Part shown: piece after piece, positions 1 through 64,000 of the stretch
Layout of the letters: each line of letters opens with the position of its first letter
Position numbering within the stretch: position 1 is the first letter of the stretch
NCBI GenBank assembly: GCA_026387265.1
Contig: JAPLLZ010000029.1
Coordinates: 1,064-65,063, forward strand
Origin: Candidatus Omnitrophota bacterium
GTDB taxonomy: Bacteria; Omnitrophota; Gorgyraeia; Gygaellales; Profunditerraquicolaceae
Length of the DNA: 64,000 nucleotides
Direction: 5' to 3'
Notes under the pieces: model-generated
Database searches by the model: none
Told to the model about the DNA's origin: nothing
What the model saw: only the letters and a program-made list of their open reading frames with translations
Program-made: the position numbers and the translations under genes

Positions 1-1191
1 TTGGGGGGGATAGTCAGTGGTTCAATTGAAGCTGCGTCGGAAAAAGAGGCGATTGAGAAGATTAGCGCGTTAGGGTATCTTCCTATGCATTTGGAGGAAG
101 ATAAGGGTGTTGTTGCGCGGGCACCGGTTGCGGCGGTAGTGAATAAGGCTAGCGGAAGGATTAAAGGGGGCCAGATTACTATTTTTAGCCGTCAGCTTTC
201 CAGCCTTTTAAAATCCGGGGTACCGATTTTAACGGCAATTAATATTATCAGCGAACAATCAGAAAATGCCCACTTAAAAGTTGTTTTGCGCGATATCTAT
301 AATATGATTAAAAACGGCGGAACTTTTTCTGCCGCATTAGAAACCTACCCGAAATATTTTTCCGTTTTATATATTGCTATGGTGCGTACCGGTGAGAATA
401 GCGGAGCTTTAGCCGGTTCACTTTTAAGGATTGCCGATTACCGCGCTAAGCAAGAAGAGCTGCTTTCCCGTTTCCGCATGGCCATGGCCTATCCAATTTT
501 AATGGCTTTGGTAGGGGTAGCTACAGTGGTATTTATGCTTACTTTTGTTTTACCCAGATTAATGGGGATATTTTCTAATATGGGCCAGAATTTGCCGTTG
601 CCTACCCGGATTTTATTAGCGGTAAGCCAGGGGTTACGCCAATGGTGGCCTTGGATAATTTTAATTATCGTGGCCGCAGTTTTCCTGATTAAACAGCAGC
701 TTAAAACTAAGGTGGGCAAACTTACCTGGAGTGCTTTAAAATTACATATACCCATATTTGGAAAATTTGCTCTAAAAGCGGATTTGGCTTGTTTTAGCCG
801 GACCCTGGAGTTGTTAATTAAGAGTGGGTTACCGATCTTAAGAGCCCTGCAGATATCTGTGCAGGTATTAAGTAATGAAGTGATTAAAGAGAAGTTAATT
901 AAGAGCTACCGTGATTTAGAGCAAGGCGGGTCTTTTGGCCGGAGCCTGAAAGATTCTAAATTACTTCCTTTATTTATGGTTAATTTAATCAGCGTCGGGG
1001 AAGAGTCTGGAAATCTGGCTTCTGCGTTGGGTGAAGTTGCCGATTCGTATGAGCGCGATACTGATGAAATGATTAGGATTATGAGCAGCCTGCTTGAGCC
1101 TTTAATGATTTTGGTGATGGGTTTAATTGTGGGATTTATTGTAATTGCGATGCTTTTGCCGGTTTTTGAAATCAATATGATGGCTAAATAA
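1..1191 (+). CDS. gspF: Type II secretion / type IV pilus inner-membrane platform protein (GspF/PilC family), N-terminus cut by window edge
   Basis: ORF runs off the 5' edge; 396 aa; GspF/PilC layout with TM helices (AYPILMALVGVATVVFMLTFVLP, WWPWIILIIVAAVFLI, LLEPLMILVMGLIVGFIVIAMLLPVF) separating two related cytoplasmic domains; heads a pseudopilin operon. Confidence 0.85.
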   Translation: MGGIVSGSIEAASEKEAIEKISALGYLPMHLEEDKGVVARAPVAAVVNKASGRIKGGQITIFSRQLSSLLKSGVPILTAINIISEQSENAHLKVVLRDIYNMIKNGGTFSAALETYPKYFSVLYIAMVRTGENSGALAGSLLRIADYRAKQEELLSRFRMAMAYPILMALVGVATVVFMLTFVLPRLMGIFSNMGQNLPLPTRILLAVSQGLRQWWPWIILIIVAAVFLIKQQLKTKVGKLTWSALKLHIPIFGKFALKADLACFSRTLELLIKSGLPILRALQISVQVLSNEVIKEKLIKSYRDLEQGGSFGRSLKDSKLLPLFMVNLISVGEESGNLASALGEVADSYERDTDEMIRIMSSLLEPLMILVMGLIVGFIVIAMLLPVFEINMMAK

Positions 1192-1193
1192 TT

Positions 1194-2054
1194 ATGAAAA
1201 GTAATAAACAAAAGTTATGTTTATTAATTTTTTTAAGTTTATTTTGTTTGGCTGCGGGCTATCCCGGTGATTGGCTGGAGAAAAAAAGCGAACATTTTGT
1301 AGTGAATTTTACTCAGGATGAAAAGTTTGCTCAGGATGTATTGGATGCTGCAGAAAAAGATTACCGCAGGATAGCCTATGATTTAGGTTATGTGCGTTAT
1401 TCGGAATTCTGGACCTGGGATAAACGAGTTAAAATTTATATCTTTCCTGACCGCGCAGGATTCTTAAAAGCAACCGGCCAGCCTGATTGGTCAGAAGGCA
1501 TGGCTGATTATAGGAATAAACAGATCGTAAGTTATGTGTGGGGAAAGGGTTTTGTTGAATCCCTTCTGCCGCATGAAATAGCGCATCTGGTATTTAGGGA
1601 TTTTGTGGGTTTTGTAGGTGAAATACCTCTTTGGCTGGACGAAGGAGTGGCGCAGTGGGAGGAGGAGGCCAAAAGAAAAGATATGAAGGCCCTGATTCAG
1701 CGTTATTATCAGCAGGATAATTTATTATTGCTGAGCGATGTAATGAAGTTGAATATTGAAAATCTAAAAGGTAAACAAGGAGTACTGATTAGGGCAACGC
1801 GGACAAAAGACGGCCAGGACGGAGTTCTTTTCCTCAGTGCGAATAATTTAGTAGAAATTTATTATCTTCAATCCGTTGCTTTAATTGGGTATCTTATTGA
1901 AAAGTATGGTTCTAATTCTTTTTCCGGGTTTTGCCGTGAATTGCGCGACGGCAAAAATGTGGAAGAGGCCTTAAAGACAGCTTATCCTTTACATATACGT
2001 AATCTACGGGAGTTTGAGGATGGATGGAGGGAATATTTAAAGACAGGTGGTTAA
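1194..2054 (+). CDS. Secreted zinc metallopeptidase-like protein (HExxH, peptidase-MA-like)
   Basis: Signal peptide MKSNKQKLCLLIFLSLFCLAAG; HExxH site LLPHEIAHLVF with downstream LDEGVAQWEEE Glu-rich region (gluzincin-like); no closer family recognised. Confidence 0.6.
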   Translation: MKSNKQKLCLLIFLSLFCLAAGYPGDWLEKKSEHFVVNFTQDEKFAQDVLDAAEKDYRRIAYDLGYVRYSEFWTWDKRVKIYIFPDRAGFLKATGQPDWSEGMADYRNKQIVSYVWGKGFVESLLPHEIAHLVFRDFVGFVGEIPLWLDEGVAQWEEEAKRKDMKALIQRYYQQDNLLLLSDVMKLNIENLKGKQGVLIRATRTKDGQDGVLFLSANNLVEIYYLQSVALIGYLIEKYGSNSFSGFCRELRDGKNVEEALKTAYPLHIRNLREFEDGWREYLKTGG

Positions 2055-2076
2055 TCTGATTATATGGAGGTTAGCG

Positions 2077-2511
2077 ATGAATAAGCGGCAGAAAAAAGAA
2101 AATAAGGCCAGAAGTTTAAAAGGATTTACTCTTATTGAGTTAATGCTGGTAGTAGTAATTATCGGGGCATTAGTAGCGATGGTCATGCCTAGGCTTACCG
2201 GTAGAGGAGAGCAGGCGCGCGTAGCTGCTGCTAGCGCGGATATCAATGCCAATATTGCCACAGGCTTAAAGCTCTATGAATTAGATAATGGCAGTTTTCC
2301 TAGTACGACAGAGGGATTGGCTGCTTTATTGGTTAAACCTGCTTCAGCTAGAAATTGGAATGGGCCGTATTTGGAAAGAAAACCCTTAGACCCCTGGGGC
2401 AAAGAATATGAATATAAATCTCCCGGTGAACATCGTAAAACTGATTATGACCTGTATTCTTTAGGCAAGGATGGAACAGAAAGTGCCGATGATGTTACAA
2501 ATTGGGAATAA
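2077..2511 (+). CDS. gspG: Major pseudopilin GspG
   Basis: Prepilin N-terminus KGFTLIELMLVVVIIGALVAMV and GspG-type C-terminus (NWNGPYL, PLDPWG, YEYKSPG, DYDLYSLGKDG); ATG 2077 preferred over track start 2047 because GGAGG lies just upstream. Confidence 0.9.
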   Translation: MNKRQKKENKARSLKGFTLIELMLVVVIIGALVAMVMPRLTGRGEQARVAAASADINANIATGLKLYELDNGSFPSTTEGLAALLVKPASARNWNGPYLERKPLDPWGKEYEYKSPGEHRKTDYDLYSLGKDGTESADDVTNWE

Positions 2512-2938
2512 GCAGACATGTTTTTTAGAAGCAATCGCCGGTAAGAAATCCGGGAGAGATCCGCAAAAAGGCTTTACTCTTTTGGAGGTAATGATTACTG
2601 CCGCAGTTTTAGCATTAGGGGCAACATTGATTTATCAATCTTTTTTCATTGCGATTGACTCTTTTAATTATTATTCCACTTCTTTAAAGATTACTCCCTG
2701 GATGGATGAGAAAATTTGGCAGGCGCAGAATGAGCTTAAACATTCAGGATCTCTCGGTGTGATGACTACAAGCGGCCAGGCGGAAATTAATAATAAAAGC
2801 GTGGATTGGAGTTTAGGTTATAATTCCGTCGGATCGTCAGATAACCTCTTTAAAGTCGATTTAATGCTTTCTTGGTCACAGGGGCTGCGGCAGATAAAAT
2901 TATCAAGATCAACATATGCGATTTATTCGGTTAAATAG
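2471..2938 (+). CDS. Minor pseudopilin (GspH/GspI-like)
   Basis: Prepilin-type N-terminus QKGFTLLEVMITAAVLALGATLIY; about 150 aa; true start uncertain (ATG 2489/2492 also possible), overlaps the gspG 3' end. Confidence 0.7.
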   Translation: MEQKVPMMLQIGNKQTCFLEAIAGKKSGRDPQKGFTLLEVMITAAVLALGATLIYQSFFIAIDSFNYYSTSLKITPWMDEKIWQAQNELKHSGSLGVMTTSGQAEINNKSVDWSLGYNSVGSSDNLFKVDLMLSWSQGLRQIKLSRSTYAIYSVK

Positions 2939-3500
2939 GATAGGGTTTAGCCTGGTCGAGTTACTGGTAGTTACGGCTATGCTGGGGATAATCTCCCTAG
3001 CCATATTTTCAACCTTTAACAATGGTTTTAAGGTTTGGCAAAAGATAAATAAGCCTTTGGCAGAGGAGGATTTGGGCATTTTTTTTGACAAACTTGCCCA
3101 AGATTTGAGTAATTGCGTGAAGTCCAGCAGTATTCTTTTTACCGGGGATGCGAGTAGTTTCGGCGTACCGACCCTGGTGAACAGTTCAAGGCTAAAGGTA
3201 AACTCATTGGGTTTGGTGGTTTATTCATACGATCAGCAATCCGGGTTGCTATATAGAGAGCAAAAAGATTTTAGCCAGCTTTATAATCATCAGGATGCTA
3301 GCCCAGTTGTCCTGCTTAAGAATATCAGTTTTTTAAAATTTGAATATTATTATTTTGATAAGCAAGAACAGAAATATGTATGGAAAGAAGAATGGTCAGG
3401 TGCGGGTTTGCCTCTGGCAGTAAGGGTAGGTTTAAATTTAAATGATTCCTCGGAAACCGATAAGATTATCCGGACGATTAACATCCCTATCAGCGGCTAA
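2916..3500 (+). CDS. Minor pseudopilin (GspJ/PulJ-like)
   Basis: Short leader MRFIRLNR followed by IGFSLVELLVVTAMLGIISLAIF prepilin-type helix; 194 aa. Confidence 0.65.
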   Translation: MRFIRLNRIGFSLVELLVVTAMLGIISLAIFSTFNNGFKVWQKINKPLAEEDLGIFFDKLAQDLSNCVKSSSILFTGDASSFGVPTLVNSSRLKVNSLGLVVYSYDQQSGLLYREQKDFSQLYNHQDASPVVLLKNISFLKFEYYYFDKQEQKYVWKEEWSGAGLPLAVRVGLNLNDSSETDKIIRTINIPISG

Positions 3501-4459
3501 ATATAGGGGGAGCATTCTGATTGTTGCCTTATGGTCGCTTTGTTTGTTGTCGGCATTCGCAGTTATTCTGAATAGTCAGATAAGGCAGGAATTAGTTTTA
3601 GCCAACCGGCTGGACCAAAAGGATAAAATGCGCCTGATTGCCGAAGCCGGAGTGGCCAAGGCAATTTTAGAAGTAAAAAATGATCCGGAGATGGCTTATG
3701 ATTATTTAGGTGATACCTGGAGCGACAACCCGGGCGCATTCCAAAATATTCAAGTGGGAGACGGCGAGTTTAGTTTAGCTTACACCTATCCGGATATAAA
3801 ATCCGGGCTTTTGATAACAGGTTACGGTTGTATAGCTTAAAATTTTAGAGCGCCTTTTTAAAATTGTTTTGCCTTGTGATGAAACGCAAGCTCAGGAATT
3901 AGCGGCTTGCATTCTGGATTGGAGAGATTCCGATAGCGAACTTTCCATTCCTGCCGGCAGCGCGGAATATTTGCATTATAGCAGCCTGCCGTTTTCTTAC
4001 GCCGCCAAAAATTCTGAATTTGAAATACTTGAGGAGTTACTTTTAGTGAAAGGGTTTAGTGAGAATATTTTTGAAAAAATAAAAGACTATGTTACTATCT
4101 ATGGAGAAGGCAGGGTCAATATTAATACTACCAATGCAGCTGTTCTTTTTGCTTTAGGTTTGGATGAGGATACCGCCAATAAGGTTATTTTATACCGGGC
4201 GGGTAAAGACGGCCTGAGGGGTACGCTGGATGATAATGTTTTTGTTTCTGGTGCTGAGATTGTCCCGAAGCTGTCCCAGGCGTATGCGTTTAGCCCTTCT
4301 CAGATTGAACAACTCAATCAGGTGGCCGTTTCGTTTTTGGCGGTTAGTTCCAATAATTTTTTAATTAGGTCAACCGCCAGGCTGAATGCCAGATATTCGT
4401 TAACGGTATCCAGTGTAGTTAGGCGGGATGGCAGGATTATTTACTGGCGGGAAGATTAA
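3442..4459 (+). pseudogene. gspK: GspK-like minor pseudopilin split by a one-nucleotide frame change
   Basis: ORFs 3442-3840 (frame 1, TM GSILIVALWSLCLLSAFAVIL) and 3869-4459 (frame 2, open from 3836; ILDWRDSDSE, ININTTNAAVLFALGL). Skipping T3838 joins ...GYGCIA to KILERLFKIV... giving about 338 aa, a typical GspK size. Confidence 0.55.
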
Positions 4460-4464
4460 TTAAA

Positions 4465-5943
4465 ATGTTTAAATTAAATATTAATAAATTAAAATTTTTG
4501 TCCGCGCTAGCTAATCAAGAATTTGTTGGGATTAATTTTAGCGGGAATAATTTAAAAATTTCTCACGTTAAAGTCTCTCCAAGCAAGAAGGAAATAGTCA
4601 ATCTCTTAAATTTAGATGTTACTGGGCTTAGTGATCTTGATATTACTAAGAATATTCAGGTTGCTATTGGTGCGCTTAAAGGAAAAAAGATTGAAGTCAT
4701 TGATATCGTTCCGACGCAACTGGTGATTACAAAAAATATTGAAATTCCTTCTATTGAAAAGAAGGAGATTAAAGAGATCCTTAATTTGCAGGCAGGTAGG
4801 CATACTCCTTATTCACGGGAAGAAATAATTGTTGATTATGTTGAAATAGGCACTTATAAACATAGTTATACTAAGGTACTTTTAGTGATTGTTGCCCGCA
4901 GCGTCTTAAAGCGGCATTATGAAATATTAGACCGTGCAGGTTTTAGATTAAAGAGAGCGCTCTTAGCTTCTGAAGGGCTGGCCTTATCTGTTTCTAAAAC
5001 CTTAAGGCTGGAGATGGATAATGTCCCGGTTAATATATTGCATGTCGATGAAAACTTTACAGATTTTAGTATTATTCTTAAAAATAAGGTAATTTTTATC
5101 CGTTCTATCCCCATTGGTACCTTTCAGTTAAAGAATGAAAAAGAAGTTTATCAGCTAAAATTTGTAGATGAGCTTAAACGGTCTTTGGAGGCTTACTTGG
5201 GAGGGGATATTGAGATAAGTCCGAATATGTTAATTCTAACCGGGGCAGGTGAGGATCTTAAAGAAATTGAAAGCTTGTTGAATAAAACAATGCACCTGCC
5301 GGTAAAGATTTTGTCTTATGCCAGTATTTTTAACATTTCAGAGTTGGCTAAAGGAACGATATCTAAAGCTAAGCAGGTATCTTTTTTTGATGTTATTGCG
5401 CCGATTCTTAATTGCCAGGAGATGAAAATAGACCTTATCCCGGAAGAAGCCAGGGTACGCCGGTCTATCGAAGAGAGAGGTAAAGATCTGATTAAAACAG
5501 GTATTTTCATTTTAACCATTTTTATCGCTACCTTTTTTATACTGGCTAGTAAGATTTATTTTAAAGGTGCGCAGTTAAGTAAGCTCGATAGTAAGTATGC
5601 GGTAATTAACCAAGAAGCACAAAAACTAGAGAAAGATCTCTTGAAGGTCGGCTTAGTCAAGAATTATCTGGTTAATCGAGGCTATACTTTAGAGATTTTA
5701 ACGGAGTTGCATGGTTTGGTTTCTGAGGATATAGAGCTTAGCGAGATTCGTTATGACGCAGATAAATTTTCTGTAAAGGGAAGCGCGGATGCAATGAGTT
5801 CAGTTTTTTCTTTTGTTGACCGCATGGAAAAATCAAAATATTTTAAAGAGGTTAAAACCAGATATACCGCTAAGCGTAAAGATGGTTTAAGGGATTATAC
5901 AGATTTTGAAGTCATTGCATTAATGGAAAGGCCGCAGGATTGA
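4465..5943 (+). CDS. PilM-PilN fusion (GspL-equivalent assembly protein)
   Basis: 492 aa: N-terminal roughly 330-aa actin-like PilM-type domain, TM helix IFILTIFIATFFILASKIYF, then a PilN-like periplasmic domain. Confidence 0.7.
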   Translation: MFKLNINKLKFLSALANQEFVGINFSGNNLKISHVKVSPSKKEIVNLLNLDVTGLSDLDITKNIQVAIGALKGKKIEVIDIVPTQLVITKNIEIPSIEKKEIKEILNLQAGRHTPYSREEIIVDYVEIGTYKHSYTKVLLVIVARSVLKRHYEILDRAGFRLKRALLASEGLALSVSKTLRLEMDNVPVNILHVDENFTDFSIILKNKVIFIRSIPIGTFQLKNEKEVYQLKFVDELKRSLEAYLGGDIEISPNMLILTGAGEDLKEIESLLNKTMHLPVKILSYASIFNISELAKGTISKAKQVSFFDVIAPILNCQEMKIDLIPEEARVRRSIEERGKDLIKTGIFILTIFIATFFILASKIYFKGAQLSKLDSKYAVINQEAQKLEKDLLKVGLVKNYLVNRGYTLEILTELHGLVSEDIELSEIRYDADKFSVKGSADAMSSVFSFVDRMEKSKYFKEVKTRYTAKRKDGLRDYTDFEVIALMERPQD

Positions 5944-6509
5944 TGAAATTGCTTAATGTGCAGATGCTCCAAGTATTCTTGGGGCGTTTATCAAAAAAAG
6001 ATAGAACAATTTTCTATGTTATTGTTGCTATTGTTTCGTTATTAATACTGGACCGGGCGATTATTTCTCCCGTATTTTCAAAAATCTGCTCGTTAAATAA
6101 AGAAATTCAGGATAAACAGGCGACGATTAAAAAGAACCTGCGGATACTGACACAGAAGGACAAAATCCTGGCGCAGAGTTCTAAGTATAGTTCTTTTTTA
6201 GGTGATTCCCAAATGACTGAGGATGAGCAGGTAACTGCGGTTTTAAAAGAGCTGGAAAGCTTAGCAAGTAAAAGTTCAGTATATCTGATTGATATGAAGC
6301 CGGCCGGGGCTAAAGGATCAGGTTCTTCAAAAAAGATTTACGTAAACTTAAATTGCGAAGCTCAGATGGAACAATTGGTTGATTTTATGTATAATATGGA
6401 GAATTCCAGCAACCTGATTTCTATTGAAAAATATCAACTTACTCCTAAAGCAAAAGAATCAAGCGTGGCAAAATGCAGTATATCGGTGTATAAAGTAGTT
6501 GCGCTATAA
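5943..6509 (+). CDS. PilO/GspM-like bitopic assembly protein
   Basis: ATG 5943 overlaps the upstream stop (TGATG); N-terminal TM IFYVIVAIVSLLILDRAIISPVF, coiled-coil segment, small C-terminal domain; operon position after pilMN. Confidence 0.5.
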   Translation: MKLLNVQMLQVFLGRLSKKDRTIFYVIVAIVSLLILDRAIISPVFSKICSLNKEIQDKQATIKKNLRILTQKDKILAQSSKYSSFLGDSQMTEDEQVTAVLKELESLASKSSVYLIDMKPAGAKGSGSSKKIYVNLNCEAQMEQLVDFMYNMENSSNLISIEKYQLTPKAKESSVAKCSISVYKVVAL

Positions 6510-6553
6510 ATTTTAGAAAATAAAGGCAGGTAAAAAGAAAAACGGAGGGGTGG

Positions 6554-7027
6554 ATGAAAAAGATAATTTTTTTTGTTTTAAGCTTAGTGTTGGCTTGGAG
6601 TTTGACTGCTCAGGCACTGGAAACAAATTTGGTGGATACGCGTAATGAAATCTTGAAAACTGCTCAGGAGGTGAAAACATATTTTACTTCCTCCAGGGAT
6701 CCGGTTTTGATAAACAGCATGTGGGATTCTGCGGTTTTGTCTGTCTCGCAACTGGATGCCTATTTTTCTATGCTTGGGATATTTAATACTATAAAAAAGG
6801 AGAACCTAGATAATGCCCCATTTAGCTATTTGATTACCTGGTTGACTCAGTTAAAGAAAACAACTGAATTAAACATAAAGAGCCTGGAGGAAATAAAAAC
6901 AACCACTGATGCCCGCAGTAAGGTTCTGGTATTAAAATTAAAGGATATTTTTAGCAATCTGAAAATGCGTATTGATAAAGAGTTGCAGACCGTTGGGCAG
7001 TTTCAGGAAGCTACTAAGAAACAATAA
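6554..7027 (+). CDS. Secreted helical protein of unknown function (last gene of the pseudopilus operon)
   Basis: Signal peptide MKKIIFFVLSLVLAWSLTAQA; GGAGG upstream; no recognisable family. Confidence 0.5.
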   Translation: MKKIIFFVLSLVLAWSLTAQALETNLVDTRNEILKTAQEVKTYFTSSRDPVLINSMWDSAVLSVSQLDAYFSMLGIFNTIKKENLDNAPFSYLITWLTQLKKTTELNIKSLEEIKTTTDARSKVLVLKLKDIFSNLKMRIDKELQTVGQFQEATKKQ

Positions 7028-7104
7028 TTTCGGATAGTTAATTACCTGGTTGAGCAAGAAATAAGTATTTTAAGAAAATAGGGCCATTTTTTATGTTTTA
7101 TCTA

Positions 7105-7134
7105 TTGGATGATTAGTTGATTTTGAGGTATAAT
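7105..7134 (+). promoter_or_regulatory. Putative sigma70-type promoter of purU
   Basis: TTGGAT (7105-7110), 18-nt spacer, TATAAT (7129-7134). Confidence 0.4.
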
Positions 7135-7152
7135 AATTTTGTTAAGTGGAGG

Positions 7153-7184
7153 ATCCTTGCTCGCTGCGCTCGCAAGGATTTTTC
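7153..7184 (+). promoter_or_regulatory. Leader hairpin plus T-run (terminator/attenuator-like), ATCCTTRC-N11-GYAAGGAT module
   Basis: ATCCTTGC (7153-7160), 11-nt loop TCGCTGCGCTC, GCAAGGAT (7172-7179), then TTTTT; sits between the putative promoter and the purU SD AAGGAGG. Confidence 0.45.
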
Positions 7185-7208
7185 TGGATAAAGTATTAAG
7201 GAGGAGTT

Positions 7209-8051
7209 ATGCGTAAATTTATCTTGTTATTTCAATGCCATGACCGCAAAGGGATTGTCGCTAGAATTTCAGATTTTATCCTTAAAATAGGCGGCAATAT
7301 TATTACTGCTGATCAATATAGTACAGATCCTGCAGGCGGTTATTTTTTTATGCGCGTCGAGTTTATTCTGGATGACGGGCAACAAAACAGGCAGAGTTTG
7401 GTTTTAGCTTTTGGGCCTATAGCGCAAGAATTTGGCGCTAGCTGGAATCTTTATGACCAGGCAGAAACTTTACGTATGGGGATCCTGGTGTCGGAACCGG
7501 ATCATTGTTTAGTAGATTTGTTGTATTTATGGAATGCCGGTGAACTAAAAGTACAAATTCCATTTGTTTTGAGCAATTGTGAGAAACATCGCAAACTGGT
7601 AACCGGGTATAACCTGCCATTTTATTATGTACCAGCCAGTAAAGATAACCGGCAGGAATCCCAGATACTTTCTCATTCTTTAGCGTCAACCGATTTTTTG
7701 GTGTTGGCGCGTTATATGCTGGTGCTCTCTTCAGATTTTCTGCATAAATATAACAAAGATATAATCAATATTCACCATGGTTTTTTGCCTTCTTTTAAAG
7801 GCGTGGATCCTTACGGCCAGGCATTAAATAAAGGGGTTAAGGTTATCGGTTCAACTGTGCATTTCGTAGATAATCAACTGGATGAAGGGCCGATCATTGC
7901 CCAGGAAGTTGAGTATGTTTCGCATAAAGATAGCCGGCAGGATTTAATAAGAAAAGGCAGGCATGCGGAAAAGAAGGCGCTGGCGCAGGCATTGTCCAGT
8001 TATATTGATTACCGGATTATTAAGCACGAAAATAAAACTATAGTTTTTTAA
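7209..8051 (+). CDS. purU: Formyltetrahydrofolate deformylase
   Basis: N-terminal ACT-like domain plus formyltransferase domain with INIHHGFLPSFKG and DEGPIIAQ; 280 aa. Confidence 0.9.
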   Translation: MRKFILLFQCHDRKGIVARISDFILKIGGNIITADQYSTDPAGGYFFMRVEFILDDGQQNRQSLVLAFGPIAQEFGASWNLYDQAETLRMGILVSEPDHCLVDLLYLWNAGELKVQIPFVLSNCEKHRKLVTGYNLPFYYVPASKDNRQESQILSHSLASTDFLVLARYMLVLSSDFLHKYNKDIINIHHGFLPSFKGVDPYGQALNKGVKVIGSTVHFVDNQLDEGPIIAQEVEYVSHKDSRQDLIRKGRHAEKKALAQALSSYIDYRIIKHENKTIVF

Positions 8052-8112
8052 TCAAAAACACATTTTCCCAGGCAAAAAGGCACGAAGTGCGTAAAGGAAC
8101 TGTGTTTTTGAT
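8051..8112. terminator. Long hairpin between convergent purU and ispH
   Basis: 12-bp stem ATCAAAAACACA (8051-8062) / TGTGTTTTTGAT (8101-8112) with inner GCAC-GAA-GTGC hairpin; begins at the last base of the purU stop. Confidence 0.5.
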
Positions 8113-8140
8113 TATCCGCTAACGTTTCAGTGGCGGATAA
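8112..8140. repeat. CCGCC-type hairpin repeat, copy 1
   Basis: TTATCCGCTAACGTTTCAGTGGCGGATAA; its reverse complement ATCCGCCACTGAAACGTTAGCGGAT matches 26045-26071 (ATCCGCCACTGAAGCGTTGGCGGAT) at all but 2 positions. Confidence 0.6.
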
Positions 8141-8158
8141 TTCAGCAGTAAAAGAGTA

Positions 8159-9004
8159 TTAAGCAGAACAAATAGCTTTAATTCTGGCAATAATTTCTTT
8201 AATGCTTGTTTCCGGAGTGGATGCGCCCGCGGTAATACCCACATTTTTGACGTTTTTTAGCCAACCTGATTTTATTTCTTTAGCGGAATTAACCCAATAG
8301 CTATGCGGATTCAAGGATTTCGATATTTCGTAAATTCTTTTGGTGTTGGCGCTGGTTTTTGAGCCGATAATAATCATGATGGTATTTTTAAGCGGCATAG
8401 TTTTTACTTCATTTTGTTTTGTTTTGGTGGGGTTACAAATCGTGTTATGGAAGGAAATTTTTGGGATATATTTACGCAGCAATTCCAGGATTACCAGTAC
8501 ATGATCTAGATTTTGGGTTGATTGTACGACAATCCCGGCTTTTTTAATCCTTTTGATTTTAGTTAAAGGTATATCCTGGAGACTGTCAATTACTATAGCT
8601 TTTGATTTAAGCTGTCCGATGATACCTGAAACTTCATCGTGTTTTTTGTCTCCGATAATAATTATCCGGTAACCTTGGTTTTCTAACTGCCGGGCAATTT
8701 GATGGATTTCTTTTACCATGGGGCAGGTTGCATCGATAACCCGGTAGCCTAGATTTTTAGCCCGCCGTAAAGTATATTTGGACAAACCATGCGCCCGGAT
8801 CAATAATGTTTTACCTTTACCTGTAGAGAGCCGGTTAATTTTTTTAATTCCGGCATCCCGGATTTGTTTAACCACCTCTTCATTATGCACAATATCGCCA
8901 AGCATAAATACAGACTTTTGTGTTTTTGCGGTTTCCAGGGCTTGAGCGATAGCTTTTCTAACTCCAAAACAGAATCCCGCTGATTTAGCTAGATTAATTT
9001 TCAT
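8159..9004 (-). CDS. ispH: 4-hydroxy-3-methylbut-2-enyl diphosphate reductase
   Basis: Three conserved Cys regions (AGFCFGV, DATCPMV, HNTICNPT) and DIVHNEEVV; 281 aa. Confidence 0.92.
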   Translation of the reverse strand: MKINLAKSAGFCFGVRKAIAQALETAKTQKSVFMLGDIVHNEEVVKQIRDAGIKKINRLSTGKGKTLLIRAHGLSKYTLRRAKNLGYRVIDATCPMVKEIHQIARQLENQGYRIIIIGDKKHDEVSGIIGQLKSKAIVIDSLQDIPLTKIKRIKKAGIVVQSTQNLDHVLVILELLRKYIPKISFHNTICNPTKTKQNEVKTMPLKNTIMIIIGSKTSANTKRIYEISKSLNPHSYWVNSAKEIKSGWLKNVKNVGITAGASTPETSIKEIIARIKAICSA

Positions 9005-9066
9005 CAGTACTTTTTTTATAATAATATTTAAGAATGAGCAGTATTTTCTTTGTTAGCCAAGAAGAT

Positions 9067-10107
9067 TTAAATACCAAGGATTTTTTTGGAAAAATTATCC
9101 AGTGCTTGCTTATATTTTTGGTTCATCTGCAAACCTTGAATTTGTTTGCTTGCTTGGCCATATAGAATTTTTATTTGGTTTAGCGCATAAGCCAGTGCGC
9201 CGGTATCGGTAATGATCGAGCGCATTTTAATCAACTCCGCGTCTTGGGTAACCTTACTTTCCATAATCCTTTTTATAATTAACCTGTCTTTTTTACCAGC
9301 GTGGTTGAAGGCATACCAGGCCAGTAAAGTTCTTTTGGCTTCTTTAATATCGGTGAGGTTAGATTTGCCGATATCCTTAACCGTTCCGAAAGTTCCGATA
9401 ATGTCATCTTTAATCTGAAAGGCCCTTCCTAAAAGCATACCGTAGGAATATAACTTTTTAATTTGTAAGGGTTTTGCCCCGGCTAATTCGGCTCCCATGG
9501 CTAGAGGAGAGGCAAAGGTATAATTTGCAGTTTTGTAGTCATAGATTTTGTAGATATCTTTTTGGGTAACTTTTTCTATCGGTTTAATTCCCAGCAGCAG
9601 TTCAATAAATTCTCCGCTACCTGTATATAGGGCTGCCAGAAATAATTTTTTTAGCGCCTTTTCTTTACGCAGCATGTTTTCTTTTACAGATAGGAAAGCA
9701 TCCAGAGCCATGGCGTACATCACATCGCCGACTACAATCGCCAGGTCTTCCCCTTTAAATTTAATTTTCTTATTTTGTTTTAGAGAGCTTCTAAGCAAAG
9801 TATGCATGGCAGGCTTGCCGCGGCGTTGGTCGCTTTTATCGATGATATCGTCGTGGACAAGCATGAAATCATGTAATAGTTCTAAAGATAAGGCGCTGCG
9901 ATAAAGCCCGGAAGGGATTTTTTTAGAAAAGCCCAGATAACCGATACAGAATAATATCGGCCTGACTCTTTTGCCATCGCGGCAGATAAATTCTTTGATG
10001 TTCTTAAAAAGGACAGGGGAGAGCTTATTTAAGGCGTATAATTTATTAATTGAGCCGATATAAGCACTTAATTCTTTTTCGATTTTGTTTTTTATTCCCA
10101 AAAACAT
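9067..10107 (-). CDS. Polyprenyl diphosphate synthase (GGPP/FPP synthase family)
   Basis: Asp-rich motifs LVHDDIIDKSDQRRG and FQIKDDIIG; 346 aa. Confidence 0.85.
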   Translation of the reverse strand: MFLGIKNKIEKELSAYIGSINKLYALNKLSPVLFKNIKEFICRDGKRVRPILFCIGYLGFSKKIPSGLYRSALSLELLHDFMLVHDDIIDKSDQRRGKPAMHTLLRSSLKQNKKIKFKGEDLAIVVGDVMYAMALDAFLSVKENMLRKEKALKKLFLAALYTGSGEFIELLLGIKPIEKVTQKDIYKIYDYKTANYTFASPLAMGAELAGAKPLQIKKLYSYGMLLGRAFQIKDDIIGTFGTVKDIGKSNLTDIKEAKRTLLAWYAFNHAGKKDRLIIKRIMESKVTQDAELIKMRSIITDTGALAYALNQIKILYGQASKQIQGLQMNQKYKQALDNFSKKILGI

Positions 10108-10112
10108 AATTT

Positions 10113-10141
10113 ATGTTAACATATAAAGAGTAATTAAGCAA
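10113..10141 (-). promoter_or_regulatory. Putative promoter abutting the prenyl synthase start codon
   Basis: Minus strand: TTGCTT, 17 nt, TAACAT, 5 nt, ATG (10107); no Shine-Dalgarno. Confidence 0.35.
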
Positions 10142-10349
10142 TTATTTTGCCTTCTTGGAAAACGAAAAAATATAATTATTGGCGATGGTTTTGGGGGATT
10201 GAGCGCTGGTTGATAGAGGAATTAATCCGGAATTCCTGTGTAATGATATTGCAACCTTCTGCCGTAAATTCAGGATTAAGTTTATTCAGGAAGAGTATTT
10301 TGTGTTTACTCGGCTGGAAAATTTGTAACCTTTTACAGAGAGGTGGCAG

Positions 10350-10745
10350 ATGTCAAACTGGGGTATTTTGATCCTGAGGTTGGGGATAGGAGTGATGTTT
10401 GCGGCGCATGGGCTGCAAAAAGTTTTTGGTTTTTTCGCCGGTCCGGGGATTAAAGGATTTTCTCAGATGTTATCAAGCCTGGGTTTTGCTCCGGCAATTC
10501 CGTGGGCTTATTTGGCCGGATATACTGAATTGTTAGGAGGTGTATTTTTAATTATTGGGGTGTTTACCCGGCCTTGCGCTACCTTGCTTTTTATTCTTAT
10601 TACAACTGCTGCGATTAAAGTGCATTTAGGAAAAGGGTTTTTTCTCTCCGGTGGAGGTTTCGAATATGATTTTGTGATTGCTTGCGTTTGCCTTGCGCTT
10701 GTCTTGCTGGGTGAAGGCAAGTATACTATTTTTAGCCTGATGTAA
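10350..10745 (+). CDS. DoxX family membrane protein
   Basis: 131 aa, four hydrophobic helices, N-terminal GIGVMFAAHGLQKVFG typical of DoxX; SD GAGGTGG. Confidence 0.8.
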   Translation: MSNWGILILRLGIGVMFAAHGLQKVFGFFAGPGIKGFSQMLSSLGFAPAIPWAYLAGYTELLGGVFLIIGVFTRPCATLLFILITTAAIKVHLGKGFFLSGGGFEYDFVIACVCLALVLLGEGKYTIFSLM

Positions 10746-10867
10746 GTTTATCGAGGGAAAATTTCTGTTGATTGCTAAAGCAAATGTGCTATATTTGATT
10801 TGAAGTTTTAAATCTTGAGCAGATATTTTCCAGTTAAAATAATCACGCGAAATAACATTAAGGTGGC

Positions 10868-12049
10868 ATGATGAATAAAATATTTAATTATTTTATCACG
10901 ATTTTGTTTTTAGCTTTATTTTTGCCGATAGGATTTCTGTTTGCTGATGAATCAGGCTCAAGTCCGGCTAAGCTTATCTTTTTTCATTCTCCCGGTTGTC
11001 ATCGATGTATTCAAGTAAAGCAGGAGGTAATGCCGGCTATAGAAAAAGAGTTTAAGGATAAGGTTATTTTCGAATACCGGGATATTACTGATTTGGATAA
11101 TTACAAGATGCTTCTGGGGTTATTGCAAGCTAACCCGGAGAGCCAGAAACTCCAGGTTCCGCTTTTCTATATGGGGGGTAAATTTTTAAATGGCCAAGAT
11201 CCCTTGCCTGATAGGTTGCGGAGTTTTATTTATTTTGGAATAAAAAGTAATTTAAGCTTAAAGTTAAATCCAGTAGATTTAGTGGCTTATTTTAAAAGCT
11301 TTGTTCCGGCGGCAGTTATGGTTGCTGGCCTTGGCGATGGTATAAACCCTTGTGCTTTTACGGTAATTGTTTTTTTTATTTCTTTCCTTGCTTTGCAAGG
11401 ATATCGCAAAGCAGAGCTTATTTTGATTGGTTTATTATTCATTATTGCGGTTTTTTTGACCTATCTAGGCATCGGTTTAGGTATTTTTAATTTCTTTTAC
11501 CGTTTTGCAGGGTTCTGGGTAGTTGCGTATTTATTAAATATAATTATTGGAATTTTAAGTATTATTTTTGGATTTCTTGCCGTTTATGATTTCGTAACAT
11601 TTAAAAAAACAGGTTCTACTGAAGGGTTAGTTTTGCAGCTGCCCAAACCGATTAAGGAGAATATCCACAAAGTAGTAGGATTTTTCTATCGTAAGAGCCA
11701 GCAGGAAAAACAGGAAAAAACAAAACCGGCACTAGGCAAGCTTGCCTTGAGTGCTCTAATGACCGGATTTTTAGTTTCACTTTTAGAGGCAGTTTGCACC
11801 GGCCAGGTGTATTTACCGACGATTTCCTTTGTTTTAAAATCTTCAACATTTAAGCTTCAGGCGCTAGGATATCTCTTGTTGTATAATATTATGTTTATCG
11901 TGCCGCTGATTGTCGTTTTCGTATTGGCGCTTTTGGGTACTACCAGCCAGCAATTTTCCGGTTTTTTGAAAAAACATTTAGGATTAATTAAAATTTTATT
12001 GGCAATTTTGTTTTTTAGTTTAGGTATATTTTTACTTTGGAGGGTTTAA
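10868..12049 (+). CDS. Thioredoxin-fold CxxC domain fused to a CcdA/DsbD-like thiol-disulfide transmembrane domain
   Basis: FFHSPGCHRCIQVKQE (CxxC) in the N-terminal domain; multi-TM C-terminal part with GDGINPCAF and EAVCTGQVYLP Cys-containing helices. Confidence 0.7.
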   Translation: MMNKIFNYFITILFLALFLPIGFLFADESGSSPAKLIFFHSPGCHRCIQVKQEVMPAIEKEFKDKVIFEYRDITDLDNYKMLLGLLQANPESQKLQVPLFYMGGKFLNGQDPLPDRLRSFIYFGIKSNLSLKLNPVDLVAYFKSFVPAAVMVAGLGDGINPCAFTVIVFFISFLALQGYRKAELILIGLLFIIAVFLTYLGIGLGIFNFFYRFAGFWVVAYLLNIIIGILSIIFGFLAVYDFVTFKKTGSTEGLVLQLPKPIKENIHKVVGFFYRKSQQEKQEKTKPALGKLALSALMTGFLVSLLEAVCTGQVYLPTISFVLKSSTFKLQALGYLLLYNIMFIVPLIVVFVLALLGTTSQQFSGFLKKHLGLIKILLAILFFSLGIFLLWRV

Positions 12050-12447
12050 TGCGTAAGTGGATAATTTTCTTGAGTTTTTTTATTTTACAATTTTCTTGTG
12101 TAACAGTGTTTACGAAGTCGGACTCCTTTGCCCAGGAAGAGAAGGTGGATACGAATGAATGGGATTTTGGTGTGGTTAAGCAAGGGGATGTGTTAAAGCA
12201 TGATTTTATACTAAAAAACGAAACAAATGATATTCTGGAAATTAATAGTATTCATACTTCTTGCGGATGTACTGTTTCGCAGTCAGATAAAAAATCCTTA
12301 ATGCCGCAGGAAAGTACAGTGATTAAAGTAAGTTTTAATTCGCGTGGATATTTGGGTGAGGTTAAGCAATTTGTCTATGTTAATACTGATAATACGGATT
12401 TGGCAATAATTAAATTTACAATTAAAGCCCAAGTTGTAAAGGATTAA
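12049..12447 (+). CDS. DUF1573 domain protein (secreted)
   Basis: ATG 12049 overlaps the upstream stop (TAATG); signal peptide; HTSCGCT motif typical of DUF1573. Confidence 0.7.
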   Translation: MRKWIIFLSFFILQFSCVTVFTKSDSFAQEEKVDTNEWDFGVVKQGDVLKHDFILKNETNDILEINSIHTSCGCTVSQSDKKSLMPQESTVIKVSFNSRGYLGEVKQFVYVNTDNTDLAIIKFTIKAQVVKD

Positions 12448-12461
12448 ATTATAAAGGAACT

Positions 12462-12641
12462 TTCCGCCTCAGAAGCTATTTCAAAATTCTCTAGAATTTT
12501 GAAATATTCGGCGGAATAATCCTTACTCTTTTCATTCGTAAGGATTTCGCTAAACAAGAGCTAAGGGAGCTCAAATTCGCGGACACTCCAACAAGCTGGA
12601 GCTACAACTTACGTCGGCTGCGGCTTCCGTAAGTTGTCCGC
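12462..12641. repeat. Modular multi-hairpin repeat element, long copy (modules 1-4)
   Basis: Module 1 12462-12516 (TTCCGCC / TCAGAAGCT / 12-bp stem ATTTCAAAATTC / ATTC / GGCGGAA); module 2 12519-12545 (ATCCTTAC-N11-GTAAGGAT); module 3 12558-12572 (GAGCT-AAGGG-AGCTC); module 4 12579-12641 (GCGGACA ... ACAACTTACG-N14-CGTAAGTTGT ... TGTCCGC). Modules 1 and 4 recur at 40559-40674. Confidence 0.7.
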
Positions 12642-12663
12642 TCATTTAAGGAGGATTAATTCG

Positions 12664-13626
12664 ATGTGGTCATTACAGTTAAGAATGTGGTTGCTGGTAA
12701 CTTTGCTCTTTGGAATTATTTATGCTTTATTAGTTGTAGTGGGCAGTAGTTTTTTGCACGTAAGCAGTTTTAGTTTCTACCTGATTATCTCTTTAGTCAT
12801 GATGATTATTCAGTATATGGTAGGGCCTAAAATTGTAGAGTGGAGTATGCGCGTTAAGTATATTAAGAGAGAAGAGAACCCGCGCCTGTTTCAGATAGTA
12901 GAAAGTTTAAGTGTGCGCGCTAACATTCCCATGCCTAGAATTGGTATTGCTCAAATTGATATACCCAATGCTTTTGCTTTTGGCCGTTCTCTTAAGGACG
13001 GTAGAGTTTGTGTAACTAGCGGGATATTGAATTTACTTGATGAGGAAGAGTTAAAAGCTGTTCTTGGGCATGAATTAAGCCATTTAAAGAATCACGATGT
13101 GCTTACAATTACTTTGCTTTCAGTTATTCCAATGATTATGTACCGGATTGCCTGGCAGTTTTTATTTTATGGCCGCAGGCGTGATGAGCGGGGCGGCAAT
13201 ACCGTGTTAATCGGGCTGGCAGCCTTTTTGTTTTATTTTATAACCAATCTTTTAGTGCTTTATGCTTCGCGTATCCGGGAATATTTTGCTGACTGCGGTT
13301 CTGTGCTTTTGGGTAATCATCCGAAAGCTTTAGCCTCTAGCCTCTATAAGCTGGCTTATGGATCAGCTAAGTTAAACAAAGAAGAATTGAAGCAGACTGA
13401 AGGTTTAAAAGCATTTTTTATTAATGATCCGTCACAGGGGCGCAAGGAAGTGCTGGAGATATCACAATTAGATTTAGATAAAAGCGGTACGATTGATGCT
13501 TCTGAGCTGGAGTTGTTAAGAAGGTCGAATATACGTTTAAATTTGGGGGATAGGATGTTGGAGCTTTTAAGTACACATCCAAATATGCTTAAACGTATTA
13601 AAAGACTTTCAGAATATAAAGCTTAA
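12664..13626 (+). CDS. htpX: M48 family zinc protease HtpX
   Basis: HELSHLKNHD zinc site, TM helices, C-terminal STHPNMLKRI; ATG 12664 has AAGGAGG upstream (track start TTG 12634 lies inside the repeat). Confidence 0.85.
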   Translation: MWSLQLRMWLLVTLLFGIIYALLVVVGSSFLHVSSFSFYLIISLVMMIIQYMVGPKIVEWSMRVKYIKREENPRLFQIVESLSVRANIPMPRIGIAQIDIPNAFAFGRSLKDGRVCVTSGILNLLDEEELKAVLGHELSHLKNHDVLTITLLSVIPMIMYRIAWQFLFYGRRRDERGGNTVLIGLAAFLFYFITNLLVLYASRIREYFADCGSVLLGNHPKALASSLYKLAYGSAKLNKEELKQTEGLKAFFINDPSQGRKEVLEISQLDLDKSGTIDASELELLRRSNIRLNLGDRMLELLSTHPNMLKRIKRLSEYKA

Positions 13627-13644
13627 AAGAGCTTGAAAAATAAC

Positions 13645-13690
13645 AAAACGGGGCCGTTTCAGCGATATTGATACGGCCCCGTTTTCTTTT
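13645..13690 (+). terminator. Rho-independent terminator after htpX
   Basis: AAAACGGGGCCGT (13645-13657) / ACGGCCCCGTTTT (13673-13685) GC-rich stem followed by a T-rich tract. Confidence 0.8.
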
Positions 13691-13717
13691 GACATAACCC
13701 TAAATATACTATATAAT
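13689..13717 (+). promoter_or_regulatory. Consensus sigma70 promoter of lysS (near-leaderless)
   Basis: TTGACA (13689-13694), 17 nt, TATAAT (13712-13717); lysS ATG at 13727, no SD. Confidence 0.6.
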
Positions 13718-13726
13718 TACTAAACT

Positions 13727-15190
13727 ATGGACATTAATGAGATTGTGCAGCAAAGAATTGCAAAATTAGAAGCATTGGGAAGCAAAAACGTGGTTTTGTA
13801 TCCGGCCAGCGTTCCTGCTCATATTACCATTGGGCAGGCTTTGAGCAGCTTTGAAGAAGGCAAGCAAGTTACTCTCTGTGGTAGGATTATGGCTAATCGA
13901 GCGCACGGAAAGGTCAACTTTATGGACCTGCGGGATACTACTGGTAAGATCCAGCTTTATATTAAGCGGGATGTTGTAGGGCAAGAGAAAGCGGAGCTGC
14001 TTGAGCAATTGGATATTGCTGACATTTTAAGCGTCAGCGGTGAGCTTTTTAAGACGCACACCGGTGAATTTACGGTGAAGGTTCTGGATTTTACGATATT
14101 ATCTAAGGCTTTACGGCCTTTACCTGAAAAATGGCATGGTTTGAAAGATGTGGAGTTGCGTTATCGGCAGCGTTATTTAGACCTGCTTTCTAATGAAGAT
14201 GTAAAAAAAGTATTTTTGTTGCGTGCTAAGATTATTCAGGCGATTCGCAGTTTTTTAGATTCCCGGGGATTTTTAGAAGTAGAAACTCCAATGATGCATG
14301 ATATCGCCGGAGGTGCAGCTGGCCGGCCTTTTAAGACCTTTCATAATGAATATAGCATGGATTTATATTTAAGGATTGCCCCGGAGTTATATTTAAAACG
14401 CCTTATCGTCGGCGGCCTGGACCGGGTTTATGAAATTAATCGTTCTTTTCGTAATGAAGGAGTCTCTACCCGGCATAACCCTGAGTTTACCATGTTAGAA
14501 GTTTATCAGGCTTATACAGATTATGAAGGCATGATTAGTTTAACGCAGGATTTAATTTGTCATATCACTAAAGAGGTTTTAGGCAAGGAAGAGTTGCTTT
14601 ATCAGGGTAAGACAATTGATCTTAAGACTCCTTGGAAGAGGCAATCCTTTGCTCAGCTGGTCAAGGATAAATTTGGGATCCAACCGCAGGATGAACCGGC
14701 GGTAATGCTGAATAAGTTGCAGGCTAAAGGGCTGGCTAAGGACCAGAACCGCCTGAGTCGTTCGCAGATCAATAAGATTGTGGAGGATGCGCTAGAGCAG
14801 GAACTTCTGGTTAATCCGACATTTATTACTGATTATTTTACCAGTCTTTGCCCTTTAGCCAAGACTAAGCAAGATAATCCTTTGATTTCAGAGAGATTTG
14901 AGCTTTATTTGGCCGGGATGGAGATTGCTAATGCTTATTCTGAGTTAAATAATCCTTTAGAACAGCGTCGGCGTTTTGAAGAGGAGATTAAGGATCTTAA
15001 TACCGATGAAAAGAAGAATGTTGATGAAGAGTATCTGTTGGCCCTGGAGCATGGTATGCCGCCGGCCGGAGGATTAGGTATTGGAATCGATCGACTGGTA
15101 ATGTTGCTTACAGATCAACCGTCTATTAGGGATGTGATTTTATTTCCTCTCTTACGTACACAGCAAGAGCAAGGAGAGGATAAGGTTTAA
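13727..15190 (+). CDS. lysS: Lysyl-tRNA synthetase, class II
   Basis: OB-fold anticodon-binding N-domain, class II motifs (SFRNEG, GGLGIGIDRLVMLL); 487 aa. Confidence 0.95.
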   Translation: MDINEIVQQRIAKLEALGSKNVVLYPASVPAHITIGQALSSFEEGKQVTLCGRIMANRAHGKVNFMDLRDTTGKIQLYIKRDVVGQEKAELLEQLDIADILSVSGELFKTHTGEFTVKVLDFTILSKALRPLPEKWHGLKDVELRYRQRYLDLLSNEDVKKVFLLRAKIIQAIRSFLDSRGFLEVETPMMHDIAGGAAGRPFKTFHNEYSMDLYLRIAPELYLKRLIVGGLDRVYEINRSFRNEGVSTRHNPEFTMLEVYQAYTDYEGMISLTQDLICHITKEVLGKEELLYQGKTIDLKTPWKRQSFAQLVKDKFGIQPQDEPAVMLNKLQAKGLAKDQNRLSRSQINKIVEDALEQELLVNPTFITDYFTSLCPLAKTKQDNPLISERFELYLAGMEIANAYSELNNPLEQRRRFEEEIKDLNTDEKKNVDEEYLLALEHGMPPAGGLGIGIDRLVMLLTDQPSIRDVILFPLLRTQQEQGEDKV

Positions 15191-15191
15191 T

Positions 15192-16403
15192 ATGTTTTCA
15201 GAATTATGGCTTAGCCAAAGATACCTAAGGGCAGGCAAGAAGGAAAAAATTATCTCGATTACCGCGTTAATTTCCATAATCGGGATTGCCATTGGGGTAA
15301 TGGTTTTAATCGTGGTGATTTCAGTAATGAGCGGGTTTGACCGGTTTCTTGAAGATAAGATGGTGGGGACTAATTCTCACTTGTCGCTGGAGTTTTATAA
15401 TGGCGCCAGGAATTCAGACAGAGTAATTGACAAGCTAAAAACTTTTTCTTACGTAGAAGGGGCGTCTCCTTTTATTGACGGACAGGCCCTGGTGAAGACC
15501 GGTAAGTCGATTTTCGGGGTTCAGGTGCGTGGTATTGATCCAAAGCTGCAGATGGAAACATCTAAGCTTGATGAATATTTAAAATCCGGCAGCTATGATT
15601 TGACGGGTAATGAAGTGGCATTAGGCGGTGAATTGGCTTTACGCTTAGGCTTGGAGGTAGGCGGGATTTTAAGCTTGGTTTCTCCAGTTTCTTTAGCGAA
15701 AACTGATTTTTATGTTAAGGGAATTTTTAATAGCGGAATGTATCTTTATGATTCCAGCTTAGTTTTGACTAGTATCCAGGGAGCGCAGGATTTCTATAAA
15801 ATGCCGGATACAGTCAGTGGCGTTGCCGTGCGCGTCCGGGATATTTATAAAGTTGAAAATATCAAAGAGAAATTGTACCGGGACTTAACCGGGATTGGCC
15901 CATATCTGGTGCGTACCTGGATAGACGCCAATAAGAATTTTTTGGAAGCGTTGAAGCTTGAAAAAATTGTGATGTTTATTGTAGTCACCATGACTACGGT
16001 AGTAGCGGCATTTGGTATTGTGAGCACTTTGATTATGTCGGTAATGAGCAGGATTAAGGATATTGGTATTTTACGTTCTGTCGGAGCCAGGACTAAAAGT
16101 ATTCTGCAGATTTTTATTTTTCAGGGTATGGCGATTGGTATAACCGGAATATTTTTAGGGTTGAGTGCAGGGGTGAGCCTGGCGCTTTCGTTAGATAAGG
16201 TAGTAGATATTATATCTAAAATTATCGGTAGAAGCCTGATTCCCAAGGATATTTATTATTTTGACCGGATTCCGGTGAATATTAATGTCGGCGACGTAAC
16301 GGTTATTGTAATTTCTGCTTTGTTGATAACTTTGGCGGCCAGTATCTATCCGGCATATTATGCCAGCCGTATAATCCCCAGCGAGGCAGTCCGGCATGAG
16401 TGA
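15192..16403 (+). CDS. lolE: Lipoprotein-releasing ABC permease (LolC/LolE family)
   Basis: 403 aa, FtsX-like 4-TM permease with large periplasmic loop; N-terminus LSQRYLRAGKKEK...; followed by lolD. Confidence 0.8.
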   Translation: MFSELWLSQRYLRAGKKEKIISITALISIIGIAIGVMVLIVVISVMSGFDRFLEDKMVGTNSHLSLEFYNGARNSDRVIDKLKTFSYVEGASPFIDGQALVKTGKSIFGVQVRGIDPKLQMETSKLDEYLKSGSYDLTGNEVALGGELALRLGLEVGGILSLVSPVSLAKTDFYVKGIFNSGMYLYDSSLVLTSIQGAQDFYKMPDTVSGVAVRVRDIYKVENIKEKLYRDLTGIGPYLVRTWIDANKNFLEALKLEKIVMFIVVTMTTVVAAFGIVSTLIMSVMSRIKDIGILRSVGARTKSILQIFIFQGMAIGITGIFLGLSAGVSLALSLDKVVDIISKIIGRSLIPKDIYYFDRIPVNINVGDVTVIVISALLITLAASIYPAYYASRIIPSEAVRHE

Positions 16404-17094
16404 AGAAATAATTAAAGTCAACTCGATTTGTAAGAGTTATCAGGATAACTTAACTAACCTGGAAGTATTAAAAAATATTAATTTTTCTGTTTTGGCGGGT
16501 GAATTCTTGGTAATTCAGGGGCCAAGCGGCGCAGGAAAGTCGACGCTTTTACATATTTTAGGCGGTTTGGATAATCCGACCCAAGGGAAAGTTTATTTTC
16601 AAGGAGCGGATATTTATGCCATAGATGAGAATAAGCGTTCTGCTTTGCGCAATGAGAAAATAGGTTTTGTTTTTCAGTTTTTTCATCTTTTGCCGGAGTT
16701 AAATGCTTTAGAGAATGTTTTGTTACCGGGAATTTTAAAATCCTGGTGGGATAGGAAAAAAAGCTTAGGCAAGGCGCTTGAACTTTTAGAAAGATTAGGA
16801 TTATCCTCCAGGTTAAAACATCGGCCGGGTGCTTTAAGCGGCGGAGAACAACAGAGAGTGGCGATTGCCCGGGCGTTAGTCAATTGTCCGCAGCTTTTAC
16901 TTTGTGATGAGCCTACGGGTAATTTAGATTCAGAGAATGGTAAAAATATCCTGCAGCTTTTAATTGAGCTTAACCGGGCTCAAAAGATTACCATTGTGAT
17001 GGTTACTCATGATAAAGATATTGCCTGTGGAGCCGGAAGAATTATTCATTTGAAGGATGGGGTTATTCTAGGAAATAATAATGATAAACACTAA
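16396..17094 (+). CDS. lolD: Lipoprotein-releasing ABC ATPase
   Basis: Walker A GPSGAGKST, signature LSGGEQQRVAIARAL, Walker B LLLCDEPTGNLD; overlaps lolE by 8 nt. Confidence 0.85.
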   Translation: MSEEIIKVNSICKSYQDNLTNLEVLKNINFSVLAGEFLVIQGPSGAGKSTLLHILGGLDNPTQGKVYFQGADIYAIDENKRSALRNEKIGFVFQFFHLLPELNALENVLLPGILKSWWDRKKSLGKALELLERLGLSSRLKHRPGALSGGEQQRVAIARALVNCPQLLLCDEPTGNLDSENGKNILQLLIELNRAQKITIVMVTHDKDIACGAGRIIHLKDGVILGNNNDKH

Positions 17095-17217
17095 ACCCGA
17101 AAAACGAAACTCTAAACAAACTCAAAATTCTAAACTCGAAACTCAAAACATTGGTTTAAAAATTTGAGTTTTGGATTTAGGATTTGTTTAGGATTTAGAG
17201 TTTAGTGTTTAGAGTTT
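17089..17217. repeat. Inverted heptamer-array element, copy 1
   Basis: Left arm of CNCTAAA/CTCGAAA-type heptamers (17089-17147), 15-nt centre, right arm of TTTAGRR/TTTGAG-type heptamers (17163-17217); begins in the last lolD codons, ends 4 nt before the ilvE SD. Confidence 0.7.
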
Positions 17218-17233
17218 ATTAAAGGAGGTAAGC

Positions 17234-18103
17234 ATGCAGATTTACATTAACGGGAAATTTTATGATAAAGAGAACGCTAAGGTATCTGTATTTGATCATG
17301 GGTTGCTTTATGGGGATGGTGTTTTTGAGGGGATCCGTTCTTATAATCGCCGTGTGTTTAAATTAAGCGAGCATATTGATCGGCTGCTGGAATCTGCCCA
17401 GAGTATTATGTTAAAGGTCCCGTTGACTAAAGAACAGTTAATTAAAGCGGTAACCCAAACATTAAAAGCTAATAAGCTAGATAATGCTTATATCCGTCTG
17501 GTGGTTACCCGTGGGGTAGGTGATTTAGGGCTTGATCCGCGTAAATGTAATCAAGGCTCGACAATTATTGTTATCGCCGATAAAATCGCTTTGTATCCAG
17601 AGAAACTTTATCGTGAGGGCTTAACGATTGTGACTGTGCCTACCGTGCGTAATTTGCCGGAAGCACTTAACCCCCAGATTAAGTCTTTGAATTACTTAAA
17701 TAATATTCTGGCTAAGATGGAAGCGGCTAATGCTGGATGCGATGAAGCAATTATGTTAGATTCACTAGGGTATGTGGCAGAGTGTACTGGAGACAATATT
17801 TTTGTGGTTAAGCATGGCCAGCTTTACACTCCTCCGCAGTGTATGGGGACTTTGCGCGGAATCACCCGTGATTCCATACTGGAGATTGCCCGCAGGGATA
17901 AAATTCCGGCACACGAACATGTAATTACGCGGCATGAAGTTTATATTTCAGATGAGTGTTTCTTAAGCGGTACGGCAGCAGAGCTCATCCCGGTAGTTAA
18001 GGTGGATGGCCGGATTATTGGCCAGGGTAAGCCGGGTAAGCTTACTTTGAGCCTGATGAAAAAATTCAAAGAGTTAACCGTTAAAGATGGAGTAAAGTAT
18101 TAA
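17234..18103 (+). CDS. ilvE: Branched-chain amino acid aminotransferase (class IV PLP enzyme)
   Basis: 289 aa; VFDHGLLYGDGVFEGIRSY and class IV fold motifs. Confidence 0.85.
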   Translation: MQIYINGKFYDKENAKVSVFDHGLLYGDGVFEGIRSYNRRVFKLSEHIDRLLESAQSIMLKVPLTKEQLIKAVTQTLKANKLDNAYIRLVVTRGVGDLGLDPRKCNQGSTIIVIADKIALYPEKLYREGLTIVTVPTVRNLPEALNPQIKSLNYLNNILAKMEAANAGCDEAIMLDSLGYVAECTGDNIFVVKHGQLYTPPQCMGTLRGITRDSILEIARRDKIPAHEHVITRHEVYISDECFLSGTAAELIPVVKVDGRIIGQGKPGKLTLSLMKKFKELTVKDGVKY

Positions 18104-18615
18104 TGCTTTGTGATATTTGCGGTAAAAATCCGGCGACCGTGCATTTGACTGAGATTATTGATGAACAGATGAACGAGTTGCATTTATGTGAAGATTGCGC
18201 CAGGCATAAGAGTGCGGCTATGGAACAGCAATTTGGTTTGAGTGATTTGCTGGCGGGCATGGCGGATTTTGAAAAACCTTCTGATAAAGAAGAAGAGTCG
18301 GTGACCATTAAATGCCCTGCTTGCGGTTTGGCTTATGCGGATTTTAAGAAGATCGGACGGTTAGGTTGCGGAGAATGTTTTAATGCTTTTCGTAAATACC
18401 TGGCTCCTTTATTGAAACGTATACATGGTTCAAATCAGCATGTTGGAAAAAATCCAACTAAGGCAAAAACTCAGGTTAAGTCTTCTAAAAAGAAATCCGG
18501 TTTGCAAGAACTAAAAGATCAATTGCAAAGAGCTATTCAGCAGGAGGCGTTTGAAGAAGCAGCGCGCCTGCGCGATCAAATCAAAAAAATATCGTTAGAG
18601 CAGGGTAGCCTTTAG
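18103..18615 (+). CDS. mcsA: McsA (zinc-finger / UVR-motif activator of McsB)
   Basis: MLCDICGKNPATVHLTEI, CEDC, CPACG, CGEC zinc-finger pairs and C-terminal UVR-like EEAARLRDQIKKI. Confidence 0.8.
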   Translation: MLCDICGKNPATVHLTEIIDEQMNELHLCEDCARHKSAAMEQQFGLSDLLAGMADFEKPSDKEEESVTIKCPACGLAYADFKKIGRLGCGECFNAFRKYLAPLLKRIHGSNQHVGKNPTKAKTQVKSSKKKSGLQELKDQLQRAIQQEAFEEAARLRDQIKKISLEQGSL

Positions 18616-18646
18616 ATATTTTGCCGCGGAATTAAAAAGGAATAAT

Positions 18647-19699
18647 ATGCAGATTAATGATTTAATTAATCATACTAGTGAATGGCTTAAAGGGACGGGG
18701 CCGCATTCGGATGTAGTTATTTCCAGCAGGATCCGCCTGGCTAGGAATTTAAATAAATTTCCTTTTCCACACTGGGCATCTAAGGCACAGCTAAATGAGG
18801 TTTTGGAAAAAACCAGTCAGGCGATGGGAAAAGTAGAATTGTTGAGTAAGGCTGCGCTTTTTATTCTGGCAAATTTAGATAGTATTGATAAGCAATTTTT
18901 AGTGGAAAGACATCTGATGTCGATTGAACATACTCAAAAAACAGAGCAGAAAGCGGTTCTGGTGAATGATGAAGAAAATATCTCAGTAATGATTAACGAA
19001 GAAGATCATTTGCGCATTCAGCTTATGCAGTCGGGCTTTAATCTTTTTGAAGCATGGGAGATTATTAATGGTATTGATGATGAGCTAGCTAAGCTGTTGG
19101 ATTATGCGTTTCTGGAGGATTTTGGTTATCTTACCGCTTGTCCGACGAATACCGGTACAGGTATGCGTGGTTCAGTAATGCTGCATTTACCCGCATTGGT
19201 AATGAGCCGGCAAATTGAGCGGGTGCTGGCGGCGATTGCTAAATTGAGCTTTACTACGCGCGGGCTTTACGGAGAAGGTACACAGGCCAGCGGTAATTTT
19301 TTTCAGATTTCCAACCAGGTTTCTTTAGGACATAGCGAAATGGAAATTATTGAAAATATTAATGGCCTCATCCGGCAGATTATTGAACAGGAAACGCAAG
19401 CCCGGGATATTATGTTGACTAAGAGCAGGGCGATTTTAGAAGACAGAATTAACCGTTCGTTAGGAATTTTAAAAAGTGCCCGGATAATTACCAGCCAGGA
19501 GACGATTGAATTGTTGTCTATGGTAAGATTGGGTAGTGATTTGGGAATGATTAAAGATATTGACCGGCGTACGATTAATGAACTTTTCATTATTACTCAG
19601 CCGGCGCATTTACAGAAGCTGGAGAATGTTAAGCTTTCATCGGACCAGAGGGATTTAAAGAGAGCGGAGTTGATTCGGAAAAAATTGAATTTATTATAA
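18647..19699 (+). CDS. mcsB: Protein arginine kinase McsB
   Basis: Phosphagen-kinase catalytic domain with CPTNTGTGMR; 350 aa; sits between mcsA and clpC. Confidence 0.9.
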   Translation: MQINDLINHTSEWLKGTGPHSDVVISSRIRLARNLNKFPFPHWASKAQLNEVLEKTSQAMGKVELLSKAALFILANLDSIDKQFLVERHLMSIEHTQKTEQKAVLVNDEENISVMINEEDHLRIQLMQSGFNLFEAWEIINGIDDELAKLLDYAFLEDFGYLTACPTNTGTGMRGSVMLHLPALVMSRQIERVLAAIAKLSFTTRGLYGEGTQASGNFFQISNQVSLGHSEMEIIENINGLIRQIIEQETQARDIMLTKSRAILEDRINRSLGILKSARIITSQETIELLSMVRLGSDLGMIKDIDRRTINELFIITQPAHLQKLENVKLSSDQRDLKRAELIRKKLNLL

Positions 19700-19807
19700 G
19701 GTCCTTTCTTATTTTGTGTTTGAATTATGTAGAGACGCAAAATTTTGTGTCTCTACAATACACAAAGGAAGGTTTACCCCTTTGGGGTAATGATTAGGAG
19801 AATAACC

Positions 19808-22231
19808 ATGTTTAATCGTTTTACGGAGAGAGCAAGAAAAGTAATTATTTTAGCTAAGGAAGAAGCCAGGCGTTTCAATCATGATTATATTGGCACCGAG
19901 CATATACTTTTAGGCCTGATTCGGGAAGGTGAAGGAGTAGCCGCTGCAGTTTTGCAGAAGCTGGATGTTTCACTGGAGAATATCAGGCTGGAGATCGAAA
20001 AGCTGGTTCAGCCCGGACCGGCCACTCAAATTATCGGGGATATTCCTTTTACTCCCCGGGCCAAAAAAGCATTAGAGCTGGCTGCTGAGGAAGCGCGTTC
20101 TTTGGGGCATAATTATATCGGAACAGAGCATCTTTTGCTTGGGCTGATCCGCGAAGGCGAAGGCATTGCTTCCCAAGTATTATTAAATTTAGGTATGGAT
20201 TTGAATTCTGTACGCAATGAGGTAATGAGCCTTTTAGGTTCAGCTTTACCGGGGATGAATCAGCAAGGGGGGCCGCAGGCAACAAAATCCAAGACTCCAG
20301 CCCTGGATGCTTTTGGTCGGGACTTAACCGCGTTGGCGCGTGAAAATAAATTGGATCCGGTAATTGACCGTACGCAGGAGATTGAGCGGGTAGTGCAAAT
20401 CTTAAGCCGGCGTACGAAAAATAACCCGGTGCTTTTAGGAGAGGCTGGAGTAGGTAAGACCGCGATTGTGGAAGGCTTAGCTCAGTTAATTATTGCCGGA
20501 AACATTCCTGAGGTTTTAAGGGGTAAGCGGATTGTGGTTTTAGATTTGGCATTAATGGTTGCCGGGACCAAATACCGTGGACAGTTTGAAGAAAGAATCA
20601 AGGCGATTATGGAAGAAATTAAGCGTTCCCAGGATGTAATTATTTTTATTGATGAGCTGCATACTTTAGTGGGAGCAGGCGCGGCAGAAGGTGCGATTGA
20701 TGCCTCGAATATTATGAAACCGTCTCTTTCCCGTGGTGAGATGCAGTGTATTGGGGCGACCACGATTAATGAATACCGTAAATATATCGAGAAAGATGCA
20801 GCTTTAGAGCGTCGTTTCCAGACGATTATGGTGGAACCGCCTACAGTTGAGCAGACGGTTAAAATTTTAAAAGGCCTGCGGGATAAATATGAAGCACATC
20901 ACCGGGTTACTTTTAAAGATGAGGCGCTGGAGGCAGCAGCTGTATTAAGTGACCGCTATATTACCGGAAGGTTTATGCCGGATAAAGCGATTGATTTAAT
21001 TGATGAAGCTGGTTCTCGTGCGCGTTTAAATGTTCTGATTGTTCCGGAAAATATTAAAAGCATTGAGGCAAATGTTGAATCGTTAAGAAAAGAAAAAGAG
21101 GCTTATATTAAGAGCCAGGATTTTGAAAAAGCCGCTTCGCTGCGGGATCAGGAGCGTACTGCCCGTCAGGAGCTGGAGCGATTAAATAAAGAATGGAGTC
21201 AGGCTAAAGATAAGATGCGTCCGGAGGTAACCGGTGAGGATATTGCCAAGATTCTGGCGCAGTGGACAGGTATTCCTATTTTTAGATTAGAGGAAAAGGA
21301 AAGCGAGAAACTGCTTAAGATTGAAGAGGAGTTGCATAAACGCGTAGTCGGGCAAAATGAAGCAATTGAAGCAATTGCCCATGCGGTAAGACGTTCACGT
21401 GCCGGGATTAAAGATCCTAAGCGGCCGATTGGTTCATTTGTATTTTTAGGCCCTACCGGTGTAGGAAAAACTTTATTGGCCCGGGCATTGGCGGAGTTTA
21501 TGTTTGGCGATGAAGATGCATTACTTCAGATCGATATGTCTGAATATATGGAAAAATTTAATGTTTCTCGCTTAATTGGTGCTCCTCCGGGATATGTGGG
21601 GTATGAGGAGGGTGGCCAGCTTACTGAACGCGTCCGGCGCCGGCCGTATGCGGTAATCCTTTTGGATGAAATTGAAAAAGCCCATCCGGATGTTTTTAGT
21701 TTATTGTTGCAGGTTTTTGAAGAAGGCCGGCTTACCGATAGTTTCGGCCGTAAGGTAAACTTTAAGAATACGATTATTATTATGACCTCAAACGTCGGAG
21801 CAGAATTGATTCGTAAAACCGGATCATTAGGTTTTAAAGCACAAAAAGACGATGGCAATTATCAAGATATGAAAGAAAAACTGCTGGAGGCTGTTAAGCA
21901 TGCTTTTAAACCGGAGTTCCTGAATCGTATTGATGATATTATTGTTTTTAAACAATTAGCCAGAGAGGATTTAACTAAAATTATTGATATCGAAATCGGC
22001 TATGTAATTGAACGTTTAAAAGAACAGAAGATTATTTTAGAAGTAAGCCAGGAAGCTAAGGATCTATTGATTGAAAAAGGGTTTGATCCGGTATTTGGCG
22101 CCCGTCCTTTAAAAAGAACTATTCAAAGATATTTGGAAGATTCTTTAGCCAATGAGATTATTTCTAAGAAATATAAGGAGGGCTCTTCTATTAAAGTAAC
22201 GCGTAAAAACGAAGAGCTTATTTTCGAATAA
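19808..22231 (+). CDS. clpC: ATP-dependent Clp protease ATPase subunit ClpC
   Basis: Duplicated Clp-N repeats ([13 protein letters not shown] / [13 protein letters not shown]), two AAA+ modules ([16 protein letters not shown]), UVR-like middle segment; ATG 19808 after AGGAG. Confidence 0.95.
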
Positions 22232-23016
22232 TGCTTATGCTATTTTTTTTGTTTTTTTGCCGTAAGATACTTTCTTTTATGTATTTTTTAGGCGGTTTGG
22301 CCAGTTTAACTGGACAGACTGTTTACCAGACATTTAAGCCTCCCTATAAATACGATCATATTGTTGAGCAGTCGAAAAAAGCCGGTTATGACAGCTTGCC
22401 GATTGTTTCAGTGGTAGCTTTGTTTATCGGTTTTATCTTTGCTTTACAATTCGGTTATTTTATGCAGCGTATCGGTTCAGAGATGTATATCGCCAGTTTA
22501 GTGGCTTTAGCGATCGTGCGCGAATTAGGGCCGGTGATTACTGCTTTAATTGTTGCCGGAAGGGTAGGGGCAGCTAATACTGCTGAGATAGGTTCAATGC
22601 AGGTTACCGAGCAGATTGATGCTTTGGAAACTTTAGCGACTAATCCGGTCAAGTATTTAGTTGTGCCGCGTTTTGTCGCCCTGGGCGTTATGCTTCCTTT
22701 ACTTACATTGTATGCTGACATTGTCGGTATAATGGGAAGTTATCTTATTTGCGTAGTAAAACTGGGAATTACCAGCAGCATGTATATGCACATGACTTTT
22801 TCCGCTTTGCTTTATAAAGATTTATGTACCGGGTTATTTAAGGCTTGGATTTTTGGTATGGTCATTGCTTTGGTAAGTTGCTATGAGGGTTTTAATGTCG
22901 AAGGCGGGGCAGTAGGGGTGGGCAAGGCTACTACGCGTTCAGTGGTGATTAGTTTTTTAATGATTCTGGCTGCGGACTGTTTGATTACCGCGCTATTCTA
23001 TTTTATTTTTCCTTAA
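22231..23016 (+). CDS. mlaE: MlaE-type ABC permease
   Basis: About 260 aa, MlaE family pattern (ELGPVITALIVAGRVGAANTAEIGSMQVTEQIDAL). Confidence 0.85.
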   Translation: MLMLFFLFFCRKILSFMYFLGGLASLTGQTVYQTFKPPYKYDHIVEQSKKAGYDSLPIVSVVALFIGFIFALQFGYFMQRIGSEMYIASLVALAIVRELGPVITALIVAGRVGAANTAEIGSMQVTEQIDALETLATNPVKYLVVPRFVALGVMLPLLTLYADIVGIMGSYLICVVKLGITSSMYMHMTFSALLYKDLCTGLFKAWIFGMVIALVSCYEGFNVEGGAVGVGKATTRSVVISFLMILAADCLITALFYFIFP

Positions 23017-23022
23017 AAAACA

Positions 23023-23772
23023 ATGATTGAGATACAGTCTTTGAGTAAAACATTTAATAACAACTTAGTTCTGAATGAACTGAGCCTGAATGTGCAGACT
23101 GGAGAAACCTGCGTAATTATCGGCCGCAGCGGTTGCGGAAAATCAGTTTTACTTAAACATATTGTCGGGTTATTAAAGCCCGATAGCGGGCGGGTTTTGG
23201 TCGAGTCTAGAGAAGTAGCTACTTTGAAAGAACTAGAGCTGGTGGCATTGCGTGCAAAAATCAGTATGGTTTTTCAGGGAGGAGCGCTTTTTGATTCGAT
23301 GAATGTGAGTGAAAACGTAGGTTTTAGCCTGCTGGAGCATACCTCTTTGAGCCAAAAAGAAATTATGGAAAGGGCGGAAGAGTCTTTGTTTTTAGTCGGC
23401 CTGGGCGGTATTGGAAATCTTATGCCTTCAGAGTTAAGCGGCGGGATGAAGAAACGCGTAGCTTTAGCGCGGGCAATTTGTATAAAGCCTGAAATTATTC
23501 TTTATGATGAACCAACTACGGGAGTAGACCCGATTACTGCTGATTGTATTAATGAATTAATTCGTTCATTGCATGATAAATTAAAAGTTACCTCTTTAGT
23601 GGTTACTCATGATATGAAAAGTGCTTATCATATCGCCGATAAAATTGCCATGATGTATAAAGGAAGAATAATTATGGAGGGTACTGCGGAGCAGATTCAA
23701 AATGCGCAGGATCCGGTAGTGCACCAGTTTATTAACGGGCTTTCCAAGGGGCCGATAACTGAAGTAGAGTAA
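23023..23772 (+). CDS. mlaF: MlaF-type ABC ATPase
   Basis: Walker A GRSGCGKS, signature LSGGMKKRVALARA, Walker B ILYDEPTTGVDP. Confidence 0.85.
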   Translation: MIEIQSLSKTFNNNLVLNELSLNVQTGETCVIIGRSGCGKSVLLKHIVGLLKPDSGRVLVESREVATLKELELVALRAKISMVFQGGALFDSMNVSENVGFSLLEHTSLSQKEIMERAEESLFLVGLGGIGNLMPSELSGGMKKRVALARAICIKPEIILYDEPTTGVDPITADCINELIRSLHDKLKVTSLVVTHDMKSAYHIADKIAMMYKGRIIMEGTAEQIQNAQDPVVHQFINGLSKGPITEVE

Positions 23773-23900
23773 TATTTTAAAAAAATCACGCCGTGTTTGG
23801 CTTGAAGTGCCCAGTGCAGATTGCACCTGGCGCCGATAAGTATTGCGCCAGTGCGCGCTAGGAGAGCGTGGGGTGTGTTTTTGTAGACAAGGAGGCTTAA

Positions 23901-24515
23901 ATGATTTTCGGTAAAACTAAACTAGAGATGAAGGTTGGCATTTTTGTTTTTATCGGATTAGTTGTTCTAGTTGTTTTTATATTATCCATTGGCGGTTTTA
24001 AAACCTGGAGTTCAGGTTATCGGATCAACCTTATTTTTAATTTCGTTAACGGAGTAAAAATCGGAGCGCCTGTGCGTTTTGCCGGGGTAGACGTGGGAGA
24101 AGTAAAGAAGATTGATCTGCAGTTTAAATCTGCTGAAAGTCATACAAATGTCTGCTTGGATGTTTGGATTAGAGATATAGTACATGTGCCGGCGGATTCA
24201 ACGGTATGGGTGAATACCTTGGGTTTATTGGGTGAAAAATATGTAGAGATAATGCCGGGTAAAGATTATTCTCATCCGCTTAAAGAGAATGATTCTTTGG
24301 TTGGAGTAGATCCGGTGCCTACGCATGAGTTGTTCAGTAAAGCCGAAAGCATAATGGGTAATGTAGACAATGGGATTGCTAAGATTGTGAATAAAGAAGG
24401 TACATTGGGTAGGCTACTTTATGATGACAAAATTTATAATGAATTGGAAGCTTTAGTTACCGATGTGCGTAAGAATCCCTGGAAGTTGTTGATTAAAACT
24501 AAAGAAAAAAAGTAA
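23901..24515 (+). CDS. mlaD: MlaD (MCE domain) substrate-binding protein
   Basis: N-terminal TM (KVGIFVFIGLVVLVVFILSIG) followed by MCE domain (GAPVRFAGVDVGEV). Confidence 0.8.
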   Translation: MIFGKTKLEMKVGIFVFIGLVVLVVFILSIGGFKTWSSGYRINLIFNFVNGVKIGAPVRFAGVDVGEVKKIDLQFKSAESHTNVCLDVWIRDIVHVPADSTVWVNTLGLLGEKYVEIMPGKDYSHPLKENDSLVGVDPVPTHELFSKAESIMGNVDNGIAKIVNKEGTLGRLLYDDKIYNELEALVTDVRKNPWKLLIKTKEKK

Positions 24516-24522
24516 TTCACCC

Positions 24523-24572
24523 CCCACACCAATTGAAGCATAATTCAAAACTATGTATATAATTGGTGTGGG
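24523..24572. repeat. 12-bp-stem hairpin between mlaD and radA
   Basis: CCCACACCAATT (24523-24534) / AATTGGTGTGGG (24561-24572), 26-nt loop; stem resembles the ACACCAAAATT stem of the element at 40559. Confidence 0.5.
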
Positions 24573-24586
24573 AGTAAAGGTGTATA

Positions 24587-25972
24587 ATGAAAACCAAAAC
24601 AGTTTTTAGTTGTTCAAGTTGTGGTTACCAATCACCTAAATGGGTAGGCCGGTGCCCGGATTGTAACAGCTGGAATTCTTTTATTGAAGAAAATTATACT
24701 CCGATTGCTCCCGGTAGCAAAGAAAGAGTCAGTTTATATAAAGACGGCCCGGTGCTTTTAAAAGATGTAGTCGCCAAAGATGAGGATCGGTTAAAAACTA
24801 ATATTGTTGAGCTGGATCGGGTTTTAGGCGGCGGGATTGTTAAGGGATCGGTAATTCTTATCGGTGGCGATCCGGGTGTAGGTAAGTCTACGATTTCTCT
24901 GCAAGTTTCAAATCATTTGACTAAGCAGGGAATCAGGGTGCTTTATGTCAGCGGAGAAGAATCCGTGGCTCAGACTAAGTTGCGCGCCAAGCGTTTAGGC
25001 GAGTCAGGAAGCGATGATCTGTATATCGTTAACCAGACAGATTTATCTTTAATTGTTGAATATATAAAAAAATTAAAGCCACAGGTAGTGATCATTGATT
25101 CTATTCAGGTAGTTTTTGATCCGGGAATTAGTTCTTCTGCCGGGAGCGTCAGCCAGGTCAGGGAGTGTGCCGGAGTACTTACCCAATTAGCTAAAACTAC
25201 GGAAACTTCGATTTTTATTATCGGACATGTGACTAAGGAAGGTACTTTAGCCGGCCCACGAGTTTTAGAGCATATTGTAGATACCGTATTATATTTTGAA
25301 GGCGACCGTTTTGCCATCTATAGAATATTAAGAGCGGTGAAGAATAGGTTTGGCTCGACCAATGAAATCGGTGTATTTGAGATGGTATCTACGGGATTGG
25401 CGGAAGTAAAAAATCCTTCTGAAATTTTTCTGTCTGAACGGCCCAGCAATGTTTCCGGCACCATTGTTACTTCGGTTCTGGAAGGAACGCGGCCTCTTTT
25501 GGTCGAGATTCAGTCTTTAGTTTCCAGAAGTAGTTTTGGTTATGCCCGGCGCAGAGGTCAGGGGTTTGATTTTAACCGGCTTTCTTTACTGGTGGCAGTT
25601 TTAGAAAAACGCATGGGTTTGGCTCTTGAGGCCGAAGACATATTTATTAATGTTGTCGGTGGGATGAAAGTAGAAGACCCAGCAGCGGATTTAGCGGTAT
25701 GTGCGGTAATTGCCTCGAGTTTCAGGGAGCAAGAGGTGTTGCCTAAATCGCTAGTTTTAGGAGAGGTTGGTTTAAGCGGTGAAATCAGGAGCATTACGCA
25801 GGTGCTTACGCGGATAAACGAGGCAGAAAAGCTGGGTTTTAAGCACTGCATTTTACCAAAAAACAGTATTAAGAATCTTAAGCTTAAAAAATCAGATATG
25901 GAAATTATCCCTGTTTCTACTTTAAAAGAAGCTTTGGATATTATACTTTGCCGCCAAAAACAGCAGGCTTAG
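24587..25972 (+). CDS. radA: DNA repair protein RadA/Sms
   Basis: N-terminal zinc finger CSSCGYQSPKWVGRCPDCNSWNS, RecA-like Walker A GGDPGVGKST, KNRFG motif, Lon-like C-domain. Confidence 0.95.
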   Translation: MKTKTVFSCSSCGYQSPKWVGRCPDCNSWNSFIEENYTPIAPGSKERVSLYKDGPVLLKDVVAKDEDRLKTNIVELDRVLGGGIVKGSVILIGGDPGVGKSTISLQVSNHLTKQGIRVLYVSGEESVAQTKLRAKRLGESGSDDLYIVNQTDLSLIVEYIKKLKPQVVIIDSIQVVFDPGISSSAGSVSQVRECAGVLTQLAKTTETSIFIIGHVTKEGTLAGPRVLEHIVDTVLYFEGDRFAIYRILRAVKNRFGSTNEIGVFEMVSTGLAEVKNPSEIFLSERPSNVSGTIVTSVLEGTRPLLVEIQSLVSRSSFGYARRRGQGFDFNRLSLLVAVLEKRMGLALEAEDIFINVVGGMKVEDPAADLAVCAVIASSFREQEVLPKSLVLGEVGLSGEIRSITQVLTRINEAEKLGFKHCILPKNSIKNLKLKKSDMEIIPVSTLKEALDIILCRQKQQA

Positions 25973-26044
25973 TATGGCCGCAAAGTATTTTACTGTTAAA
26001 GGATTTAAGGAGTTCAATTTTGGGAGTAGCAATTAATAGCAATT

Positions 26045-26071
26045 AATCCGCCACTGAAGCGTTGGCGGATT
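26045..26071. repeat. CCGCC-type hairpin repeat, copy 2
   Basis: AATCCGCCA-CTGAAGCGT-TGGCGGATT; near-identical to the reverse complement of 8112-8140; preceded by tandem AGCAATTAAT x2. Confidence 0.6.
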
Positions 26072-26095
26072 CAATTCCGGCAAAAGAATTGTCGT

Positions 26096-26116
26096 TCCGC
26101 CATAAAACATGGCGGA
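26096..26116. repeat. 21-bp hairpin TCCGCCAT-AAAAC-ATGGCGGA (intergenic copy)
   Basis: Exact reverse complement of 36151-36171. Confidence 0.75.
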
Positions 26117-26117
26117 T

Positions 26118-26136
26118 CCGCCACGGATTGTGGCGG
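26118..26136. repeat. Third CCGCC hairpin of the radA-yacL spacer
   Basis: CCGCCAC-GGATT-GTGGCGG, directly abutting the 21-bp hairpin. Confidence 0.55.
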
Positions 26137-26156
26137 GCATTGAAGGAGGTAAGAAA

Positions 26157-27137
26157 ATGAATTTATTGTTAGCACGGATTTTATTTATTTTGGGAAGTGC
26201 GGTAATCGGTTATCAGGCAACCGGGTTTGGTGGAAATGGTTTAATTGGTATGGCTATTGGTGCTCTGGCCGCATTAATCATGATTTTAATAGAAGTAGGA
26301 TTGCGTAAAGTTTCGGTAAGCGGTTTGTCCAGCGCGGTATTCGGATTAATTTTAGGTTTAATTATGGCCAAATTAGTAGGGGATGCTTTTAGCCTTGCCC
26401 CTGTAGATGCTGGCATGCTTTCAAGAATCAGGGTGGGGTTAACCTTAATCTTTTGTTATCTTGGTATGGTGATGGCTTTACGCGGAAAGGATGAATTTAA
26501 TATTATTATTCCTTATGTGCGCCTGCGCCGGCAAGATCAGTCTCAGGATGTAATTCTTTTAGATACCAGCGTGATCATCGACGGCCGGATTGTGGATATT
26601 TGTAAAACGCGTTTTTTAGGCGGAAAAGTGATTATCCCTAAATTTGTACTTAGGGAATTGCAGCAGATTGCTGATTCTACTGATCCGATTAAGCGTCAGA
26701 GAGGCCGGAGGGGATTAGAGATACTTAATACTATTCAAAATGAGCCGGGTATGGATATTGCCATACATGAACAGGATTTCTCAGAGACCTCGGAAGTGGA
26801 TGCGAAGTTAGTTTTGTTAGCTAAATTGTTGGAAGCAAAAATTCTTACGGTTGATTTTAATCTAAACCGCGTAGCCAGCATTCAAGGAATTAAGGTGCTG
26901 AATATTAATGAATTAGCCAATGCGCTTAAGCCGGTAGTTTTCCCCGGTGAAGAGATGCAGATTAAGTTGATTAAGGAAGGTAAAGAGCATAACCAGGCGG
27001 TAGGTTATTTGGATGATGGCACGATGGTCGTGGTTGAAGATGCCCGGCGTTTAATTGGCCAGGATGTTAAGGTGGCGGTGACCTCAGTTTTACAGACTCA
27101 GGCCGGCAGAATGATCTTTACTAAAATTGAAAAATAA
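26157..27137 (+). CDS. yacL: PIN/TRAM domain membrane protein (YacL-like)
   Basis: ATG 26157 after AAGGAGG (the track start 26109 reads through the hairpin repeats); N-terminal TM helices, PIN domain ([13 protein letters not shown]), C-terminal TRAM-like domain; conserved position upstream of ispD-ispF. Confidence 0.8.
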
Positions 27138-27823
27138 TGCTTAGTGCAATTATTTTGGCAGCTGGGCAGGGCAGGCGATTAAAAACTGTCGTGCCTAAAC
27201 CGTTAATAAAAATAGGGAAATTACCGGTAATCGTTTATTCTTTAGGTACTCTAGATAAGCATCCGGGGATTGATGAGATTATTGTGGTGGTAAATTCCCG
27301 GAATCAGCGGGCAATAAAACAGCTGATAAATAGATACTCATTTAAGAAGATTAAGGGGTTAGTTTTAGGTGGTAGACGCCGGCAGGATTCGGTGTATAAC
27401 GGCCTTAAAATAGTTAACGGTAATAGCCGGTGGGTATTGATTCATGATTCTGCGCGGCCGTTTATTGATAGGGAATCGATAACTAACGTTATTGCGGCGG
27501 CTAGAAAAATCGGTTGTGCTATCGTGGCGGTGAAGCCAAAAGCAACCATAAAATTATCTTGCCGGAATAATACGGTAGCCGAAACTTTAAATAGAGATAA
27601 TCTTTGGGAGGCACAAACCCCCCAGGTTTTTAAAAAAGAATTGATTCTAGAGGCGTATAAAAAGTATTCTACCGGCAATGTTACTGATGATGCCTCATTG
27701 GTTGAAAAATTAGGTAAGCAAGTTTTGCTGGTTCAGGGAAAATATGAAAACATTAAAATTACCACCAAAGAGGATTTGTTGTTTGCCGAATTAATTGCTA
27801 AAAGGTGTAAACATGCAATATAG
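27137..27823 (+). CDS. ispD: 2-C-methyl-D-erythritol 4-phosphate cytidylyltransferase
   Basis: AIILAAGQGRRL nucleotide-binding motif; 228 aa. Confidence 0.9.
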   Translation: MLSAIILAAGQGRRLKTVVPKPLIKIGKLPVIVYSLGTLDKHPGIDEIIVVVNSRNQRAIKQLINRYSFKKIKGLVLGGRRRQDSVYNGLKIVNGNSRWVLIHDSARPFIDRESITNVIAAARKIGCAIVAVKPKATIKLSCRNNTVAETLNRDNLWEAQTPQVFKKELILEAYKKYSTGNVTDDASLVEKLGKQVLLVQGKYENIKITTKEDLLFAELIAKRCKHAI

Positions 27824-28295
27824 GGTTGGGATAGGCTATGATATTCATCGTTTGATTGAAGGAAGAAAGTTATTTCTGGGGGCGGTAGAAATCCCTTATG
27901 TTAAAGGCCTCCTGGGGCATTCTGACGGTGATGCGTTGATTCATGCGCTCTGCGATGCTTTGTTAGGGGCTTTAGCGTTGGGGGATATTGGAGAGCATTT
28001 TCCGGACACGGATCCTAAATATCAGGGTATTGCCAGTAGCCAGTTGCTTAAAGTAGTTAAAGAGTTAGTGGATAAAAGCGGATATAAAATCAATAATCTA
28101 GATATAATTGTTATTGCCCAGGAGCCCAAGCTGACGCCTTTTAAGAAACAAATTAAAGAAAAGATTTGCGCGCTTCTGGATATTGGGCAAGATATTTTAA
28201 ACATTAAAGCAAAAACTAATGAAGGGTTAGGCGCTGTGGGCCATAAGGAAGCGATTTCCTGTTTTGCAACAGCTTCTTTAGTGAAGGGGGAATAA
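27813..28295 (+). CDS. ispF: 2-C-methyl-D-erythritol 2,4-cyclodiphosphate synthase
   Basis: [12 protein letters not shown] and [11 protein letters not shown] metal-site motifs; ATG 27813 overlaps the ispD end. Confidence 0.92.
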
Positions 28296-28296
28296 T

Positions 28297-28980
28297 ATGG
28301 TTTATCTGATTAACATTTTAATTATATTGCTGGCGATTGCAGTAATTAAACTGGTGTTAATTTCTATCTTTTTCTATGCTGATATTAGGGCGGCGCAAAA
28401 AAGAGATCCTGCGGCGAAAAGTTTCTTAGAGATAATTTTACTTTATCCCGGGCTGCACGCTTTAGTTTATTATCGGATTGCGCATTTATTCTATGGAATA
28501 AGGTTATTCTTTTTAGCGCGCCTGTTATCTCAGGCCGGTAGGTTTTTTACCGGTATTGAAATTCATCCGGGAGCTAAAATCGGTAAACGTTTTTTTATTG
28601 ATCATGGGCTAGGAGTAGTGATTGGAGAGACGGCGGTTGTGGGTGATGATGTCCTGCTTTATCAGGGATCTACCTTGGGTGGAACCGGTATTGTTCAGGG
28701 TAAGCGCCATCCTACGGTTGGTAATAATGTGGTTATTGGAGCCGGAGCCAAAGTTTTGGGCAACATTGTTATCGGAGATAATTCTTATATTGGAGCAAAC
28801 GCAGTAGTGGTGAAAGATGTTCCGCCGAATTCTACAGTAGTGGGTGTTCCCGGTAGGATTACAAAACAGGATGGTAAGAAGATGGATGTCAGCCTGGATC
28901 ATGCGCGTATACTTGATCCGATTATGCAGACGATTGAAGAACTGCAGGATAGAGTTAAAGAATTAGAAAAGAATAAGTAA
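28297..28980 (+). CDS. cysE: Serine O-acetyltransferase
   Basis: [21 protein letters not shown], hexapeptide-repeat C-domain. ATG 28297 has a strong SD, giving an unusual hydrophobic roughly 25-aa N-terminal extension; GTG 28354 would give a canonical-length protein. Confidence 0.85.
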
Positions 28981-29113
28981 ACTCTAAACACGAAACCCTA
29001 AACTCTAAACAAACTCGAAACACTAAATCCGAATTTAAGAACTTACTTCTGAGTAATATTTGAGTTTCGGATTTAGGATTTGTTTAGGATTTCGAGTTTC
29101 GAATTTAGGATTT
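28979..29113. repeat. Inverted heptamer-array element, copy 2
   Basis: Left arm AAACTCTAAACACGAAACCCTAAACTCTAAACAAACTCGAAACACTAAATCCGAA, variable centre, right arm TTTGAGTTTCGGATTTAGGATTTGTTTAGGATTTCGAGTTTCGAATTTAGGATTT; fills the cysE-cysS spacer. Confidence 0.7.
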
Positions 29114-29120
29114 AATAATT

Positions 29121-30629
29121 ATGTCTATTTTTATATATAATTCTCTCACCAGAAAAAAAGAAGAATTTATTCCCTTAAAACCGAAGGAAATTAAGATGTA
29201 TGTTTGCGGACCGACGGTTTATGACGAGGCGCATATCGGCCATGCCCGCAGCGCCTATGTATTTGACGTGATTCGGAGGTATTTAACGTATAAGGGGCTC
29301 GAGGTTAAATTTGTGAGAAACGTAACCGATGTTGACGATAAGATTATTAATAAGGCGAAAAATGAATTTAAGGGAGAGGATTTAAATACGGCGGTGGGCA
29401 AAGTCTCCAATAAGTATTTAGATCTTTACCATGATGATATGAAAAGCCTGGGGATTCTTGAGCCGGATATTGAGCCGAAGGCAACCGAATATGTCGGCAA
29501 CAATAAGATGCAGGAATTTATCCAGCAGCTGATTGAACAAGATTGTGCCTATGTTGCTGATGGAGATGTGTATTTTGATATTAAAAAAGCCAAGGGTTAC
29601 GGAAAACTATCTAATCAGGCGATAGAAAAGATGGAATCCGGAGCTAGGATTGCTTTGGGCGAGAAAAAGAAAGACCCATTAGATTTTGCATTATGGAAAG
29701 CAGCTAAGCCGGGAGAGCCTGCCTGGGATAGCCCCTGGGGAAAGGGAAGGCCGGGTTGGCATATTGAATGTTCGGTAATGAGCTCGGATATTCTTGGGGA
29801 CGAATTTGATATTCATGGCGGTGGAATCGACCTTATTTTCCCGCATCATGAAAATGAGATTGCTCAATCTGAAGGCGCAGGTAAGACGTTCGCTCATTAT
29901 TGGATACATCATGGTTTATTGACAATCAATGCTCAAAAGATGTCCAAGTCATTAGGTAACTTTATTACTATAAAAGACGTGATAAATAAATATTCTTCCG
30001 ATGTTTTAAAGATATTTTATTTGCAGGCACATTATTCTAGTCCGGTAGATTTCACTTGGGAAAGGCTTGAAGAGGCTCACAAGGCAATTCAAAGATTTGA
30101 AATACTTTTCTTTAGAATGGATCAAGCGAGAAAAATCGGTATGACTTCTTCAGTGCAAACAGCTAATTTTATCGAAAAAAATAAAAACAATTTTATTAAA
30201 GCTATGGATGATAATTTTAATACACCAGATGCTTTAGCTAGTCTTTTCGATTTAGTTAATGATACTAACAAGTTTATAGATACAGAGAAACAAACTGCTA
30301 ATTATACAGAAATAGTAAATGAAGCAGAGAGGGTAATTATTGAATTAGGAAATATTTTTGGTCTTGAACTTAAGTCTATTCAAATATCCACTAGAGCATT
30401 CAATTTAGAATTATCCGAACCTAGCGGTAGTAGTAGTTCTAGTAGTAGTTCTAGTAGTAGTTCAAGTAGTGAGGAAATTGCAGAAATCAAATCGTTAATT
30501 GTTGACCGAAACGAAGCAAGGAAGAGTAGGGATTTTAAAAAATCAGACGAAATTCGAAAAACACTAGAAGATAAAGGTATAATTTTAGAAGACACTAAAG
30601 ACGGTACAATCTGGCGTAGAAAGCTATGA
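29121..30629 (+). CDS. cysS: Cysteinyl-tRNA synthetase
   Basis: Class I HIGH (AHIGHARS) and KMSKS (KMSKSLGN) motifs, C-terminal ...LEDTKDGTIWRRK; 502 aa including a Ser14 linker insert. Confidence 0.95.
   Translation: MSIFIYNSLTRKKEEFIPLKPKEIKMYVCGPTVYDEAHIGHARSAYVFDVIRRYLTYKGLEVKFVRNVTDVDDKIINKAKNEFKGEDLNTAVGKVSNKYLDLYHDDMKSLGILEPDIEPKATEYVGNNKMQEFIQQLIEQDCAYVADGDVYFDIKKAKGYGKLSNQAIEKMESGARIALGEKKKDPLDFALWKAAKPGEPAWDSPWGKGRPGWHIECSVMSSDILGDEFDIHGGGIDLIFPHHENEIAQSEGAGKTFAHYWIHHGLLTINAQKMSKSLGNFITIKDVINKYSSDVLKIFYLQAHYSSPVDFTWERLEEAHKAIQRFEILFFRMDQARKIGMTSSVQTANFIEKNKNNFIKAMDDNFNTPDALASLFDLVNDTNKFIDTEKQTANYTEIVNEAERVIIELGNIFGLELKSIQISTRAFNLELSEPSGSSSSSSSSSSSSSSEEIAEIKSLIVDRNEARKSRDFKKSDEIRKTLEDKGIILEDTKDGTIWRRKL
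30429..30470 (+). repeat. In-frame 12-nt tandem repeat encoding Ser14 within cysS
   Basis: AGTAGTAGTTCT x2 + AGTAGTAGTTCA + AGTAGT = 14 consecutive Ser codons. Confidence 0.9.
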
Positions 30630-31231
30630 AAAGCAAGTTTATTACATTTGAAGGCTCCGAAGGCTGTGGCAAGAGTACGCAGTCAGAGATGCTTTTTACT
30701 TATCTTAAAAGCAAAGGGCATAATGTTATTTATTTGCGTGAACCGGGTGGAGTAAAATTAAGCGAAGATATCCGTCTAATGTTGCTTGATCCAAAAAACC
30801 GGATTTGCGCGCAAGCCGAAACCTTGCTTTATATGACTGCCCGGGCGCAGGTAGTTGAGGAAATAATTAAGCCGGCTCTTGAAGACGGAAAAACGGTAGT
30901 TTGTGACCGGTTCCTTGATTCAACCGTCGCTTATCAGGGGTTCGGTTTGGGGGTAGATATAAAATTAATTAAAATTATGGGTGATTTTGCTACTCAAGGG
31001 ATTCAGCCTGATCTGACTATTTTTTTAGATTTACCGATTGAAAAGGGGTTAGAGTGCCGTAATAATTGTCCGGATCGTATTGAACAGCGCAGTTTAAGCT
31101 ATCATGAAAAAGTTCGTCAGGGGTATTTGATGTTGGCTAAAGAAGAGCCGTGCAGGATTAAAGTTGTAGAAGTTTTAGCGGATAAGCTTGATACGCAAAA
31201 TAAAATCCGGGAGATTGTACATGTATTTTAG
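30626..31231 (+). CDS. tmk: Thymidylate kinase
   Basis: P-loop FITFEGSEGCGKSTQ, DRF motif (CDRFLDS). Confidence 0.9.
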   Translation: MKSKFITFEGSEGCGKSTQSEMLFTYLKSKGHNVIYLREPGGVKLSEDIRLMLLDPKNRICAQAETLLYMTARAQVVEEIIKPALEDGKTVVCDRFLDSTVAYQGFGLGVDIKLIKIMGDFATQGIQPDLTIFLDLPIEKGLECRNNCPDRIEQRSLSYHEKVRQGYLMLAKEEPCRIKVVEVLADKLDTQNKIREIVHVF

Positions 31232-32111
31232 TGATTGTTTAGGTCATGATCGAGCATTAAGTATGATTAAGGCGCATTTGTCGAATTCTCGTTTTTCCGG
31301 AGCATATATTTTTCGCGGACCGGAAGGGATTGGCAAGAGGATGGTAGCTAAAATTATTGCTGCACAGCTTAATTGCACTGGAGAAACACCGCGGCCATGT
31401 GGTAATTGTAGTTCATGTGTGAAGACGCACAAAGAAGAGCACCCTGACCTGCATATTATTCAGAAAGGTGAATCGCAAATTAAGATTGAAGATATCCGTG
31501 ATATCTTAAGACAGGCAAATTTCAGGCCGTATCAAGGGCAGGTTAAGGTTTTTATTATTGATAATGCGCACAAACTTAATTCCGAGGCGGCTAATTCTTT
31601 GCTTAAGGTGCTGGAAGAGCCTCCTAAGGATGTCTTGATTATTTTAATTACGCATAAACCTCAGAATATTATTAAAACCGTGCTTTCCCGTTGTAATAAA
31701 ACTACTGCGCATTTTCTGGCGTATTATGCGGAAGGCCGGATAGGCCTGGCATTAAGATTAAAGGATACGCCGCTGTTACAGGAGAAAAACAAAATATTTG
31801 ATTCTTTTGTCCTTGCGGCAAAACCCCTGGATCGTAATATCATGGGGCAAAGCAAGGAGCAGCTACAGGTTTGTTTGAGTATTCTGGCTTCCTGGTTCAG
31901 GGATATTTATTTATTAAAGTGCGGTTTAAGTGATAAAGAAATAATTCATTCAGATCGGCATAGTGATTTACTCAAAGCCGCACAACGGTATTCTTATAAA
32001 CAGCTGGATGATATTATCAGCGTTATTTCCGAAAGTGTGGTGTTTTTAGAAAAAAATGTTAACAGTAAATTACTTTTGCATAATTTGGGGGCGCAACTAT
32101 GGAAGGTTTAG
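31221..32111 (+). CDS. holB: DNA polymerase III delta' subunit
   Basis: AAA+-like GPEGIGK, zinc module CGNCSSC, LLKVLEEPP, SRC motif; start ATG 31221 (MYFSD...) overlaps the tmk end. Confidence 0.75.
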   Translation: MYFSDCLGHDRALSMIKAHLSNSRFSGAYIFRGPEGIGKRMVAKIIAAQLNCTGETPRPCGNCSSCVKTHKEEHPDLHIIQKGESQIKIEDIRDILRQANFRPYQGQVKVFIIDNAHKLNSEAANSLLKVLEEPPKDVLIILITHKPQNIIKTVLSRCNKTTAHFLAYYAEGRIGLALRLKDTPLLQEKNKIFDSFVLAAKPLDRNIMGQSKEQLQVCLSILASWFRDIYLLKCGLSDKEIIHSDRHSDLLKAAQRYSYKQLDDIISVISESVVFLEKNVNSKLLLHNLGAQLWKV

Positions 32112-32905
32112 TTTTGATACAGCTTAATAATTCCGGAATCATTCAATTTTATCAAGTGGGAAGCTTGAGTTTAAAAGTAGGCGACTATGTAATTGTCGAG
32201 CATGACCGGGGGCTAGACTGTGGCTGTGTGATTCCGGCAGCGCGTGCGCATTGCTGCCATGATGAGCCTCCGAAAGAACCTCCGAAAAAAATTATCCGGT
32301 TGGCTAAAGAGAGTGATTTAAAGCAGGTTCAGGATAACGCAATTAAAGCAAAAGAAGCGTTTAATGCCTGCGAGAAAAAGATCTTGGAGCATAAGCTAGA
32401 TATGAAGCTGGTCAAAGCGGAGTATTCTTTTGACCGGTCTAAAATTTTATTTTACTTTACTTCAGATGGGCGCGTGGATTTTCGTAATTTAGTTAAAGAT
32501 TTAGCTAAAGTATTTAAGGCGCGTATAGAATTAAGGCAAATCGGAGTCAGGGATGAAGCCCGGCTTTTCGGCGGGTATGGTTCATGCGGCAGGGAGCTGT
32601 GTTGTAGAAAGTTTTTAAAGGATTTTGAACCGGTAACAATTAAAATGGCCAAAGAAGAAGGTTTGCCGCTAAATCCTCCTAAGATTTCCGGCTTGTGCGG
32701 CCGCCTGATGTGTTGTTTGTCTTATGAATATGAAACCTATAAAATACTTTCTAAGGGGTTGCCGCGGGAAGGGGAACACCTGAACACTCCTGAAGGTAAG
32801 GGTAAAGTAATCGGGGTGAATGTATTTAAGCGCTTGGTAAGTGTGCAGCTGGATGAAGGTGGTTATGTTGAGGTCAGCTATAAGGAAAAAGAACATGTTA
32901 AATAA
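32099..32905 (+). CDS. ricT: PSP1 domain protein (RicT/YaaT-like)
   Basis: PSP1 C-terminal domain with Cys cluster (GSCGRELCCRKF, GLCGRLMCCLSYE); conserved position after holB. Confidence 0.8.
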   Translation: MEGLVLIQLNNSGIIQFYQVGSLSLKVGDYVIVEHDRGLDCGCVIPAARAHCCHDEPPKEPPKKIIRLAKESDLKQVQDNAIKAKEAFNACEKKILEHKLDMKLVKAEYSFDRSKILFYFTSDGRVDFRNLVKDLAKVFKARIELRQIGVRDEARLFGGYGSCGRELCCRKFLKDFEPVTIKMAKEEGLPLNPPKISGLCGRLMCCLSYEYETYKILSKGLPREGEHLNTPEGKGKVIGVNVFKRLVSVQLDEGGYVEVSYKEKEHVK

Positions 32906-34394
32906 GTTTTATATTACTACACCTATTTATTATGTGAATGCTGCTCCGCATATCGGCCATTCGTATACTACTATTGCTGCCGATGTTTTAAGCCGGTTTA
33001 AGCGCCGGCAGCTAGGGCCGGAGCATGTGCATTTTCTTACCGGGACTGATGAGCATGGGCAGAAGATTCAGAAAGCCGCAGATTCTGCTAAACTTTCCGC
33101 GCAAAGCTTTGTGGATCAGACCAGCCAGAAATTCAGGAACCTTTGGCAGTCTTTAAATGTTTCTTACGATGATTTTATCCGTACGACTGAGTCGCGGCAT
33201 ATTAAGGTTGTCCAGAAGAGTTTAGATATACTTTTTAAAAAAGGTGATATCTATGAAGGTAAATATGAGGGATTATATTGTACACCTTGTGAAACATTCT
33301 GGCTTGAGGCGCAGGCGGTGGGAGGGTTATGTCCGGATTGTCAGCGGCCGGTGGAACGTATTGTCGAAACCAACTATTTCTTTAAATTATCAAAATATCA
33401 GGATTGGCTTTTGAAATATCTTAATGAGCATCCGGATTTTATTAAACCTGCCAGCCGCTATGAAGAAACGTTAAGGTTTTTAGAGTTGAATAAATTAAAT
33501 GATTTATGTATTTCGTGTCCTAAAGAAAGGCTTAATTGGGGGATTCCTTTACCTTTTGCCCCGGAACACGTTACTTATGTTTGGTTTGATGCTTTGGTCA
33601 ATTATATCAGCGCCGTCGGTGAATTTGATGAAAAAGGAGAGTATCATTCTGATTGGTGGCCGGCAGAATTACATCTAATGGCTAAAGACATTTTAAGGCA
33701 GCATACAGTGTATTGGCCGATCATGCTGCATGCTTTAAATATTGATCTGCCTAAAGCAGTTTTTGCGCATGGCTGGTGGATGATTAATGAAGATAAAATG
33801 TCTAAATCCCGCGGTAACGTTGTTAATCCTCTTGAGATGGTAGAAAAATTCGGCTTGGATGCTTATCGCTATTTTCTTCTGCGCGAAGTTCCTTTTGGCT
33901 TAGACGGTAATTTTTCGGAAGAGAGGATAATTAAGCGTTATAACAGCGATTTGGCCAATGACCTGGGCAATTTGGTATATAGGACATTAACCATGGTGGA
34001 AAAATATTTTAACGGTGAAATTCCCGACCTCGTATTAAGTGGCAGTTCAAAATCTGTTGAGGATATCTTAGCAAAAATAAAACATTTGCCGGTACGTGTT
34101 AATTTAAGTCTGGATGAAATCAATTTTAGCCAGGCGCTTGAGGCTATTTGGGAAGTAATTGGAATGGCCAATAAACATGTTGAAGAGACTAAACCCTGGA
34201 ATTTAGCTAAAGAAAATAAACAGGAAGAGCTAAAAGAATTCATTCGATTATTAATTGATGTGATTAGAGCAGTGGCAGGGCAGTTAGAAATCTTCATCCC
34301 CCAGACTGCTTTGTCGATTCAGGAACAGTTTAAGGGGGATAGGGTTAAAAAAGGCAATCCTTTATTTCCGCGCATTGAAACTAAAAAGAAGTAG
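32895..34394 (+). CDS. metG: Methionyl-tRNA synthetase (short form)
   Basis: HIGH (APHIGHSYT), KMSKS (KMSKSRGN), zinc knuckle CTPCE...CPDCQ; ATG 32895; no C-terminal tRNA-binding domain. Confidence 0.95.
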   Translation: MLNKFYITTPIYYVNAAPHIGHSYTTIAADVLSRFKRRQLGPEHVHFLTGTDEHGQKIQKAADSAKLSAQSFVDQTSQKFRNLWQSLNVSYDDFIRTTESRHIKVVQKSLDILFKKGDIYEGKYEGLYCTPCETFWLEAQAVGGLCPDCQRPVERIVETNYFFKLSKYQDWLLKYLNEHPDFIKPASRYEETLRFLELNKLNDLCISCPKERLNWGIPLPFAPEHVTYVWFDALVNYISAVGEFDEKGEYHSDWWPAELHLMAKDILRQHTVYWPIMLHALNIDLPKAVFAHGWWMINEDKMSKSRGNVVNPLEMVEKFGLDAYRYFLLREVPFGLDGNFSEERIIKRYNSDLANDLGNLVYRTLTMVEKYFNGEIPDLVLSGSSKSVEDILAKIKHLPVRVNLSLDEINFSQALEAIWEVIGMANKHVEETKPWNLAKENKQEELKEFIRLLIDVIRAVAGQLEIFIPQTALSIQEQFKGDRVKKGNPLFPRIETKKK

Positions 34395-34396
34395 TT

Positions 34397-35158
34397 ATGT
34401 TGATTGATACGCATTGTCATCTTGATTTTCCCGCCTTTGAGCCGGATCGCGATCAGGTCCTCCAGCGCGCCCAAGAAGCAGGAGTAAAATATTGTATTAA
34501 TATCGGTGCAACTTTGGAATCTTCAACTGCAGCTTGTCTACTCGCTGGTAAATATCCGGAAGTTTATGCTAGCGTAGGCGTGCATCCGCATGATGCGGAT
34601 ACTTTTGATGAACAGGCATTGCTTAAATTAAAACAATTGGCTGGCGCAAAAAAAGTGGTGGCCATCGGAGAAACCGGCCTGGATTACTATCGTAATTTAT
34701 CCAGTAAAGAAAATCAAAAACAAGCTTTTCTTAAACAGATTGTTTTAGCCAAAGAATTAAATTTGCCGGTTGTCGTGCATTGCCGCCAGGCTGAAGAAGA
34801 TACTTTAAAGATTTTAAAAAATGTTTTACCTTTGCCGATTGTCGTGCATTGTTTTTCCGGAGATGAAAATTTTTTAAAAGAGTGCTTAGACTGTGGTTTT
34901 TTCATTTCTTATACCTGTAATATTACTTACAAAAAAGCAGCTGCCTTAAGAGAGATGGTTGTTTTGACTCCCTTGGATAGGTTAATGTTGGAAACTGATG
35001 CTCCGTATTTATCTCCGGAAGGTTTCCGGGGTAAGCGTAATGAGCCAATGCAGGTAAAGCTATTGGCGAACGAAGTCAGCCGAATTAAGGGGGTAAGTTT
35101 ACAAGAGCTAGAAGAGCAGACGAGCAGAAACGCAAAAAGTTTTTTTAAATTAACATGA
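34397..35158 (+). CDS. tatD: TatD family metal-dependent hydrolase
   Basis: LIDTHCHLDF, VGVHPH, ETDAPYL metal-ligand motifs. Confidence 0.85.
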   Translation: MLIDTHCHLDFPAFEPDRDQVLQRAQEAGVKYCINIGATLESSTAACLLAGKYPEVYASVGVHPHDADTFDEQALLKLKQLAGAKKVVAIGETGLDYYRNLSSKENQKQAFLKQIVLAKELNLPVVVHCRQAEEDTLKILKNVLPLPIVVHCFSGDENFLKECLDCGFFISYTCNITYKKAAALREMVVLTPLDRLMLETDAPYLSPEGFRGKRNEPMQVKLLANEVSRIKGVSLQELEEQTSRNAKSFFKLT

Positions 35159-36294
35159 GCGCTCAAATTTCTATAGTTAAGTGTGACAATTATGAGCCAG
35201 CTAAGGTCCAGCAAGCCATTCGGGATGCGCTTGGCCTTTTAGGCGGGATAACTAACTTCATTAAGCCGAATTCCAGGGTGTTGGTTAAGCCAAATCTTTT
35301 AATGTCTAAAGGCCCGGAATGTGGTATTACTACGCATCCGCAGATAGTTAGGGCAATTATCCAAATACTGAAAGAAATAAATTGTAAAGTTGTTGTTGGT
35401 GATGGGCCGAGCGTTTGGGGCGGATATATAGAAAATGTGGATGAGGTTTATGGAGTAACTGGAATTAAAAAAGTCTGTCAGGATGAGGATGTGCGCCTGG
35501 TAAATTTTGATAAACGCCGGATGCGCGATAAATTTCCTCTTACCGCACAGCTAGATGAGTGTGATCATTTAATTAATCTGCCTAAATTTAAAACTCACGA
35601 ACTTACTTTAATTACCGGGGCAATAAAAAATCTTTTTGGATTGGTCTCTGGCACCTATAAAACCGAACTGCATAAGAATTATTTTGCCCCGGCAGAGTTT
35701 GCTAAAATCTTGGTGGATATCTATCAGGAGGCAAAACCGGATTTGACGATTATTGACGGAATATTGGCGATGGAAGGCGATGGCCCGGCGACTAGCGGAA
35801 TACCCCGGGAACTTGGCCTTTTGCTTTGTGGGGCTGATTGTGTGGCGTTAGATACAATTGTCGCCAAAATAATGGGGATTAAACAAGAGGTTTTGACGAC
35901 TAAAGAAGCTGCTTTACGTAATTTAGGGCAGGCCTGGTTGGATAAAATAAAGATAGAGGGAGAGAATATCGATCGGTTAAATATCCGTCCGTTTATTCTA
36001 CCGAAAAATTCAGTTAAACTAACTACTTTACCTCCGATTATAACAAAAATATTTAAGTCTCTGGTTAGATATTATCCTTATTCATTGCGTTTAAAATGTA
36101 CGCGTTGCGGGCATTGTGTTAAGGTTTGTCCAAAGCAGTGCATTAGATTATCCGCCATGTTTTATGGCGGAAAGAAAAGTGGAATACAGATTAACTATCA
36201 TCAATGTATTGCTTGTTTTTGCTGTCAGGAAGCTTGTCCGGAAGCAGCTATAGGGGTAAGGAAGAGCCTTTTAGCTAAATTAATAGGGTTATAG
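35155..36294 (+). CDS. DUF362 domain protein with C-terminal 2x[4Fe-4S] ferredoxin domain
   Basis: DUF362-like core; CTRCGHCVKVCP and CIACFCCQEACP cluster motifs; carries the 21-bp hairpin in frame between the two clusters. Confidence 0.75.
   Translation: MSAQISIVKCDNYEPAKVQQAIRDALGLLGGITNFIKPNSRVLVKPNLLMSKGPECGITTHPQIVRAIIQILKEINCKVVVGDGPSVWGGYIENVDEVYGVTGIKKVCQDEDVRLVNFDKRRMRDKFPLTAQLDECDHLINLPKFKTHELTLITGAIKNLFGLVSGTYKTELHKNYFAPAEFAKILVDIYQEAKPDLTIIDGILAMEGDGPATSGIPRELGLLLCGADCVALDTIVAKIMGIKQEVLTTKEAALRNLGQAWLDKIKIEGENIDRLNIRPFILPKNSVKLTTLPPIITKIFKSLVRYYPYSLRLKCTRCGHCVKVCPKQCIRLSAMFYGGKKSGIQINYHQCIACFCCQEACPEAAIGVRKSLLAKLIGL
36151..36171. repeat. 21-bp hairpin TCCGCCAT-GTTTT-ATGGCGGA inside a CDS (in frame, SAMFYGG)
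   Basis: Exact reverse complement of the intergenic 26096-26116; starts on a codon boundary of ORF 35155-36294 and is exactly 7 codons long. Confidence 0.75.
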
Positions 36295-36302
36295 AGCTAT
36301 GT

Positions 36303-36374
36303 ATTAGCGGGGTCCTGTCGAGATTTGTTTTCGCCGCATGACGCGGCTCAAATCAAATCTCGCCACCCGCTAAT
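36303..36374. repeat. GCGGG-TCCTG...CACCCGC nested-hairpin element, copy 1
   Basis: Outer stem ATTAGCGGG / CCCGCTAAT, middle stem CGAGATTTG / CAAATCTCG, central GCCGC-ATGA-(C)GCGGC. Confidence 0.6.
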
Positions 36375-36386
36375 TCCCACAATAAG

Positions 36387-37442
36387 ATGGATATTCGCAC
36401 AATAGACTGGAAAAATAATAAGATCAGGATTATTGATCAAACTAAATTACCGCTTAAATTATTATATATTAATATTGATCACTTGGAAGATCTCTGGCAA
36501 GCAATTAAAATTATGCAGGTGCGTGGTGCTCCGGCTTTAGGGGCAGCTGCCGGATTAGGAATGTATTTAGGGATAAAAGATTATATTTGTTCCGATTGGG
36601 GAAAATTTAGCCGGAAATTAAATTCAGTAGCCAAATATCTTGCCAGTAGCCGTCCGACCGCCAGAAATTTATTCTGGGGGATAGAAAGAATATTGGCAGT
36701 TGCATCGGCCCATAAAAATCAACCAATTACTAAGATTAAGCAGGCGATATTGGCGGATGCAAAGTTAATTATGCAGGAAGATGCGTTTTCCTGTCGCAAG
36801 ATTGGTGCTTATGGAGCCAGACTGTTTAAAAATAATAATAAGGTTCTAACTATCTGTAATGCCGGAATATTGGCAACCATTGATTATGGTACTGCTTTGG
36901 GGGTTGTTTATACTGCTGTCAGTCAAGGAAAGAAGGTAGAAGTTTTCTGTTGTGAAACACGGCCTTTGCTGCAGGGGGCACGTTTAACCACATGGGAATT
37001 GAATAAACAAGGTATAGATGTTACTTTAATTGCTGATAATACTGCTGCTAAATTAATGCAAGAGAATCAGGTGGATATGGTGATTACCGGCGCAGACCGT
37101 ATTGCTGCCAATGGTGATACTGCTAATAAAATAGGTAGTTTTAATCTGGCTGTCTTAGCTAAATATCATAATATACCTTTTTATGTTGCTGCACCAAAAA
37201 GTACCTTTGATTTGGCAATCAGGGATAAGTCTGGTATAAAGATTGAGCTGCGTAAAGATCAGGAAGTATCCAGTATATTATTTAAAAAAGAGATTGCCCC
37301 GAAAAATGCCAAAGTACTGAATCCTGCTTTTGATGTTATCCCGCATCAATTAATTAGCGGTATTATTACTGATCAAGGAGTCATTCAGATGCCATATTTG
37401 CAGAATATCAGAAAAATATTAGGGAAAAATAAATGCGGATAA
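36387..37442 (+). CDS. mtnA: S-methyl-5-thioribose-1-phosphate isomerase (eIF-2B-related family)
   Basis: 351 aa; MQVRGAPALGAAAG and GADRIAANGDTANKIG family motifs. Confidence 0.8.
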   Translation: MDIRTIDWKNNKIRIIDQTKLPLKLLYINIDHLEDLWQAIKIMQVRGAPALGAAAGLGMYLGIKDYICSDWGKFSRKLNSVAKYLASSRPTARNLFWGIERILAVASAHKNQPITKIKQAILADAKLIMQEDAFSCRKIGAYGARLFKNNNKVLTICNAGILATIDYGTALGVVYTAVSQGKKVEVFCCETRPLLQGARLTTWELNKQGIDVTLIADNTAAKLMQENQVDMVITGADRIAANGDTANKIGSFNLAVLAKYHNIPFYVAAPKSTFDLAIRDKSGIKIELRKDQEVSSILFKKEIAPKNAKVLNPAFDVIPHQLISGIITDQGVIQMPYLQNIRKILGKNKCG

Positions 37443-38329
37443 GTGATCTTGGCGAATTTGAGTTAATTAAAAGGTTTAAGAAGAAGATCAGAACTAATTC
37501 TTCTGTGGTTGAAGGCAGCGGGGATGATTGTGCGGTATTAAAATTTGATAAAAATAGCTACCAATTGTTAACTTGCGACATGATCGTAGAAGGGGTGGAT
37601 TTTTACAAAACTGATAATCTTCGCTTGGTAGGCGCTAAAGCTTTAGGAATCTCTATCAGCGATATTTCTGCCTGCGGAGGAGTGCCTAAGCACGCGGTAG
37701 TGTCATTAGGGTTACCTAAAAATATGTTGGTGAGTCAGGTAGATTTATTGGCAAGAGGGCTATTTGATATGGCCGGTAGGTTTGATATTAATGTTGTTGG
37801 AGGAGATATTTCGGCTTCTGGCAAGCTTGTTATTGATGTAAGCCTATTGGGAGAAGTGGAGAAGAATAACCTTTGTTTGCGCCGGGGAGCAAAAACCGGT
37901 GATATTATTATGGTAACTGGTGAATTCGGCGGCTCGATCAAAGGCAAACATTTAAAATTTACTCCGCGTTTAAAAGAAGCGCGGTTTTTAGTAAATAATT
38001 TTAAGATTAATTCCATGATCGATGTTTCCGACGGTCTGGTGCAGGATTTAGGACATATTTTAAAACAAAGTTTAGTAGGGGCAGTTTTATATGAAAGCCT
38101 TATTCCTCTAAGCAAACAGGCAAAAAACAGCCAGGATGCTCTTTGTTCGGGTGAAGAATTTGAGCTTCTTTTTACTGCCACCAGAGAAGAGGCAAGTAAA
38201 ATTATCAAAAGTACTAAATATCGTTTTAAAGTTATTGGTGAAATTATGCCGGAATCATTCGGCTTAAGGCTGATTAATTATAAAAACAGGTATTCCCGAT
38301 TTAAATTAAAAGGGTACCAACATTTCTAA
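37433..38329 (+). CDS. thiL: Thiamine-monophosphate kinase
   Basis: AIR-synthase-like fold, GEFELIKRF... GDDCAVL N-terminal motif. Confidence 0.8.
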   Translation: MRISDLGEFELIKRFKKKIRTNSSVVEGSGDDCAVLKFDKNSYQLLTCDMIVEGVDFYKTDNLRLVGAKALGISISDISACGGVPKHAVVSLGLPKNMLVSQVDLLARGLFDMAGRFDINVVGGDISASGKLVIDVSLLGEVEKNNLCLRRGAKTGDIIMVTGEFGGSIKGKHLKFTPRLKEARFLVNNFKINSMIDVSDGLVQDLGHILKQSLVGAVLYESLIPLSKQAKNSQDALCSGEEFELLFTATREEASKIIKSTKYRFKVIGEIMPESFGLRLINYKNRYSRFKLKGYQHF

Positions 38330-38796
38330 TGGAAAAAATATCTGCATCGGTTAATCAGACATTAAAATTAGGTAGGGTTATTGCTGGTTGCCTTACTGGC
38401 GGAGAGATTATCCTTTTAGATGGACAATTGGGGGCAGGTAAAACCGTCTTAGCTAAAGGAATTGCTCAGGGGTTAGGGATTAATAAAAATGATGTGGTTA
38501 GCCCGACCTTTGTTTTGTTGCGCATATATCAGGGAAAACATTTATTGCAACATTTTGATTTTTATCGTATTAATTCACCGGAGGATATTTTTGCTTTAGG
38601 TTATCAAGAATATCTGTATTCTGATGCGGTGACGGTTATTGAATGGCCGCAGCGGTTGAAATTCCTCTTGCCAAAGGAATTTTTAAAGATTAAGCTATTT
38701 ACTAAAGCCAGAAATAAAAGGTGTTTTAAGTTTTTGGCAAAAGGCTCCGGATATAAGAAATTATTAGAAAGGATTAATGAAAATACTCGGGATTGA
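38329..38796 (+). CDS. tsaE: tRNA t6A37 biosynthesis ATPase TsaE
   Basis: P-loop DGQLGAGKTVLAKG, SPTFVL, HFDFYR motifs. Confidence 0.85.
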   Translation: MEKISASVNQTLKLGRVIAGCLTGGEIILLDGQLGAGKTVLAKGIAQGLGINKNDVVSPTFVLLRIYQGKHLLQHFDFYRINSPEDIFALGYQEYLYSDAVTVIEWPQRLKFLLPKEFLKIKLFTKARNKRCFKFLAKGSGYKKLLERINENTRD

Positions 38797-39451
38797 TACT
38801 ACGACGGCGCGTCTTTGTTTAGGTTTGCATGTAGACGGTAAGTTCTATGAATACAGCCTGGAAACTGGGCGGAATCTTTCGGCGCTGTTGGTTCCAACTA
38901 TCCAGCGGGTGCTTAGTGCTGTAGGATTAAAAGTATCCGACATTGATTATTTTGCCTGCGGTTTAGGGCCAGGGTCTTTTACTGGAATCCGTATTGGTTT
39001 AGCTACGATTAAAGGGTTAAGTGTGATAAAAAATAAGCCGGTTATTGGAATCTCAACATTAGATATTCTGGCTAAGAATGCGCAGCTAGATGATCGTTTA
39101 ATCATTACTGCGGTAGATGCCAGAAGATCGCTTATTTACTGCAGTTCTTATAGGCACGTACAGGGAAAGTTGCAGCGTAAGAGTGCATATGCGCTACTTA
39201 GTTTAGATGAGTTAATTGAAAGATTCCCCGGCAAGTCGGTAATTTTGGGAGATGCTGTAGCTTTGTATGGTGATGCATTATTGGCGCGTATAAAGAATAC
39301 ATCTGTTTTAGATAAAGATTATTGGACTCCGCAGGCACACAATCTTATGGAACTGGCGTTGGACAGGATTAAAACTAAACAATTTTCTTCGGCTTTGGCG
39401 ATTAAACCCATTTATTTATATCCTAAAGAATGCCAAATAAAAACGCGATAG
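38777..39451 (+). CDS. tsaB: tRNA t6A37 biosynthesis protein TsaB
   Basis: MKILGIDTTT and GPGSFTGIRIG motifs. Confidence 0.8.
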   Translation: MKILGIDTTTARLCLGLHVDGKFYEYSLETGRNLSALLVPTIQRVLSAVGLKVSDIDYFACGLGPGSFTGIRIGLATIKGLSVIKNKPVIGISTLDILAKNAQLDDRLIITAVDARRSLIYCSSYRHVQGKLQRKSAYALLSLDELIERFPGKSVILGDAVALYGDALLARIKNTSVLDKDYWTPQAHNLMELALDRIKTKQFSSALAIKPIYLYPKECQIKTR

Positions 39452-40551
39452 GCTATCGGCCCACCTGGGCGGAAGTCAACCTAAATTGTCTGGAGCATAA
39501 TTTTAAAGAGGTTAAGTCTCTTCTGCGTCCTGAAATTAAAGTTTTGGTTACCGTAAAAGCCGATGCTTATGGGCATGGTTTAATTCCGGTAGCCAGGAAA
39601 TTAGTTGCCTGTGGTTTGGGTTATTTAGGGGTTGCCTCTATAGATGAAGGGATAAAATTAAGAAGAGCCGGAATTAAAAAACCGATTTTACTTTTAGGGT
39701 TAGTTCTTAAAGAAGATATCAGCCCGCTTTTTACTTATCAGCTTATTCCTGCAGTTTGCGACCTTCAGTTAGCCTGTGCTATTAGTGTTAAAGCTCAAAT
39801 GCTTAGGCAGGTTATGCCGGTGCATATCAAAATCGATACCGGGATGGGCAGGATCGGGGTTTTGCCCAAGGAAGCCTTTAAATTAGTAACGGATATTCAC
39901 AAACTAAAGAATATACAGATCCAGGGGATTTTTACGCATTTTCCTCTTGCGGATTCCGACCGTAAATTTACTGCCAGGCAAATCAGTATATTTGATAAAT
40001 TAGTTGTGGATTTAAAAAATAGCGGGATAGGGATTCCTCTGGTGCATGCTGCCAATAGTATTGGTTTAATTAACCATCGTAACAGCCATTTTACGATGGT
40101 TAGGCCGGGATTGGTAATTTATGGTTTGTATCCTAAGAAAAATTTAGGCTTAAAATTGAAGCCGGTGTTGAGTCTTAAAACCCGCGTAGTTTTCATTAAA
40201 CAAGTTGGCTCGCATGTCGGTATAAGTTATGGGTTAACTTATGTAACGGCGCGGCCAACGCGGATTGTTACTTTGCCTATCGGTTATGGTGATGGTTACC
40301 CGCGCAATCTTTCCAATTTAGCCTGGCTTTTGATTGGTGGCCGGAGGTTTAGGGTTAGTGGTAGAGTTTGTATGGATCAAATTATGGTGGATGTCGGTAA
40401 TTTTAAGCCGAAAATCGGAGATGAGGTAGTCTTAATTGGTAAACAGGGTAAGCAACAAATTACCGCGGAAGAACTTGCGGAGTTATCCGGTACAATTTCC
40501 TATGAGATTGTTTGTGGTTTAGGGAGTAGAATTCCTAGGATTTATAGATAA
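39430..40551 (+). CDS. alr: Alanine racemase
   Basis: PLP-lysine motif VTVKADAYGHG, C-terminal beta domain (VCMDQIMVDV). Confidence 0.9.
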   Translation: MPNKNAIGYRPTWAEVNLNCLEHNFKEVKSLLRPEIKVLVTVKADAYGHGLIPVARKLVACGLGYLGVASIDEGIKLRRAGIKKPILLLGLVLKEDISPLFTYQLIPAVCDLQLACAISVKAQMLRQVMPVHIKIDTGMGRIGVLPKEAFKLVTDIHKLKNIQIQGIFTHFPLADSDRKFTARQISIFDKLVVDLKNSGIGIPLVHAANSIGLINHRNSHFTMVRPGLVIYGLYPKKNLGLKLKPVLSLKTRVVFIKQVGSHVGISYGLTYVTARPTRIVTLPIGYGDGYPRNLSNLAWLLIGGRRFRVSGRVCMDQIMVDVGNFKPKIGDEVVLIGKQGKQQITAEELAELSGTISYEIVCGLGSRIPRIYR

Positions 40552-40558
40552 CGAAAGC

Positions 40559-40674
40559 TTCGCCTCAGAATCTACACCAAAATTATCTGGAATTTTGGTG
40601 TATTCGGCGAAATTAATACGCAGACGGCCTAACGCCTACGACTTACGTCGCTTCCGCTTCCGTAAGTTGTCTGC
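40559..40674. repeat. Modular multi-hairpin repeat element, short copy (modules 1 and 4)
   Basis: Module 1 40559-40611 (TTCGCC / TCAGAATCT / stem ACACCAAAATT / ATTC / GGCGAA); module 4 40620-40674 (GCAGAC ... ACTTACG-N13-CGTAAGT ... GTCTGC); fills the spacer between convergent alr and lptG. Confidence 0.7.
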
Positions 40675-40677
40675 TTA

Positions 40678-41775
40678 TTAAGGTAGTTTTGAAATAAGAT
40701 AGAGGCTGCTGGATAGAATAATAATGTGGCTTAATGAAGCAGCCAGAATAGGCGTGATTAAACCGGATTTTCCTATAGCCAGGCAGATCGCATCCAGGAC
40801 ATAATAGAGAAAGCCCACGATAATTGAAACTCCGATAGAAGACATCCCCGTTGCGCGTTTACGCATCAGAAGAGAAAATGGTATTCCCAAAAGGATAATG
40901 ATGATACTGGTAAATGGTGAAGTGAAACGCTGATAAAGGTCGACCTTTAAATTCCTAATTACCGTAGTGGCTCCGCTTTTAGAGAGTATCCAGATATAGT
41001 CCTGCATTTGGCGGATATTCATTTGTTCCGGTTTTTGCCTTAAAGAGGCAAGATTTTCCGGGGTTTCCGGAATACTCATGATTTCTTCTTCCAAATAATT
41101 TGGCTCGTCAATTACCTGTCCATTGCTATCAAATTTATAAGTGATACTTTGCGAAAATCTCCACAGTCCATCTTGGTAGACTCCCCTAGTAGCGATGATT
41201 TTTTTAGTCAAATTCTGTTTTTCATCTTGCTCCAAAATGGTGATCCCTTCCATGGTTTTTGCAGCTGGTAAAAACCTGCTGATAAAAAATAATCTATTCC
41301 TCATACCGTAGAGCGTAAGGTTGGTGATTGCTTCATTTTTTTTAGGCTTACCTTTTGTGCCTTCTTCAATCTGGATTTTAATTTTTTGATTTTCGACAGA
41401 AGAGACAGGGACAAATCGGTCATTTACCCAGAATACTGCTAAGCTAATTAGTAAGCCAAAGATTAGGGCATTGCGGGCGATTTCAAATATACTTAAACCG
41501 CTTGAACGCATAGCAATAATTTCATTATTGTGGTTTAGTTTTCCGAAAGTATAAACCGTACTCAAGAGACAGGCAAAAGGGGAGACCTGCACAAACATAA
41601 TCGGCAGATATGAAACATAATAGCGTATCAGCAGCGCTAAGGTGGCTTGATGTTTTAATACTTCATCTAGATTAGAAAGTAGGTCGATAACGATATAAAG
41701 AAATAGAAATACAAAAATACAAGAAAAGAAAATATAAATAATTGATTTTAGGATATAGCGGTCTAAGATGCGCAT
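40678..41775 (-). CDS. lptG: LPS export ABC permease LptG
   Basis: LptF/LptG family: 6 TM with periplasmic insert; second of an overlapping pair. Confidence 0.8.
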   Translation of the reverse strand: MRILDRYILKSIIYIFFSCIFVFLFLYIVIDLLSNLDEVLKHQATLALLIRYYVSYLPIMFVQVSPFACLLSTVYTFGKLNHNNEIIAMRSSGLSIFEIARNALIFGLLISLAVFWVNDRFVPVSSVENQKIKIQIEEGTKGKPKKNEAITNLTLYGMRNRLFFISRFLPAAKTMEGITILEQDEKQNLTKKIIATRGVYQDGLWRFSQSITYKFDSNGQVIDEPNYLEEEIMSIPETPENLASLRQKPEQMNIRQMQDYIWILSKSGATTVIRNLKVDLYQRFTSPFTSIIIILLGIPFSLLMRKRATGMSSIGVSIIVGFLYYVLDAICLAIGKSGLITPILAASLSHIIILSSSLYLISKLP

Positions 41776-42866
41776 AGTTTATAGGTTAAATAACTTCCGA
41801 CACTGGCAAAGATAATATTGGGTAACCATATAGCCAGGGCTGCCGGTAAGGCTCCTTCCATGGCTAGTGCGGTTAAGCCGATATATAAAGGATAATAGCA
41901 GACAATAATTAATACGGCAATTCCGATATTAATGGATTTTTCGCGCCGGCGCGTAATAATCCCCAAAGAGGACCCTAAGAGCATAAAAACAAAGCAAGAA
42001 AAGGCTAAGGCTAGTTTCTCATGTATTTTGGTAATGAGCGGGGCGGGGCTAATGCCTTCAGATTTAAGTTTAGCCGCCTCTTTTTTTAACTCATGAATAG
42101 TCATTTCTTTATACTTCTTTTCTACAACTTTATCCTGCATTTGGGCCATGTCCAGATTCATAAAGTAAGTACGGAAATTAAGTTTATAAAAGTTAGTTGG
42201 GTTTTCCGGGTCAGGTTCGTCACTGGTCCCATCGATAAGTTTTAATTTTACAGTATTTTTCCCCGGCATAGTGATAAATTCTCCGGCTTTAGCGACAATC
42301 GTGCGGGTGGGCCGGTCTTCGCCCTGCGGCTCATAGATGCGGATGTTATTGAGCCGGTTTTTTTTCTGGTCGACATGGTAGATAAAGAGGATATATTTTT
42401 TGAAAGAATCAATAAATACTCCTTCTTCAAAAGCGGCAGTAGGATTTTTAATACCCATTTCCTGCAGGGTTTTGCGGTAAGCAAAATGAGAATATGACGC
42501 AGCTTGATCATTAAAAACTGCCAGGGCCAAACTTAAAGCTAAACCAATAATCAATAAGGGCAGCATTAATTTAAATAAGTTTATGCCGCTGGCGCGGATA
42601 GCGATTACTTCATTATCACCGCTTAATCTACCTAAAGCCAGCAATACTGCCACCAGGATTGATATCGGCAGGGTATAGGTGACGATATAAGGAGTAAGGT
42701 AAATAAAGATCTGGATTACGCTGAATATATCCACTCCTTTATTAATCACTAAATCCGCAATGCGTTTCAAATTACCGATAAGCACCATGACAAAGGTTAA
42801 TACTCCTAGAACTAATAGTAGCGGTCCGAAGAATTCCCTTAAGATGTAATTACGCAGGATTTTCAT
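41763..42866 (-). CDS. lptF: LPS export ABC permease LptF
   Basis: LptF/LptG family (MKILRNYILREFFGPLL...); first of the pair. Confidence 0.8.
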   Translation of the reverse strand: MKILRNYILREFFGPLLLVLGVLTFVMVLIGNLKRIADLVINKGVDIFSVIQIFIYLTPYIVTYTLPISILVAVLLALGRLSGDNEVIAIRASGINLFKLMLPLLIIGLALSLALAVFNDQAASYSHFAYRKTLQEMGIKNPTAAFEEGVFIDSFKKYILFIYHVDQKKNRLNNIRIYEPQGEDRPTRTIVAKAGEFITMPGKNTVKLKLIDGTSDEPDPENPTNFYKLNFRTYFMNLDMAQMQDKVVEKKYKEMTIHELKKEAAKLKSEGISPAPLITKIHEKLALAFSCFVFMLLGSSLGIITRRREKSINIGIAVLIIVCYYPLYIGLTALAMEGALPAALAIWLPNIIFASVGSYLTYKLCAS

Positions 42867-42868
42867 AG

Positions 42869-43536
42869 TTAACTAGCTAAAGTTAAAAAGAGCACTTTTC
42901 TGGCTCCGGCTGCCTTTAAACATTTGGCTGCCTCATTTGCGGTAGCGGCAGTGGTTAAGACATCATCAACAAGCAGTAAATTTGTATTATTAATTAATTC
43001 CGGTTTGGTGACCATAAAACATCCCTCAATATTGCGGCAACGTTGTTGAAAAGTAAACTCAGTTTGAGTTTTTGTAGGTTTGATACGTATGAGAACATTA
43101 GCTAAGACCCTCTTTCCGAATTCATTCGCTACTTCTTGGCTTAAAATTTCAGCTTGGTTAAATTCTCTTTCTCTTTTGCGGCTGCTATGTAGCGGTATAG
43201 GAATAATGAAATCAAGATGTTCAATTGGCAATTGGTAATCTTGGATAAAAGTATTCATTATTTTTCCCAAAGGTTTACCCAGGTAATCTTTACCGGAATA
43301 TTTAAATTCATGGATTAGTTTTTTTACAGAGCCGGAATATGCGCAAGGACTAAAGGCCCGGTCAAAATAGAAATCTTTTTTGTATTTCCCACAGCTTGGA
43401 CAAGTATTTTTTTCTATTGCTTCAGGGCTAAGGTGCCTGCCGCCTGTTGGTTAGGTGTCCGGATTATATTTTTACAAACTAAACAGCAGTTTGGATAAAA
43501 TAGATCCTTTAAGCCTTTTAATAACCCCCGCAACAT
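42869..43536 (-). pseudogene. comFC: ComFC-like phosphoribosyltransferase, frameshifted near the N-terminal zinc finger
   Basis: ATG 43536 opens MLRGLLKGLKDLFYPNCCLVCKNIIRTPNQQ... which stops at 43414. A second frame, open from 43450, reads ...EKNTCPSCGKYKKDFYFDRAFSPCAYSGSVKKLIHEFKYSGKDYLGKPLGKIMNTF... through the PRTase motif LLLVDDVLTTAAT to 42869. Confidence 0.6.
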
Positions 43537-43542
43537 AAAGAT

Positions 43543-43571
43543 ATAATATCAATGAAAATTACGTTTGTCAA
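43543..43571 (-). promoter_or_regulatory. Consensus promoter abutting the comFC ATG (leaderless geometry)
   Basis: Minus strand TTGACA (43571-43566), 17 nt, TATTAT (43548-43543), 6 nt, ATG 43536. Confidence 0.55.
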
Positions 43572-43576
43572 AGTAA

Positions 43577-43605
43577 TTGACAGTCAACTCTATCGATAGT
43601 AGAAT
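43577..43605 (+). promoter_or_regulatory. Consensus promoter abutting the pyrE ATG (leaderless geometry)
   Basis: TTGACA (43577-43582), 17 nt, TAGAAT (43600-43605), 7 nt, ATG 43613; the -35 is what the ORF track used as a TTG start. Confidence 0.6.
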
Positions 43606-43612
43606 AAAAACC

Positions 43613-44176
43613 ATGGAAAAGTTAAATTGTACGCAGTTAAAGCAGGAATTATTTAATTTATTAAACCAAGAGGCTTTAAAAAGAGGCAAATTTGTGCTTT
43701 CTTCAGGTAAGGAAAGTAACTATTACCTTGATGGGCGTATAATTACCTTGAGTCCGCAAGGGGGTTATTTGGTGGCTAACATTATTTTGGATATGCTCAA
43801 AGATGAAGCTTTAGATGCCATCGGCGGACCGACCTTAGGGGCTGATCCTATTGTGGGTGCTTTGGCAGCAGTAAGCTATATCAATAGGCATCCGGTGAAT
43901 ACTTTTATCGTGCGTAAGCAGGCCAAAGAACATGGAACGCAGCAGCAGGTAGAGGGGCCAGCTTTGAAAAAAGGAAGCCGGGTGGTTTTGGTTGATGATG
44001 TGGCTACCAGCGGTAAGGCGATTCTGGAGGCTAAACAGGCTTTGGATAAAATTGGAGTAATCGCCGAAAAGGCAATCGTGATTGTTGACCGCAACCAGGG
44101 CGCTGCTGAGAATTTAGCTAAAGCAGGATTAAAACTAGAGTCAATCTTTAAGATTACGGATTTCGGTTTAGGTTAG
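43613..44176 (+). CDS. pyrE: Orotate phosphoribosyltransferase
   Basis: PRPP-binding motif VVLVDDVATSGKA; about 187 aa from ATG 43613. Confidence 0.9.
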   Translation: MEKLNCTQLKQELFNLLNQEALKRGKFVLSSGKESNYYLDGRIITLSPQGGYLVANIILDMLKDEALDAIGGPTLGADPIVGALAAVSYINRHPVNTFIVRKQAKEHGTQQQVEGPALKKGSRVVLVDDVATSGKAILEAKQALDKIGVIAEKAIVIVDRNQGAAENLAKAGLKLESIFKITDFGLG

Positions 44177-44183
44177 GTGTTGC

Positions 44184-45434
44184 GTGAAAAACATAAAAAT
44201 TATAGTAGTAGGCGCTGGGCCATCAGGCATAATGGCGGCAATCCGGGCATGCTCTCTTGGCCAGGTTGTGCTTCTTCTGGAAAAAAAGAGCTCGCTGGGC
44301 AATAAACTTCTCCTTAGCGGCAAAGGCCGCTGCAATCTTACCAACACAGAAGACCTTCCTAATTTTCTAAAACGTTTCTCTAAAAACGGCGATTTTTTAA
44401 GAGATGCTTTTAAGAAATTTTTTAATCAAGAATTAATCTCTTTTTTTGAAGATCGCGGTTTAAAGTTAAAAGTTGAACGTCAACTGCGTGTATTTCCACA
44501 GAGTGATCGATCTGCCAGTATTCTTAAAGTGCTAGAAGATGAATTAGTTAAATTGGGTGTGCAGGTTATCTGTCGCAGTAAAGTTGTGGATGTTTTGGTT
44601 ACCGGCGGACAAGCCAAAGGAGTACGTTTAGAGAATGGCCAAAATATTCTTGGTGATTGCGTTATTTTAGCTTCTGGAGGCGCTAGTTATAGTTTCACTG
44701 GCTCTGATGCTTCGGGAATAAATATTGCTAAGAAGTTAGGGCATATGGTTGTACCCTTACGTGCGGGTTTAGTTGCGTTGGATGTAAAGCAAAGTTATGT
44801 TAAAAAGTTAGAAGGATTAACCTTGCGCAATATTAAACTTAAGTTTTCTGATGGAAAGCGGGAGATTGTTTCAGAGATTGGAGAGTTGGTTTTTACTGCC
44901 ACCGGGATATCCGGGCCGCTAGTGATTACTTTAAGCGGTAAAGTTATAGATTTAAAGACGTCGGATCAAACTGTATTTGTGGATATAGACTTAAAACCAG
45001 CCTTGTCTATTCAACAGCTGGATGCCCGTTTATTGAGGGAGTTTAAACTAAATTCCAAAAAAAGCATTAAGAATATGCTTAAAGAATTATTGCCTTTGCG
45101 CTTAATTATGGTTTTTGCTGACGCTGCCGGGATTGATCCGCTGAAAAAATGCAGCCAGGTTACGCAAAAGGAAAGAGAGAAGATCACTTCTTTACTTAAA
45201 GGTTTTCATTTGGAGATTTCCGGGTCACGGCCGATTGAAGAGGGTATGGTTACCCGCGGGGGAATAAGTTTAAAACAAATTGATCCGCGGACAATGGAGT
45301 CTCGTCTGGTTAAGGGGTTATATTTTTGCGGAGAGATGATTGATGTGGATGCAGATACTGGAGGATTTAATCTCCAGGCAGCTTTCTCAACCGGGTATCT
45401 GGCAGGAGAGAGTGCGGCGCTTAATGATAATTAA
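44184..45434 (+). CDS. FAD-dependent oxidoreductase (HI0933/BaiN-like family)
   Basis: IIVVGAGPSGIMAAI dinucleotide-binding motif, LSGKGRCNLTN, C-terminal GGFNLQAAFSTG. Confidence 0.8.
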   Translation: MKNIKIIVVGAGPSGIMAAIRACSLGQVVLLLEKKSSLGNKLLLSGKGRCNLTNTEDLPNFLKRFSKNGDFLRDAFKKFFNQELISFFEDRGLKLKVERQLRVFPQSDRSASILKVLEDELVKLGVQVICRSKVVDVLVTGGQAKGVRLENGQNILGDCVILASGGASYSFTGSDASGINIAKKLGHMVVPLRAGLVALDVKQSYVKKLEGLTLRNIKLKFSDGKREIVSEIGELVFTATGISGPLVITLSGKVIDLKTSDQTVFVDIDLKPALSIQQLDARLLREFKLNSKKSIKNMLKELLPLRLIMVFADAAGIDPLKKCSQVTQKEREKITSLLKGFHLEISGSRPIEEGMVTRGGISLKQIDPRTMESRLVKGLYFCGEMIDVDADTGGFNLQAAFSTGYLAGESAALNDN

Positions 45435-45439
45435 TAATT

Positions 45440-45513
45440 TATTTGCGGGTCCTGCCGCAGGAGCGCCTCTCGCCAAATTTGGCTCGAGGCATCTTGCGCG
45501 TCACCCGCAAATA
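45440..45513. repeat. GCGGG-TCCTG...CACCCGC nested-hairpin element, copy 2
   Basis: Outer stem TATTTGCGGG / CCCGCAAATA; inner TCCTG-CCG-CAGGA, GCCTC...GAGGC around the palindrome GCCAAATTTGGC. Confidence 0.6.
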
Positions 45514-45524
45514 AATAATATTCT

Positions 45525-46898
45525 ATGGAAAAGATTTATTTAGCCTCCAATTCTAAGGCCAGAAAGAAATTATTAGAAAAATTTGGCCTGAAGTTTAAAA
45601 TCCTACCTTCTAAAGTTAAAGAGCAAACTCAACGCGGTAATTTATCATATCCTCAACTTGTGCAGAAGAACGCCCGTAAAAAAGCAGAAGAAGCAGCAGC
45701 TCGAGTAACTGGTGGAATTATTATTGCCGCCGATACTATTTGTGTGCAGAATGGTAAGATCTTCGGTAAACCGAAGAATATGGCAGCTGCCCGCCGGATG
45801 CTTCAACAATTATCCAGTAGGCCGCAATGGCTATACACCGGTTTGGCACTAATTAAAAAAACTAAAAGTAAACAAAAACTCCTGCTAGATTATGAAAGAG
45901 CAAGAGTTTATATGGATAAATTAAGCCCGGCGCAGATTGATAATTATTTTAAACAGGTTTCTCCTTTAGATAAAGCCGGTAGTTTTGATATCCAGGGCAA
46001 AGGGGCATTTTTTATTAAGCGAATCGATGGGTGTTTTTATAATGTAGTCGGACTGCCTTTGAGAAAATTATATCTGATGCTTAAAAAGTTTGATGTAAAA
46101 ATTCTTTCGTTTTTTTTAACGGCCACCAGTTGTTTATTAACTGCCGTGGTTTTGTCTGGCTGCTCTACGGAATATAATCTTGCTACTAAACAGGAGGAGA
46201 AATATTATTATAGTACGGATAAGGAAGTCCAGATGGGCCAGTCAATTAACCGTAGGGTAGAAAAAGAATTAAAATTTTCCGCAGATCCATTACAGCAAAA
46301 ACGCGTGGAGGATATTGGCAAAAAGGTAGCTGCCGTCAGCGATAGAAAAGAGATTGATTATTATTTCCGGGTTTTAGATGATGATGAGGTTAACGCTGTA
46401 TCTTTACCCGGAGGGTATGTTTATATTAACAGTGGATTGTTGGATAAAGTGGCTAATGATGATGAGTTGGCCTGTGTTTTAGCACACGAGGTAGGCCATA
46501 TTGTTGCCCGGCATAGCATAAAGAAACTTCAGGCGATGCAGAGTTATTCTATTTTAAGAGTGTTAGTGGCTGTAGCTCCTGGTGCTTCAGAGGTAGGCAG
46601 CGCCGCAGATGCTGCTTTTACTCAATTTTTGCTTGGCTATAACCGCGAAGATGAGCTATTAGCAGATCAACTGGGTGCCCGTTATGCTAAATTGGCTGGT
46701 TATGATCCACATAGCATGATTACTTTTTTAATTAAGTTGCAGGATATCAACCGTAGGATGCCGCTTAGAGAACAGTCGTATTATAAGACCCACCCTTATG
46801 TTCCTGATCGGATTAGAGTAGTTAAGCAGGAACTGGGGGAGCAGATTGATTTTGGGGACTACATCAATATTGAACAAGAAAGCCACCAGCCCCGTTAG
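45525..46898 (+). CDS. Maf nucleotide pyrophosphatase domain fused in frame to an M48 metalloprotease lipoprotein
   Basis: Residues 1-190 Maf-like (IYLASNSKARKKLLE, AGSFDIQG, YNVVGLPL). An internal ATG 46077 opens the lipoprotein signal MLKKFDVKILSFFLTATSCLLTAVVLSGC, followed by an M48 domain (HEVGHIVARH, THPYVPDRI). No stop codon lies between the two parts. Confidence 0.75.
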   Translation: MEKIYLASNSKARKKLLEKFGLKFKILPSKVKEQTQRGNLSYPQLVQKNARKKAEEAAARVTGGIIIAADTICVQNGKIFGKPKNMAAARRMLQQLSSRPQWLYTGLALIKKTKSKQKLLLDYERARVYMDKLSPAQIDNYFKQVSPLDKAGSFDIQGKGAFFIKRIDGCFYNVVGLPLRKLYLMLKKFDVKILSFFLTATSCLLTAVVLSGCSTEYNLATKQEEKYYYSTDKEVQMGQSINRRVEKELKFSADPLQQKRVEDIGKKVAAVSDRKEIDYYFRVLDDDEVNAVSLPGGYVYINSGLLDKVANDDELACVLAHEVGHIVARHSIKKLQAMQSYSILRVLVAVAPGASEVGSAADAAFTQFLLGYNREDELLADQLGARYAKLAGYDPHSMITFLIKLQDINRRMPLREQSYYKTHPYVPDRIRVVKQELGEQIDFGDYINIEQESHQPR

Positions 46899-46954
46899 AG
46901 ACAGGCTGCCGAAGGCAGCCGTTAGTTACCCTAGGTGTCTTGTCTCTAACGGGG
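46890..46954. repeat. 64-65-bp palindromic element (CCCCGTTAGAG...CTCTAACGGGG), intergenic copy
   Basis: 14-bp terminal inverted repeats CCCCGTTAGAGACA / TGTCTCTAACGGGG, internal hairpin GGCTGCC-GAA-GGCAGCC. Contains the upstream stop TAG (46896-46898) and ends on the G of the downstream GTG start. Confidence 0.75.
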
Positions 46955-48069
46955 TGAATAGAATAATTGCTCTCTTGGTAATTTTTTTGTTAACCTTTTG
47001 CCGTTTACCGGCAGGAGAGATTTCCGATAAGAAATATATGAAAAATAATGTGGCGCATTTAGACAAGGTAAATTTTGATAACCCTTTTGGGGTTTTGGAA
47101 TTTTTGCATTGGAATCATTCTTGGAATAATTATAAATATTCCAGCCAACGCGATTTGGAAGAAGTGGTTTCCCTTATGCGTGATGCTGGTGTGGGTTGGG
47201 TAAGGTGGGATTTTTTATGGTCAGATATCGAAGCTCAGGAGGGGAAGTTTGACTTTACTAAATATGACAATATTGTTAAGGTGCTTAAAAATAATGATAT
47301 TCATATTTTAGGTGTTTTACATTACAGTACAAATTGGGCTTCTTCCTGCGGCGAATGGAATTGTCCGCCTGAAGATAACCAGAAATTCGTAAATTACGCA
47401 AGCAAAGTTATCCAGCGCTATAAGGATCAAGTGAAGTATTGGGAGGTTTGGAATGAACCGGATTCAGCTATCTACTGGAAAAAGCAGGATAGTCTTAAGT
47501 CTTATTGTATTCTATTGAAAGAGGTTTATTTGGCAGCTAAAAAAATAGACCCTGATTGTAAGATTCTAAATGGCGGCATTGCCAATGGTTTAGTTAGTAT
47601 TAATCATTTGTATGATAATGGAGCAAAAGATTATTTTGATATATTAAACCTGCATTTTTTTGAAAGCCCTTTACATGGAAAAAATGGTATAAAGGCGGTA
47701 ATTAGTTATCCTAATCTTGCTTATAAAATAATGGTGCGTAATGGTGATGCGCATAAGAAAATCTGGATAACGGAGATTGGCTGCCCGGGGGTAGAATCCG
47801 GATTAAAGACAGATAATTGGTGGATGGGAGAGAATCCTGATGAGCGCCAACAGGCTGAATGGGTAAAAGAAGTTTATGGCGAATTGTTAAAAAATCAGCA
47901 GGTGGAAAAAATTTTCTGGGCCTTTTTCCGTGATACCAAGGAACATTGGGGTAATGGTGTTGATTATTTTTGTTTAGTGCGTTGGGATTATTCCACCAAG
48001 CCTTCCTTTGAAGCTTATCAAAAGCGTTATCAGGAGTGGAAAAAGAATAAAGCCGTAAGGCCTAAGTGA
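46954..48069 (+). CDS. Secreted clan GH-A (TIM-barrel) glycoside hydrolase-like protein
   Basis: GTG 46954 gives the signal peptide (M)NRIIALLVIFLLTFCRLPAG; YWEVWNEPD (acid/base Glu) and KIWITEIG (nucleophile Glu) signatures; the track start 46846 reads through the repeat. Confidence 0.65.
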   Translation: MNRIIALLVIFLLTFCRLPAGEISDKKYMKNNVAHLDKVNFDNPFGVLEFLHWNHSWNNYKYSSQRDLEEVVSLMRDAGVGWVRWDFLWSDIEAQEGKFDFTKYDNIVKVLKNNDIHILGVLHYSTNWASSCGEWNCPPEDNQKFVNYASKVIQRYKDQVKYWEVWNEPDSAIYWKKQDSLKSYCILLKEVYLAAKKIDPDCKILNGGIANGLVSINHLYDNGAKDYFDILNLHFFESPLHGKNGIKAVISYPNLAYKIMVRNGDAHKKIWITEIGCPGVESGLKTDNWWMGENPDERQQAEWVKEVYGELLKNQQVEKIFWAFFRDTKEHWGNGVDYFCLVRWDYSTKPSFEAYQKRYQEWKKNKAVRPK

Positions 48070-48089
48070 AAATAAGCCTTTTTCTTAAG

Positions 48090-48437
48090 CTATGCTTTTT
48101 TATTCTCAATATCCGTTTTTAAAATGGCTAATTCCTGAGTTAATTTTATTATTTTGTCTGTAAGTTCGGATATTTTTACACAAAAGTGCAGAGCAATTAA
48201 AAATAGCGATAGAAGCGTAAAAATAAAGAGTGTTGTTGTCGGCACTACCGCCCCGATAAGTTTTGTCAGCAGTAATAATAAGTCATACCAACTGATTAAA
48301 ACCAGAATAGAAATCCCGCACAAAATCCACAAAAATGAATATTCTTCGCGCAGCTTTCTGCGCCGGATTAATTCAACAATCAGCAGCAAAAGAAAAACCA
48401 CAACTAATATCGCAAATAATTTTTGCCTAAAAAGCAT
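48090..48437 (-). CDS. DUF2304-like small membrane protein
   Basis: 115 aa, hydrophobic helices, LIVELIRRRKLREEYSFLW segment; sits directly downstream of a GT2 gene, as DUF2304 proteins usually do. Confidence 0.6.
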   Translation of the reverse strand: MLFRQKLFAILVVVFLLLLIVELIRRRKLREEYSFLWILCGISILVLISWYDLLLLLTKLIGAVVPTTTLFIFTLLSLFLIALHFCVKISELTDKIIKLTQELAILKTDIENKKA

Positions 48438-48462
48438 TTTCCCCTCCTTGAAATTTTATTAG

Positions 48463-49185
48463 TTAATTTGCAGCATTTCTCTTTGTCAAAAGTTTACGTA
48501 TAAAGATAACTAATAATGAAAGCGACATTTTAAATATATAGTAAAGAGGTTTCATTCCGCTGTGCATTGATTTTTTGCTGTTTTTTAAATACATTTTTAC
48601 CGGAATCTCTTTTATTTTAAAGTTTGCGAAGTAAGAAGCGATAATTACATCGGCATCCGGAAAATCCGAAGGATACATGTTAGAATAAAATTTGCATACC
48701 CTGCGATTTAAGGCGATGAAACCAGAGGTGGGATCGGTAATCTTCTGTCGGGTAACTGAGCTGGCAATCACCCGTAAAATAGCAATACCAATCCTTCTTA
48801 AAGTAGAAACTTTGTAAGCGGATTCTCCTAAAAAACGCGAACCAATAATGATATCATTCTGATTATTCTGAATCTCAGAAAATAAGGAAGGTATGGATTT
48901 GGATTCGTGTTGTCCATCGGCGTCCAGGCATACCAGGTAATCATAGTTATGAGCTGCCGCATATTTAAAGCCAGTTTGCAAAGCCGCCCCGTAACCTAGA
49001 TTAAAGGGAAGAGAGACTACAACCGCTCCTGCTTGTTTTGCAAGAAAAGCAGTATTATCAGTTGAACCATCATCAACTACTAAAATAGGCAAATCAAAAT
49101 ATTTTTTTTTAATTTCTTTTATAACTACGCCAACATTTTCTGCTTCATTGAATGCCGGAATAATAATGCATTTTGAGATATTCAT
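48463..49185 (-). CDS. GT2 glycosyltransferase, polyprenyl-phosphate sugar synthase (Dpm1-like) type
   Basis: IIPAFNEAENV, VVDDGSTDNT, LDADGQHE (DxD); 240 aa soluble GT-A domain. Confidence 0.85.
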   Translation of the reverse strand: MNISKCIIIPAFNEAENVGVVIKEIKKKYFDLPILVVDDGSTDNTAFLAKQAGAVVVSLPFNLGYGAALQTGFKYAAAHNYDYLVCLDADGQHESKSIPSLFSEIQNNQNDIIIGSRFLGESAYKVSTLRRIGIAILRVIASSVTRQKITDPTSGFIALNRRVCKFYSNMYPSDFPDADVIIASYFANFKIKEIPVKMYLKNSKKSMHSGMKPLYYIFKMSLSLLVIFIRKLLTKRNAAN

Positions 49186-50141
49186 GCTTTTACTGTTAAG
49201 TATGCCTTGGTTTTATTAATTAATCCTATACTAATCCCGAACACTACAACGATATTTCTTAAAATGGAAATCAACGGATAAAGAATAATGGCCGGATCTT
49301 TTTTAATTTTTAAAAGTATGCAAGCAAAACCTATCTGTAAAGTTAACAGCAAGAAAAGAAATAAAATAAAAATAGTTAGCGGTCTGATGGCTAATGTTAG
49401 AATGCACATTCCGGTTAACAAAGTATTCAATAAAAACCATCTATCCAGGGGGTAAAGTTCAGCTTTGGGCAAAAATACTCTGTATCTTGCATAGGCGTAT
49501 TGTCGTTTTAAGAAACCCAACAAAGTTGATTTAAAATGGTGGATGGCGAGGGCATTTTCAACATAGATAAGTTTATACCCGCAATTTATAATCCTGGAAT
49601 TAAAATCGGCGTCTAAAGCAGCATTTAACAAATTTTCATTAAATCTACCGATTTTGTTAAAGGCCTCCTTGCGGTAAATCGCATTTGCCGAAGTAATATG
49701 TTTTGTGCAGTGCGGTTTATTTTTAAATTTAAGTTCTATTTCATAACCGGCAATCCTGGCGATCCAAGAATCATCCTGGGCAGTTACTAAATGTCCTCCT
49801 ACCCCCATAATGCTCGGACAATCAAATTCTCTGGTTACTTTAGTTAACCAGCCTTCTTCTAGCTCAACGTCGGATTCAATCAAAGCCACAAATTCTCCTT
49901 CACAATGTGCCAGAGCTGCATTAAGAGCAGCGGCCTCACCTTTATTTTTTTGCCGGAACAATTTAATATTCTTATTTTCACTGAATAATTTAGCCAGCCT
50001 TTCTGCGGGATTGTCCGTAGAACCGTCATCGATTATAATTATTTCTAATGCCTGGTTGGTTTTTTGTTTCAAAATAGATTCTACCGTATTGCTTAATGTA
50101 TTTGCGTTATTATAAACAGGAATGATAAAGCTTACTTTCAA
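49182..50141 (-). CDS. GT2 glycosyltransferase with C-terminal TM helices
   Basis: SFIIPVYNNANTL, IIIDDGSTDN, IESDVELE; hydrophobic C-terminal third. Confidence 0.8.
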   Translation of the reverse strand: MKVSFIIPVYNNANTLSNTVESILKQKTNQALEIIIIDDGSTDNPAERLAKLFSENKNIKLFRQKNKGEAAALNAALAHCEGEFVALIESDVELEEGWLTKVTREFDCPSIMGVGGHLVTAQDDSWIARIAGYEIELKFKNKPHCTKHITSANAIYRKEAFNKIGRFNENLLNAALDADFNSRIINCGYKLIYVENALAIHHFKSTLLGFLKRQYAYARYRVFLPKAELYPLDRWFLLNTLLTGMCILTLAIRPLTIFILFLFLLLTLQIGFACILLKIKKDPAIILYPLISILRNIVVVFGISIGLINKTKAYLTVKA

Positions 50142-51581
50142 TTAGCGCCTCCTAAATAATTTAAAACCGATTGTTAGATCTTTAATTAAGTCCCCGATTT
50201 TTTTATACTTTTTTATCCGGTTAAAAATTATCTGGGGCCTTAAATAGAATGATCTATACGCATAGCGCACTAAATTTTCCAGGGTTTTATTTGAAAGCTT
50301 TGTATAATTAATTATGCTTTTGGACAAAGGATCGATGCTGGTAGAATTTTCGGTTAAATAACCTTGTTCCTTGCAGATGTTATAAAAATCAGTGCCTTTA
50401 AAAGGAGTGGCGATAGAAAACATGATGTTTTTTAATTTCATATCTTTTAATTTGTCGATAGTGCTTATTATGTCTTGAGGTGATTCATCAGGGCAACAGC
50501 CTAACATTATATTCAATTTTGGTTCTATTGCGTAGTCATTTAACAATTTTATTGCAGTAATGATTGTTTCAACCTTAAGATTTTTATTAATATAATTCAG
50601 CGCTTTTTGGTTTAAGCTCTCTACTCCAATATCAATAGAGCGGCATCCGGCATCTGCCAGTGTTTTGATGATTTGTTTATTTGTTAAGAAATCCGCCCGG
50701 CTTAAACATCCCCATTCAAGTTTTAAATCCTTGATTCCCTCACAGATCTGTATTGTTCTGGATTCTTCCCATAAAAATTGGTCATCAACGATCATTACTG
50801 AGTTAAATCCCTGTTTCTTTATTTCTTGAAATTCCAGTATTACTCTTTGGGGGTTGGCTATTTTTAGTGGCGGTTTCTTGCCGAAATATTTTTTATATTC
50901 TAATTCTCTGGCAAAATTTATAGAAATAGGGACGCAAAAGATGCAATTAAAAATACATCCTCGAGAAGTCATCATCGTAGTGAAAGGTGTTCCTTTAAAC
51001 TTTGGATTAAAATATTTTTTTAAGTAAGGCAGAAATATTTGATGATTTCTGTAGGGTATGGGCAGGTTATCCAGATCCACTAAAGAGCCGGAAGGAGGTA
51101 TGTGCAGGAAAGTTTTCTTCTCAAGAAGCGAGACGCCAATTAATTTTCCTTCTGTAAAATAGTGAACAAGGTTATCCTCGACTTCACCCCTAAATACAAT
51201 CACTTTTGGCGAAATAAGATAATCTTCCGGAGCACGCGTTGGCTCCGGGCCGTAAACTATAATCTTAGTATCTTGGTTAAGCCGGGATAACTTATGGATA
51301 AAAGCCAAATCCGTGGGCTTAGAAAGAATAACAGAATGGAGCAGGCAATAATCCGGATTATAGCTCCTGATTGCCTCCCAAAATTTGCTCTCAGGTATTT
51401 TTTCCAATACGGCATCGATATAATTTAACTGGAAACCATATTTATGCAGTAAAGTGAATATATATAAGTTGGCCAGGTCAGGAAAATGGTATAGCTCATA
51501 TGAACAACCGGCTAATCTCTCCGCGGTTCTTTTTTCCAGAGGGGCGGGTTCGACAAATAGGATTTTTTTACCGTTCATCAA
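50142..51581 (-). CDS. B12-binding-domain radical SAM enzyme (class B-like), paralog 3
   Basis: Radical SAM cluster motif SRGCIFNCIFCV preceded by a roughly 190-aa Rossmann-like N-domain; 479 aa. Confidence 0.8.
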   Translation of the reverse strand: MMNGKKILFVEPAPLEKRTAERLAGCSYELYHFPDLANLYIFTLLHKYGFQLNYIDAVLEKIPESKFWEAIRSYNPDYCLLHSVILSKPTDLAFIHKLSRLNQDTKIIVYGPEPTRAPEDYLISPKVIVFRGEVEDNLVHYFTEGKLIGVSLLEKKTFLHIPPSGSLVDLDNLPIPYRNHQIFLPYLKKYFNPKFKGTPFTTMMTSRGCIFNCIFCVPISINFARELEYKKYFGKKPPLKIANPQRVILEFQEIKKQGFNSVMIVDDQFLWEESRTIQICEGIKDLKLEWGCLSRADFLTNKQIIKTLADAGCRSIDIGVESLNQKALNYINKNLKVETIITAIKLLNDYAIEPKLNIMLGCCPDESPQDIISTIDKLKDMKLKNIMFSIATPFKGTDFYNICKEQGYLTENSTSIDPLSKSIINYTKLSNKTLENLVRYAYRSFYLRPQIIFNRIKKYKKIGDLIKDLTIGFKLFRRR

Positions 51582-52948
51582 TACCTTCCTGCCAGTATTT
51601 CTTTAGCAACGGCTAATCCGGTTTTAGCGAAGTCACGGATAATAATATTTTTTTTGAATTTCTTTAAAAGCCTTAAGTGGTATCGGGGGCGGGTAAAGAA
51701 ATCAAAAGTTGCCTTGCGCCTTAACGCATAGAGCTGTTGGACTGATAAATCCGAAAGGGGGATAGGGGGAGAGTTGACTAATCCAAACCCCGACCAATTC
51801 GGCATTTTTACCCCTTTGCTGATAGCGTAATTATAAATATCAGTTCCCGGATAAGGAACGCAAATAGCAAATGAGGCATAGTCCATTTCTAATTTATTCG
51901 TGGCCAGGTTTATGGTGTCCATGGCGGTATCCCAGGTTTCACCGGGGAAACCTAGCATAAAATTCCCCCCGATATGAAAACCTACCTTGTTGGCAGCTGC
52001 AAATGACTTATATACATTTTCCAGCGTGATATTTTTTCTAACGCTATCCAGAATGCTTTGATTACCGCTTTCTACTCCAAAGCAGCACCAGTTTACTCCG
52101 GCCTGGCGTAACTTTTGATAGAGTTCCATATCCACTTCATCGCAGCGGCCCGCGATCATTATTTCTAACTTATAACCGCGTTTAATTATTTCTTCACAAA
52201 TTTCCATGGAACGTTTTTTATTCACAGTAAAGGTATCGTCCTGGATATATAAAATCCTAATTTTATACTGTTTAACCAGGATATCTAGTTCTTCCATCAC
52301 GCGGCTAATACTGAAATAACGGATACCTCGGCCCAAGACTGTTTTAGATGAGCAAAATGTGCAGTTTCTGTAGCATCCTCTGGCGGTATAAAGAACTCCT
52401 ACGGGGGCGCGCACGCCGCTGGGTAAGTCGTCAAGATTAGCAATAGGCGCCGGGGGAGGATTGTCAATTATTTTTGAACCCTTGCGAAAAGTTATGCCTG
52501 GTAATTCATCCGGGGAGTCTTTAGAGTTTAATATTTGTATTAATTTCGGCAAGGTGTATTCGCCTTCACCTCTTACTACAAAGTCAACAAAGGGGTATTG
52601 TTCTATGGTTTCCACCGGTAACGCCGTAACATGGATGCCGCCGAAAATAGTAATTATTTTAGGATCTGCTTTCTTTACGCATTCGCATAAACTTGCTGCA
52701 ATTTCCATGGTTGCCGTCATGGCCGTGACGCCGATATAGTCAGGATGATAGTCAAGTACCCGGCTTAAGCATGCTGTAAAGTTTAAAGCCAGGCCATCGG
52801 CATCTAAAAGTATGACTTTATGCCCGACACGTTCTAAGCAGGCAGCGACTGTTAAGATGCTCGTTGGCGGTATAACTGCCACAAAGTCCTGGAGTTGGTG
52901 ATAGGCGTGTTCAGAGGTTGGTGCGCAGATCAAAACTATTCTACTCAT
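51578..52948 (-). CDS. B12-binding-domain radical SAM enzyme (class B-like), paralog 2
   Basis: N-terminal cobalamin-binding-type domain (IITIFGGIHVTALP), TARGCYRNCTFCSS cluster motif; 456 aa. Confidence 0.85.
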   Translation of the reverse strand: MSRIVLICAPTSEHAYHQLQDFVAVIPPTSILTVAACLERVGHKVILLDADGLALNFTACLSRVLDYHPDYIGVTAMTATMEIAASLCECVKKADPKIITIFGGIHVTALPVETIEQYPFVDFVVRGEGEYTLPKLIQILNSKDSPDELPGITFRKGSKIIDNPPPAPIANLDDLPSGVRAPVGVLYTARGCYRNCTFCSSKTVLGRGIRYFSISRVMEELDILVKQYKIRILYIQDDTFTVNKKRSMEICEEIIKRGYKLEIMIAGRCDEVDMELYQKLRQAGVNWCCFGVESGNQSILDSVRKNITLENVYKSFAAANKVGFHIGGNFMLGFPGETWDTAMDTINLATNKLEMDYASFAICVPYPGTDIYNYAISKGVKMPNWSGFGLVNSPPIPLSDLSVQQLYALRRKATFDFFTRPRYHLRLLKKFKKNIIIRDFAKTGLAVAKEILAGRY

Positions 52949-53589
52949 TTTGGTTTATGGGCCACCATTATACAATGCAGGCTTAATGGCCAGATTAAAA
53001 AAGGGATATTGGTTATTTTTATTATTCTAAAACCAAGAGATCTAAGCTGTTTTTCCATCTCGCCAGGAGTCCACTGCCAGAGATGTCCAGTATTATAGAA
53101 AGCTTCTTTAAACATAAGCGCAGCGATCCGGGTGATTTTAAATATGAAATCATTGGGGAATACAACTATAAGTGTACCGTCTTTACGTAAAATTCTATAC
53201 ATTTCTTTAATTACTAATATCGCATCCTGAAATTTAAAGTGCTCAATCACTTCTGCCAAGATACAACAGTCGATCGTTTCCGAAGGCGTATTTAGCTGTA
53301 GTAGGTTTGCTTCGGTAACAGTTAATCCATGCTTTCGGCAAATAGCCACTTTTTCTTTGTCTATTTCTATTCCCCAGACATCTTTGTTAGGATAGGTCTT
53401 AGTTAATTTTTCTAGCGTTATTCCTTCTCCGCAGCCAGCATCTAATATTATATTTGCTTCTTTGTGGATATTGTTCAATATGGTTCTATTGCGATAATTC
53501 CAATAAATCCTGCTGAGCCTGTTTTTTGCGTATTGTTCTCGTTGAGGCAATGTTTTGCTATAACTGTAGAAATTATTGTTTGTGGGCAT
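52945..53589 (-). CDS. Class I SAM-dependent methyltransferase
   Basis: Motif I ILDAGCGEGITL, acidic loop VWGIEID, post-I/II motifs; 214 aa. Confidence 0.8.
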   Translation of the reverse strand: MPTNNNFYSYSKTLPQREQYAKNRLSRIYWNYRNRTILNNIHKEANIILDAGCGEGITLEKLTKTYPNKDVWGIEIDKEKVAICRKHGLTVTEANLLQLNTPSETIDCCILAEVIEHFKFQDAILVIKEMYRILRKDGTLIVVFPNDFIFKITRIAALMFKEAFYNTGHLWQWTPGEMEKQLRSLGFRIIKITNIPFLIWPLSLHCIMVAHKPK

Positions 53590-53601
53590 ATTTAGTTTTA
53601 A

Positions 53602-55050
53602 TTATTTTTCAAGCTGTTGAGCTAAACATTGTTTCGGTTTCAAAAATATAAATTTTAATAGAGGAATACTGATCTTCAATATTCTTCTGAAATAAAGCGG
53701 GTTTTTCATTATTCTAAGCAGGTAATCAAGAATAATTTTAGGCCTAAAATAAAATTCCTTTAGAAAGAGCTTAAAGTATTTCTCCAGGTCCTTCTTCTGT
53801 AAGCCAGAGGGTATAAAAACAGTATTTAACATGCTCATTTTTTGCCAGTCTTCAGTATGCTGGCCATATTGTTTTGCAATTCTATAAAGTTCTGATCCGG
53901 GAAACTGCGTCATAAAAGAGACGGTAATGTCGTTTAATTTAATTCGTTTAGCAAAATCAATAGTCTGGCGCAGAGTTTTTTTTGTTTCCTTAGGAAAGCC
54001 CAAGATAAAGAATCCTTTGCTAAAGATGCCTGCTTGACGAGTTAATGCGACTGCTTTTTCAATTTGTCCAAGGCCAAGTCCTTTTCTAGAGAAATCCAGG
54101 ATGTCTTGAACACCGGTTTCTATACCAAAACCTATCTGCCAACAACCGGCCCGTTTCATTAATTTTAAGATGTCCAAGCTTACCAGGTCCGCCCGGCTAT
54201 TACAAGTCCAACTTAAAAAAAGTTTCTTTTGTAATAAAAATTCACATATTTTGATTAACCGTTCTTTAGATAAAAATAGAGTATCATCTTCAAATGAGAT
54301 TTCCTTTATTCCATAGCGGTGGTGTAGAAGTTCGATCATTTCTGATATATATTGATGGCTAAAAAATCTGCAGGTTTTTTTAAAAACAGAGGAGGAGCAA
54401 AAAATACAGTTATAAGGACAGCCCCGGGAGGTTAAAATATAAGCCGCGGGCAGTTTTTGAAATTTAGATATAGCCGGATAATATCCTCTAGGGAAGTTTG
54501 GCAGGATATCCCAGGCAGGAAACGGCAGCTTATCTAAGTCAACAATTGGTGGTCGTTCCGGGGTAAGTATAACTTTATTTGTTTCCCTAAAAGTTATTCC
54601 AGGAACTTCGCCCAATTTACCTTTACTCTCTATTCTTTTAAGCAATTCAATCAATGTTTCTTCGCCTTCGCCGATTATTCCAAAGTCAAATGCGGGGAAT
54701 TTTTGCATTGTTTCTTCAGGGGTGGCGCTTAGATGTGCTCCACCGATAATTATGGTGATTCTAGCTGCCCTTTCTTTAATCATTCTCGCTAGCCTTGCAG
54801 CATTAAAAATAGATACGGTGGTAGCGGTAATCGCAACATAATCGGGATGATGGCCTAAAATTTCACTTACGCTATCTTCGTAGCTTAAGCTATTAGACGC
54901 TTCCGCGACGGCAACATCGAATTTTTCAACCCTGGCTACGCTCGCTAAATAAAGTAACCCTAAGGGCGCTAAAGTGTTACCCATTCCAGCAAAGTAACCG
55001 TATCGCTGGAATAAGCTGGTCGGTGGATTAACAAAAACTATTTTTGACAT
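53602..55050 (-). CDS. B12-binding-domain radical SAM enzyme (class B-like), paralog 1
   Basis: N-terminal cobalamin-binding-type domain (ITIIIGGAHLSATP), TSRGCPYNCIFCSS cluster motif; 482 aa. Confidence 0.85.
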   Translation of the reverse strand: MSKIVFVNPPTSLFQRYGYFAGMGNTLAPLGLLYLASVARVEKFDVAVAEASNSLSYEDSVSEILGHHPDYVAITATTVSIFNAARLARMIKERAARITIIIGGAHLSATPEETMQKFPAFDFGIIGEGEETLIELLKRIESKGKLGEVPGITFRETNKVILTPERPPIVDLDKLPFPAWDILPNFPRGYYPAISKFQKLPAAYILTSRGCPYNCIFCSSSVFKKTCRFFSHQYISEMIELLHHRYGIKEISFEDDTLFLSKERLIKICEFLLQKKLFLSWTCNSRADLVSLDILKLMKRAGCWQIGFGIETGVQDILDFSRKGLGLGQIEKAVALTRQAGIFSKGFFILGFPKETKKTLRQTIDFAKRIKLNDITVSFMTQFPGSELYRIAKQYGQHTEDWQKMSMLNTVFIPSGLQKKDLEKYFKLFLKEFYFRPKIILDYLLRIMKNPLYFRRILKISIPLLKFIFLKPKQCLAQQLEK

Positions 55051-55052
55051 AG

Positions 55053-57116
55053 CTATATTTGAGTGTTTTGAGTTTGTTTTCTATTTGTATTTTTAAGTGA
55101 TTCTAAAAAATTAGGATTAGCTGGATATCCAAGTTGGATAGCTTTATCATAATATTGGATTGCTAGGTTATAGTTTTTTATATTATAGTATGCCCAAGAG
55201 AGAAGATTATACGTTGAGCCTGAATCAGGATTAATCGTCAGTGCTTTTTGGAAAGATTTTATGGCTTGATCAAAATTACCCATATTTTCATATGTGTAGC
55301 CGAGATTAAAGTGCACAGCATGTGAATTTGGATTTATTTTTAGTGCTATTTTACACAAATCCATCGCCATTTGATACTTACCAATACCGTTGCAAAACTC
55401 CGCAGCATAAATATATACCTCAGCGACACCTGGGTTAATCGCGATTGCTTTATTATATACAATAATCGCCTCATCATTGTTTTTAATTGCTTGGTAGGTA
55501 TAAGCAAGCGCTCTGTATGATTCTATATACTTTGGGTTTAGACGCAGGGCCTGGTTAAAATCAGCTATGGCTTGAGCGTATTCTTTTTTATCACCGAAAG
55601 ACATTCCTCTGAAATAGTAAGCCTGGAAATCTAGAGGGTCTAGTTGGATTGCCTGATTTAGATAAAAAATAGCTTTATCAGGATCATTTTTTTCATAATA
55701 GACACCGCCGAGGTTATAGTAAGCTTCACTATAATTAGGCGCTAATTCAGTTGCTTTAATTAAGCTCTCTATGGCCTGGTTGTACATTTTCTTTTTGGCA
55801 TAAGCATTACCTAATTGGACATAAGTTCTTGGTTTTTTAGCGGATTTAAGAGTCAGATCTTTACTTAAAGTAATATCATCCTGCCAGGCAAAATTTCTGC
55901 TGTATGTTAAAATTGCATAGCCTGAAATAATTAAAATAAGAATTACTACCCCAAGATTTTTATTTTTAAATAAATAATACATAATAGTAACTAAAAATAT
56001 GCTGTAGCCTAGCATTGGTAAATAAAGCCGGTGTTCAAAGATTACATCTGCAAGAGGGACAACGCTTGATTCCGGCAGGAGAGTCAAGAAAAAATAGAAA
56101 ATGGCAAACGCAATTAATCTGTGCTTATGAAATATGCGGATAGCGGCAGTTAAAATAACCAACAAAAACAGAAAGCTGGCCAAGACGGGTGGCTCAAAAA
56201 ACGTATGCGTAACGGGATAATCATAGTCTAAGTTCTGATTTAAGGGTATAAATAGTAGGCGTAAATATGTAATCATAACCCTAGGCTGTGTCAGGAGGTA
56301 ATTCCAGCGAGGGATATCCGGCGCGGATTTTAACAGCTGTATCATTTTTCTGGAGTTTTCCGAGCTAGTATAAAATAATACTAACGGAACAATTAAGGAG
56401 ATGATAAAGAAAGGCAGGATCCTTTTCCAGTTTAATCCAGAAGATATTCTCAAGAAACAAAACTCATAAAGCAAAATCATGAAGGGGAGGGTGATGATTA
56501 TTTCTTTTGTAAACATCCCTACCGAAGCGGTTATCAGAGAGGCAAAGTAATAAAAATTAATCTTTTGCCCGTAATCGGGTTTTTCTATTTTCAGAATCCT
56601 GGATTTAATATAAAGGCAGAGAGTGAGTAGATAAAATAATGTGGCTAAGCCGCTGGATCTCTGGACAATATAATTTACAGCTTCAGTTTGTATGGGGTGT
56701 GCTACAAATACAGCCGCAATAAAAAAAGCAATTAGATTTGCGTGCTTAGAAATTTTGTTCTTTTTCATTGCTGGCGTAGCAAGGGTTAAAAAGGCAAACC
56801 ACCAAACCAGGATAGTTACAGATAAATGGCTAATTAGGTTAAATAGATGATAGCCGAAGACGTGCAGTTGATGTAAATGATAATTAAAGGCAAAAGAGAG
56901 GTAGGTTATGAAACGCGTAGGAGCAAAATCCCAGATCAACCCTAAATTAGACAGGTTTTTTATATTTAAATTTACAACAATGGATGACTCGTCATCGAAA
57001 TGAAATGAACCATTGAGGCTATTTGAGTAAGCAACAATCCCTAAACAACAAAGAAGAACTATGGCTAAAAGTTCATAAAGTGGATATATTTTTTTTGTGA
57101 CATTTACATTTTGCAT
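55053..57116 (-). CDS. Polytopic GT-C-like membrane protein with C-terminal TPR array (TMTC-like architecture)
   Basis: About 400-aa multi-TM N-domain with first-loop acidic motif GSFHFDDESSIV, followed by about 7 TPR repeats (YAKKKMYNQAIESLIKATELAPNY...); 687 aa. Confidence 0.7.
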   Translation of the reverse strand: MQNVNVTKKIYPLYELLAIVLLCCLGIVAYSNSLNGSFHFDDESSIVVNLNIKNLSNLGLIWDFAPTRFITYLSFAFNYHLHQLHVFGYHLFNLISHLSVTILVWWFAFLTLATPAMKKNKISKHANLIAFFIAAVFVAHPIQTEAVNYIVQRSSGLATLFYLLTLCLYIKSRILKIEKPDYGQKINFYYFASLITASVGMFTKEIIITLPFMILLYEFCFLRISSGLNWKRILPFFIISLIVPLVLFYTSSENSRKMIQLLKSAPDIPRWNYLLTQPRVMITYLRLLFIPLNQNLDYDYPVTHTFFEPPVLASFLFLLVILTAAIRIFHKHRLIAFAIFYFFLTLLPESSVVPLADVIFEHRLYLPMLGYSIFLVTIMYYLFKNKNLGVVILILIISGYAILTYSRNFAWQDDITLSKDLTLKSAKKPRTYVQLGNAYAKKKMYNQAIESLIKATELAPNYSEAYYNLGGVYYEKNDPDKAIFYLNQAIQLDPLDFQAYYFRGMSFGDKKEYAQAIADFNQALRLNPKYIESYRALAYTYQAIKNNDEAIIVYNKAIAINPGVAEVYIYAAEFCNGIGKYQMAMDLCKIALKINPNSHAVHFNLGYTYENMGNFDQAIKSFQKALTINPDSGSTYNLLSWAYYNIKNYNLAIQYYDKAIQLGYPANPNFLESLKNTNRKQTQNTQI

Positions 57117-57164
57117 TTAAACTTTTTACCTGTTTTTCTGGATATAATTTCCTTTTAGTGTTTT

Positions 57165-57193
57165 ATTATACCACAGGTAATTTTGTTAGTTAA
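57165..57193 (-). promoter_or_regulatory. Putative promoter of the 57.1-48.1 kb operon
   Basis: Minus strand TTAACT (57193-57188), 17 nt, TATAAT (57170-57165) with TG at the extended -10 position (TGGTATAAT). Confidence 0.5.
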
Positions 57194-57492
57194 ACTATTT
57201 GAATTATTAAAGCACTGAACTTGTTTTATACCCTGTGTCTAAAAACTGCGATAGGGCGTCTACTTATTAACTTATCCAAACAGATTTTTTAGTGAATTGA
57301 TTATAGGAAACTCAAAAAATTCGGTGAGACTTAGTGAAAGTTTATTAAATACTACGTATTGCTGGAGGGGATGGAGTTTCCCGTTTTTCCAGATTAAACC
57401 TTTTGGGAACGGAATCCCGCTTGAGTATTTATCTAATGAGCGGGAGAACCACCAATAATAAATGCGGGAGAAGTATCTCTCCATGAGTTTTA

Positions 57493-57573
57493 TGCGGGAG
57501 GAGGGAGTTGAACCCTCAAGGGTTACCCCACACGCTTCTGAGACGTGCGCGTATGCCATTCCGCCACTCCCGC
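57493..57573 (-). tRNA. tRNA-Leu (anticodon CAG)
   Basis: Hand-folded: acceptor GCGGGAG/CTCCCGC, D arm GCG-GAATGGCATA-CGC, anticodon arm CACGT-CTCAGAA-GCGTG, 13-nt variable arm, T arm GAGGG-TTCAACT-CCCTC, discriminator A; CCA not encoded. Confidence 0.9.
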
Positions 57574-57850
57574 AAAATTGATAACTTTTAATCTTTTATC
57601 TAGCGAAATCCCTGATCAAACGTTAGAAAGATCAAGGATGATCCCCGCAAGAATTGTGTGGGGTTCTTGAATTGATTAAGTATATCTTAGCCTGCTAATC
57701 CTGTCAATTGGATATCACCTTTTAGCTTTAAATAAATTGCGGTTGAGTTTTTTTGCTGTTATAATATATGACTTAGTATATTTTGAAATAATGATTCTAC
57801 CTGTTAGGTATAGGTTAATTTGTTTATAAGTTGCAGGAGGATATGGATTA

Positions 57851-58807
57851 ATGTTTTTAGAACAGTTTAAAATTACCGGCCTGGCGATGGTTCAGATATT
57901 TCTTTTGGGTGGTTTAGGCTATATTTTGGTTAAGAAAAATATACTTTCCCATGAAGGCTTGGATGCTTTAAGCCGCTTAGTGATCCAGATTATTTTTCCG
58001 GCTTTAATTATTGTTCAGATGCTCAAGAATTTTCGTTTTGATCTTTATCCAAATTGGTGGGTTTTTCCGTTAGTCAGCCTGATGATTACGGTTACGGGTT
58101 TAATTGTCGGCTGGCTGTTGCTTAAGTTTTCAGGGTTAAAAACGCATAAGTTACAGTTTTTAAGTTTAGTGGCTTTTCAAAATTCAGGTTATCTTCCTTT
58201 AGCGATGGCTGCGGCGATATTTTCCGGCCAACAAGCTAATGATATATTTATTTTTATCTTTCTGTTTTTATTAGGGTTTGATTTAGTAGCCTGGTCATTA
58301 GGTATTTATATGCTTACTTATGAAAAGCAGGTTAAATTTAAACTACAAAGCCTTTTCAGCGCCCCGGTAATCGCAAATTTAACCAGCCTGGCGTTAATTG
58401 CGCTGGGTTTAAATAAATTTATTCCGGATGTTTTGTTTAAGCCTTTATCTATGGTGGGTAATTGCACTTTGCCTTTAGCCATGTTAGTTGTGGGGGGTAA
58501 TGTGGCTTTAGTACAACTAAAGAATATCGATTGGAAAACAACCTTGATATTTTTGTTGGGAAAGTTGATTATTCTTCCGGTATTGGGTATAGTGGTTGTT
58601 TTAAAACTTGCACTGCCGAATTTATTGGGTTTTCTGATTGTGATGCAACTGGCGATGCCTTCGGCAACTTCTTTATCCGTGATCATCCGCCGTTTTAACC
58701 GGCAGGATGCTTTAATCAGTCAAGGTGTATTTTTTAGCCATGTTATCGGCTTGTTTACTATGCCTGTATTTTTAAGTTTATATTTATACTGGGTTATGCT
58801 AAAATGA
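57851..58807 (+). CDS. AEC (auxin efflux carrier) family transporter
   Basis: 318 aa, about 10 TM helices in two inverted halves, typical AEC N-terminus. Confidence 0.8.
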   Translation: MFLEQFKITGLAMVQIFLLGGLGYILVKKNILSHEGLDALSRLVIQIIFPALIIVQMLKNFRFDLYPNWWVFPLVSLMITVTGLIVGWLLLKFSGLKTHKLQFLSLVAFQNSGYLPLAMAAAIFSGQQANDIFIFIFLFLLGFDLVAWSLGIYMLTYEKQVKFKLQSLFSAPVIANLTSLALIALGLNKFIPDVLFKPLSMVGNCTLPLAMLVVGGNVALVQLKNIDWKTTLIFLLGKLIILPVLGIVVVLKLALPNLLGFLIVMQLAMPSATSLSVIIRRFNRQDALISQGVFFSHVIGLFTMPVFLSLYLYWVMLK

Positions 58808-59259
58808 ACAACACAACTGCTACTAACCGTAAAGCGTACAGAGATTATGAGGTTTTGGAGTCTTTAGAGTGCGGGATTGAATTAAAAGGCTCGGAGGTTA
58901 AATCTTTACGCGATGCCAGGGTTAACCTGAATGATAGTTTTGCCCGTTTTGAAGAGCAGGAAATATTTTTATATAACGCCCATATCAGTCATTACGCGCA
59001 GGCCAGTTATTTAAACGTTAATGCGGACCGGCCGCGCAAGCTGCTTCTGCATAAGAAGCAAATCCAAAGAATAAATGGCAAGCTTACCCAAAAAGGCCTA
59101 ACCTTAATTCCGTTGAAGATTTATTTTAATGACCGGGGTTTTGCCAAAGTAGAGCTGGCGCTTTGTAAAGGCAAGAAGCTTTATGATAAGCGGGAAGATG
59201 TTAAGCGCAGGGAAACTGATAAAATATTGCGCCGAGTAATCAAGAATAGAAGAGGATAA
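58804..59259 (+). CDS. smpB: SsrA-binding protein
   Basis: NRKAYRDYEV, GSEVKSLR, LLLHK motifs; tmRNA immediately downstream. Confidence 0.95.
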   Translation: MNNTTATNRKAYRDYEVLESLECGIELKGSEVKSLRDARVNLNDSFARFEEQEIFLYNAHISHYAQASYLNVNADRPRKLLLHKKQIQRINGKLTQKGLTLIPLKIYFNDRGFAKVELALCKGKKLYDKREDVKRRETDKILRRVIKNRRG

Positions 59260-59289
59260 TCGTTTTTAGAATTGTTCTTTTGAAAACTT

Positions 59290-59710
59290 GGGGGTGAAAG
59301 GGTTCGACTTAAGATATGTCGCTTAAGAGCAGCATGCCGCGGATGTAAGGTTAGCCGCGTTAACAATCCTTGCACAATTCAAACGCAAACACAAAAACAC
59401 CAGTGTTCACAAACCGATTGGCAGCGTTACCGGGTTTTCAGCCGGTAGCATTTCCAGCTGGTTGCGTACCAGTCTTAGCGTTTAATTAAACGCTAAGCCT
59501 CTAGCTGTCCTGCCTACGGGATAGATTAGAGCTCAAGTAGGATAGTCCCGGCGGTTAGCCTTCCAAACCGGGGCAAAATCGAAAAGGCTGCATCTTGCAA
59601 ATCCTGCCGGGTAGGAGTTGCAAGGTTAAGAATAAATTACCAGGCTAAGCATGTAGCGGTTTTTAGGTGATTACTTAAGGACGGCGGTCCGATTCCGCCC
59701 ACCTCCACCA
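59290..59710 (+). ncRNA. ssrA: tmRNA (SsrA)
   Basis: 5' GGGGGTGAAAGGGTTCGAC; 3' tRNA-like end GGACGGCGGTCCGATTCCGCCCACCTCCACCA. The acceptor pairs GGGGGTG/CACCTCC with the G3-U pair. Tag ORF 59385-59489 has its stop in the loop of the CTTAGCGTTT/AAACGCTAAG hairpin. Confidence 0.9.
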
Positions 59711-59732
59711 TTTTTGCTGTGCAAAAATGGTG
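59706..59732 (+). terminator. Hairpin overlapping the tmRNA 3' end
   Basis: CACCATTTTTGC-TGT-GCAAAAATGGTG, 12-bp stem that includes the terminal CACCA. Confidence 0.5.
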
Positions 59733-59733
59733 A

Positions 59734-59765
59734 GACCTCGCCAAAATATTAGATTTTGGCGGGTC
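59734..59765. repeat. CGCCAAAAT hairpin downstream of the tmRNA
   Basis: GACC-T-CGCCAAAAT-ATTAG-ATTTTGGCG-G-GTC; stem sequence resembles the GCCAAATTTGGC core of 45440-45513. Confidence 0.45.
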
Positions 59766-59806
59766 CACCACTTTATTTATAATTATCATCTTAGTGTTAC
59801 AAATAT

Positions 59807-60901
59807 ATGAAAATTAAAAAACATTTAAAAATATTTATCAGCTGTATTTTTTTGGTTGCTTTAATCAGCGGTTGCGCCACTATTCCTGTGGGCGAAAATA
59901 TTGCTACTTATTTTATCGGCGGAGTAACTTATTATCCTTTGGTTACTTTGTGCGATTTACGCGGGGTCACTATGCAGTATGATCCGCTTATCCGTACCGT
60001 CTATTTAAGCAAAGATCTGCAACATTCAAGCTTAAGAGTTGGTGACGCTCTAGTGTTGGTAAATGATAATACTTTACGTTTAAATAATCCGATTGATATC
60101 TATCAAGGTACAATTGCGGTGCCCCTCCAATATAAAGAGCAAGTTTTTGATGTTTTATTCAGGCAGGCTGTTTTGGTGCACCGCCGTCCGGGTGTCGGTA
60201 AAATAAGATTAACCAAAGTAGTGATTGATGCCGGTCATGGTGGCAATGACCCCGGAGCGATTGGTAAGAATGGTTTAAAGGAGAAGGACGTAAACCTGGA
60301 TATTGCTAAAAGATTAAGTAATCTTTTAAAAGCCGAAGGTGTACAGACAGTGCTTACCCGTTCGACAGATAAATTTATTCCGCTTTCTATGCGGGTGAGT
60401 ATTGCTAATCGTTCAAAAGCAGATTTATTTATCAGTATTCATTCTAATGCTGCCCGTTCGCGTTCTTTATGCGGGTTTGAAGTTTATTATGTTGCTCCCA
60501 GTGTAAGTGACTCCAAACGCGCGGTGCTTACCTCAAGAACTACCGCATTGAATCTCAAGGGTGCTGATTTTGCTAGTAATTCTCAGGAGCTCAAGACGAT
60601 TATTTGGGACATGATTTATACGAATAGCCGCGCAGAGTCGATTGAGTTGTCGCGTTCTTTATGTAAGGTGATGGATTCTAGTATTGATGCTGATATTTTG
60701 GGAGTAAAGAATGCGCGTTTTCAGGTTTTAAAAGGGATTACCATGCCGGGGGTATTAATTGAGGTGGGATTTGTGTCTAATTTTAATGAAGAAAGGCTGT
60801 TAAAGACCTCTAGTTATCGTGAGAAGTTAGCCGACGGCATATTAGAGGGGGTCAGGGATTATTCCCGGGATATGGCATTAGTGGAGGTAACAACAAAATG
60901 A
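59807..60901 (+). CDS. N-acetylmuramoyl-L-alanine amidase (Amidase_3) lipoprotein
   Basis: Lipobox LISGCAT, N-terminal stalk domain, catalytic domain VVIDAGHGGNDPGA ... FISIHSNA ... VLIEVGF. Confidence 0.85.
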   Translation: MKIKKHLKIFISCIFLVALISGCATIPVGENIATYFIGGVTYYPLVTLCDLRGVTMQYDPLIRTVYLSKDLQHSSLRVGDALVLVNDNTLRLNNPIDIYQGTIAVPLQYKEQVFDVLFRQAVLVHRRPGVGKIRLTKVVIDAGHGGNDPGAIGKNGLKEKDVNLDIAKRLSNLLKAEGVQTVLTRSTDKFIPLSMRVSIANRSKADLFISIHSNAARSRSLCGFEVYYVAPSVSDSKRAVLTSRTTALNLKGADFASNSQELKTIIWDMIYTNSRAESIELSRSLCKVMDSSIDADILGVKNARFQVLKGITMPGVLIEVGFVSNFNEERLLKTSSYREKLADGILEGVRDYSRDMALVEVTTK

Positions 60902-61689
60902 GTTCAATTGGCGTTTTTGATTCTGGAGTAGGCGGGCTTACAGTAGCCAGAGAAATAATCCGTCAACTACCCAATGAAAATATAGTTTACTTTGGTGATA
61001 CTGCTCGCGTTCCTTATGGGATTAAGTCGCCTCAAACCGTAATCCGTTTTTCTATTGAAAATATTTTATTTTTATTAAAGCACGATGTTAAATTAATTTG
61101 CGTTGCTTGTAACACTGCATCTAGTTTTGCGCTTCCGGTAATCCGGAATAATTTCCGTGTTCCGATTATCGGCGTAATTACCCCTGGAGCCAGAGAAGCA
61201 GTTTATGCTTCACAAAATAAGCGTATTGGAGTAATCGGGACCAAGGGAACGATTAAGAGCCGTACATATGAAACAGAAATTAAACAGCTTGATCCTAAAG
61301 TTAAAGTAACGGCTGTGGCTTGTCCTTTATTTGTTCCTTTTGTGGAGGAAGGCTGGCTTTCCGGAGAAGTAGTATTAAACGTGGCCAGGCAATATTTAAA
61401 ACCGCTGCGCCAGGCTGGTGTGGATACAGTAATCTTAGGCTGTACACATTATCCTTTGCTTAGGCCGGTAATTCAGGAAGTTTTGGGCAAAAATGTTATT
61501 TTGATTGATTCTGCTAAGCAGGTAGCTTTTGAAATAAAAAAGATTCTGACTAGTGAAGATTTATTTAATCGCGGCAAGGGCGGCAAACATAAATTTTACG
61601 TCAGTGATAATCCTGAATGGTTTAGTTCTCTAGCTCATCGGTTTATGGGGACTAAATTGATGAACGTAAAGAAGGTGGAAAATGTATAG
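60898..61689 (+). CDS. murI: Glutamate racemase
   Basis: IGVFDSGVGGLTV, catalytic Cys motifs VACNTAS and LGCTHYP. Confidence 0.92.
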   Translation: MSSIGVFDSGVGGLTVAREIIRQLPNENIVYFGDTARVPYGIKSPQTVIRFSIENILFLLKHDVKLICVACNTASSFALPVIRNNFRVPIIGVITPGAREAVYASQNKRIGVIGTKGTIKSRTYETEIKQLDPKVKVTAVACPLFVPFVEEGWLSGEVVLNVARQYLKPLRQAGVDTVILGCTHYPLLRPVIQEVLGKNVILIDSAKQVAFEIKKILTSEDLFNRGKGGKHKFYVSDNPEWFSSLAHRFMGTKLMNVKKVENV

Positions 61690-62128
61690 CTTAAAAGTAC
61701 AGGGGACTTTTAGTTCTGCGCATAATTTAAGAGGCTATAAAGGTAAATGTGAAGATTTGCATGGGCATAATTGGGTAGTGGAGATAGTGGTTAAATCTAA
61801 GAGGCTAGATAATATCGGCATGGTTTTGGATTTTAAATTCCTGAAGAAAAAATTAAATGTTTGTTTAGAGCAGATGGATCATAAGTATCTTAATCAACTG
61901 TCTTATTTTAAAAAAGTAAACCCCGTTAGAGGCAGGGCGCCGAAGGTAACCGACGGCTGCCTGCGGCAGCCTGCCTCTAACGGGGTAAATCCAACCTCTG
62001 AAAATATTGCTAAATATGTTTATGATCAACTTAAATCTTCGATTCCTTTATTAAATTGTGTAACGGTCTGGGAAAATAGTACAAGCAGCGCTACCTATGA
62101 ACCTAGCCCTTCCTCGGGTAGGGATTAA
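61682..62128 (+). CDS. queD: 6-carboxy-5,6,7,8-tetrahydropterin synthase QueD, carrying a 23-codon repeat-derived insertion
   Basis: FSSAHNLRGYKGKCEDLHGHNW, MDHKYLN, NPTSENIAKY motifs; 148 aa versus the roughly 120 aa I recall as typical. Confidence 0.85.
   Translation: MYSLKVQGTFSSAHNLRGYKGKCEDLHGHNWVVEIVVKSKRLDNIGMVLDFKFLKKKLNVCLEQMDHKYLNQLSYFKKVNPVRGRAPKVTDGCLRQPASNGVNPTSENIAKYVYDQLKSSIPLLNCVTVWENSTSSATYEPSPSSGRD
61921..61984. repeat. 64-bp palindromic element (CCCCGTTAGAG...CTCTAACGGGG), copy inside queD
   Basis: Termini CCCCGTTAGAGGCAGG / CCTGCCTCTAACGGGG; the internal part (GGTAACCGACGGCTGCCTGCGGCAGCC) matches the reverse complement of the internal part of 46890-46954; flanked by GTAAAYCC 69 bp apart. 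Confidence 0.8.
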
Positions 62129-62149
62129 AGAATGAAAGGAAGGGCTGGG
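62102..62149 (+). repeat. Hairpin spanning the queD stop and the queC start
   Basis: CCTAGCCCTTCC (62102-62113) pairs with GGAAGGGCTGGG (62138-62149), including one T-G wobble on the + strand; the 24-nt loop contains the queD TAA; encodes the queD tail EPSPSSGRD. Confidence 0.5.
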
Positions 62150-62808
62150 TGAAGAGTAAAATTTCTAAGACTGCGGTAGTGCTTTTATCCGGCGGATTAG
62201 ATTCGGCTACAGCTTTGTATTTAGCTAAAGCTAAAGGATATAAATGCCACGCTTTAATTTTTGACTATGGGCAAAGGCATAAACAGGAAGTTATTTGTGC
62301 AGTAAAGATCGCCCGGGCCAGCGGCTGTGCTTACCGGATTTTAAAAATAGGATTTCCCTGGAAAGGTTCTGCGCTTTTAGATAAAAAAATTAATGTTCCG
62401 GGGGGAATTACCCAGGGCGTTCCGGTTACTTATGTGCCGGCGCGTAATATTATTTTTTTAAGTTTTGCTCTATCTATGGCAGAAGTAATTAAGGCACAGG
62501 CGATATTTATCGGGGCACACGCACAGGATTATTCCGGGTATCCGGATTGCCGGCCAGCTTTCTTTAAGGCTTTTATACAAATGGCTAAAGCTGGGATTGC
62601 CGCTAAAAATAGAATTAAAATTTTAGTTCCCCTTTTAAATATGAATAAATCACAGATTATTCGTTTAGGTAATAAACTTGGTGTACCATTTAGCCTTACC
62701 CGTTCATGCTATCGGGCAGGCAAAAAACCGTGTCAAAAATGCGATAGTTGTTATTATCGTGCTAAAGGTTTTAAGGAGGCGGGGCTGATAGATCCGTTAG
62801 TTAATTGA
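62149..62808 (+). CDS. queC: 7-cyano-7-deazaguanine synthase
   Basis: PP-loop AVVLLSGGLDS, C-terminal zinc Cys cluster CYRAGKKPCQKCDSC. Confidence 0.92.
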   Translation: MKSKISKTAVVLLSGGLDSATALYLAKAKGYKCHALIFDYGQRHKQEVICAVKIARASGCAYRILKIGFPWKGSALLDKKINVPGGITQGVPVTYVPARNIIFLSFALSMAEVIKAQAIFIGAHAQDYSGYPDCRPAFFKAFIQMAKAGIAAKNRIKILVPLLNMNKSQIIRLGNKLGVPFSLTRSCYRAGKKPCQKCDSCYYRAKGFKEAGLIDPLVN

Positions 62809-63479
62809 TTAAAGCCAGGATTTCCGAAGTATTCGATAGCGTACAAGGTGAAGGCCTGTATTTGGGAGAGAAGCAGATTTTTGTGCGTTTTTTTGACTGT
62901 AATCTCAGCTGCATTTATTGTGATACTAAGCTGGACCGGTTTACGGAGTATGAACCAAAAGAGCTTTTTGAAGAAATTAGCCTTTATCGCGATAAGTATC
63001 ATTCTATTTCTTTTACCGGGGGTGAGCCGCTTCTTTATGCGGATTTCTTGAAGGAGATCTTTAAGCTTACTAGTGGGCGTGGCCACCGGCATTATCTGGA
63101 AACAAATGGAACCCTGTTTTTTGAGCTAGAGAAATTAATCGACCATATTGATATTATTGCGATGGACTTGAAATTCCCCAGCTCATCCGGGATGGGTAAT
63201 CTTTGGCAATTACATCGTAAATTTTTAAAAATTGCCTCCAAAAAAGAAGTGTTTCTTAAAGCAATTATCTGTCAGGCGACTTATGAGGAAGATTTAAAAG
63301 AGGCTTTGGCGATAATTAAAGAAATAAGCCCGGCCAGCGTTTTAGTTCTGCAGCCGAATAGCTATGAGAATCAGGCGGTTTTACATGAAAAAATGATGAA
63401 TTTCAAAGAGATTGCTACACAACAGGGGGTTACCACTTGCGTTATCCCCCAGATTCATAAAATAATGGGGTTAAAATGA
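62805..63479 (+). CDS. queE: 7-carboxy-7-deazaguanine synthase (radical SAM)
   Basis: FDSVQGEG, CNLSCIYCDT cluster motif, FTGGEPLL. Confidence 0.85.
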   Translation: MIKARISEVFDSVQGEGLYLGEKQIFVRFFDCNLSCIYCDTKLDRFTEYEPKELFEEISLYRDKYHSISFTGGEPLLYADFLKEIFKLTSGRGHRHYLETNGTLFFELEKLIDHIDIIAMDLKFPSSSGMGNLWQLHRKFLKIASKKEVFLKAIICQATYEEDLKEALAIIKEISPASVLVLQPNSYENQAVLHEKMMNFKEIATQQGVTTCVIPQIHKIMGLK

Positions 63480-63910
63480 AGAATAAACTAATAAAAATGT
63501 CCGCCACAGTGCATGGTGGAAAGAAATCTGATTATGAAGGTTTACAAAATAATGTCAGGAAATTAAAGACACCGGCAATTGAGGTTTGGCAAAATCAATA
63601 TGCGGATAAGGTTTATGTTATTAACTTGGATATTCCGGAGTTTACTTGTATCTGTCCTAAAACCGGTTTACCGGATTTTGCGGTTATCCGAATTGAATAT
63701 TCTCCGCTTAAGTTTTGTGTGGAGCTAAAATCTTTTAAACTTTACACCATATCTTTTCGCAATGTGGGGATTTTTCATGAGCATCTGATTAATAAAATGC
63801 TGGAGGATTTTGTGCGCGCAGTGAAGCCGCGCTGGGTAAAGATTAGTGGTGTTTTTAATCCCCGCGGCGGAATTACTACTACTGTTTCAGCGGAGTATAA
63901 AACTAGATGA
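63476..63910 (+). CDS. queF: NADPH-dependent 7-cyano-7-deazaguanine reductase (unimodular type)
   Basis: Catalytic Cys motif CICPKTGLPDF and ELKSFKLY QueF motif. Confidence 0.9.
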   Translation: MKNKLIKMSATVHGGKKSDYEGLQNNVRKLKTPAIEVWQNQYADKVYVINLDIPEFTCICPKTGLPDFAVIRIEYSPLKFCVELKSFKLYTISFRNVGIFHEHLINKMLEDFVRAVKPRWVKISGVFNPRGGITTTVSAEYKTR

Positions 63911-64000
63911 GAGAACTAAAGGCAGTAAGGATAACCCAGGCAGTAATGGATTTAGTAAAACAGGCTAATTTTTTACTGCGTAAAGATGTTTTATCGGCTT
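63907..64000 (+). CDS. 5' fragment of a CDS, possibly Fe-S type hydro-lyase (class I fumarase / tartrate dehydratase) alpha subunit
   Basis: ATGA overlap with queF; MRELKAVRITQAVMDLVKQANFLLRKDVLSA resembles N-termini of that family; only 31 codons visible. Confidence 0.35.
   Translation, partial: MRELKAVRITQAVMDLVKQANFLLRKDVLSA

Follow-up and report, generated by a model that had tools for sequence, protein, structure and literature searches.

The gene junctions of this 64-kb stretch of DNA (hereafter the window, meaning the whole stretch that was analysed) carry short palindromic sequences that recur at distant positions, and the question is whether these are mobile elements, RNA signals of the host or chance similarities. 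We consider it probable, at roughly 0.8, that the window represents housekeeping DNA of an Omnitrophota chromosome in which mobile, non-autonomous elements of several hairpin-forming families have settled at gene junctions and at three coding sites, in a BIME-like mosaic. The evidence supports a mode of action resembling that of RPE, MITE and REP elements. No described family matched, as a first-pass annotation of this DNA had also held: nothing was found in Rfam, Pfam, NCBIfam, a plasmid collection or the full-text literature.

Repeat families and gene order in the window

At least five families of hairpin-forming mini-repeats are present in the window, within which copies were counted for the source organism. 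Repeat finding and regular-expression scans recovered every repeat that had been listed, in place or a few bases off. As a chance control, self-BLAST of the window was compared with that of 20 dinucleotide-shuffled windows. The top score in the shuffles was 39.1 bits and was exceeded by ten window self-matches, inter-copy pairs as well as self-palindromes (family (v) 81 bits, family (i) 70 and 66, family (iv) 47 and 45, family (ii) 45, and others), and self-matches of at least 30 bits numbered 34 in the real window vs 2-19 in the shuffles. Under this control the within-window pairs (iii), which scored 37 bits, and (vi) were not significant; only related genomes support them. All elements folded far beyond their shuffles (z-scores -4.1 to -9.1). 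The proposal that these short, structured palindromes fall into several repeat families, of the MITE, REP or RPE kind, is supported by these repeats beyond chance and by four families that recurred beyond the window, in other genomes.

The gene order of the window is common to three relatives, in which junction spacers alternate between 0-11 nt and 90-456 nt, and one and the same junction is occupied by different element families. Families (vi) and (ii/iii) recur in these syntenic relatives, the asymmetric elements in both orientations. Contact with coding sequence, which the first-pass annotation had stated, was confirmed for family (i) in queD and in the stop codon of the Maf-M48 gene, for family (ii) in the DUF362 gene, and for both copies of family (v) in upstream stop codons.

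The window had been described as lacking a transposase, RAYT or integrase, and a Pfam scan of ORFs of at least 100 aa found none of these. Five housekeeping-looking ORFs (18647-22231 and 31188-34394) were judged by their sequence and the Pfam labels of syntenic loci, and two que ORFs at 62805-63910 by the labels on the orthologous L123 genes. Precomputed Pfam labels of four related loci (~78 kb in total) likewise contained no RAYT.

Family (i), a MITE flanked by target duplications

Family (i), CCCCGTTAGAG…CTCTAACGGGG, is a genuine MITE: it duplicates 4 bp of its target, and an empty site was demonstrated. Both window copies are 65 nt long and have exact 11-nt termini (4 terminus matches vs 0.45 expected). 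The copy at 61921-61985 lies inside queD (61682-62128), encodes NPVRGRAPKVTDGCLRQPASNGV in frame and is flanked by the duplication TAAA at 61917-61920 and 61986-61989. It gives the QueD of the window a 23-residue insertion at a TAAA site that is empty in an orthologue at the protein and the DNA level, the latter reading AAAAAGA-TAAA-TCC in L122. The single TAAA of L122 argues against the flanking repeats being part of a longer conserved motif. In the otherwise confident AlphaFold model the insertion is a low-confidence coil, with pLDDT <50 at residues 85-101. The other copy, at 46890-46954, occupies the junction of the Maf-M48 gene (45525-46898), whose stop codon TAG at 46896-46898 falls in its left terminus, and a glycoside-hydrolase-like gene; it can also be read through without a stop as part of ORF 46846-48069, encoding PVRDRLPKAAVSYPRCLVSNGV. 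No target duplication was visible at this copy (flanks ccag and tgaa), which was reproduced identically on an independent Logan contig (L001).

Family (i) was located at 119 or more loci in GTDB species-representative MAGs. By record titles, the loci listed, all from MAGs, belong to Patescibacteria (~65), Planctomycetota (24), Omnitrophota (16), Nitrospirota (4), others (6) and unclassified organisms (4). The pattern scan was set to lengths of 52-80 nt, and less strict searches gave copies of ~29 to 108 nt, with terminal inverted repeats of 11-14 bp, CCCCGTTAGAG(A)…, and a variable interior of ~7 to 90 nt that often forms two covarying hairpins and is sometimes unstructured. In ten sequences, chosen for fitting the fold, 94% of cells in the interior hairpins were paired vs ~40% in slid controls. 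Exact 4-bp flanking direct repeats, mostly TNNA, were found at 80/122 copies, vs 8.3±2.7 expected when flanks were re-paired (2000 trials, maximum 18). One locus (L053) contains a copy nested in another and flanked by a separate TGAA duplication, and a single Jorgensenbacteria genome has near-identical 80-nt copies.

The element also shows a bias towards reading frames. The length plus four was a multiple of three in 77/122 copies (p≈2e-11), and 31 of the 122 lay in long open frames, 29 of them in frame; these statistics include related copies, whose independence is not complete. On either strand, two of the three frames run open through the termini. With the dominant lengths, by which element plus duplication is a multiple of three, these open termini would allow genic copies to persist as small insertions in surface loops (QueD here, prepilin leaders elsewhere), and copies at gene ends would otherwise donate stop or start codons. 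Family (i) is a mobile element without a transposase of its own, in frame inside genes and with identical ends across many phyla.

Insertion would proceed through a staggered 4-bp cut at YNNR sites, with g|TNNA|c preferred. As such a cut is the signature of a DDE-type transposase, we infer that an enzyme of this type, supplied in trans, mobilises family (i). The flanking loci, 0.83 Mb in all, yielded neither an autonomous element nor a transposase with the termini of family (i), and the duplication is for that reason the sole basis of the DDE mechanism. We know of no parent insertion sequence. DDE transposons of the IS1380/piggyBac and IS5/IS701 types make a 4-bp target duplication and have ends that begin with CC(C), and a link between IS1380 and piggyBac has reportedly been discussed in published papers. 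Family (i) resembles these types in both features, but its target is YNNR instead of TTAA or YTAR, and no transposase of either type was found next to any copy examined. They are candidate mobilisers as a lead only.

Hairpin modules and heptamer palindromes

Hairpins (ii) and (iii) had been listed as two families; both were recovered, but together with a third hairpin (26116-26136) they have a common stem, ATCCGCCA/TGGCGGAT, and are one family. The (ii) hairpin TCCGCCAT-GTTTT-ATGGCGGA at 36151-36171 (+ strand) lies in a DUF362/4Fe-4S gene. Codon-level comparison showed this 21-mer to be an exact 7-codon in-frame insertion, adding the residues AMFYGGK that are absent in three aligned orthologues. 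It recurs reverse-complemented (36150-36172 vs 26095-26117, 23/23 identical) in a cluster of three such hairpins at 26046-26136 (26046-26070, 26096-26117 and 26116-26136) in the spacer between radA and a PIN-domain gene. This spacer measures 184 nt in the window vs -4, 44 and -4 nt in relatives. An ORF start at 26109 proved spurious; the true start is 26157, so that the cluster is intergenic. The (iii) hairpin at 8114-8138, between convergent genes, is an inverted copy of 26046-26070 (92% identical).

The family (vi) pair was also recovered (36307-36370 and 45445-45508 in the scan), but the copies have only the termini GCGGG(G)TCCTG…CACCCGC in common; these, and not the interior, define the family. 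On the + strand, GCGGGGTCCTG…GCCACCCGC at 36303-36374 has a covarying outer stem ATTA/TAAT and lies between the DUF362 gene and an mtnA-like gene, a junction that has no spacer in L244 (0 nt) and one of 9 nt in L245. The other copy, GCGGGTCCTG…GTCACCCGC at 45440-45513 (+), has the outer stem TTATTT/AAATAA, stands in the spacer upstream of the Maf-M48 gene and folds at -47.2 kcal/mol (z -8.7). Six clean copies were found, from four genomes and in both orientations.

Family (iv) is a mosaic, and its mobility rests on two copies only. The long form (12462-12650, +) has a 5' hairpin module TTCCGCC…GGCGGAA, a middle with an inserted ATCCTTAC hairpin (12519-12545) and other small stems, and a 3' module that has GCTTCCGTAAGTTGTC as its end. 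The short form (40559-40686, +), between the convergent alr and lptG genes, has the same end modules without the middle ~55 nt (12465-12517/12602-12646 match 40561-40613/40636-40679), and its 5' hairpin differs by three compensatory pair changes. Compensatory changes preserve stem pairing, as claimed earlier, in families (vi), (iv) and (i). A hairpin of the ATCCTTRC type, ATCCTTGC-N11-GCAAGGAT at 7153-7179, is like 12519-12545, with a compensating G/A and C/T change; with two copies only, the evidence is weak. Families (vi), (ii/iii) and (iv) would be short REP-like hairpin modules, found in both orientations and assembled into mosaics.

Family (v) consists of long palindromes with left arms of (Y)TAAAYY and right arms of RRTTTA(R) repeats. 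The copy at 17085-17218 takes up the spacer that separates an ABC-ATPase gene from an aminotransferase gene, includes the upstream stop codon and folds at -40.7 kcal/mol (z -5.6). That at 28978-29114 fills the cysE|cysS spacer, its first three bases being the cysE stop TAA; the orthologous junction in L245 is an empty site of only 11 nt. The two are 77% identical over 141 nt (17085-17222 vs 28978-29118). This family was found on at least 120 metagenome contigs, two of which have copies inside 23S rRNA genes, and 59/122 of the matches listed had the inverted arm. Families (i) and (v) are not genome-specific and are spread over many uncultivated phyla. The family (v) palindromes are AT-rich, their heptamers are degenerate, and they lie in spacers or, outside this lineage, in helices of 23S rRNA. 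No clear target duplication was seen for families (ii/iii), (iv), (v) or (vi).

Alternative explanations and known systems

That the similarities arose by chance among AT-rich spacers, or as artefacts of assembly or binning, is extremely improbable. The insignificance of pairs (iii) and (vi) within the window and the origin of all related sequences from MAGs or metagenomes would fit it, but no shuffle scored as high as family (i), (ii), (iv) or (v), and an exact 22-nt signature was matched many times over in two independent collections. Copies also stand on contigs as long as 1.7 Mb and within conserved genes that are intact and remain in frame, and the independent Logan assembly has copy 46890 exactly. 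It is unlikely, though less so, that the hairpins are host-selected functional RNAs (terminators, attenuators, RNase III sites or mRNA stabilisers) conserved for a role in the transcript and not for movement. Such a role would explain the strong folds, the compensatory changes, the positions, which in co-directional genes run precisely from the stop codon to the next ribosome-binding site, and the heptamer hairpins that lengthen 23S rRNA helices like RNase III-excised intervening sequences (background in PMC11270868). However, orthologous junctions are often empty or hold a different family, family (vi) stands in both orientations relative to transcription, and family (i) has target duplications and sits inside ORFs and inside other copies. 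Moreover, terminator-like sites in the first 20 kb were no commoner than in shuffles (17 vs 19.0±4.7), and no repeat-family hairpin of those 20 kb was among those called.

A doubtful but more credible alternative leaves a DDE enzyme to family (i) and takes (ii/iii), (vi) and (iv) as strict REP/BIME elements, which a RAYT (IS200/IS605-like Y1 transposase) from another part of the genome would move in the form of single-stranded hairpins. These elements are 21-75 nt long, imperfectly palindromic, clustered, mosaic, in both orientations and without target duplication, and a RAYT is not expected in any given 64 kb. Against this, the 5' GTAG tetranucleotide of REPs was absent from the copies read, the scanned ORFs and the four related loci gave no RAYT, and one copy is an in-frame intragenic insertion, which is atypical of REPs. 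We prefer colonisation by several mobile families, which may still be active at present. Individual copies may have been exapted secondarily, and their hairpins could affect mRNA through termination, RNase III processing or stabilisation.

Family (i) resembles the Rickettsia palindromic elements (RPE; background in PMC10969869) as a short palindromic selfish element, in frame in unrelated protein-coding genes and tolerated as a peptide loop. It differs in having no sequence relationship to them, in its length (~29 to 108 nt vs roughly 100-150 nt), in its clear 4-bp duplication, sharply conserved 11-bp termini and free interior, and in its spread over many phyla instead of one genus. The encoded peptides had no NCBIfam or Pfam match. 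With Correia/NEMIS, ERIC, RUP and Nezha MITEs it has in common that it is non-coding, with terminal inverted repeats, target duplication and transcript hairpins, and, as in Correia/NEMIS and other bacterial MITEs, it occupies gene junctions, where it can supply signals for regulation or coding. The inverted repeats of Correia elements are 26 bp long and the duplicated target is TA, whereas family (i) duplicates 4 bp (YNNR). Within a genus, the copies of a classical MITE family are nearly identical; family (i) retains only its termini, over many phyla.

As in REP/BIME of enterobacteria and pseudomonads, families (ii/iii), (vi) and (iv) are imperfect palindromes of 20-75 nt in clustered intergenic mosaics, in either orientation; they differ in lacking the GTAG head and a RAYT gene in view, and in having one copy in frame in coding sequence. 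The STRR of cyanobacteria are tandem heptamer repeats in spacers; so is family (v), but with the distinct heptamer YTAAAYY. Its relatives lengthen 23S rRNA helices as long hairpins, like 23S rRNA intervening sequences, but unlike these family (v) is also found in mRNA spacers, in Omnitrophota and Planctomycetota.

Family (i), a mobile element of many uncultivated phyla

Based on pattern and repeat scans of the window, all of the elements listed in the first-pass annotation, which a model had made from the sequence without database searches, were recovered at the positions it had given or within a few bases of them. Self-BLAST of the real window gave 34 hits of at least 30 bits compared to 2-19 in 20 dinucleotide shuffles, and ten real self-matches exceeded the best score among these shuffles (39.1 bits), including family (v) with 81 bits, family (i) with 70 and 66, family (iv) with 47 and 45, family (ii) with 45, and others. 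Recurrence as pairs within the window thus stood above the shuffles for families (i), (ii), (iv) and (v), but the pair of family (iii), at 37 bits, and that of family (vi), in which the termini alone are in common, were not significant by themselves. The folding of all elements was far better than that of shuffles (z -4.1 to -9.1).

The window has a G+C content of 40%, a strongly positive GC skew and nearly all of its genes on the + strand. Its Pfam content consists of ordinary housekeeping genes (lytB, lysS, clpC, mlaEFD, radA, ispDF, cysE/cysS, metG, lptFG, queDCEF), including components of type IV pili and the type II secretion system (T2SS), and it also encodes radical-SAM enzymes and an smpB gene adjoining the tmRNA. 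The nearest homologues of QueD and CysS carry the label Candidatus Omnitrophota and are only ~75-82% identical, indicating that the source is a poorly sampled lineage of this phylum. As the first-pass annotation had claimed for transposases, the scanned window ORFs of at least 100 aa yielded no domain of a transposase, integrase or Y1/RAYT enzyme; seven window ORFs were judged by their sequence and the Pfam labels of related loci instead of being scanned. The long spacers between divergent gene pairs at 57117-57850 (734 nt, with a tRNA-Leu(CAG) on the minus strand), 43271-43576 (306 nt) and 10108-10349 (242 nt) contained none of the repeat families and no Rfam family.

Family (i) has two copies in the 64-kb window, at 46890-46954 and 61921-61985. 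With each GTDB species represented by one genome, a scan for the pattern CCCCGTTAGAG-N30-58-CTCTAACGGGG, which spans elements of 52-80 nt, found it at no fewer than 119 loci. Among the matches listed, ~65 hosts were Patescibacteria/CPR, 24 Planctomycetota, 16 Omnitrophota and 4 Nitrospirota, with six single other lineages and four unclassified, a tally made from record titles in which the taxon labels are those of the deposited metagenome-assembled genomes (MAGs). All of the listed loci come from MAGs, with contigs of 0.4-1.7 Mb in some cases. In Jorgensenbacteria and Nealsonbacteria MAGs the density reached 3 copies per 8 kb, with 6-7 per sampled genome; the copy-rich lineages include Jorgensenbacteria MFKK01, Nealsonbacteria JAUWYA01 and Omnitrophota JAUSCZ01.

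The 4-bp flanks were identical in 80 of 122 non-redundant copies, compared to 8.3±2.7 after re-pairing of the flanks (maximum 18 in 2000 trials); these copies are not phylogenetically independent. The duplicated tetramers were TTTA, TAAA, TTGA, TCAA, TTCA, TCCA and similar ones, in a weakly palindromic target context, g|TNNA|c. The inverted termini are exact over 11 nt and extend to 13-14 bp, and the fixed part of the element is only ~13 bp per end. With loosened termini, copies ranged from ~29 nt (CCCCGTTAGAAAAATTTTTTCTAACGGGG) up to 108 nt. The interior is free, some copies being unstructured and purine-rich and others forming two hairpins closed by a terminal stem; the termini are sufficiently exact to be scanned as patterns, and no single model would fit interiors so variable. 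For the 65-nt two-hairpin class, 94% of cells were paired compared to ~40% in slid controls, and 11 of 14 interior pairs carried changes on both sides, in a set of ten sequences from Omnitrophota, Planctomycetota and one Terrybacteria MAG that were picked for their fit to the fold.

Family (i) qualifies as a bona fide MITE, and one present in many phyla: its elements are small and non-coding, have terminal inverted repeats, a target duplication and an empty site, and occur in multiple copies per genome. Signs of its activity are a copy nested within another copy with its own TGAA duplication (database locus L053), and near-identical 80-nt copies within a single Jorgensenbacteria MAG.

Family (i) inside genes

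The element together with its duplication was a multiple of three in 77 of the 122 copies (p≈2e-11, for copies that are not independent), and the common lengths of 53, 56, 59, 62, 65, 68 and 80 nt are all 2 mod 3. The termini contain a stop in a single frame only, and the two stop-free frames read, on either strand, xPVR[DG]…SNGV or TPLE…SLTGF. For 31 copies the surrounding frame is open over 40 codons or more on each side, and 29 of these copies were in frame.

The copy at 61921-61985 is inside queD (61682-62128), where an insertion of 69 nt adds 23 residues, NPVRGRAPKVTDGCLRQPASNGV, between conserved blocks as judged against E. coli QueD and the 118-residue orthologues from Omnitrophota. Residues of the catalytic core are invariant in the protein with the insertion, and in the AlphaFold model the core is kept and the insertion is a low-confidence coil. 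The orthologous queD gene of L122, a locus used for comparison, provides the empty site in the DNA: it reads AAAAAGA-TAAA-TCCTAC compared to GTAAA-[65 nt]-TAAATCC in the window, with one TAAA against two. At the equivalent queD site, the Omnitrophota locus L123 has a degenerate family (i) copy of 44 nt, and other QueD homologues have variants of 16-23 residues; this pattern fits recurrent hits at a hot spot or, alternatively, a single old insertion with later losses. The filled and empty queD alleles comprise forms of 134, 141, 147 and 118 residues. L123 also carries a GIY-YIG gene between smpB and an amidase gene; ~6 kb downstream of its queD there is a large serine recombinase.

The other window copy, 46890-46954, spans a gene junction. 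The upstream ORF (45525-46898) is a Maf nucleotide pyrophosphatase domain fused to an M48 peptidase domain; its stop codon is the TAG of the element, and the downstream ORF can read through the copy. No target duplication is visible here, and the sequence of the copy is identical on an independent Logan contig.

Prepilin leaders in six other genomes (L060, at 6754-7874, and L005, L023, L051, L076 and L085) carry family (i) at Gly-Phe-Thr. The site is GGN-TTT-ACN, in which these codons coincide with g|TTTA|c, the target that family (i) prefers, and the element restores …SLTG|FTLIELL. As the insertion rebuilds the cleavage motif G|FTLIELL, cleavage would take the inserted peptide away along with the leader. 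In L060 a neighbouring paralogous pilin has no family (i) insertion. Pilus and T2SS genes (T2SS-E, T2SS-F, pilin) were the most recurrent neighbours of family (i).

Family (i) may represent a MITE superfamily, pan-phylum and as yet undescribed, that has adapted to life inside genes, a reading to which we give a probability of about 0.45. The repeats as a whole are a natural record of the places at which proteins of streamlined genomes tolerate small insertions. For annotation, they will inflate or split gene calls by spurious N-termini (26109), borrowed stops (46896) and loops in QueD, DUF362 and pilins. They may also break short-read assemblies; the Logan contig with the copy at 46890 is only 1.6 kb. 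The fixed termini make a census of family (i) easy, and its insertion polymorphisms are potential strain markers.

Heptamer palindromes and the other hairpin families

The window copies of family (v), at 17085-17218 and 28978-29114, are hairpins of ~135 nt composed of YTAAAYY units together with the complementary units, and they span the distance from the upstream stop codon to the ribosome-binding site of the next gene. BLAST relatives were found in MAGs of Planctomycetia, Jorgensenbacteria and Berkelbacteria, those of Berkelbacteria being situated within a 23S rRNA gene. In a metagenome scan the 22-mer of the right arm occurred in at least 120 contigs. The inverted arm was at most 450 nt away in 59 of the 122 matches listed, with palindromes of 76-483 nt, typically ~130-160, in which additional small hairpins were often nested. 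Locus L136 has a further copy within its 23S gene, and other copies adjoin tRNA genes. The 23S genes of L109 (1-3656) and L136 (522-4807), both with heptamer palindromes, are ~1.0-1.4 kb longer than the Rfam model, and that of L109 also contains a family (i) copy at 2410-2471. In their position within 23S genes these hairpins resemble the 23S rRNA intervening sequences, which sit in a 23S helix and are cut out by RNase III, an excision that is putative here; one L109 insertion appears to be in what we take, from E. coli 23S, to be the L1-stalk region, away from helix 25 and helix 45, the classical sites. For family (v), the copies compared gave no definable target duplication.

In seven metagenome contigs (L131, L147, L151, L153, L162, L173 and L182) a conserved stretch was observed ~150 nt upstream of the heptamer array, after a TATAAT-like box. 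It reads …ggtataata…ccgccatagagatggcagat…gcggag…attaagcctcgtttggagcatttgaaaatttgattttcga and is followed by a one-armed heptamer array. The stretch looks like an unannotated structured RNA; in the four contigs scanned, L131, L153, L162 and L182, no Rfam family reached its gathering score.

In three Omnitrophota contigs, L244, L245 and L246, whose CysS is 68-74% identical, the genes from clpC to alr follow the order of the window, and the synteny shows presence and absence of elements at fixed junctions. The cysE|cysS spacer is 140 nt in the window, with family (v), compared to 341 nt in L244 and 181 nt in L246, both with a family (vi)-like element, and 11 nt in L245. Between cysS and tmk, which overlap in the window, there are 198 nt in L244 and 146 nt in L245, each with family (vi) in reverse, and 456 nt in L246 with a reverse (vi)-like element. 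The DUF362|mtnA-like spacer has 92 nt in the window, with family (vi), compared to 0 in L244, 9 in L245 and 294 in L246 (no family assigned), and the radA|PIN spacer has 184 nt compared to -4, 44 and -4, respectively. The window cysS gene (29121-30629) contains 3.6 copies of the 12-nt tandem repeat TAGTAGTAGTTC at 30426-30470, encoding a run of 14 serines near the C-terminus; its CysS has 502 aa and those of the listed relatives 455-514 (mostly 460-490).

Family (vi), at 36303-36374 and 45440-45513 in the window, is represented by six clean copies from four genomes in both orientations; its asymmetric ends, GCGGG(G)TCCTG…GTCACCCGC, are fixed, and covariation is seen in its outer stem. The hairpins reported earlier as families (ii) and (iii) are present, but they form one ATCCGCCA hairpin family, not two, with five window copies; the 8-mer ATCCGCCA occurs 9 times in the window compared to 1.6 expected, and an additional hairpin is found in the mlaF|mlaD spacer of L245. 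One copy of this family, at 36151-36171, amounts to precisely seven additional codons (AMFYGGK) for the DUF362 protein and is missing from all three orthologues. A hairpin cluster creates a spurious ORF start at 26109; the conserved PIN-domain protein has a GGAGG ribosome-binding site before it and begins only at 26157, which makes 26109-26156 an example of a gene call corrupted by the repeats. Family (iv) has a modular build, with 5' and 3' hairpin modules common to both copies and an additional middle module in the long one. Its 5' stem bears out the compensatory changes described in the first-pass annotation, with three pair changes from copy to copy. A second M48 peptidase gene (12634-13626) is located directly downstream of a family (iv) element.

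Outside the window, families (ii/iii) and (vi) were recovered in close syntenic relatives only, and the two copies of family (iv) are both in the window, with none seen elsewhere. No matches of families (ii), (iii), (iv) and (vi) were found by BLAST against the family (i) loci. Families (iv) and (v) are taken to be mobile on the grounds of their distribution and one empty junction, not of duplications. As observations on the relatives, a PilZ-T2SSE ATPase gene is present between mlaD and radA in L245 (4315-5700) and L246 (3983-5368) and absent from the window and L244. Spacers of L245 (3527-3678) and L246 (8907-9174) contain tandem hairpin modules, TTGCG(Y)(R)GGTGTGC…CTTGTG…, which are not in the window and may be another repeat family.

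Mobilisation and relation to known repeats

The duplication, inverted termini, empty site and nested copy point to transposition of family (i) by a DDE-type enzyme, which would make 4-bp staggered cuts and be supplied in trans. The 4-bp duplication and the CC-initial ends recall, presumably and as a lead only, IS1380/piggyBac-like or IS5/IS701-like elements. No autonomous element with family (i) termini was found in 0.83 Mb of flanking loci, nor did any transposase recur among the ORFs in the 119 family (i) loci listed or turn up in the vicinity of a copy. Distant pairs of termini with matching duplications were considered as a possible autonomous element and are explained by separate MITEs or by local duplication of pilin genes. 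For the families other than (i), the occurrence in both orientations and the lack of a duplication would fit single-strand mechanisms of the REP/RAYT kind. Effects of the hairpins on transcripts (RNase III processing, termination, stability) are putative and plausible as by-products. Viral contigs gave one match for family (i), three for (v) and none for (vi), indicating that phage carriage is not the main reservoir, and the plasmid collection gave no match to (i) or (v).

Several known classes behave in a similar way. Family (i) shares with RPE the in-frame insertion into functional genes (QueD; 29 of the 31 intragenic copies), but the host of the window belongs to the Omnitrophota and the family (i) peptides had no NCBIfam or Pfam hit at E<=10, in libraries assumed to hold the RPE models. 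With MITEs such as Correia it shares inverted termini and a duplication. Families (ii/iii), (vi) and (iv) are short, extragenic, clustered and mosaic imperfect palindromes, as are REP/BIME, with one intragenic exception; however, the hallmark GTAG head was not found beside their stems in the copies read, nor the hallmark RAYT gene, for which a Y1-transposase domain was sought in the scanned window ORFs. Integron attC sites have their core sites in the order RYYYAAC … GTTRRRY and are arrayed after cassettes, whereas in family (i) the order is reversed, GTTAGAG…CTCTAAC, and the copies are dispersed with target duplications, so this reading was rejected. A reading of the repeats as CRISPR was likewise considered and rejected. 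Intrinsic terminators, with a G+C-rich stem and a run of T after it, do not explain the hairpins either: the first 20 kb contained 17 terminator-like sites compared to 19.0±4.7 in shuffles, none of them on a repeat-family hairpin there. In the window spacers read, a T run follows only 13642-13688, a site outside the repeat families.

The repeats function like RPE, MITE or REP/BIME elements and are, by sequence, members of none of them in Rfam, Pfam, NCBIfam, the plasmid collection or the literature, in line with the first-pass annotation, which had recognised no described family. Full-text literature gave nothing relevant on the terminus strings, the heptamer strings or MITEs in candidate phyla, and a 2024 MITE review made no mention of such uncultivated lineages. 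Non-autonomous palindromic mobile elements are a familiar kind, and to our knowledge those of the MITE, REP and RPE types have been described almost entirely from cultured bacteria, genus by genus. Unusual here are the conservation of termini only, the 3-nt length ladder and the spread over many uncultivated phyla, including rRNA genes. A few hundred bases of spacer have in this way led to two element superfamilies common to most major uncultivated phyla of groundwater and sediment. If true, the spread of family (i) and the heptamers over Patescibacteria, Omnitrophota, Planctomycetota and Nitrospirota, and even into 23S rRNA genes, would imply an unrecognised transposase shared by these lineages or repeated DNA exchange, and the elements point to such a transposase or exchange route linking the first three.

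Rfam searches of the window and nine loci, at gathering and E-value thresholds, returned nothing beyond tmRNA, tRNA and rRNA; in the window only tmRNA and tRNA reached gathering scores, and family (v) gave chance-level miRNA-type hits only. The tmRNA (59290-59710), with smpB just upstream (58804-59259), has an atypical tag peptide in the ARAGORN prediction, AKPLAVLPTG*. The usual tag ends in ...LAA, and the atypical one may be a mis-call of the resume codon.

Follow-up and report, generated by a model that had tools for sequence, protein, structure and literature searches.

A modular family of intergenic hairpin repeats in Candidatus Omnitrophota, with a copy inserted between the DUF1573 and htpX genes

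Structure of the element upstream of htpX

The window, a stretch of 64,000 nucleotides from a Candidatus Omnitrophota assembly, contains a DUF1573 gene followed by htpX on the + strand. The DUF1573 gene ends with the stop codon TAA at 12445–12447, and four hairpin modules with a total length of 180 bases were identified by sequence inspection at 12462–12641 (copy A). The predicted fold of copy A has an energy of −70.5 kcal/mol, in comparison with −47.0 ± 4.1 kcal/mol for shuffled sequences (z = −5.7; none of 200 shuffles was as good). The sequence confirms the four-module composite that a sequence-only reading had placed in this spacer. The + strand 5′ flank between the stop codon and the first module (12448–12461) holds the Shine-Dalgarno-like (SD-like) sequence ATAAAGGAAC. 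Purines resembling TAAGGAAG are located 2–10 nt 5′ of the first module in about 20 of 32 copies of the family, and they represent either a target duplication or a part of the element.

Module 1 (P1, + strand, 12462–12516) is a long bulged hairpin that scores 84.6 bits with the covariance model R1 and displays strong covariation. The outer stem of seven base pairs is formed by TTCCGCC (12462–12468) and GGCGGAA (12510–12516). It is followed by a UCA bulge, the GAA/UUC pairing, a 2-nt bulge, an inner stem of 12–13 base pairs (ATTTCAAAATTC, 12478–12489, with GAATTTTGAAAT, 12494–12505), and a tetraloop. The stem-in-stem organization is as originally described; however, the asymmetric internal loop postulated between the two stems is in part helical, because GAA pairs with UUC inside it, leaving bulges of three (UCA) and two nucleotides. 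A kink-turn in the P1 bulge was considered and rejected by eye, because UUC faces the strand with the UCA bulge and pairs with GAA, and there are no tandem G–A pairs.

Module 2 (+ strand, 12518–12546) is a hairpin of nine base pairs with an ATCC...GGAT base, in which AATCCTTAC (12518–12526) pairs with GTAAGGATT (12538–12546). In its homologues from three of the retrieved loci, which are designated here by the letter L and a number (L028, L037, and L051), TTAC/GTAA is replaced by TTGC/GCAA. Hairpins of the same type are also present at 7153–7179 of the window and in L033, L037, and L018. Module 3 (+ strand, 12547–12574), or tail B, extends from TCGCTAAAC to GAGCTAAGGGAGCTCAA (nhmmer E = 3.7e-20) and forms in copy A a stem of five base pairs between GAGCT (12558–12562) and AGCTC (12568–12572). 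Both modules had been described as simple hairpins, which is what they form in the window; however, the hairpin of module 3 is limited to the window and L051, and tail B is elsewhere a conserved linear stretch with an SD-like TAAGGTG. In L004, L018, and L029, tail B provides the SD ahead of the start codon.

Module 4 (P2, + strand, 12573–12647) scores 61.7 bits with the covariance model R2, and folding and strong covariation support its structure. The basal helix of AAAU (12573–12576) and AUUU (12644–12647) is followed by a UC/UC internal loop and a stem of GCGG (12579–12582) with CCGC (12638–12641). A side hairpin of CTCCA (12586–12590) and TGGAG (12597–12601) gives rise to a three-way junction, and the inner stem is composed of ACAACTTACG (12604–12613) and CGTAAGTTGT (12628–12637). 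The stems that had been assigned to module 4 exist, but their nesting represents one of two registers that exclude each other, since the outer GCGGACA/TGTCCGC and the inner ACAACTTACG/CGTAAGTTGT share the bases TGT and cannot both form in full.

The 3′ end of P2 is the conserved tail TCATTT (12642–12647). Because this tail is a part of the element, copy A adjoins the SD of htpX, and the 7-nt gap previously placed between them does not exist. The start region of htpX (+ strand, 12648–12666) comprises the SD AAGGAGG (12648–12654) and the ATG at 12664, as well as a GGATTAA that is duplicated. This ATG is taken as the start of htpX, because the close homologues are all 320 amino acids long and align over 100% of the query. 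The same alignments mark the TTG at 12634 as an artefactual start, in agreement with the initial description. The repeat family accounts for spurious upstream starts of this kind in automated annotation, as well as for C-terminal extensions such as that of Alr, which is 384 amino acids long compared with 373 in L051.

Covariation of the stems

The claims that additional copies of the element exist and that their stems covary hold with about 30 sequences aligned. In P1, 97% of the cells are paired and nine pairs are changed on both sides; the sample was fetched with a fixed pattern of 20–22 nt, and conservation at those positions is therefore not independent evidence. In P2, 98.7% of the cells are paired and 12 pairs are changed on both sides, but many of these compensatory changes divide two discrete types of P2, and they correspond to fewer independent events than the cell counts imply. 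None of 500 shuffles equalled the values of either module. The same structure of P1 was obtained independently by RNAalifold, with 11 compensated pairs. Comparison of copies located at the same gene in different species identified 41 compensated pairs, five wobble changes, and six broken pairs. The numbers of G–U and A–C pairs over all stem positions, 14 and 10, are uninformative; at internal stem positions of the sense strand, the ratio is approximately 12 to 2–3, which is only suggestive as a discriminator between RNA and DNA.

Unpaired positions of the linker and tail that lie outside the search pattern are also conserved, and the conservation of the bulges, linker, and tail exceeds the needs of a passive hairpin. 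These segments could alternatively be maintained for mobility or for the binding of a protein partner. The family alignments revealed no conserved tertiary or pseudoknot covariation.

Copies within the window and in other genomes

Alignment of two copies from the window verifies that a second copy, at 40559–40674, consists of modules 1 and 4 and lacks modules 2 and 3. The predicted fold of this copy B has a z-score of −5.2. Its P1 (+ strand, 40559–40611; R1, 71 bits) starts 7 nt past the alr stop codon and differs from that of copy A by a compensatory change of TTTC/GAAA to CACC/GGTG. The P2 of copy B (+ strand, 40612–40681; R2, 58.2 bits) has a decayed tail (CTTATTAAGGTAG), and the copy ends at the stop codon (40678–40680) of the convergent lptG. 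Two related units are present in the window. The first (+ strand, 7153–7206; nhmmer E = 2.2e-05) contains a module-2-type hairpin (ATCCTTGC/GCAAGGAT) and a tail-B-like stretch with an SD, and is positioned directly ahead of the purU-like ATG at 7209. The second (− strand, 57572–57644; nhmmer E = 3.6e-05) combines a module-2-type hairpin with a tail B (TTTCGCTAGATAAAAGATTAAAAGT) in which the SD is decayed, and is positioned directly upstream of the tRNA gene at 57493–57573. Tails that bear an SD are intact before open reading frames, and decayed before tRNAs and within convergent spacers.

Exact look-ups of HtpX and LysS from the window in the assembly index gave no match, and homologues were used in their place. 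Matches to the family were found in 10 genome loci, all from Omnitrophota-type MAGs, and in about 30 metagenome loci. The repeat family was found only in assemblies of Candidatus Omnitrophota; a scan of viral contigs and a BLAST search of plasmids detected no copies. Rfam identified a tmRNA and one tRNA in the whole window and nothing at the gathering threshold for the element, and a permissive Rfam scan of 12300–12800 returned only chance-level matches of at most 16 bits. A search of the literature on Omnitrophota repeats or RNA motifs found nothing relevant.

The family is built from three types of units: P1 (a bulged hairpin of 23 bp), the shorter ATCC...GGAT hairpin of module 2, and P2, which is a long hairpin or a three-way junction. 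The units are accompanied by two AU-rich 3′ tails, tail A (..GYTCATTTAA) and tail B (TTTCGCTARAY..TAAGGTGCTCAA). The commonest arrangement is P1–P2, in which the linker is AUAAAUUC. Other arrangements are P1 with tail B (L004, L018, and L029), P1–P2–P2 (L031), P2 with other first hairpins (L023, L033, L035, L037, and L041), and P2 alone, and the complete four-module composite is found again in L051, L028, and L037. The different combinations across the loci bear out the proposal of a composite of separable modules. The element of one gene may differ in module make-up between species.

Gain, loss, and insertion site

Five syntenic relatives (L044, L046, L047, L049, and L050), with HtpX proteins that are 86–95% identical, do not have the element at this site. 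Their DUF1573–htpX spacers are 4–30 nt long, compared with 216 nt in the window, and the SD of htpX is located inside the end of DUF1573; the empty sites read GTAAAGGAGGATTAAtcaaATG. The absence of the element from these relatives indicates that the copy in the window is a lineage-specific insertion. Copy A was recently acquired, and the element, which is not htpX-specific, is probably not a dedicated regulator of htpX.

Comparison with the five empty sites shows GGATTAA, extending up to AAGGAGGATTAA, on both flanks of the htpX insertion. SD-like direct repeats flank many copies, and those of one locus match each other no better than they match those of other loci. No target duplication is evident at the site of the CBM48 gene, and a target duplication of fixed length was not reproduced across the loci. 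The htpX site has three SD-like motifs, which simple cut-and-paste does not reproduce. The element was not found to have a transposase, terminal inverted repeats, or a clean target duplication.

At the clpC and CBM48 genes, some genomes carry the element and others have an empty site. The spacer between alr and lptG contains P1–P2 in + orientation in the window and the inverted composite in the nearest relative (L051). In L052 this spacer has a plain terminator hairpin, and in L053 it is the location of a RAYT-like gene. The element is also retained at the same gene across species, at nusB in four species and at rpmE, clpC, nifU, and L27, which suggests host-level retention more than pure parasitism.

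The presence, absence, and orientation polymorphism among close relatives is compatible with a purely DNA-level element. It might serve a Y1/RAYT tyrosine transposase or another recombinase as a REP- or REPIN-like substrate, or be bound by gyrase or a nucleoid protein; its hairpins would then be selected only as single-stranded DNA for mobility and have no role in RNA. The fold energies are equally good on either strand, the placement of copies between co-directional or convergent genes agrees with that of REPs (PMC3733652), and L053 has its RAYT-like gene (NF047646; a score of 62.9 bits, which does not reach the cut-off of 80) in a spacer that is occupied by the element in the window. However, the hairpin on the flanks of this gene is another one (GGGGACGGTTCTC..) and neither P1 nor P2; the repeats around it belong to a different family. 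No further Y1 gene was detected by tblastn in 0.49 Mb of retrieved locus sequence, the window included. The copies lack both a GTAG or CGTC tag and inverted doublets, their SD-bearing tails decay according to the downstream feature, and G–T wobbles outnumber A–C mismatches at the internal stem positions of the sense strand. The strict sense orientation of the copies relative to genes is easier to explain at the level of the transcript, although a replication-strand bias could mimic it. We consider a purely DNA-level element unlikely.

Position, orientation, and expression signals

All P1-bearing sites are in sense orientation, with about 21 different genes downstream. At every site but L024 and L009, for which no upstream open reading frame was found, one on the same strand ends 0–166 nt before P1. 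CTCAT(T) and then TA.. make up the 3′ junction in all cases, and the 3′ end (CTCATT) of the P1-bearing copies adjoins the SD or the start codon of the gene that follows. Copies typically fill the interval from a stop codon or transcription start to the next SD, start codon, or tRNA. Most of them are inside operons, ahead of essential genes, and two sites are convergent (copy B and L051). The genes downstream include rpsM, rplS, L27, rpmE, infA, prfB, tig, nusB, clpC, htpX, and two tRNA genes, and they are enriched for functions in translation and proteostasis. In L018, L019, and L038, P1 begins 9–11 nt after a −10 box. A scan of the DUF1573–htpX spacer found no + strand promoter; the candidate TTGGCA..TAAATT was rejected by eye, because its 12-nt spacer is too short.

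The stable hairpins could terminate or attenuate transcription between DUF1573 and htpX, and copy B is positioned where the alr–lptG spacer of relatives has a terminator hairpin. However, P1 and P2 are not followed by a U-tract on the + strand, and a scan found no + strand terminator-like site in 12462–12660 or 40559–40681. Furthermore, the organism has canonical hairpin-plus-U terminators, one of which follows htpX, and the location of most copies inside operons before essential genes also makes termination a most improbable function.

The mean unpaired probability of the SD calculated in silico for 23 copies is 0.67 in the native sequences, 0.65 with the element deleted, and 0.61 with the element inverted. 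The element is thus predicted not to affect the accessibility of the SD and not to behave as an SD-sequestering riboswitch or thermometer. Sequestration of the SD by CCUC of P1 was seen in one minimum-free-energy structure and was rejected, because the ensemble over the 23 copies showed no effect.

The set of translation and proteostasis genes downstream, together with the two tRNA genes, raises the alternative that the element is a dedicated cis-regulatory leader RNA, in which P1, P2, and the tail would be a putative protein platform co-regulating a translation and proteostasis regulon at the SD. The strict sense orientation and fixed distance to the SD, the conservation of the unpaired linker and tail outside the search pattern, and the retention at the same genes across species are consistent with such a role. 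A BoxA-like site for Nus factors is a candidate, because tail A (GYTCATTTAAA) resembles GYTCTTTAANA; the partner might alternatively be a ribosomal or other RNA-binding protein. BoxA sites located at most 50 nt from start codons regulate translation-related genes in gamma-proteobacteria (PMC5725501). However, tail A matches the gamma-proteobacterial BoxA consensus (PMC5725501) at eight of 10 specified positions and thus has two mismatches to it; a search of the retrieved loci for the rRNA-leader BoxA of the clade itself encountered no rRNA. Further matches to the tail-A/BoxA pattern are apparently within coding sequences, as judged by sequence context. In addition, the tail is mostly base-paired with the linker, and tail B does not match BoxA. 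The genes htpX, clpC, and that encoding the CBM48 protein do without the element in close relatives, the copies in the convergent spacers (copy B and L051) have no downstream gene, and the module make-up at one gene varies by species. Together with the unchanged predicted accessibility of the SD, these observations make a dedicated leader RNA quite unlikely.

Phage T7 has intercistronic RNase III sites with comparable bulged helices. The element could likewise be an RNA processing element, either an RNase III substrate or a new self-cleaving ribozyme. The transcripts of operons would then be cleaved at the element into mRNAs with separate stabilities, and tRNA leaders would be trimmed. The element has two bulged helices of about 22 bp (approximately two turns) apiece; their bulges are conserved, and the UC/UC internal loops are symmetric. 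Its copies occupy intercistronic and tRNA-leader positions. Correia repeats have been reported to be RNase III targets, and ERIC to trigger cleavage by RNase E (PMC3049150). However, the element matches no Rfam ribozyme family, its alignments revealed no conserved tertiary or pseudoknot covariation, and single modules occur on their own, which makes a processing element very unlikely.

Proposed looping-out of the repeat within operon mRNAs

We favour, at somewhat better than even chances, the explanation that copy A is one insertion of a modular intergenic repeat family specific to a Candidatus Omnitrophota clade, the RNA of which loops out on itself. The repeat is best read as mobile or subject to gain and loss, self-folding, and transcribed within mRNAs. 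Its units are gained, lost, and recombined between close relatives, only sense-orientation copies downstream of a gene survive, and the tails adjoin or supply the Shine-Dalgarno sequence. The mRNA of the operon would carry the element as a transcribed part. Because every module folds on itself, the inserted 115–180 nt would be looped out, which would keep the stop codon, SD, and start codon near each other and the SD single-stranded. Looping-out with a free SD would account for both the tolerance of insertions in intercistronic junctions of 4 nt and the maintenance of pairing by compensatory changes. By analogy with known systems, the hairpins at the 5′ end or between cistrons would most likely be passive barriers to mRNA decay or punctuation for processing. 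It is also conceivable, but rather improbable, that Omnitrophota have domesticated the repeat as general post-transcriptional punctuation, in the form of a mobile "leader cassette" locked in sense orientation. A specific factor, which might be the Nus complex, a ribosomal protein, or an RNase, would be recruited by the conserved bulges, the UC/UC loops, and the BoxA-like tail. With the SD that it brings, the cassette would govern stability or translation for highly expressed genes and tRNA precursors across the clade.

To our knowledge, work on small interspersed hairpin repeats has been confined almost entirely to Proteobacteria, streptococci, and Neisseria. The family described here adds an uncultivated phylum, the bacteria of which are ultra-small and have compact genomes. 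It follows an unusually clean rule, according to which only sense copies occur, the junction from the stop codon to the SD is filled, and the SD is left free. The family thus provides a natural test of how much structured untranslated RNA a tight operon junction tolerates, and of whether selection acts at the level of RNA. The covariance models R1 for P1 and R2 for P2 can be used for masking or annotating the repeats.

Comparison with known repeat systems

The previously undescribed family is an analogue of REP/BIME and BOX repeats. Like the REP/BIME of Enterobacteria and the REPINs of Pseudomonas, it is extragenic, hairpin-forming, multi-copy, mosaic, and variable between relatives, and its copies are located downstream of coding regions, between co-directional or convergent genes, where they are plausibly transcribed. 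The initial description of the element as a BIME-like mosaic is therefore appropriate to its behaviour, but not to its sequence and organization. A REP/BIME unit is defined as an imperfect palindrome of 20–40 bp, one end of which bears an unpaired tag, GTAG or CGTC (PMC3733652). By contrast, the units of the family are 55–75 nt long, are not similar to REP/BIME in sequence, and have no tag at their flanks, which read ..ACTT/TCCGCC and GGCGGAA/TAA for P1, and AATTC/GCGG and CCGC/TCATTT for P2. Moreover, the modules follow one direct order per strand in every aligned copy, without inverted doublets, and the family is strictly sense, with a 3′ tail that adjoins or carries an SD and no linked RAYT found.

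The family shares the traits of MITEs in being small, non-coding, multi-copy, and polymorphic in presence or absence between related genomes. However, it lacks terminal inverted repeats, as the 5′ end (..GGAACTTTCCGCCTCAG) is unrelated to the reverse complement of the 3′ end (AAATGAGCGGACAAC). The two ends of the element are instead directly similar (CCGCCTCA and CCGCTCA).

Stabilizer hairpins, such as the ompA-type 5′ stem-loop and the intercistronic RNase III sites of phage T7, resemble the family in that its hairpin is positioned a few nucleotides from a predicted transcript start, or between cistrons and followed by a free SD. Unlike these single-locus or phage-specific structures, the family is interspersed and polymorphic, and its stabilizing role is putative.

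ERIC/IRU and Correia (NEMIS) elements are, similarly, found in transcribed intergenic regions, as imperfect palindromes of 100–160 bp. Their orientation-dependent effects on mRNA are exerted through cleavage by RNase E or RNase III, and roles in mRNA decay or processing have been reported for BIME, ERIC, Correia, and BOX repeats (PMC3049150). However, each ERIC or Correia element consists of one long palindrome and has terminal inverted repeats and a TA duplication. These elements occur in both orientations, and they have neither separable modules nor an SD-bearing tail.

The BOX elements of Streptococcus pneumoniae (boxA–boxB–boxC) are likewise modular, with a variable number and choice of modules. 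They are intergenic, form stable RNA folds, are often located just upstream of genes, and are transcribed with their neighbours; effects on the expression of downstream genes have been reported (PMC3049150). Unlike the Omnitrophota family, which has no inverted repeat and an ambiguous duplication, BOX elements have terminal inverted repeats and target duplications, and the sequences are unrelated and come from different phyla. The repeat is thus best regarded as BIME- and BOX-like in behaviour and a member of neither family.

Structure of the element

The inverted repeats that the sequence-only reading listed in the DUF1573–htpX spacer at 12462–12641 (copy A) are all present exactly as given. 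The 211-nt spacer folded as RNA has a predicted energy of −70.5 kcal/mol versus −47.0 ± 4.1 for dinucleotide shuffles (z −5.7), and the region 40552–40690, containing a second copy (copy B, 40559–40681) in the convergent alr–lptG spacer, has a z of −5.2. The opposite strands of both copies fold equally well; therefore, the functional strand is not identifiable from energy alone. At internal stem positions, about 12 G-U pairs are counted against 2–3 A-C mismatches on the sense strand, which weakly supports selection acting on the transcript or top strand.

Pairwise alignment retains only modules 1 and 4 in copy B, as had been noticed. Compensatory changes already separate the two: TTTC/GAAA of copy A is CACC/GGTG in module 1 of copy B, and GCGG/CCGC of module 4 is GCAG/CTGC. 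Module 1 (P1) is the nested stem described before, with a 7-bp outer and a 12–13-bp inner stem; however, its internal loop is resolved into a UCA bulge, three GAA/UUC pairs, and a 2-nt bulge. Module 4 (P2) is also a hairpin module, but its shape is refined from a nested stem to a three-way junction bearing a small side hairpin; across a UC/UC internal loop, linker AAAU pairs with tail AUUU and so lengthens its base. TCATTT, the tail, is part of the element, which therefore adjoins the htpX Shine-Dalgarno sequence (SD) rather than ending 7 nt before it, as first thought. The start codon of htpX is ATG 12664; about 120 close homologues, each 320 aa long, span the entire query.

Distribution and covariation

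Further copies were found in genome and metagenome collections. A degenerate pattern, fixed solely in the unpaired and outer portions of P1, identified 10 loci among species-representative genomes, belonging to Candidatus Omnitrophota/Omnitrophica MAGs and one labelled Planctomycetales. A similar pattern matched 33 metagenomic loci, three of them stemless chance matches. No copies were found in viral contigs by pattern search or in plasmids by BLAST. Within these collections the family is confined to Omnitrophota, and the HtpX and Alr searches point to a Candidatus Omnitrophica MAG as the source of the window. Rfam contains no matching family, and a description of the element is absent from Rfam and the searchable literature.

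The usual layout is P1, linker ATAAATTC, P2, tail (C/T)TCATTTAAAGGAGG, 5–8 nt, and a start codon. P2 occurs either as a three-way junction, GCAGAC-[hairpin]-TACAACTTACG...CGTAAGTTGTCTGC, or as a plain long hairpin, GCGCATTAACTTAC...GTAAGTTAAGCGC. Covariation persists after the alignment of more sequences, which are not independent events, for both P1 (n = 31) and P2 (n = 27). In the P1 set, all sequences of which are distinct, pairing holds in 97.0% of cells, and nine pairs are changed on both sides. Its covariation score of 0.235 (shuffles, 0.105) was reached by none of 500 shuffles; the columns set by the search pattern are uninformative. Shifting partners by 1–3 columns lowers pairing to 32–50%, and RNAalifold, run independently, recovers the same P1 structure. 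The corresponding values for P2 are 98.7% of cells paired, a score of 0.307 versus 0.117, and both-side changes in 12 pairs, where several "compensations" are fixed differences separating the two P2 types.

Scans with covariance models of P1 and P2 identified P2 without P1 behind other ATCC...GGAT-based hairpins (loci L023, L033, L035, L037, and L041), tandem P2 (L031), and a diverged P1 (L029). Modules 2 and 3 form a recurrent unit, which follows P1 upstream of nusB in L028 and L037 and accompanies both P1 and P2 in L051, the alr–lptG locus of the nearest relative, STB_134. Module 3 forms the hairpin originally proposed in the window and L051, but not in other copies; the stretch is better regarded as a tail of conserved sequence, TTTCGCTARAY..TAAGGTGCTCAA (tail B), which itself provides the SD of the start codon in L004, L018, and L029. 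A modules 2–3 HMM detects relatives in the window at 7153–7206, before a purU-like gene, and at 57572–57644 on the minus strand, directly upstream of a tRNA gene. SD tails are intact before open reading frames (ORFs) and decayed before tRNAs (57572–57644; L035). They are also decayed in convergent spacers, as in copy B, which has AAGGTAG. The tRNA gene (57493–57573, minus strand) has the module-2/tail-B unit within its leader and a promoter, TTGACA-17-TATACT, approximately 100 nt upstream. A tmRNA gene is located at 59290–59710 (plus strand; Rfam 165 bits).

Genomic context

Copies bearing P1 follow a same-strand ORF ending 0–166 nt, often 0–20 nt, before P1, except in L024 and L009, where the script detected none. 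The approximately 21 different downstream genes, all co-oriented with the P1-bearing element, include rpsM, rplS, L27, rpmE, infA, prfB, tig, nusB, clpC, htpX, pfkA, serA-like, nifU-like, lpxD, msbA-like, and mgtC-like genes, a gene for a CBM48 protein, and others. The two convergent-spacer sites are copy B and L051, and antisense orientation occurs among P2-only variants (L033:4596, L041:3783). In L018, L019, and L038 the element begins 9–11 nt past a promoter −10 box, and P1 would lie at the extreme 5′ end of the transcript. The spacer before htpX contains no plus-strand promoter; therefore, htpX presumably shares a transcript with DUF1573, with the element carried in the mRNA. The 3′ junction invariably falls between CTCAT(T) and TA. 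In nusB and lpxD copies (L002 511–523, L016, L003) the start codon directly follows the tail, as CTCATTTA-ATG or CTCATTT-ATG, with no recognisable SD; AAAGGAGG occupies that position in most other copies.

Other features were observed nearby. Within 13689–13729, a perfect sigma-70 promoter, TTGACA-17-TATAAT, lies 9 nt before the lysS ATG at 13727, and the lysS mRNA would be essentially leaderless and SD-free; the promoter-to-ATG block is conserved throughout in L044, L046, and L047. A second repeat family, made up of long, imperfect, AT-rich hairpins of approximately 140 nt, TAAACnCTAAAC... / ...GTTTAGaGTTTA, likewise occupies stop-to-SD spacers, at 17085–17222 before ilvE (ATG 17236) and 28978–29118 before cysS (ATG 29122). 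Copies of a third, palindromic repeat, CCCCGTTAGAGaCAGG...CCTGtCTCTAACGGGG (46890–46959 and 61921–61990; 70 nt, 73% identical), lie one at a gene junction and the other within a 148-aa ORF of doubtful reality.

Gain and loss of the element

Five syntenic relatives (HtpX 86–95% identical) retain the gene order with a DUF1573–htpX spacer of only 4–30 nt and no P1 or P2 matches. Their empty-site junction is GTAAAGGAGGATTAAtcaaATG, with the htpX SD within the final DUF1573 codons, whereas that of the window is GTAAAGGATTAA-ATTATAAAGGAACTT-[P1..P2]-TCATT-TAAGGAGGATTAAttcgATG. Comparison of the two places GGATTAA on each side of the insertion; the shared sequence may extend to AAGGAGGATTAA, if one GGA has been lost. 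At htpX, STB_134 has no copy of the element; a P1–P2 copy lies upstream of its pfkA (L007). Its alr–lptG spacer contains all four modules, inverted, whereas that of the window has P1–P2 in plus orientation; the inverted insertion replaced the alr stop codon, extending Alr (L051 10001–11155) by 11 codons (annotated as 384 versus 373 aa). The same spacer contains an ordinary terminator hairpin, GGGGACGGTTCTC..GAGAACCGTCCCC, in L052. In L053 (11107–12725) it contains a gene for a RAYT-like Y1 transposase (185 aa; best match REP-associated tyrosine transposase NF047646, 62.9 bits, under the cut-off of 80) and a SHOCT-domain gene, bordered by three copies of the L052-type hairpin.

At the clpC and CBM48-gene sites, some genomes carry the element, some carry unrelated hairpins, and others have no insertion. 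Upstream of clpC, the window has two unrelated hairpins, GTAGAGACGCAAAATTTTGTGTCTCTAC and GGTTTACCCCTTTGGGGTAA (19650–19807), L006 and L033 have P1–P2, and L044, L047, and L049 have nothing. Intergenic junctions of the clade are hot spots for diverse hairpin insertions. Copies are retained across species at nusB (four species), rpmE, nifU, L27, and clpC, with 41 compensated pairs, five wobble changes, and six broken pairs between species. On the best reading, the family is a set of self-folding modules that is mobile, or at least often gained and lost; it lacks terminal inverted repeats, and no duplication of fixed length is reproduced.

Possible functions

The predicted SD accessibility is unaltered (0.67 with the element, 0.65 without it, and 0.61 with it inverted); therefore, the element is not an SD-sequestering switch. 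The hairpins are followed by no U-tract, and terminators of canonical form occur elsewhere in this organism, such as the one after htpX; therefore, the element is not a terminator. As a rival reading, a dedicated regulatory leader RNA is suggested by the gene list rich in translation functions, by the constant placement at the SD, and by the conservation of unpaired sequences. Furthermore, tail A (GYTCATTTAAA) matches 8 of 10 specified positions of BoxA, GYTCTTTAANA (PMC5725501), a gamma-proteobacterial consensus that may not be that of the clade. However, close relatives manage without the element, tail A is mostly base-paired, and tail B has no BoxA match. An RNase III site or ribozyme is conceivable as a candidate.

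For a mobile set of self-folding modules, insertions would be tolerated only where the element loops itself out of the transcript, which would leave the stop codon, SD, and start codon unseparated. By analogy with REP/BIME, ERIC, Correia, and BOX repeats, for which such roles have been reported (PMC3049150; PMC3733652), the 5′-terminal or intercistronic hairpin is probably a decay barrier or processing punctuation.

Comparison with known repeats

A REP-like element acting purely at the DNA level is possible; however, the family has neither the tag nor the inverted doublets that define REPs, and the sole RAYT-like gene seen is bordered by another repeat. The mosaic behaviour that had been likened to BIMEs is borne out, but the defining BIME features are missing. 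The element thus resembles BIME/BOX-type mosaic repeats in behaviour without their defining features, and is therefore an analogue, not a member. It is classed among small interspersed intergenic hairpin repeats, as a previously undescribed one, in which the strict sense orientation, SD-bearing tails, and occurrence in tRNA leaders are unusual.

Follow-up and report, generated by a model that had tools for sequence, protein, structure and literature searches.

A heptad-armed palindrome in Omnitrophota operon spacers, probably a miniature of an IVS-type selfish element

The spacer between a lolD-like gene and ilvE in a Candidatus Omnitrophota bacterium is filled by inverted arrays of seven-nucleotide units, and this locus raises the question of whether such a structure serves the genes on either side of it or is an element in its own right. 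We examined it within a 64-kb window (the whole stretch of DNA analysed), in related genomes and across a wider genome collection.

Two heptad-armed palindromes in the window

The element of about 130 bp that an earlier note had described in the lolD-ilvE spacer, built from inverted heptamer arrays, proved to be real. An inverted-repeat search recovered two 66-nt arms, 17084-17149 and 17154-17219, with 73% complementarity, the array has a period of 7, and the RNA of positions 17080-17235 is predicted to fold strongly on the + strand (-40.9 kcal/mol, z -5.6, matched by 0 of 200 shuffles) and on the - strand (-35.7 kcal/mol, z -4.8). The boundaries first proposed (17089-17217) fall on the element and miss its ends, the true limits being 17085-17218 (134 nt, no strand assigned; hereafter copy A). 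Matches to the family's arms, found with nhmmer, run from 17086 to 17140 (+) and from 17163 to 17217 (-). Read on the + strand, the outer 5' arm (17085-17119) is TAAACAC TAAACCC GAAAAAC GAAACTC TAAACAA, or four heptads plus an AAACAA phase-shift unit; it is followed by left inner heptads (17120-17149), a loop at about 17150-17162, right inner heptads (17163-17183; no strand assigned to either inner set or the loop) and the outer 3' arm (17184-17218, + strand), TTGTTTA GGATTTA GAGTTTA GTGTTTA GAGTTTA. The arms had been said to hold different numbers of heptads, which is correct for the inner part (four on the left vs three on the right) but not for the outer parts, which share the same architecture.

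Upstream lies the gene for a lolD-like ABC transporter ATPase (16396-17094, +) and downstream ilvE, encoding a class IV aminotransferase (17234-18103, +) with 100% identity to a protein of a Candidatus Omnitrophica MAG. The sequence agrees with the earlier placement of the element from within the final lolD codons to a point 4 nt short of the ilvE Shine-Dalgarno motif: the last codons and stop TAA (17092-17094) of the lolD-like ORF are inside copy A, in heptad 2, and its end at 17218 is followed after 4 nt by AGGAGG (17223-17228) and then by the ilvE ATG at 17234.

Tandem Repeats Finder reported period-7 arrays at two sites only in the window, copy A and 28978-29114. This second locus, to which the earlier note had alluded, holds a 137-nt element (copy B, no strand assigned) that is 84% identical to copy A and lies between the serine acetyltransferase gene (cysE) and cysS. 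The serine acetyltransferase stop codon TAA (28978-28980) forms the first three bases of copy B, and the cysS ATG is at 29121. Neither copy contains an ORF.

Distribution, insertion polymorphism and RNA structure of the family

Confinement of the pattern to these two loci, which the earlier note had named as evidence against its reading, is decisively contradicted. Scanning the genome collection with a 21-nt degenerate pattern matched at least 120 stretches, and arm matches were present in 112 of 120 loci among the matches listed; the family thus occupies at least 112 loci in more than 20 phyla, including Omnitrophota, Patescibacteria, Planctomycetota, Desulfobacterota and many others, and is found on IMG/VR contigs too. 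In each arm, four outer heptads (AAAYYCT) lead into AAACAA and on to the inner heptads, with a variable loop between the arms. The 52 clean arm pairs have sharp AAA...TTT ends in common, unrelated flanks and a strongly conserved profile, in which AAA, C and T are invariant in each heptad and the YY positions are free to vary, pyrimidine on one strand. The base adjoining the terminal AAA/TTT is variable, and many copies start with TA and finish with TA. TAA is near-invariant only in heptads 1 and 4, heptads 2 and 3 often having GAA, and the idea of a strictly conserved design with stops in all frames was accordingly reduced to a tendency. An orientation in which the AC-rich arm comes first in the sense direction was also dropped, because either strand of any palindrome of this type reads that way. 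Literature searches by literal heptad strings returned primer matches only.

Could such arrays have arisen in place, by slippage of a heptamer microsatellite whose inversion came about by chance or by local hairpin-primed duplication? Heptad number does vary among related elements and Coxiella strains, and cyanobacteria and Beggiatoaceae have heptamer arrays in tandem (PMC4679880). This origin is nonetheless extremely improbable, being contradicted by sharp ends and by non-periodic features shared across phyla (exactly four outer heptads, the 4-nt phase shift at AAACAA and a frequent AATATCT third heptad), as well as by the 85-88% identity of copy A to the arms of a gene-carrying element from another sample, described below.

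A second alternative sees in the element a cis-regulatory or mRNA-stabilising structure of the host (REP/ERIC-like, a terminator, an attenuator or an RNase processing site), maintained by selection for differential expression in the lolD-ilvE and cysE-cysS operons. Its placement in transcribed intercistronic spacers and its strong folding relative to shuffles would fit such a role, and ERIC and REP elements occupy similar positions. However, the spacer is not constant among relatives. At the orthologous lolD-ilvE junction L165 (ilvE 93% identical) has an empty site of 26 nt, L166 (ilvE 91%) has a variant element whose termini are unchanged but whose heptads are TATAAGC, and L167 and L168 have unrelated palindromes. 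Nor is the element tied to particular genes, since it precedes unrelated ones in many phyla, with 36 of 39 copies lying between co-directional genes (gaps mostly 0-20 nt) and 0 of 39 between convergent genes.

The structural evidence points the same way. Over 37 copies, 79.5% of arm-pairing cells are paired in register 0, vs 53-56% once one arm is shifted by 1 nt against the other. No compensatory covariation between the arms was found (score 0.086 vs 0.126 ± 0.008 in shuffled data, with 500 of 500 shuffles at least as high), and under independent permutation of the arms an element's own arms paired slightly worse than shuffled arms (z = -3.0). The + strand RNA, which the earlier note had considered slightly favoured, is the better folder in copy A, but in copy B the - strand folds better (-45.2, z -6.3, vs -38.4, z -4.1, on +), as does the antisense strand in 24 of 36 copies across the family. 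With covariation absent and the sense strand folding no better than the antisense, nothing indicates that a + strand RNA structure has been selected for; the proposed hairpin survives in modified form, its arms being able to form a long stem.

Terminator-like sites numbered 0 at the copy A and copy B loci, where promoter- or terminator-like sites were not found above chance, and both readings were rejected on this ground; attC/integron and CRISPR readings were rejected from sequence. The only Rfam matches in the window at the gathering threshold were tmRNA and tRNA, and with a permissive threshold the element itself gave only sub-threshold miRNA-precursor hairpins. Taken with the empty orthologous spacer and the lack of any Rfam family, these results make the host-regulatory alternative unlikely. 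The element is without a specific role in ilvE or cysS regulation, and hairpins upstream of ilvE, cysS, carB and other such genes should not be annotated as gene-specific regulators.

Full-length relatives carrying a PF05635 gene

[quoted passage not shown] The loops of L063, L029 and L099 contain this ORF (E 6e-15 and 8e-13), PF05635 was the only ORF found between arms, and in copy A the place that it takes in full-length relatives corresponds to 17120-17183 (inner heptads and loop). Among metagenome loci encoding this IVP subfamily, the heptad arm directly adjoins the gene in 68 of the 71 that could be evaluated, and in 20 of 25 cases the IVP gene runs in the same direction as the genes on either side of it. 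The closest link to the window is L248, from another sample, whose arms enclose an uninterrupted IVP reading frame and match copy A at 35 of 41 positions in the 5' arm (17085-17125) and 51 of 58 in the 3' arm (17161-17218). Motifs of the full-length inner stem are moreover enriched in the miniature copies (ATGAC, 18 vs 5.2 expected; AACAT, 25 vs 12.4), a pattern that supports common descent of the two forms as judged from their sequences. These motifs were discarded as markers of polarity, as both orientations are about equally frequent, which follows from their belonging to the inner stem. No PF05635 gene was present in the 64-kb window or in four syntenic loci (11-21 kb) of relatives, and no rRNA in 20 IVP-element loci.

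We also considered a classical MITE, that is, a deletion derivative of an insertion sequence with a DDE transposase (e.g., IS630/Tc1-like with a TA target), whose heptad arms would be transposase-bound terminal inverted repeats. Small size, lack of coding capacity, multiple copies, long inverted termini and insertion polymorphism are all as such an origin would predict, as are the many copies that start and finish with TA. Yet at 43 clean copies there was no target-site duplication of at least 2 nt, direct repeats of 2-5 nt being no commoner than in shuffled flanks, and the base beside AAA/TTT is variable. No transposase gene recurred in about 0.9 Mb around elements, where the only ORF between arms is PF05635, and a MITE origin is distinctly unlikely. 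ORF clustering over the 120 listed loci gave only generic ABC ATPases, glycosyltransferases and epimerases as recurrent neighbours. No RAYT-like neighbour was seen around the elements studied, and neither a reverse transcriptase nor a template or variable repeat adjoined them. Their arms are AT-rich, where REP/REPIN palindromes of 20-40 bp are GC-rich, and carry no tag of the GTAG or CGTC type.

The linkage between gene and repeat extends beyond this subfamily. All 10 other PF05635 genes sampled were flanked by arrays of their own subfamily-specific short repeat unit, and arms in other subfamilies comprise anywhere from 3 to 15 heptads. The Azospirillum lipoferum case (L256) is a helix-45 IVS in 23S rRNA (RF02541, 914 bits) with CAGAGGA/CGGAGGA heptads. 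Plasmids were searched by tblastn, as an alignment of four diverse IVP proteins looked too divergent for back-translated pattern scans, and PF05635 genes on cultured cyanobacterial plasmids were found to be flanked by STRR-like heptads. STRR and IVP elements may therefore be connected. Avd forms a pentameric barrel of four-helix bundles and binds nucleic acid. The solved structure closest to IVP, 2RLD (E 1e-12), was deposited with five chains; a pentamer with one subunit per heptad fits poorly, as heptad number varies from 3 to 15.

These observations bear on the other suggestion of the earlier note, an array of protein-binding sites, which we keep in modified form: a conserved motif (fixed AAA, C and T) with free YY positions suits recognition by a protein, as far as conservation at the motif level can indicate. 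Binding could in principle occur on double-stranded DNA by a chromosomal protein (nucleoid-associated, gyrase or IHF-like, as at BIMEs) acting at the DNA level, which would account for motif-level conservation without arm covariation and for variable positions restricted to pyrimidines on one strand. This is very unlikely, however, since the near-exclusive operon placement and the co-orientation of IVP ORF and host genes suggest that the element has to be transcribed, its sequence is common to phyla with different nucleoid proteins, and the repeat unit changes with IVP subfamily, which ties recognition to the element's own protein. The hairpin or binding-site interpretation first offered for the locus is, as a whole, partly supported; features that lay outside it are the character of a dispersed, insertion-polymorphic repeat, unrelated to ilvE as such, and apparent kinship to PF05635-carrying IVS elements.

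A proposed explanation and its relation to known systems

On the sequence evidence, the element is probably a non-autonomous, ORF-less miniature of an IVS-type selfish palindromic element. Both the miniature and the full-length form would insert in the gap of a few bases that separates the stop codon of an operon cistron from the start codon of the next, a position from which it follows that the element would be transcribed with its host operon. Its arms would then pair in the operon transcript as an imperfect stem of about 55 bp, and RNase III, by analogy with rRNA IVS stems, may cut this stem and uncouple the cistrons without polarity. The heptads may be the recognition units of an IVP oligomer, and IVP supplied in trans could maintain or mobilise the miniature copies. 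TAA or TAG every 7 nt and AGGA in the last heptads might make intercistronic insertion tolerable to the host. Against this account stand the lack of a PF05635 gene in the window and in the four syntenic loci, which leaves a partner in trans hypothetical for this genome, the negative results for target-site duplication and transposase, the missing arm covariation together with the weaker folding of the sense RNA, and the spread of heptad numbers among subfamilies.

The 23S rRNA intervening sequences (IVSs) resemble these elements in several ways. Terminal inverted repeats form a long stem, whose loop may hold a 120-aa PF05635 ORF (in rRNA, only in the large IVSs); heptamers stand in tandem in the stem beside the ORF (GACAGAT in Coxiella, CAGAGGA/CGGAGGA in Azospirillum); and the distribution is sporadic, which hints at horizontal transfer, and no transposase is present. 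In the Coxiella burnetii IVS, tandem GACAGAT heptamers adjoin the S23p ORF and RNase III cuts at the first repeat, although the S23p protein is apparently not made, which counts against the explanation proposed here (PMC4990558). The window copies differ in lying between protein-coding cistrons and not in 23S helix 9, 25 or 45, and in being ORF-less, multi-copy and part of one sequence family over more than 20 phyla; excision by RNase III has been documented for rRNA IVSs only. Leptospira is also among the bacteria with 23S rRNA IVSs that carry S23p/PF05635.

Dispersed miniature palindromes such as MITEs, REPINs (PMC3116915), ERIC and Correia elements are likewise imperfect non-coding palindromes of about 130 bp, intergenic, often within transcription units and insertion-polymorphic. 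The element described here, by contrast, has no target-site duplication and no GTAG or CGTC tag, no associated transposase or RAYT was seen, its arms are phased heptads, and it is conserved across phyla instead of being species-specific. Heptamer repeats have been reported as STRR in cyanobacteria, as TAACTGA in Beggiatoaceae, Cyanobacteria and Bacteroidetes (PMC4679880) and as heptanucleotide families in Geobacter metallireducens (PMC2700814). Those repeats, too, comprise 2-15 heptamers, are intergenic, often end a few bases before a start codon and have a patchy cross-phylum distribution; they are mostly direct arrays with no linked gene, whereas the present arrays are inverted and tied to PF05635. 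The Avd accessory protein of diversity-generating retroelements is a homologue of PF05635 (PMC10053308); those retroelements differ from the elements studied here in that none of the latter has a reverse transcriptase, template repeat or variable repeat beside it.

In the more than 30 years since rRNA IVSs and their S23p/IVP gene became known, neither a function nor a mobility mechanism has emerged for them, and bacterial tandem heptamers have likewise gone unexplained. Elements of this kind, heptad arms that may or may not enclose the IVP gene, also colonise intercistronic spacers of protein-coding genes and yield gene-less miniatures, and the specific heptad type of each IVP subfamily leads to the testable hypothesis that IVP binds the repeats. 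In annotation, PF05635 genes situated among cas genes can be read as probable selfish insertions. We suggest more tentatively, as a possibility somewhat less likely than not, that IVP/Avd-like proteins and inverted 7-nt arrays might together form one ubiquitous, unrecognised class of transcript-dwelling selfish elements, resident in rRNA helices and operon spacers, in which an oligomer would read the heptads of its subfamily and spread across phyla could proceed via excised RNA. If true, this would explain the rRNA IVSs, at least part of the STRR-like cyanobacterial heptamers and miniatures such as those in the window, and also the reported 'CRISPR association' of 23S_rRNA_IVP genes.

Two heptad-armed palindromes and their wider family

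The inverted array of heptamers that the earlier note described in the spacer between a lolD-like gene and ilvE proved to be real and not a product of chance, judging by its arms, its period-7 arrays and the z-scores of its fold. It is a 134-nt palindrome (copy A, 17085–17218). The outer 5' arm reads TAAACAC TAAACCC GAAAAAC GAAACTC TAAACAA from 17085, and is followed by four inner heptads, a short loop, three inner heptads and the outer 3' arm, TTGTTTA GGATTTA GAGTTTA GTGTTTA GAGTTTA, which ends at 17218. A repeat search gave arms of 66 nt each with 73% complementarity, and Tandem Repeats Finder placed period-7 arrays at only two positions in the 64-kb window, copy A and 28978–29114 (copy B), with none in any other spacer, used as a control. 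Predicted folds were stable on both strands relative to shuffled sequences (+ strand, −40.9 kcal/mol, z −5.6; − strand, −35.7, z −4.8). As first noted, the element begins in the last codons of the lolD-like ORF, an ABC ATPase whose stop codon is the TAA of heptad 2, and ends 4 nt before the AGGAGG of ilvE (class IV aminotransferase, start 17234). Copy B, 84% identical to copy A over an ungapped right arm, opens with the TAA that terminates a serine acetyltransferase gene and finishes 6 nt 5' of the cysS ATG. The cysS ORF (29121–30629) carries a 12-nt tandem repeat in its 3' part (TAGTAGTAGTTC, 3.6 copies, 96% matches, 30428–30470). The only Rfam matches in the window at the gathering score were a tmRNA gene (59290–59710, + strand, 165 bits) and a tRNA gene (57493–57573, − strand).

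Confinement to these two loci, which the earlier note would have counted against its reading, was not what we found. A degenerate 21-nt pattern (TTTNGRRTTTGTTTAGRRTTT) that spans the 11-nt irregularity of both arms, scanned against one genome per GTDB species, matched at least 120 stretches. Profile searches with nhmmer gave arm matches in 112 of 120 loci among the matches listed, usually as a convergent arm pair with ~10–60 nt of inner heptads and loop between. Hosts were labelled as Omnitrophota, many Patescibacteria lineages, Saccharibacteria, Planctomycetota, Deltaproteobacteria/Desulfobacteria, Nitrospirota, Bacteroidota, Ignavibacteria, Fibrobacterota, WOR-3, Aminicenantia, Dehalococcoidia, Elusimicrobia, Bdellovibrio and Chlorobiaceae, together with a Verrucomicrobiota single-cell genome, an 8.6-Mb Victivallales chromosome and one Thermoplasmata MAG. 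Because several matches sit on contigs of 0.5–2.6 Mb, mis-binning does not account for this range. IMG/VR contigs held many copies too, and many of these 'viral' contigs (L121–L164, e.g., L143, L135, L154) carry one to four miniature copies (arms without a gene); such contigs may be phages or misclassified bacterial fragments.

One architecture is common to the 52 cleanest copies: a variable first base, four AAAYYCT heptads, AAACAA (a 4-nt phase shift in each arm), an inner series of two to four heptads, a 5–147-nt loop and the mirror-image arm. Within the heptad, AAA, C6 and T7 are almost invariant, and the two middle positions are C or T only. Element ends are sharp and the flanking DNA is unrelated. 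In Saccharibacteria and Patescibacteria MAGs, a hairpin repeat, GTCATTCCCGCGnnnGCGGGAATC, which we take to resemble the Neisseria dRS3 repeat, is nested in the loop or adjoins the element (L009, ~1780–1850 and ~5390–5440; L016, ~6330–6400; L067, ~3440–3500).

Position in operons and at the lolD–ilvE junction

Among the copies flanked on each side by a called ORF (n = 39), neighboring genes were co-directional in 36, divergent in three and convergent in none. Gaps to the upstream stop and downstream start were mostly 0–20 nt, and the upstream stop was often a TAA within the first heptads. No terminator-like or promoter-like sites were found above chance at the copy A or copy B locus. The element resides within operon transcripts, and its behavior is not terminator-like.

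The ilvE of the window is 100% identical to a Candidatus Omnitrophica MAG protein and has many relatives at 86–93%; we compared the junction in four syntenic loci (L165–L168). L165 (ilvE 93% identical) has a 26-nt lolD–ilvE spacer and no element. L166 (91%) carries two copies of a variant (9877–10001 and 10870–10978), one at the orthologous site and the second after ilvE, sharing the terminal heptads of the window element (TAAATCC...TTTAGGGTTTA; ends TAAATCC...TTTAGRGTTTA) but having inner heptads TATAAGC/CKGTAAG facing GCTTATA/CTTACMG. L167 and L168 have unrelated palindromes there. The junction is therefore an insertion polymorphism at a tolerated site, the mark of DNA that moves or can at least be replaced, and copy A is not a conserved ilvE regulator. 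The lolD-like ORF of L166 ends in ...AATAATAAATGA (9850–9880); a 1-nt difference in the window (17070–17094) puts the original TGA stop out of frame, so that the ORF is now stopped by the TAA of heptad 2.

At least three further intergenic palindromic repeat families occur in relatives of the window organism, all in intercistronic spacers (GGGGACGGTTCTC...GAGAACCGTCCCC; TTTCCCCTCGCGGGAGCTCGGGG...GGAGGCTGGGGAAAAATGAGGAGG; GTCATTGCGAGGAGC...GCTCGCAATGAC). These were located in L165 (16569–16644), L166 (2699–2787, 3749–4003, 16566–16716), L167 (6433–6554, 9895–10001, 10870–10928, 15732–15784) and L168 (6313–6433).

A PF05635 gene between the arms

In three differently labelled MAGs (L063, L029, L099) the loop contains a 120-aa ORF, frameshifted in L099. 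The L063 and L029 ORFs are 64% identical and match PF05635 (23S_rRNA_IVP; E 6e-15 and 8e-13), the family of the protein (IVP) of 23S rRNA intervening sequences (IVSs). Scanning a metagenome collection with an alignment of the loop-ORF proteins yielded 80 loci at 64–83% identity. A heptad arm directly adjoins the gene in 68 of the 71 with room on both sides, and both arms are present in 42 under strict distance limits. The full-length unit (~460–480 nt) runs N AAATCCT AAATCCT AATTTCT AAATCCT AAACAA ATTNAA, then the ORF (ATG ACC AAA ATT CAA AAT TCA ... to its stop codon), then TTTTGAACATTTGAATTTTGGATTTTGGTAT TGTTTAGG ATTTAGA TATTAGG ATTTAGG ATTT. Their sites are of the kind seen for miniature copies, 0–8 nt past a stop codon and 2–23 nt ahead of the next start. 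In 20 of 25 cases the ORF points the same way as both neighbors, so its expression evidently comes from read-through.

The arms of one full-length element (L248) match those of copy A at 35/41 and 51/58 positions, ungapped; its IVP reading frame stays open for 119 codons, the first aligned codon being ATT, not ATG. Inner-stem motifs of the full-length form are also enriched in miniature copies, in both orientations (ATGAC in 18 versus 5.2 expected; AACAT in 25 versus 12.4). We concluded that copies A and B are derivatives of this unit that have no ORF.

Distant PF05635 genes are flanked by arrays of other units. Four copies each of GTTAAAA upstream and TTTTAAC downstream occur in a Patescibacteria MAG (L067), and four each of GTAGTCT and ACTACAG in an IMG/VR contig (L139). 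A plasmid tblastn search returned 26 records, mostly cultured cyanobacteria, and repeat arrays adjoin the gene in all eight inspected, e.g., GTAGGGA/TCCCTAC in Nostoc edaphicum (L251), GGTGACA/TGTCACC in Anabaena sp. 90 (L252) and GGAGATA/TATCTCC in Picosynechococcus (L254); GC-rich Gemmatirosa has arrays of 8-mers. Pseudanabaena galeata (L250) departs from the inverted-arm rule in having direct arrays (~15 AAAAGCT upstream, 440–600; ~9 AAAAGCC downstream, 961–1065), and neither Calothrix sp. PCC 7716 nor Nostoc PCC 7120 has clearly inverted ones. The 'four helix bundle' genes of L250, L252, L254 and L251 have STRR-like heptamer arrays on their flanks. They split gene pairs (cas6–cas4, cmr2–cmr3, ribonucleotide reductase subunits), and the listing of 23S_rRNA_IVP as CRISPR-associated (PMC3936711) may reflect selfish intercistronic insertion.

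The eighth of these records, Azospirillum lipoferum 4B plasmid AZO_p2 (L256), has its PF05635 ORF within a 23S rRNA gene (RF02541, 914 bits). This is a classical helix-45 IVS, with a stem of CAGAGGA CGGATGA CAGAGGA CGGAGGA (536–575) facing complementary heptads (970–1005); the stretch has no feature in the plasmid collection's gene table. In the Coxiella IVS, three or four tandem GACAGAT heptamers lie just 5' of the S23p ORF, and RNase III cuts at the first (Warrier et al., PMC4990558). The array-flanked architecture is general for PF05635 genes, true rRNA IVSs included.

Arm pairing, proposed mechanism and known kinds of element

Across 37 aligned copies, standard pairs filled 79.5% of cells in the symmetric register, which is the correct one because pairing fell to 53%–56% when the partner was slid by one column. 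When partner arms were shuffled among copies, all 500 shuffles equalled or exceeded this pairing (82.0 ± 0.5%); covariation in the real pairs scored 0.086, below the shuffled mean (0.126 ± 0.008), and an independent permutation gave z = −3.0. The four Y:R combinations at variable positions occurred as expected for independent arms, and full-length elements followed the same trend (z = −2.0). Arm pairing follows from both arms fitting one motif. The suggestion that structure is favored on + strand RNA held for the energies of copy A and not for the family: with sense set by the transcription direction of flanking genes, antisense RNA folded better in 24 of 36 oriented copies (p = 0.015). Neither the 37-copy pairing and covariation analyses nor this fold comparison gave any sign of selection for + strand RNA structure. 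A copy's own arms were less complementary at variable positions than arms from different copies, and perfect complementarity may be avoided.

If the element behaves as rRNA IVSs do, its arms would pair once the operon is transcribed, and RNase III would cleave the stem. The two cistrons would then be separated, and full-length copies would release the IVP message. Because the repeat unit co-varies with the protein subfamily and PF05635 is homologous to Avd, a nucleic-acid-binding barrel (PMC10053308), we infer that heptads are IVP recognition units and that miniature copies would depend on IVP in trans. The closest solved structure to PF05635 is 2RLD (five chains). Intercistronic insertion is plausibly made harmless by the TAA and TAG triplets that recur at 7-nt intervals and by the AGGA in the last heptads.

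Among known kinds of element, the rRNA IVS with an S23p ORF comes closest. Copies A and B have its stem, its heptads and, via relatives, its gene, but they lie outside rRNA, its defining location, and lack the ORF. Like MITEs and REPINs they are miniature, non-autonomous and dispersed; unlike these, they showed no target-site duplication in their flanks and no transposase around them, and no reverse transcriptase was adjacent. In the literature, of which our coverage was incomplete so that an earlier account is possible, we met no mention of IVP elements with heptad arms between cistrons, of miniature forms derived from them or of repeat arrays as a general companion of PF05635, heptamers being noted for Coxiella only. 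Two full-length IVP elements (L169, 164–249; L220, 15–102) lie directly 3' of a tRNA gene, which adds a further transcribed setting to operon spacers and rRNA.
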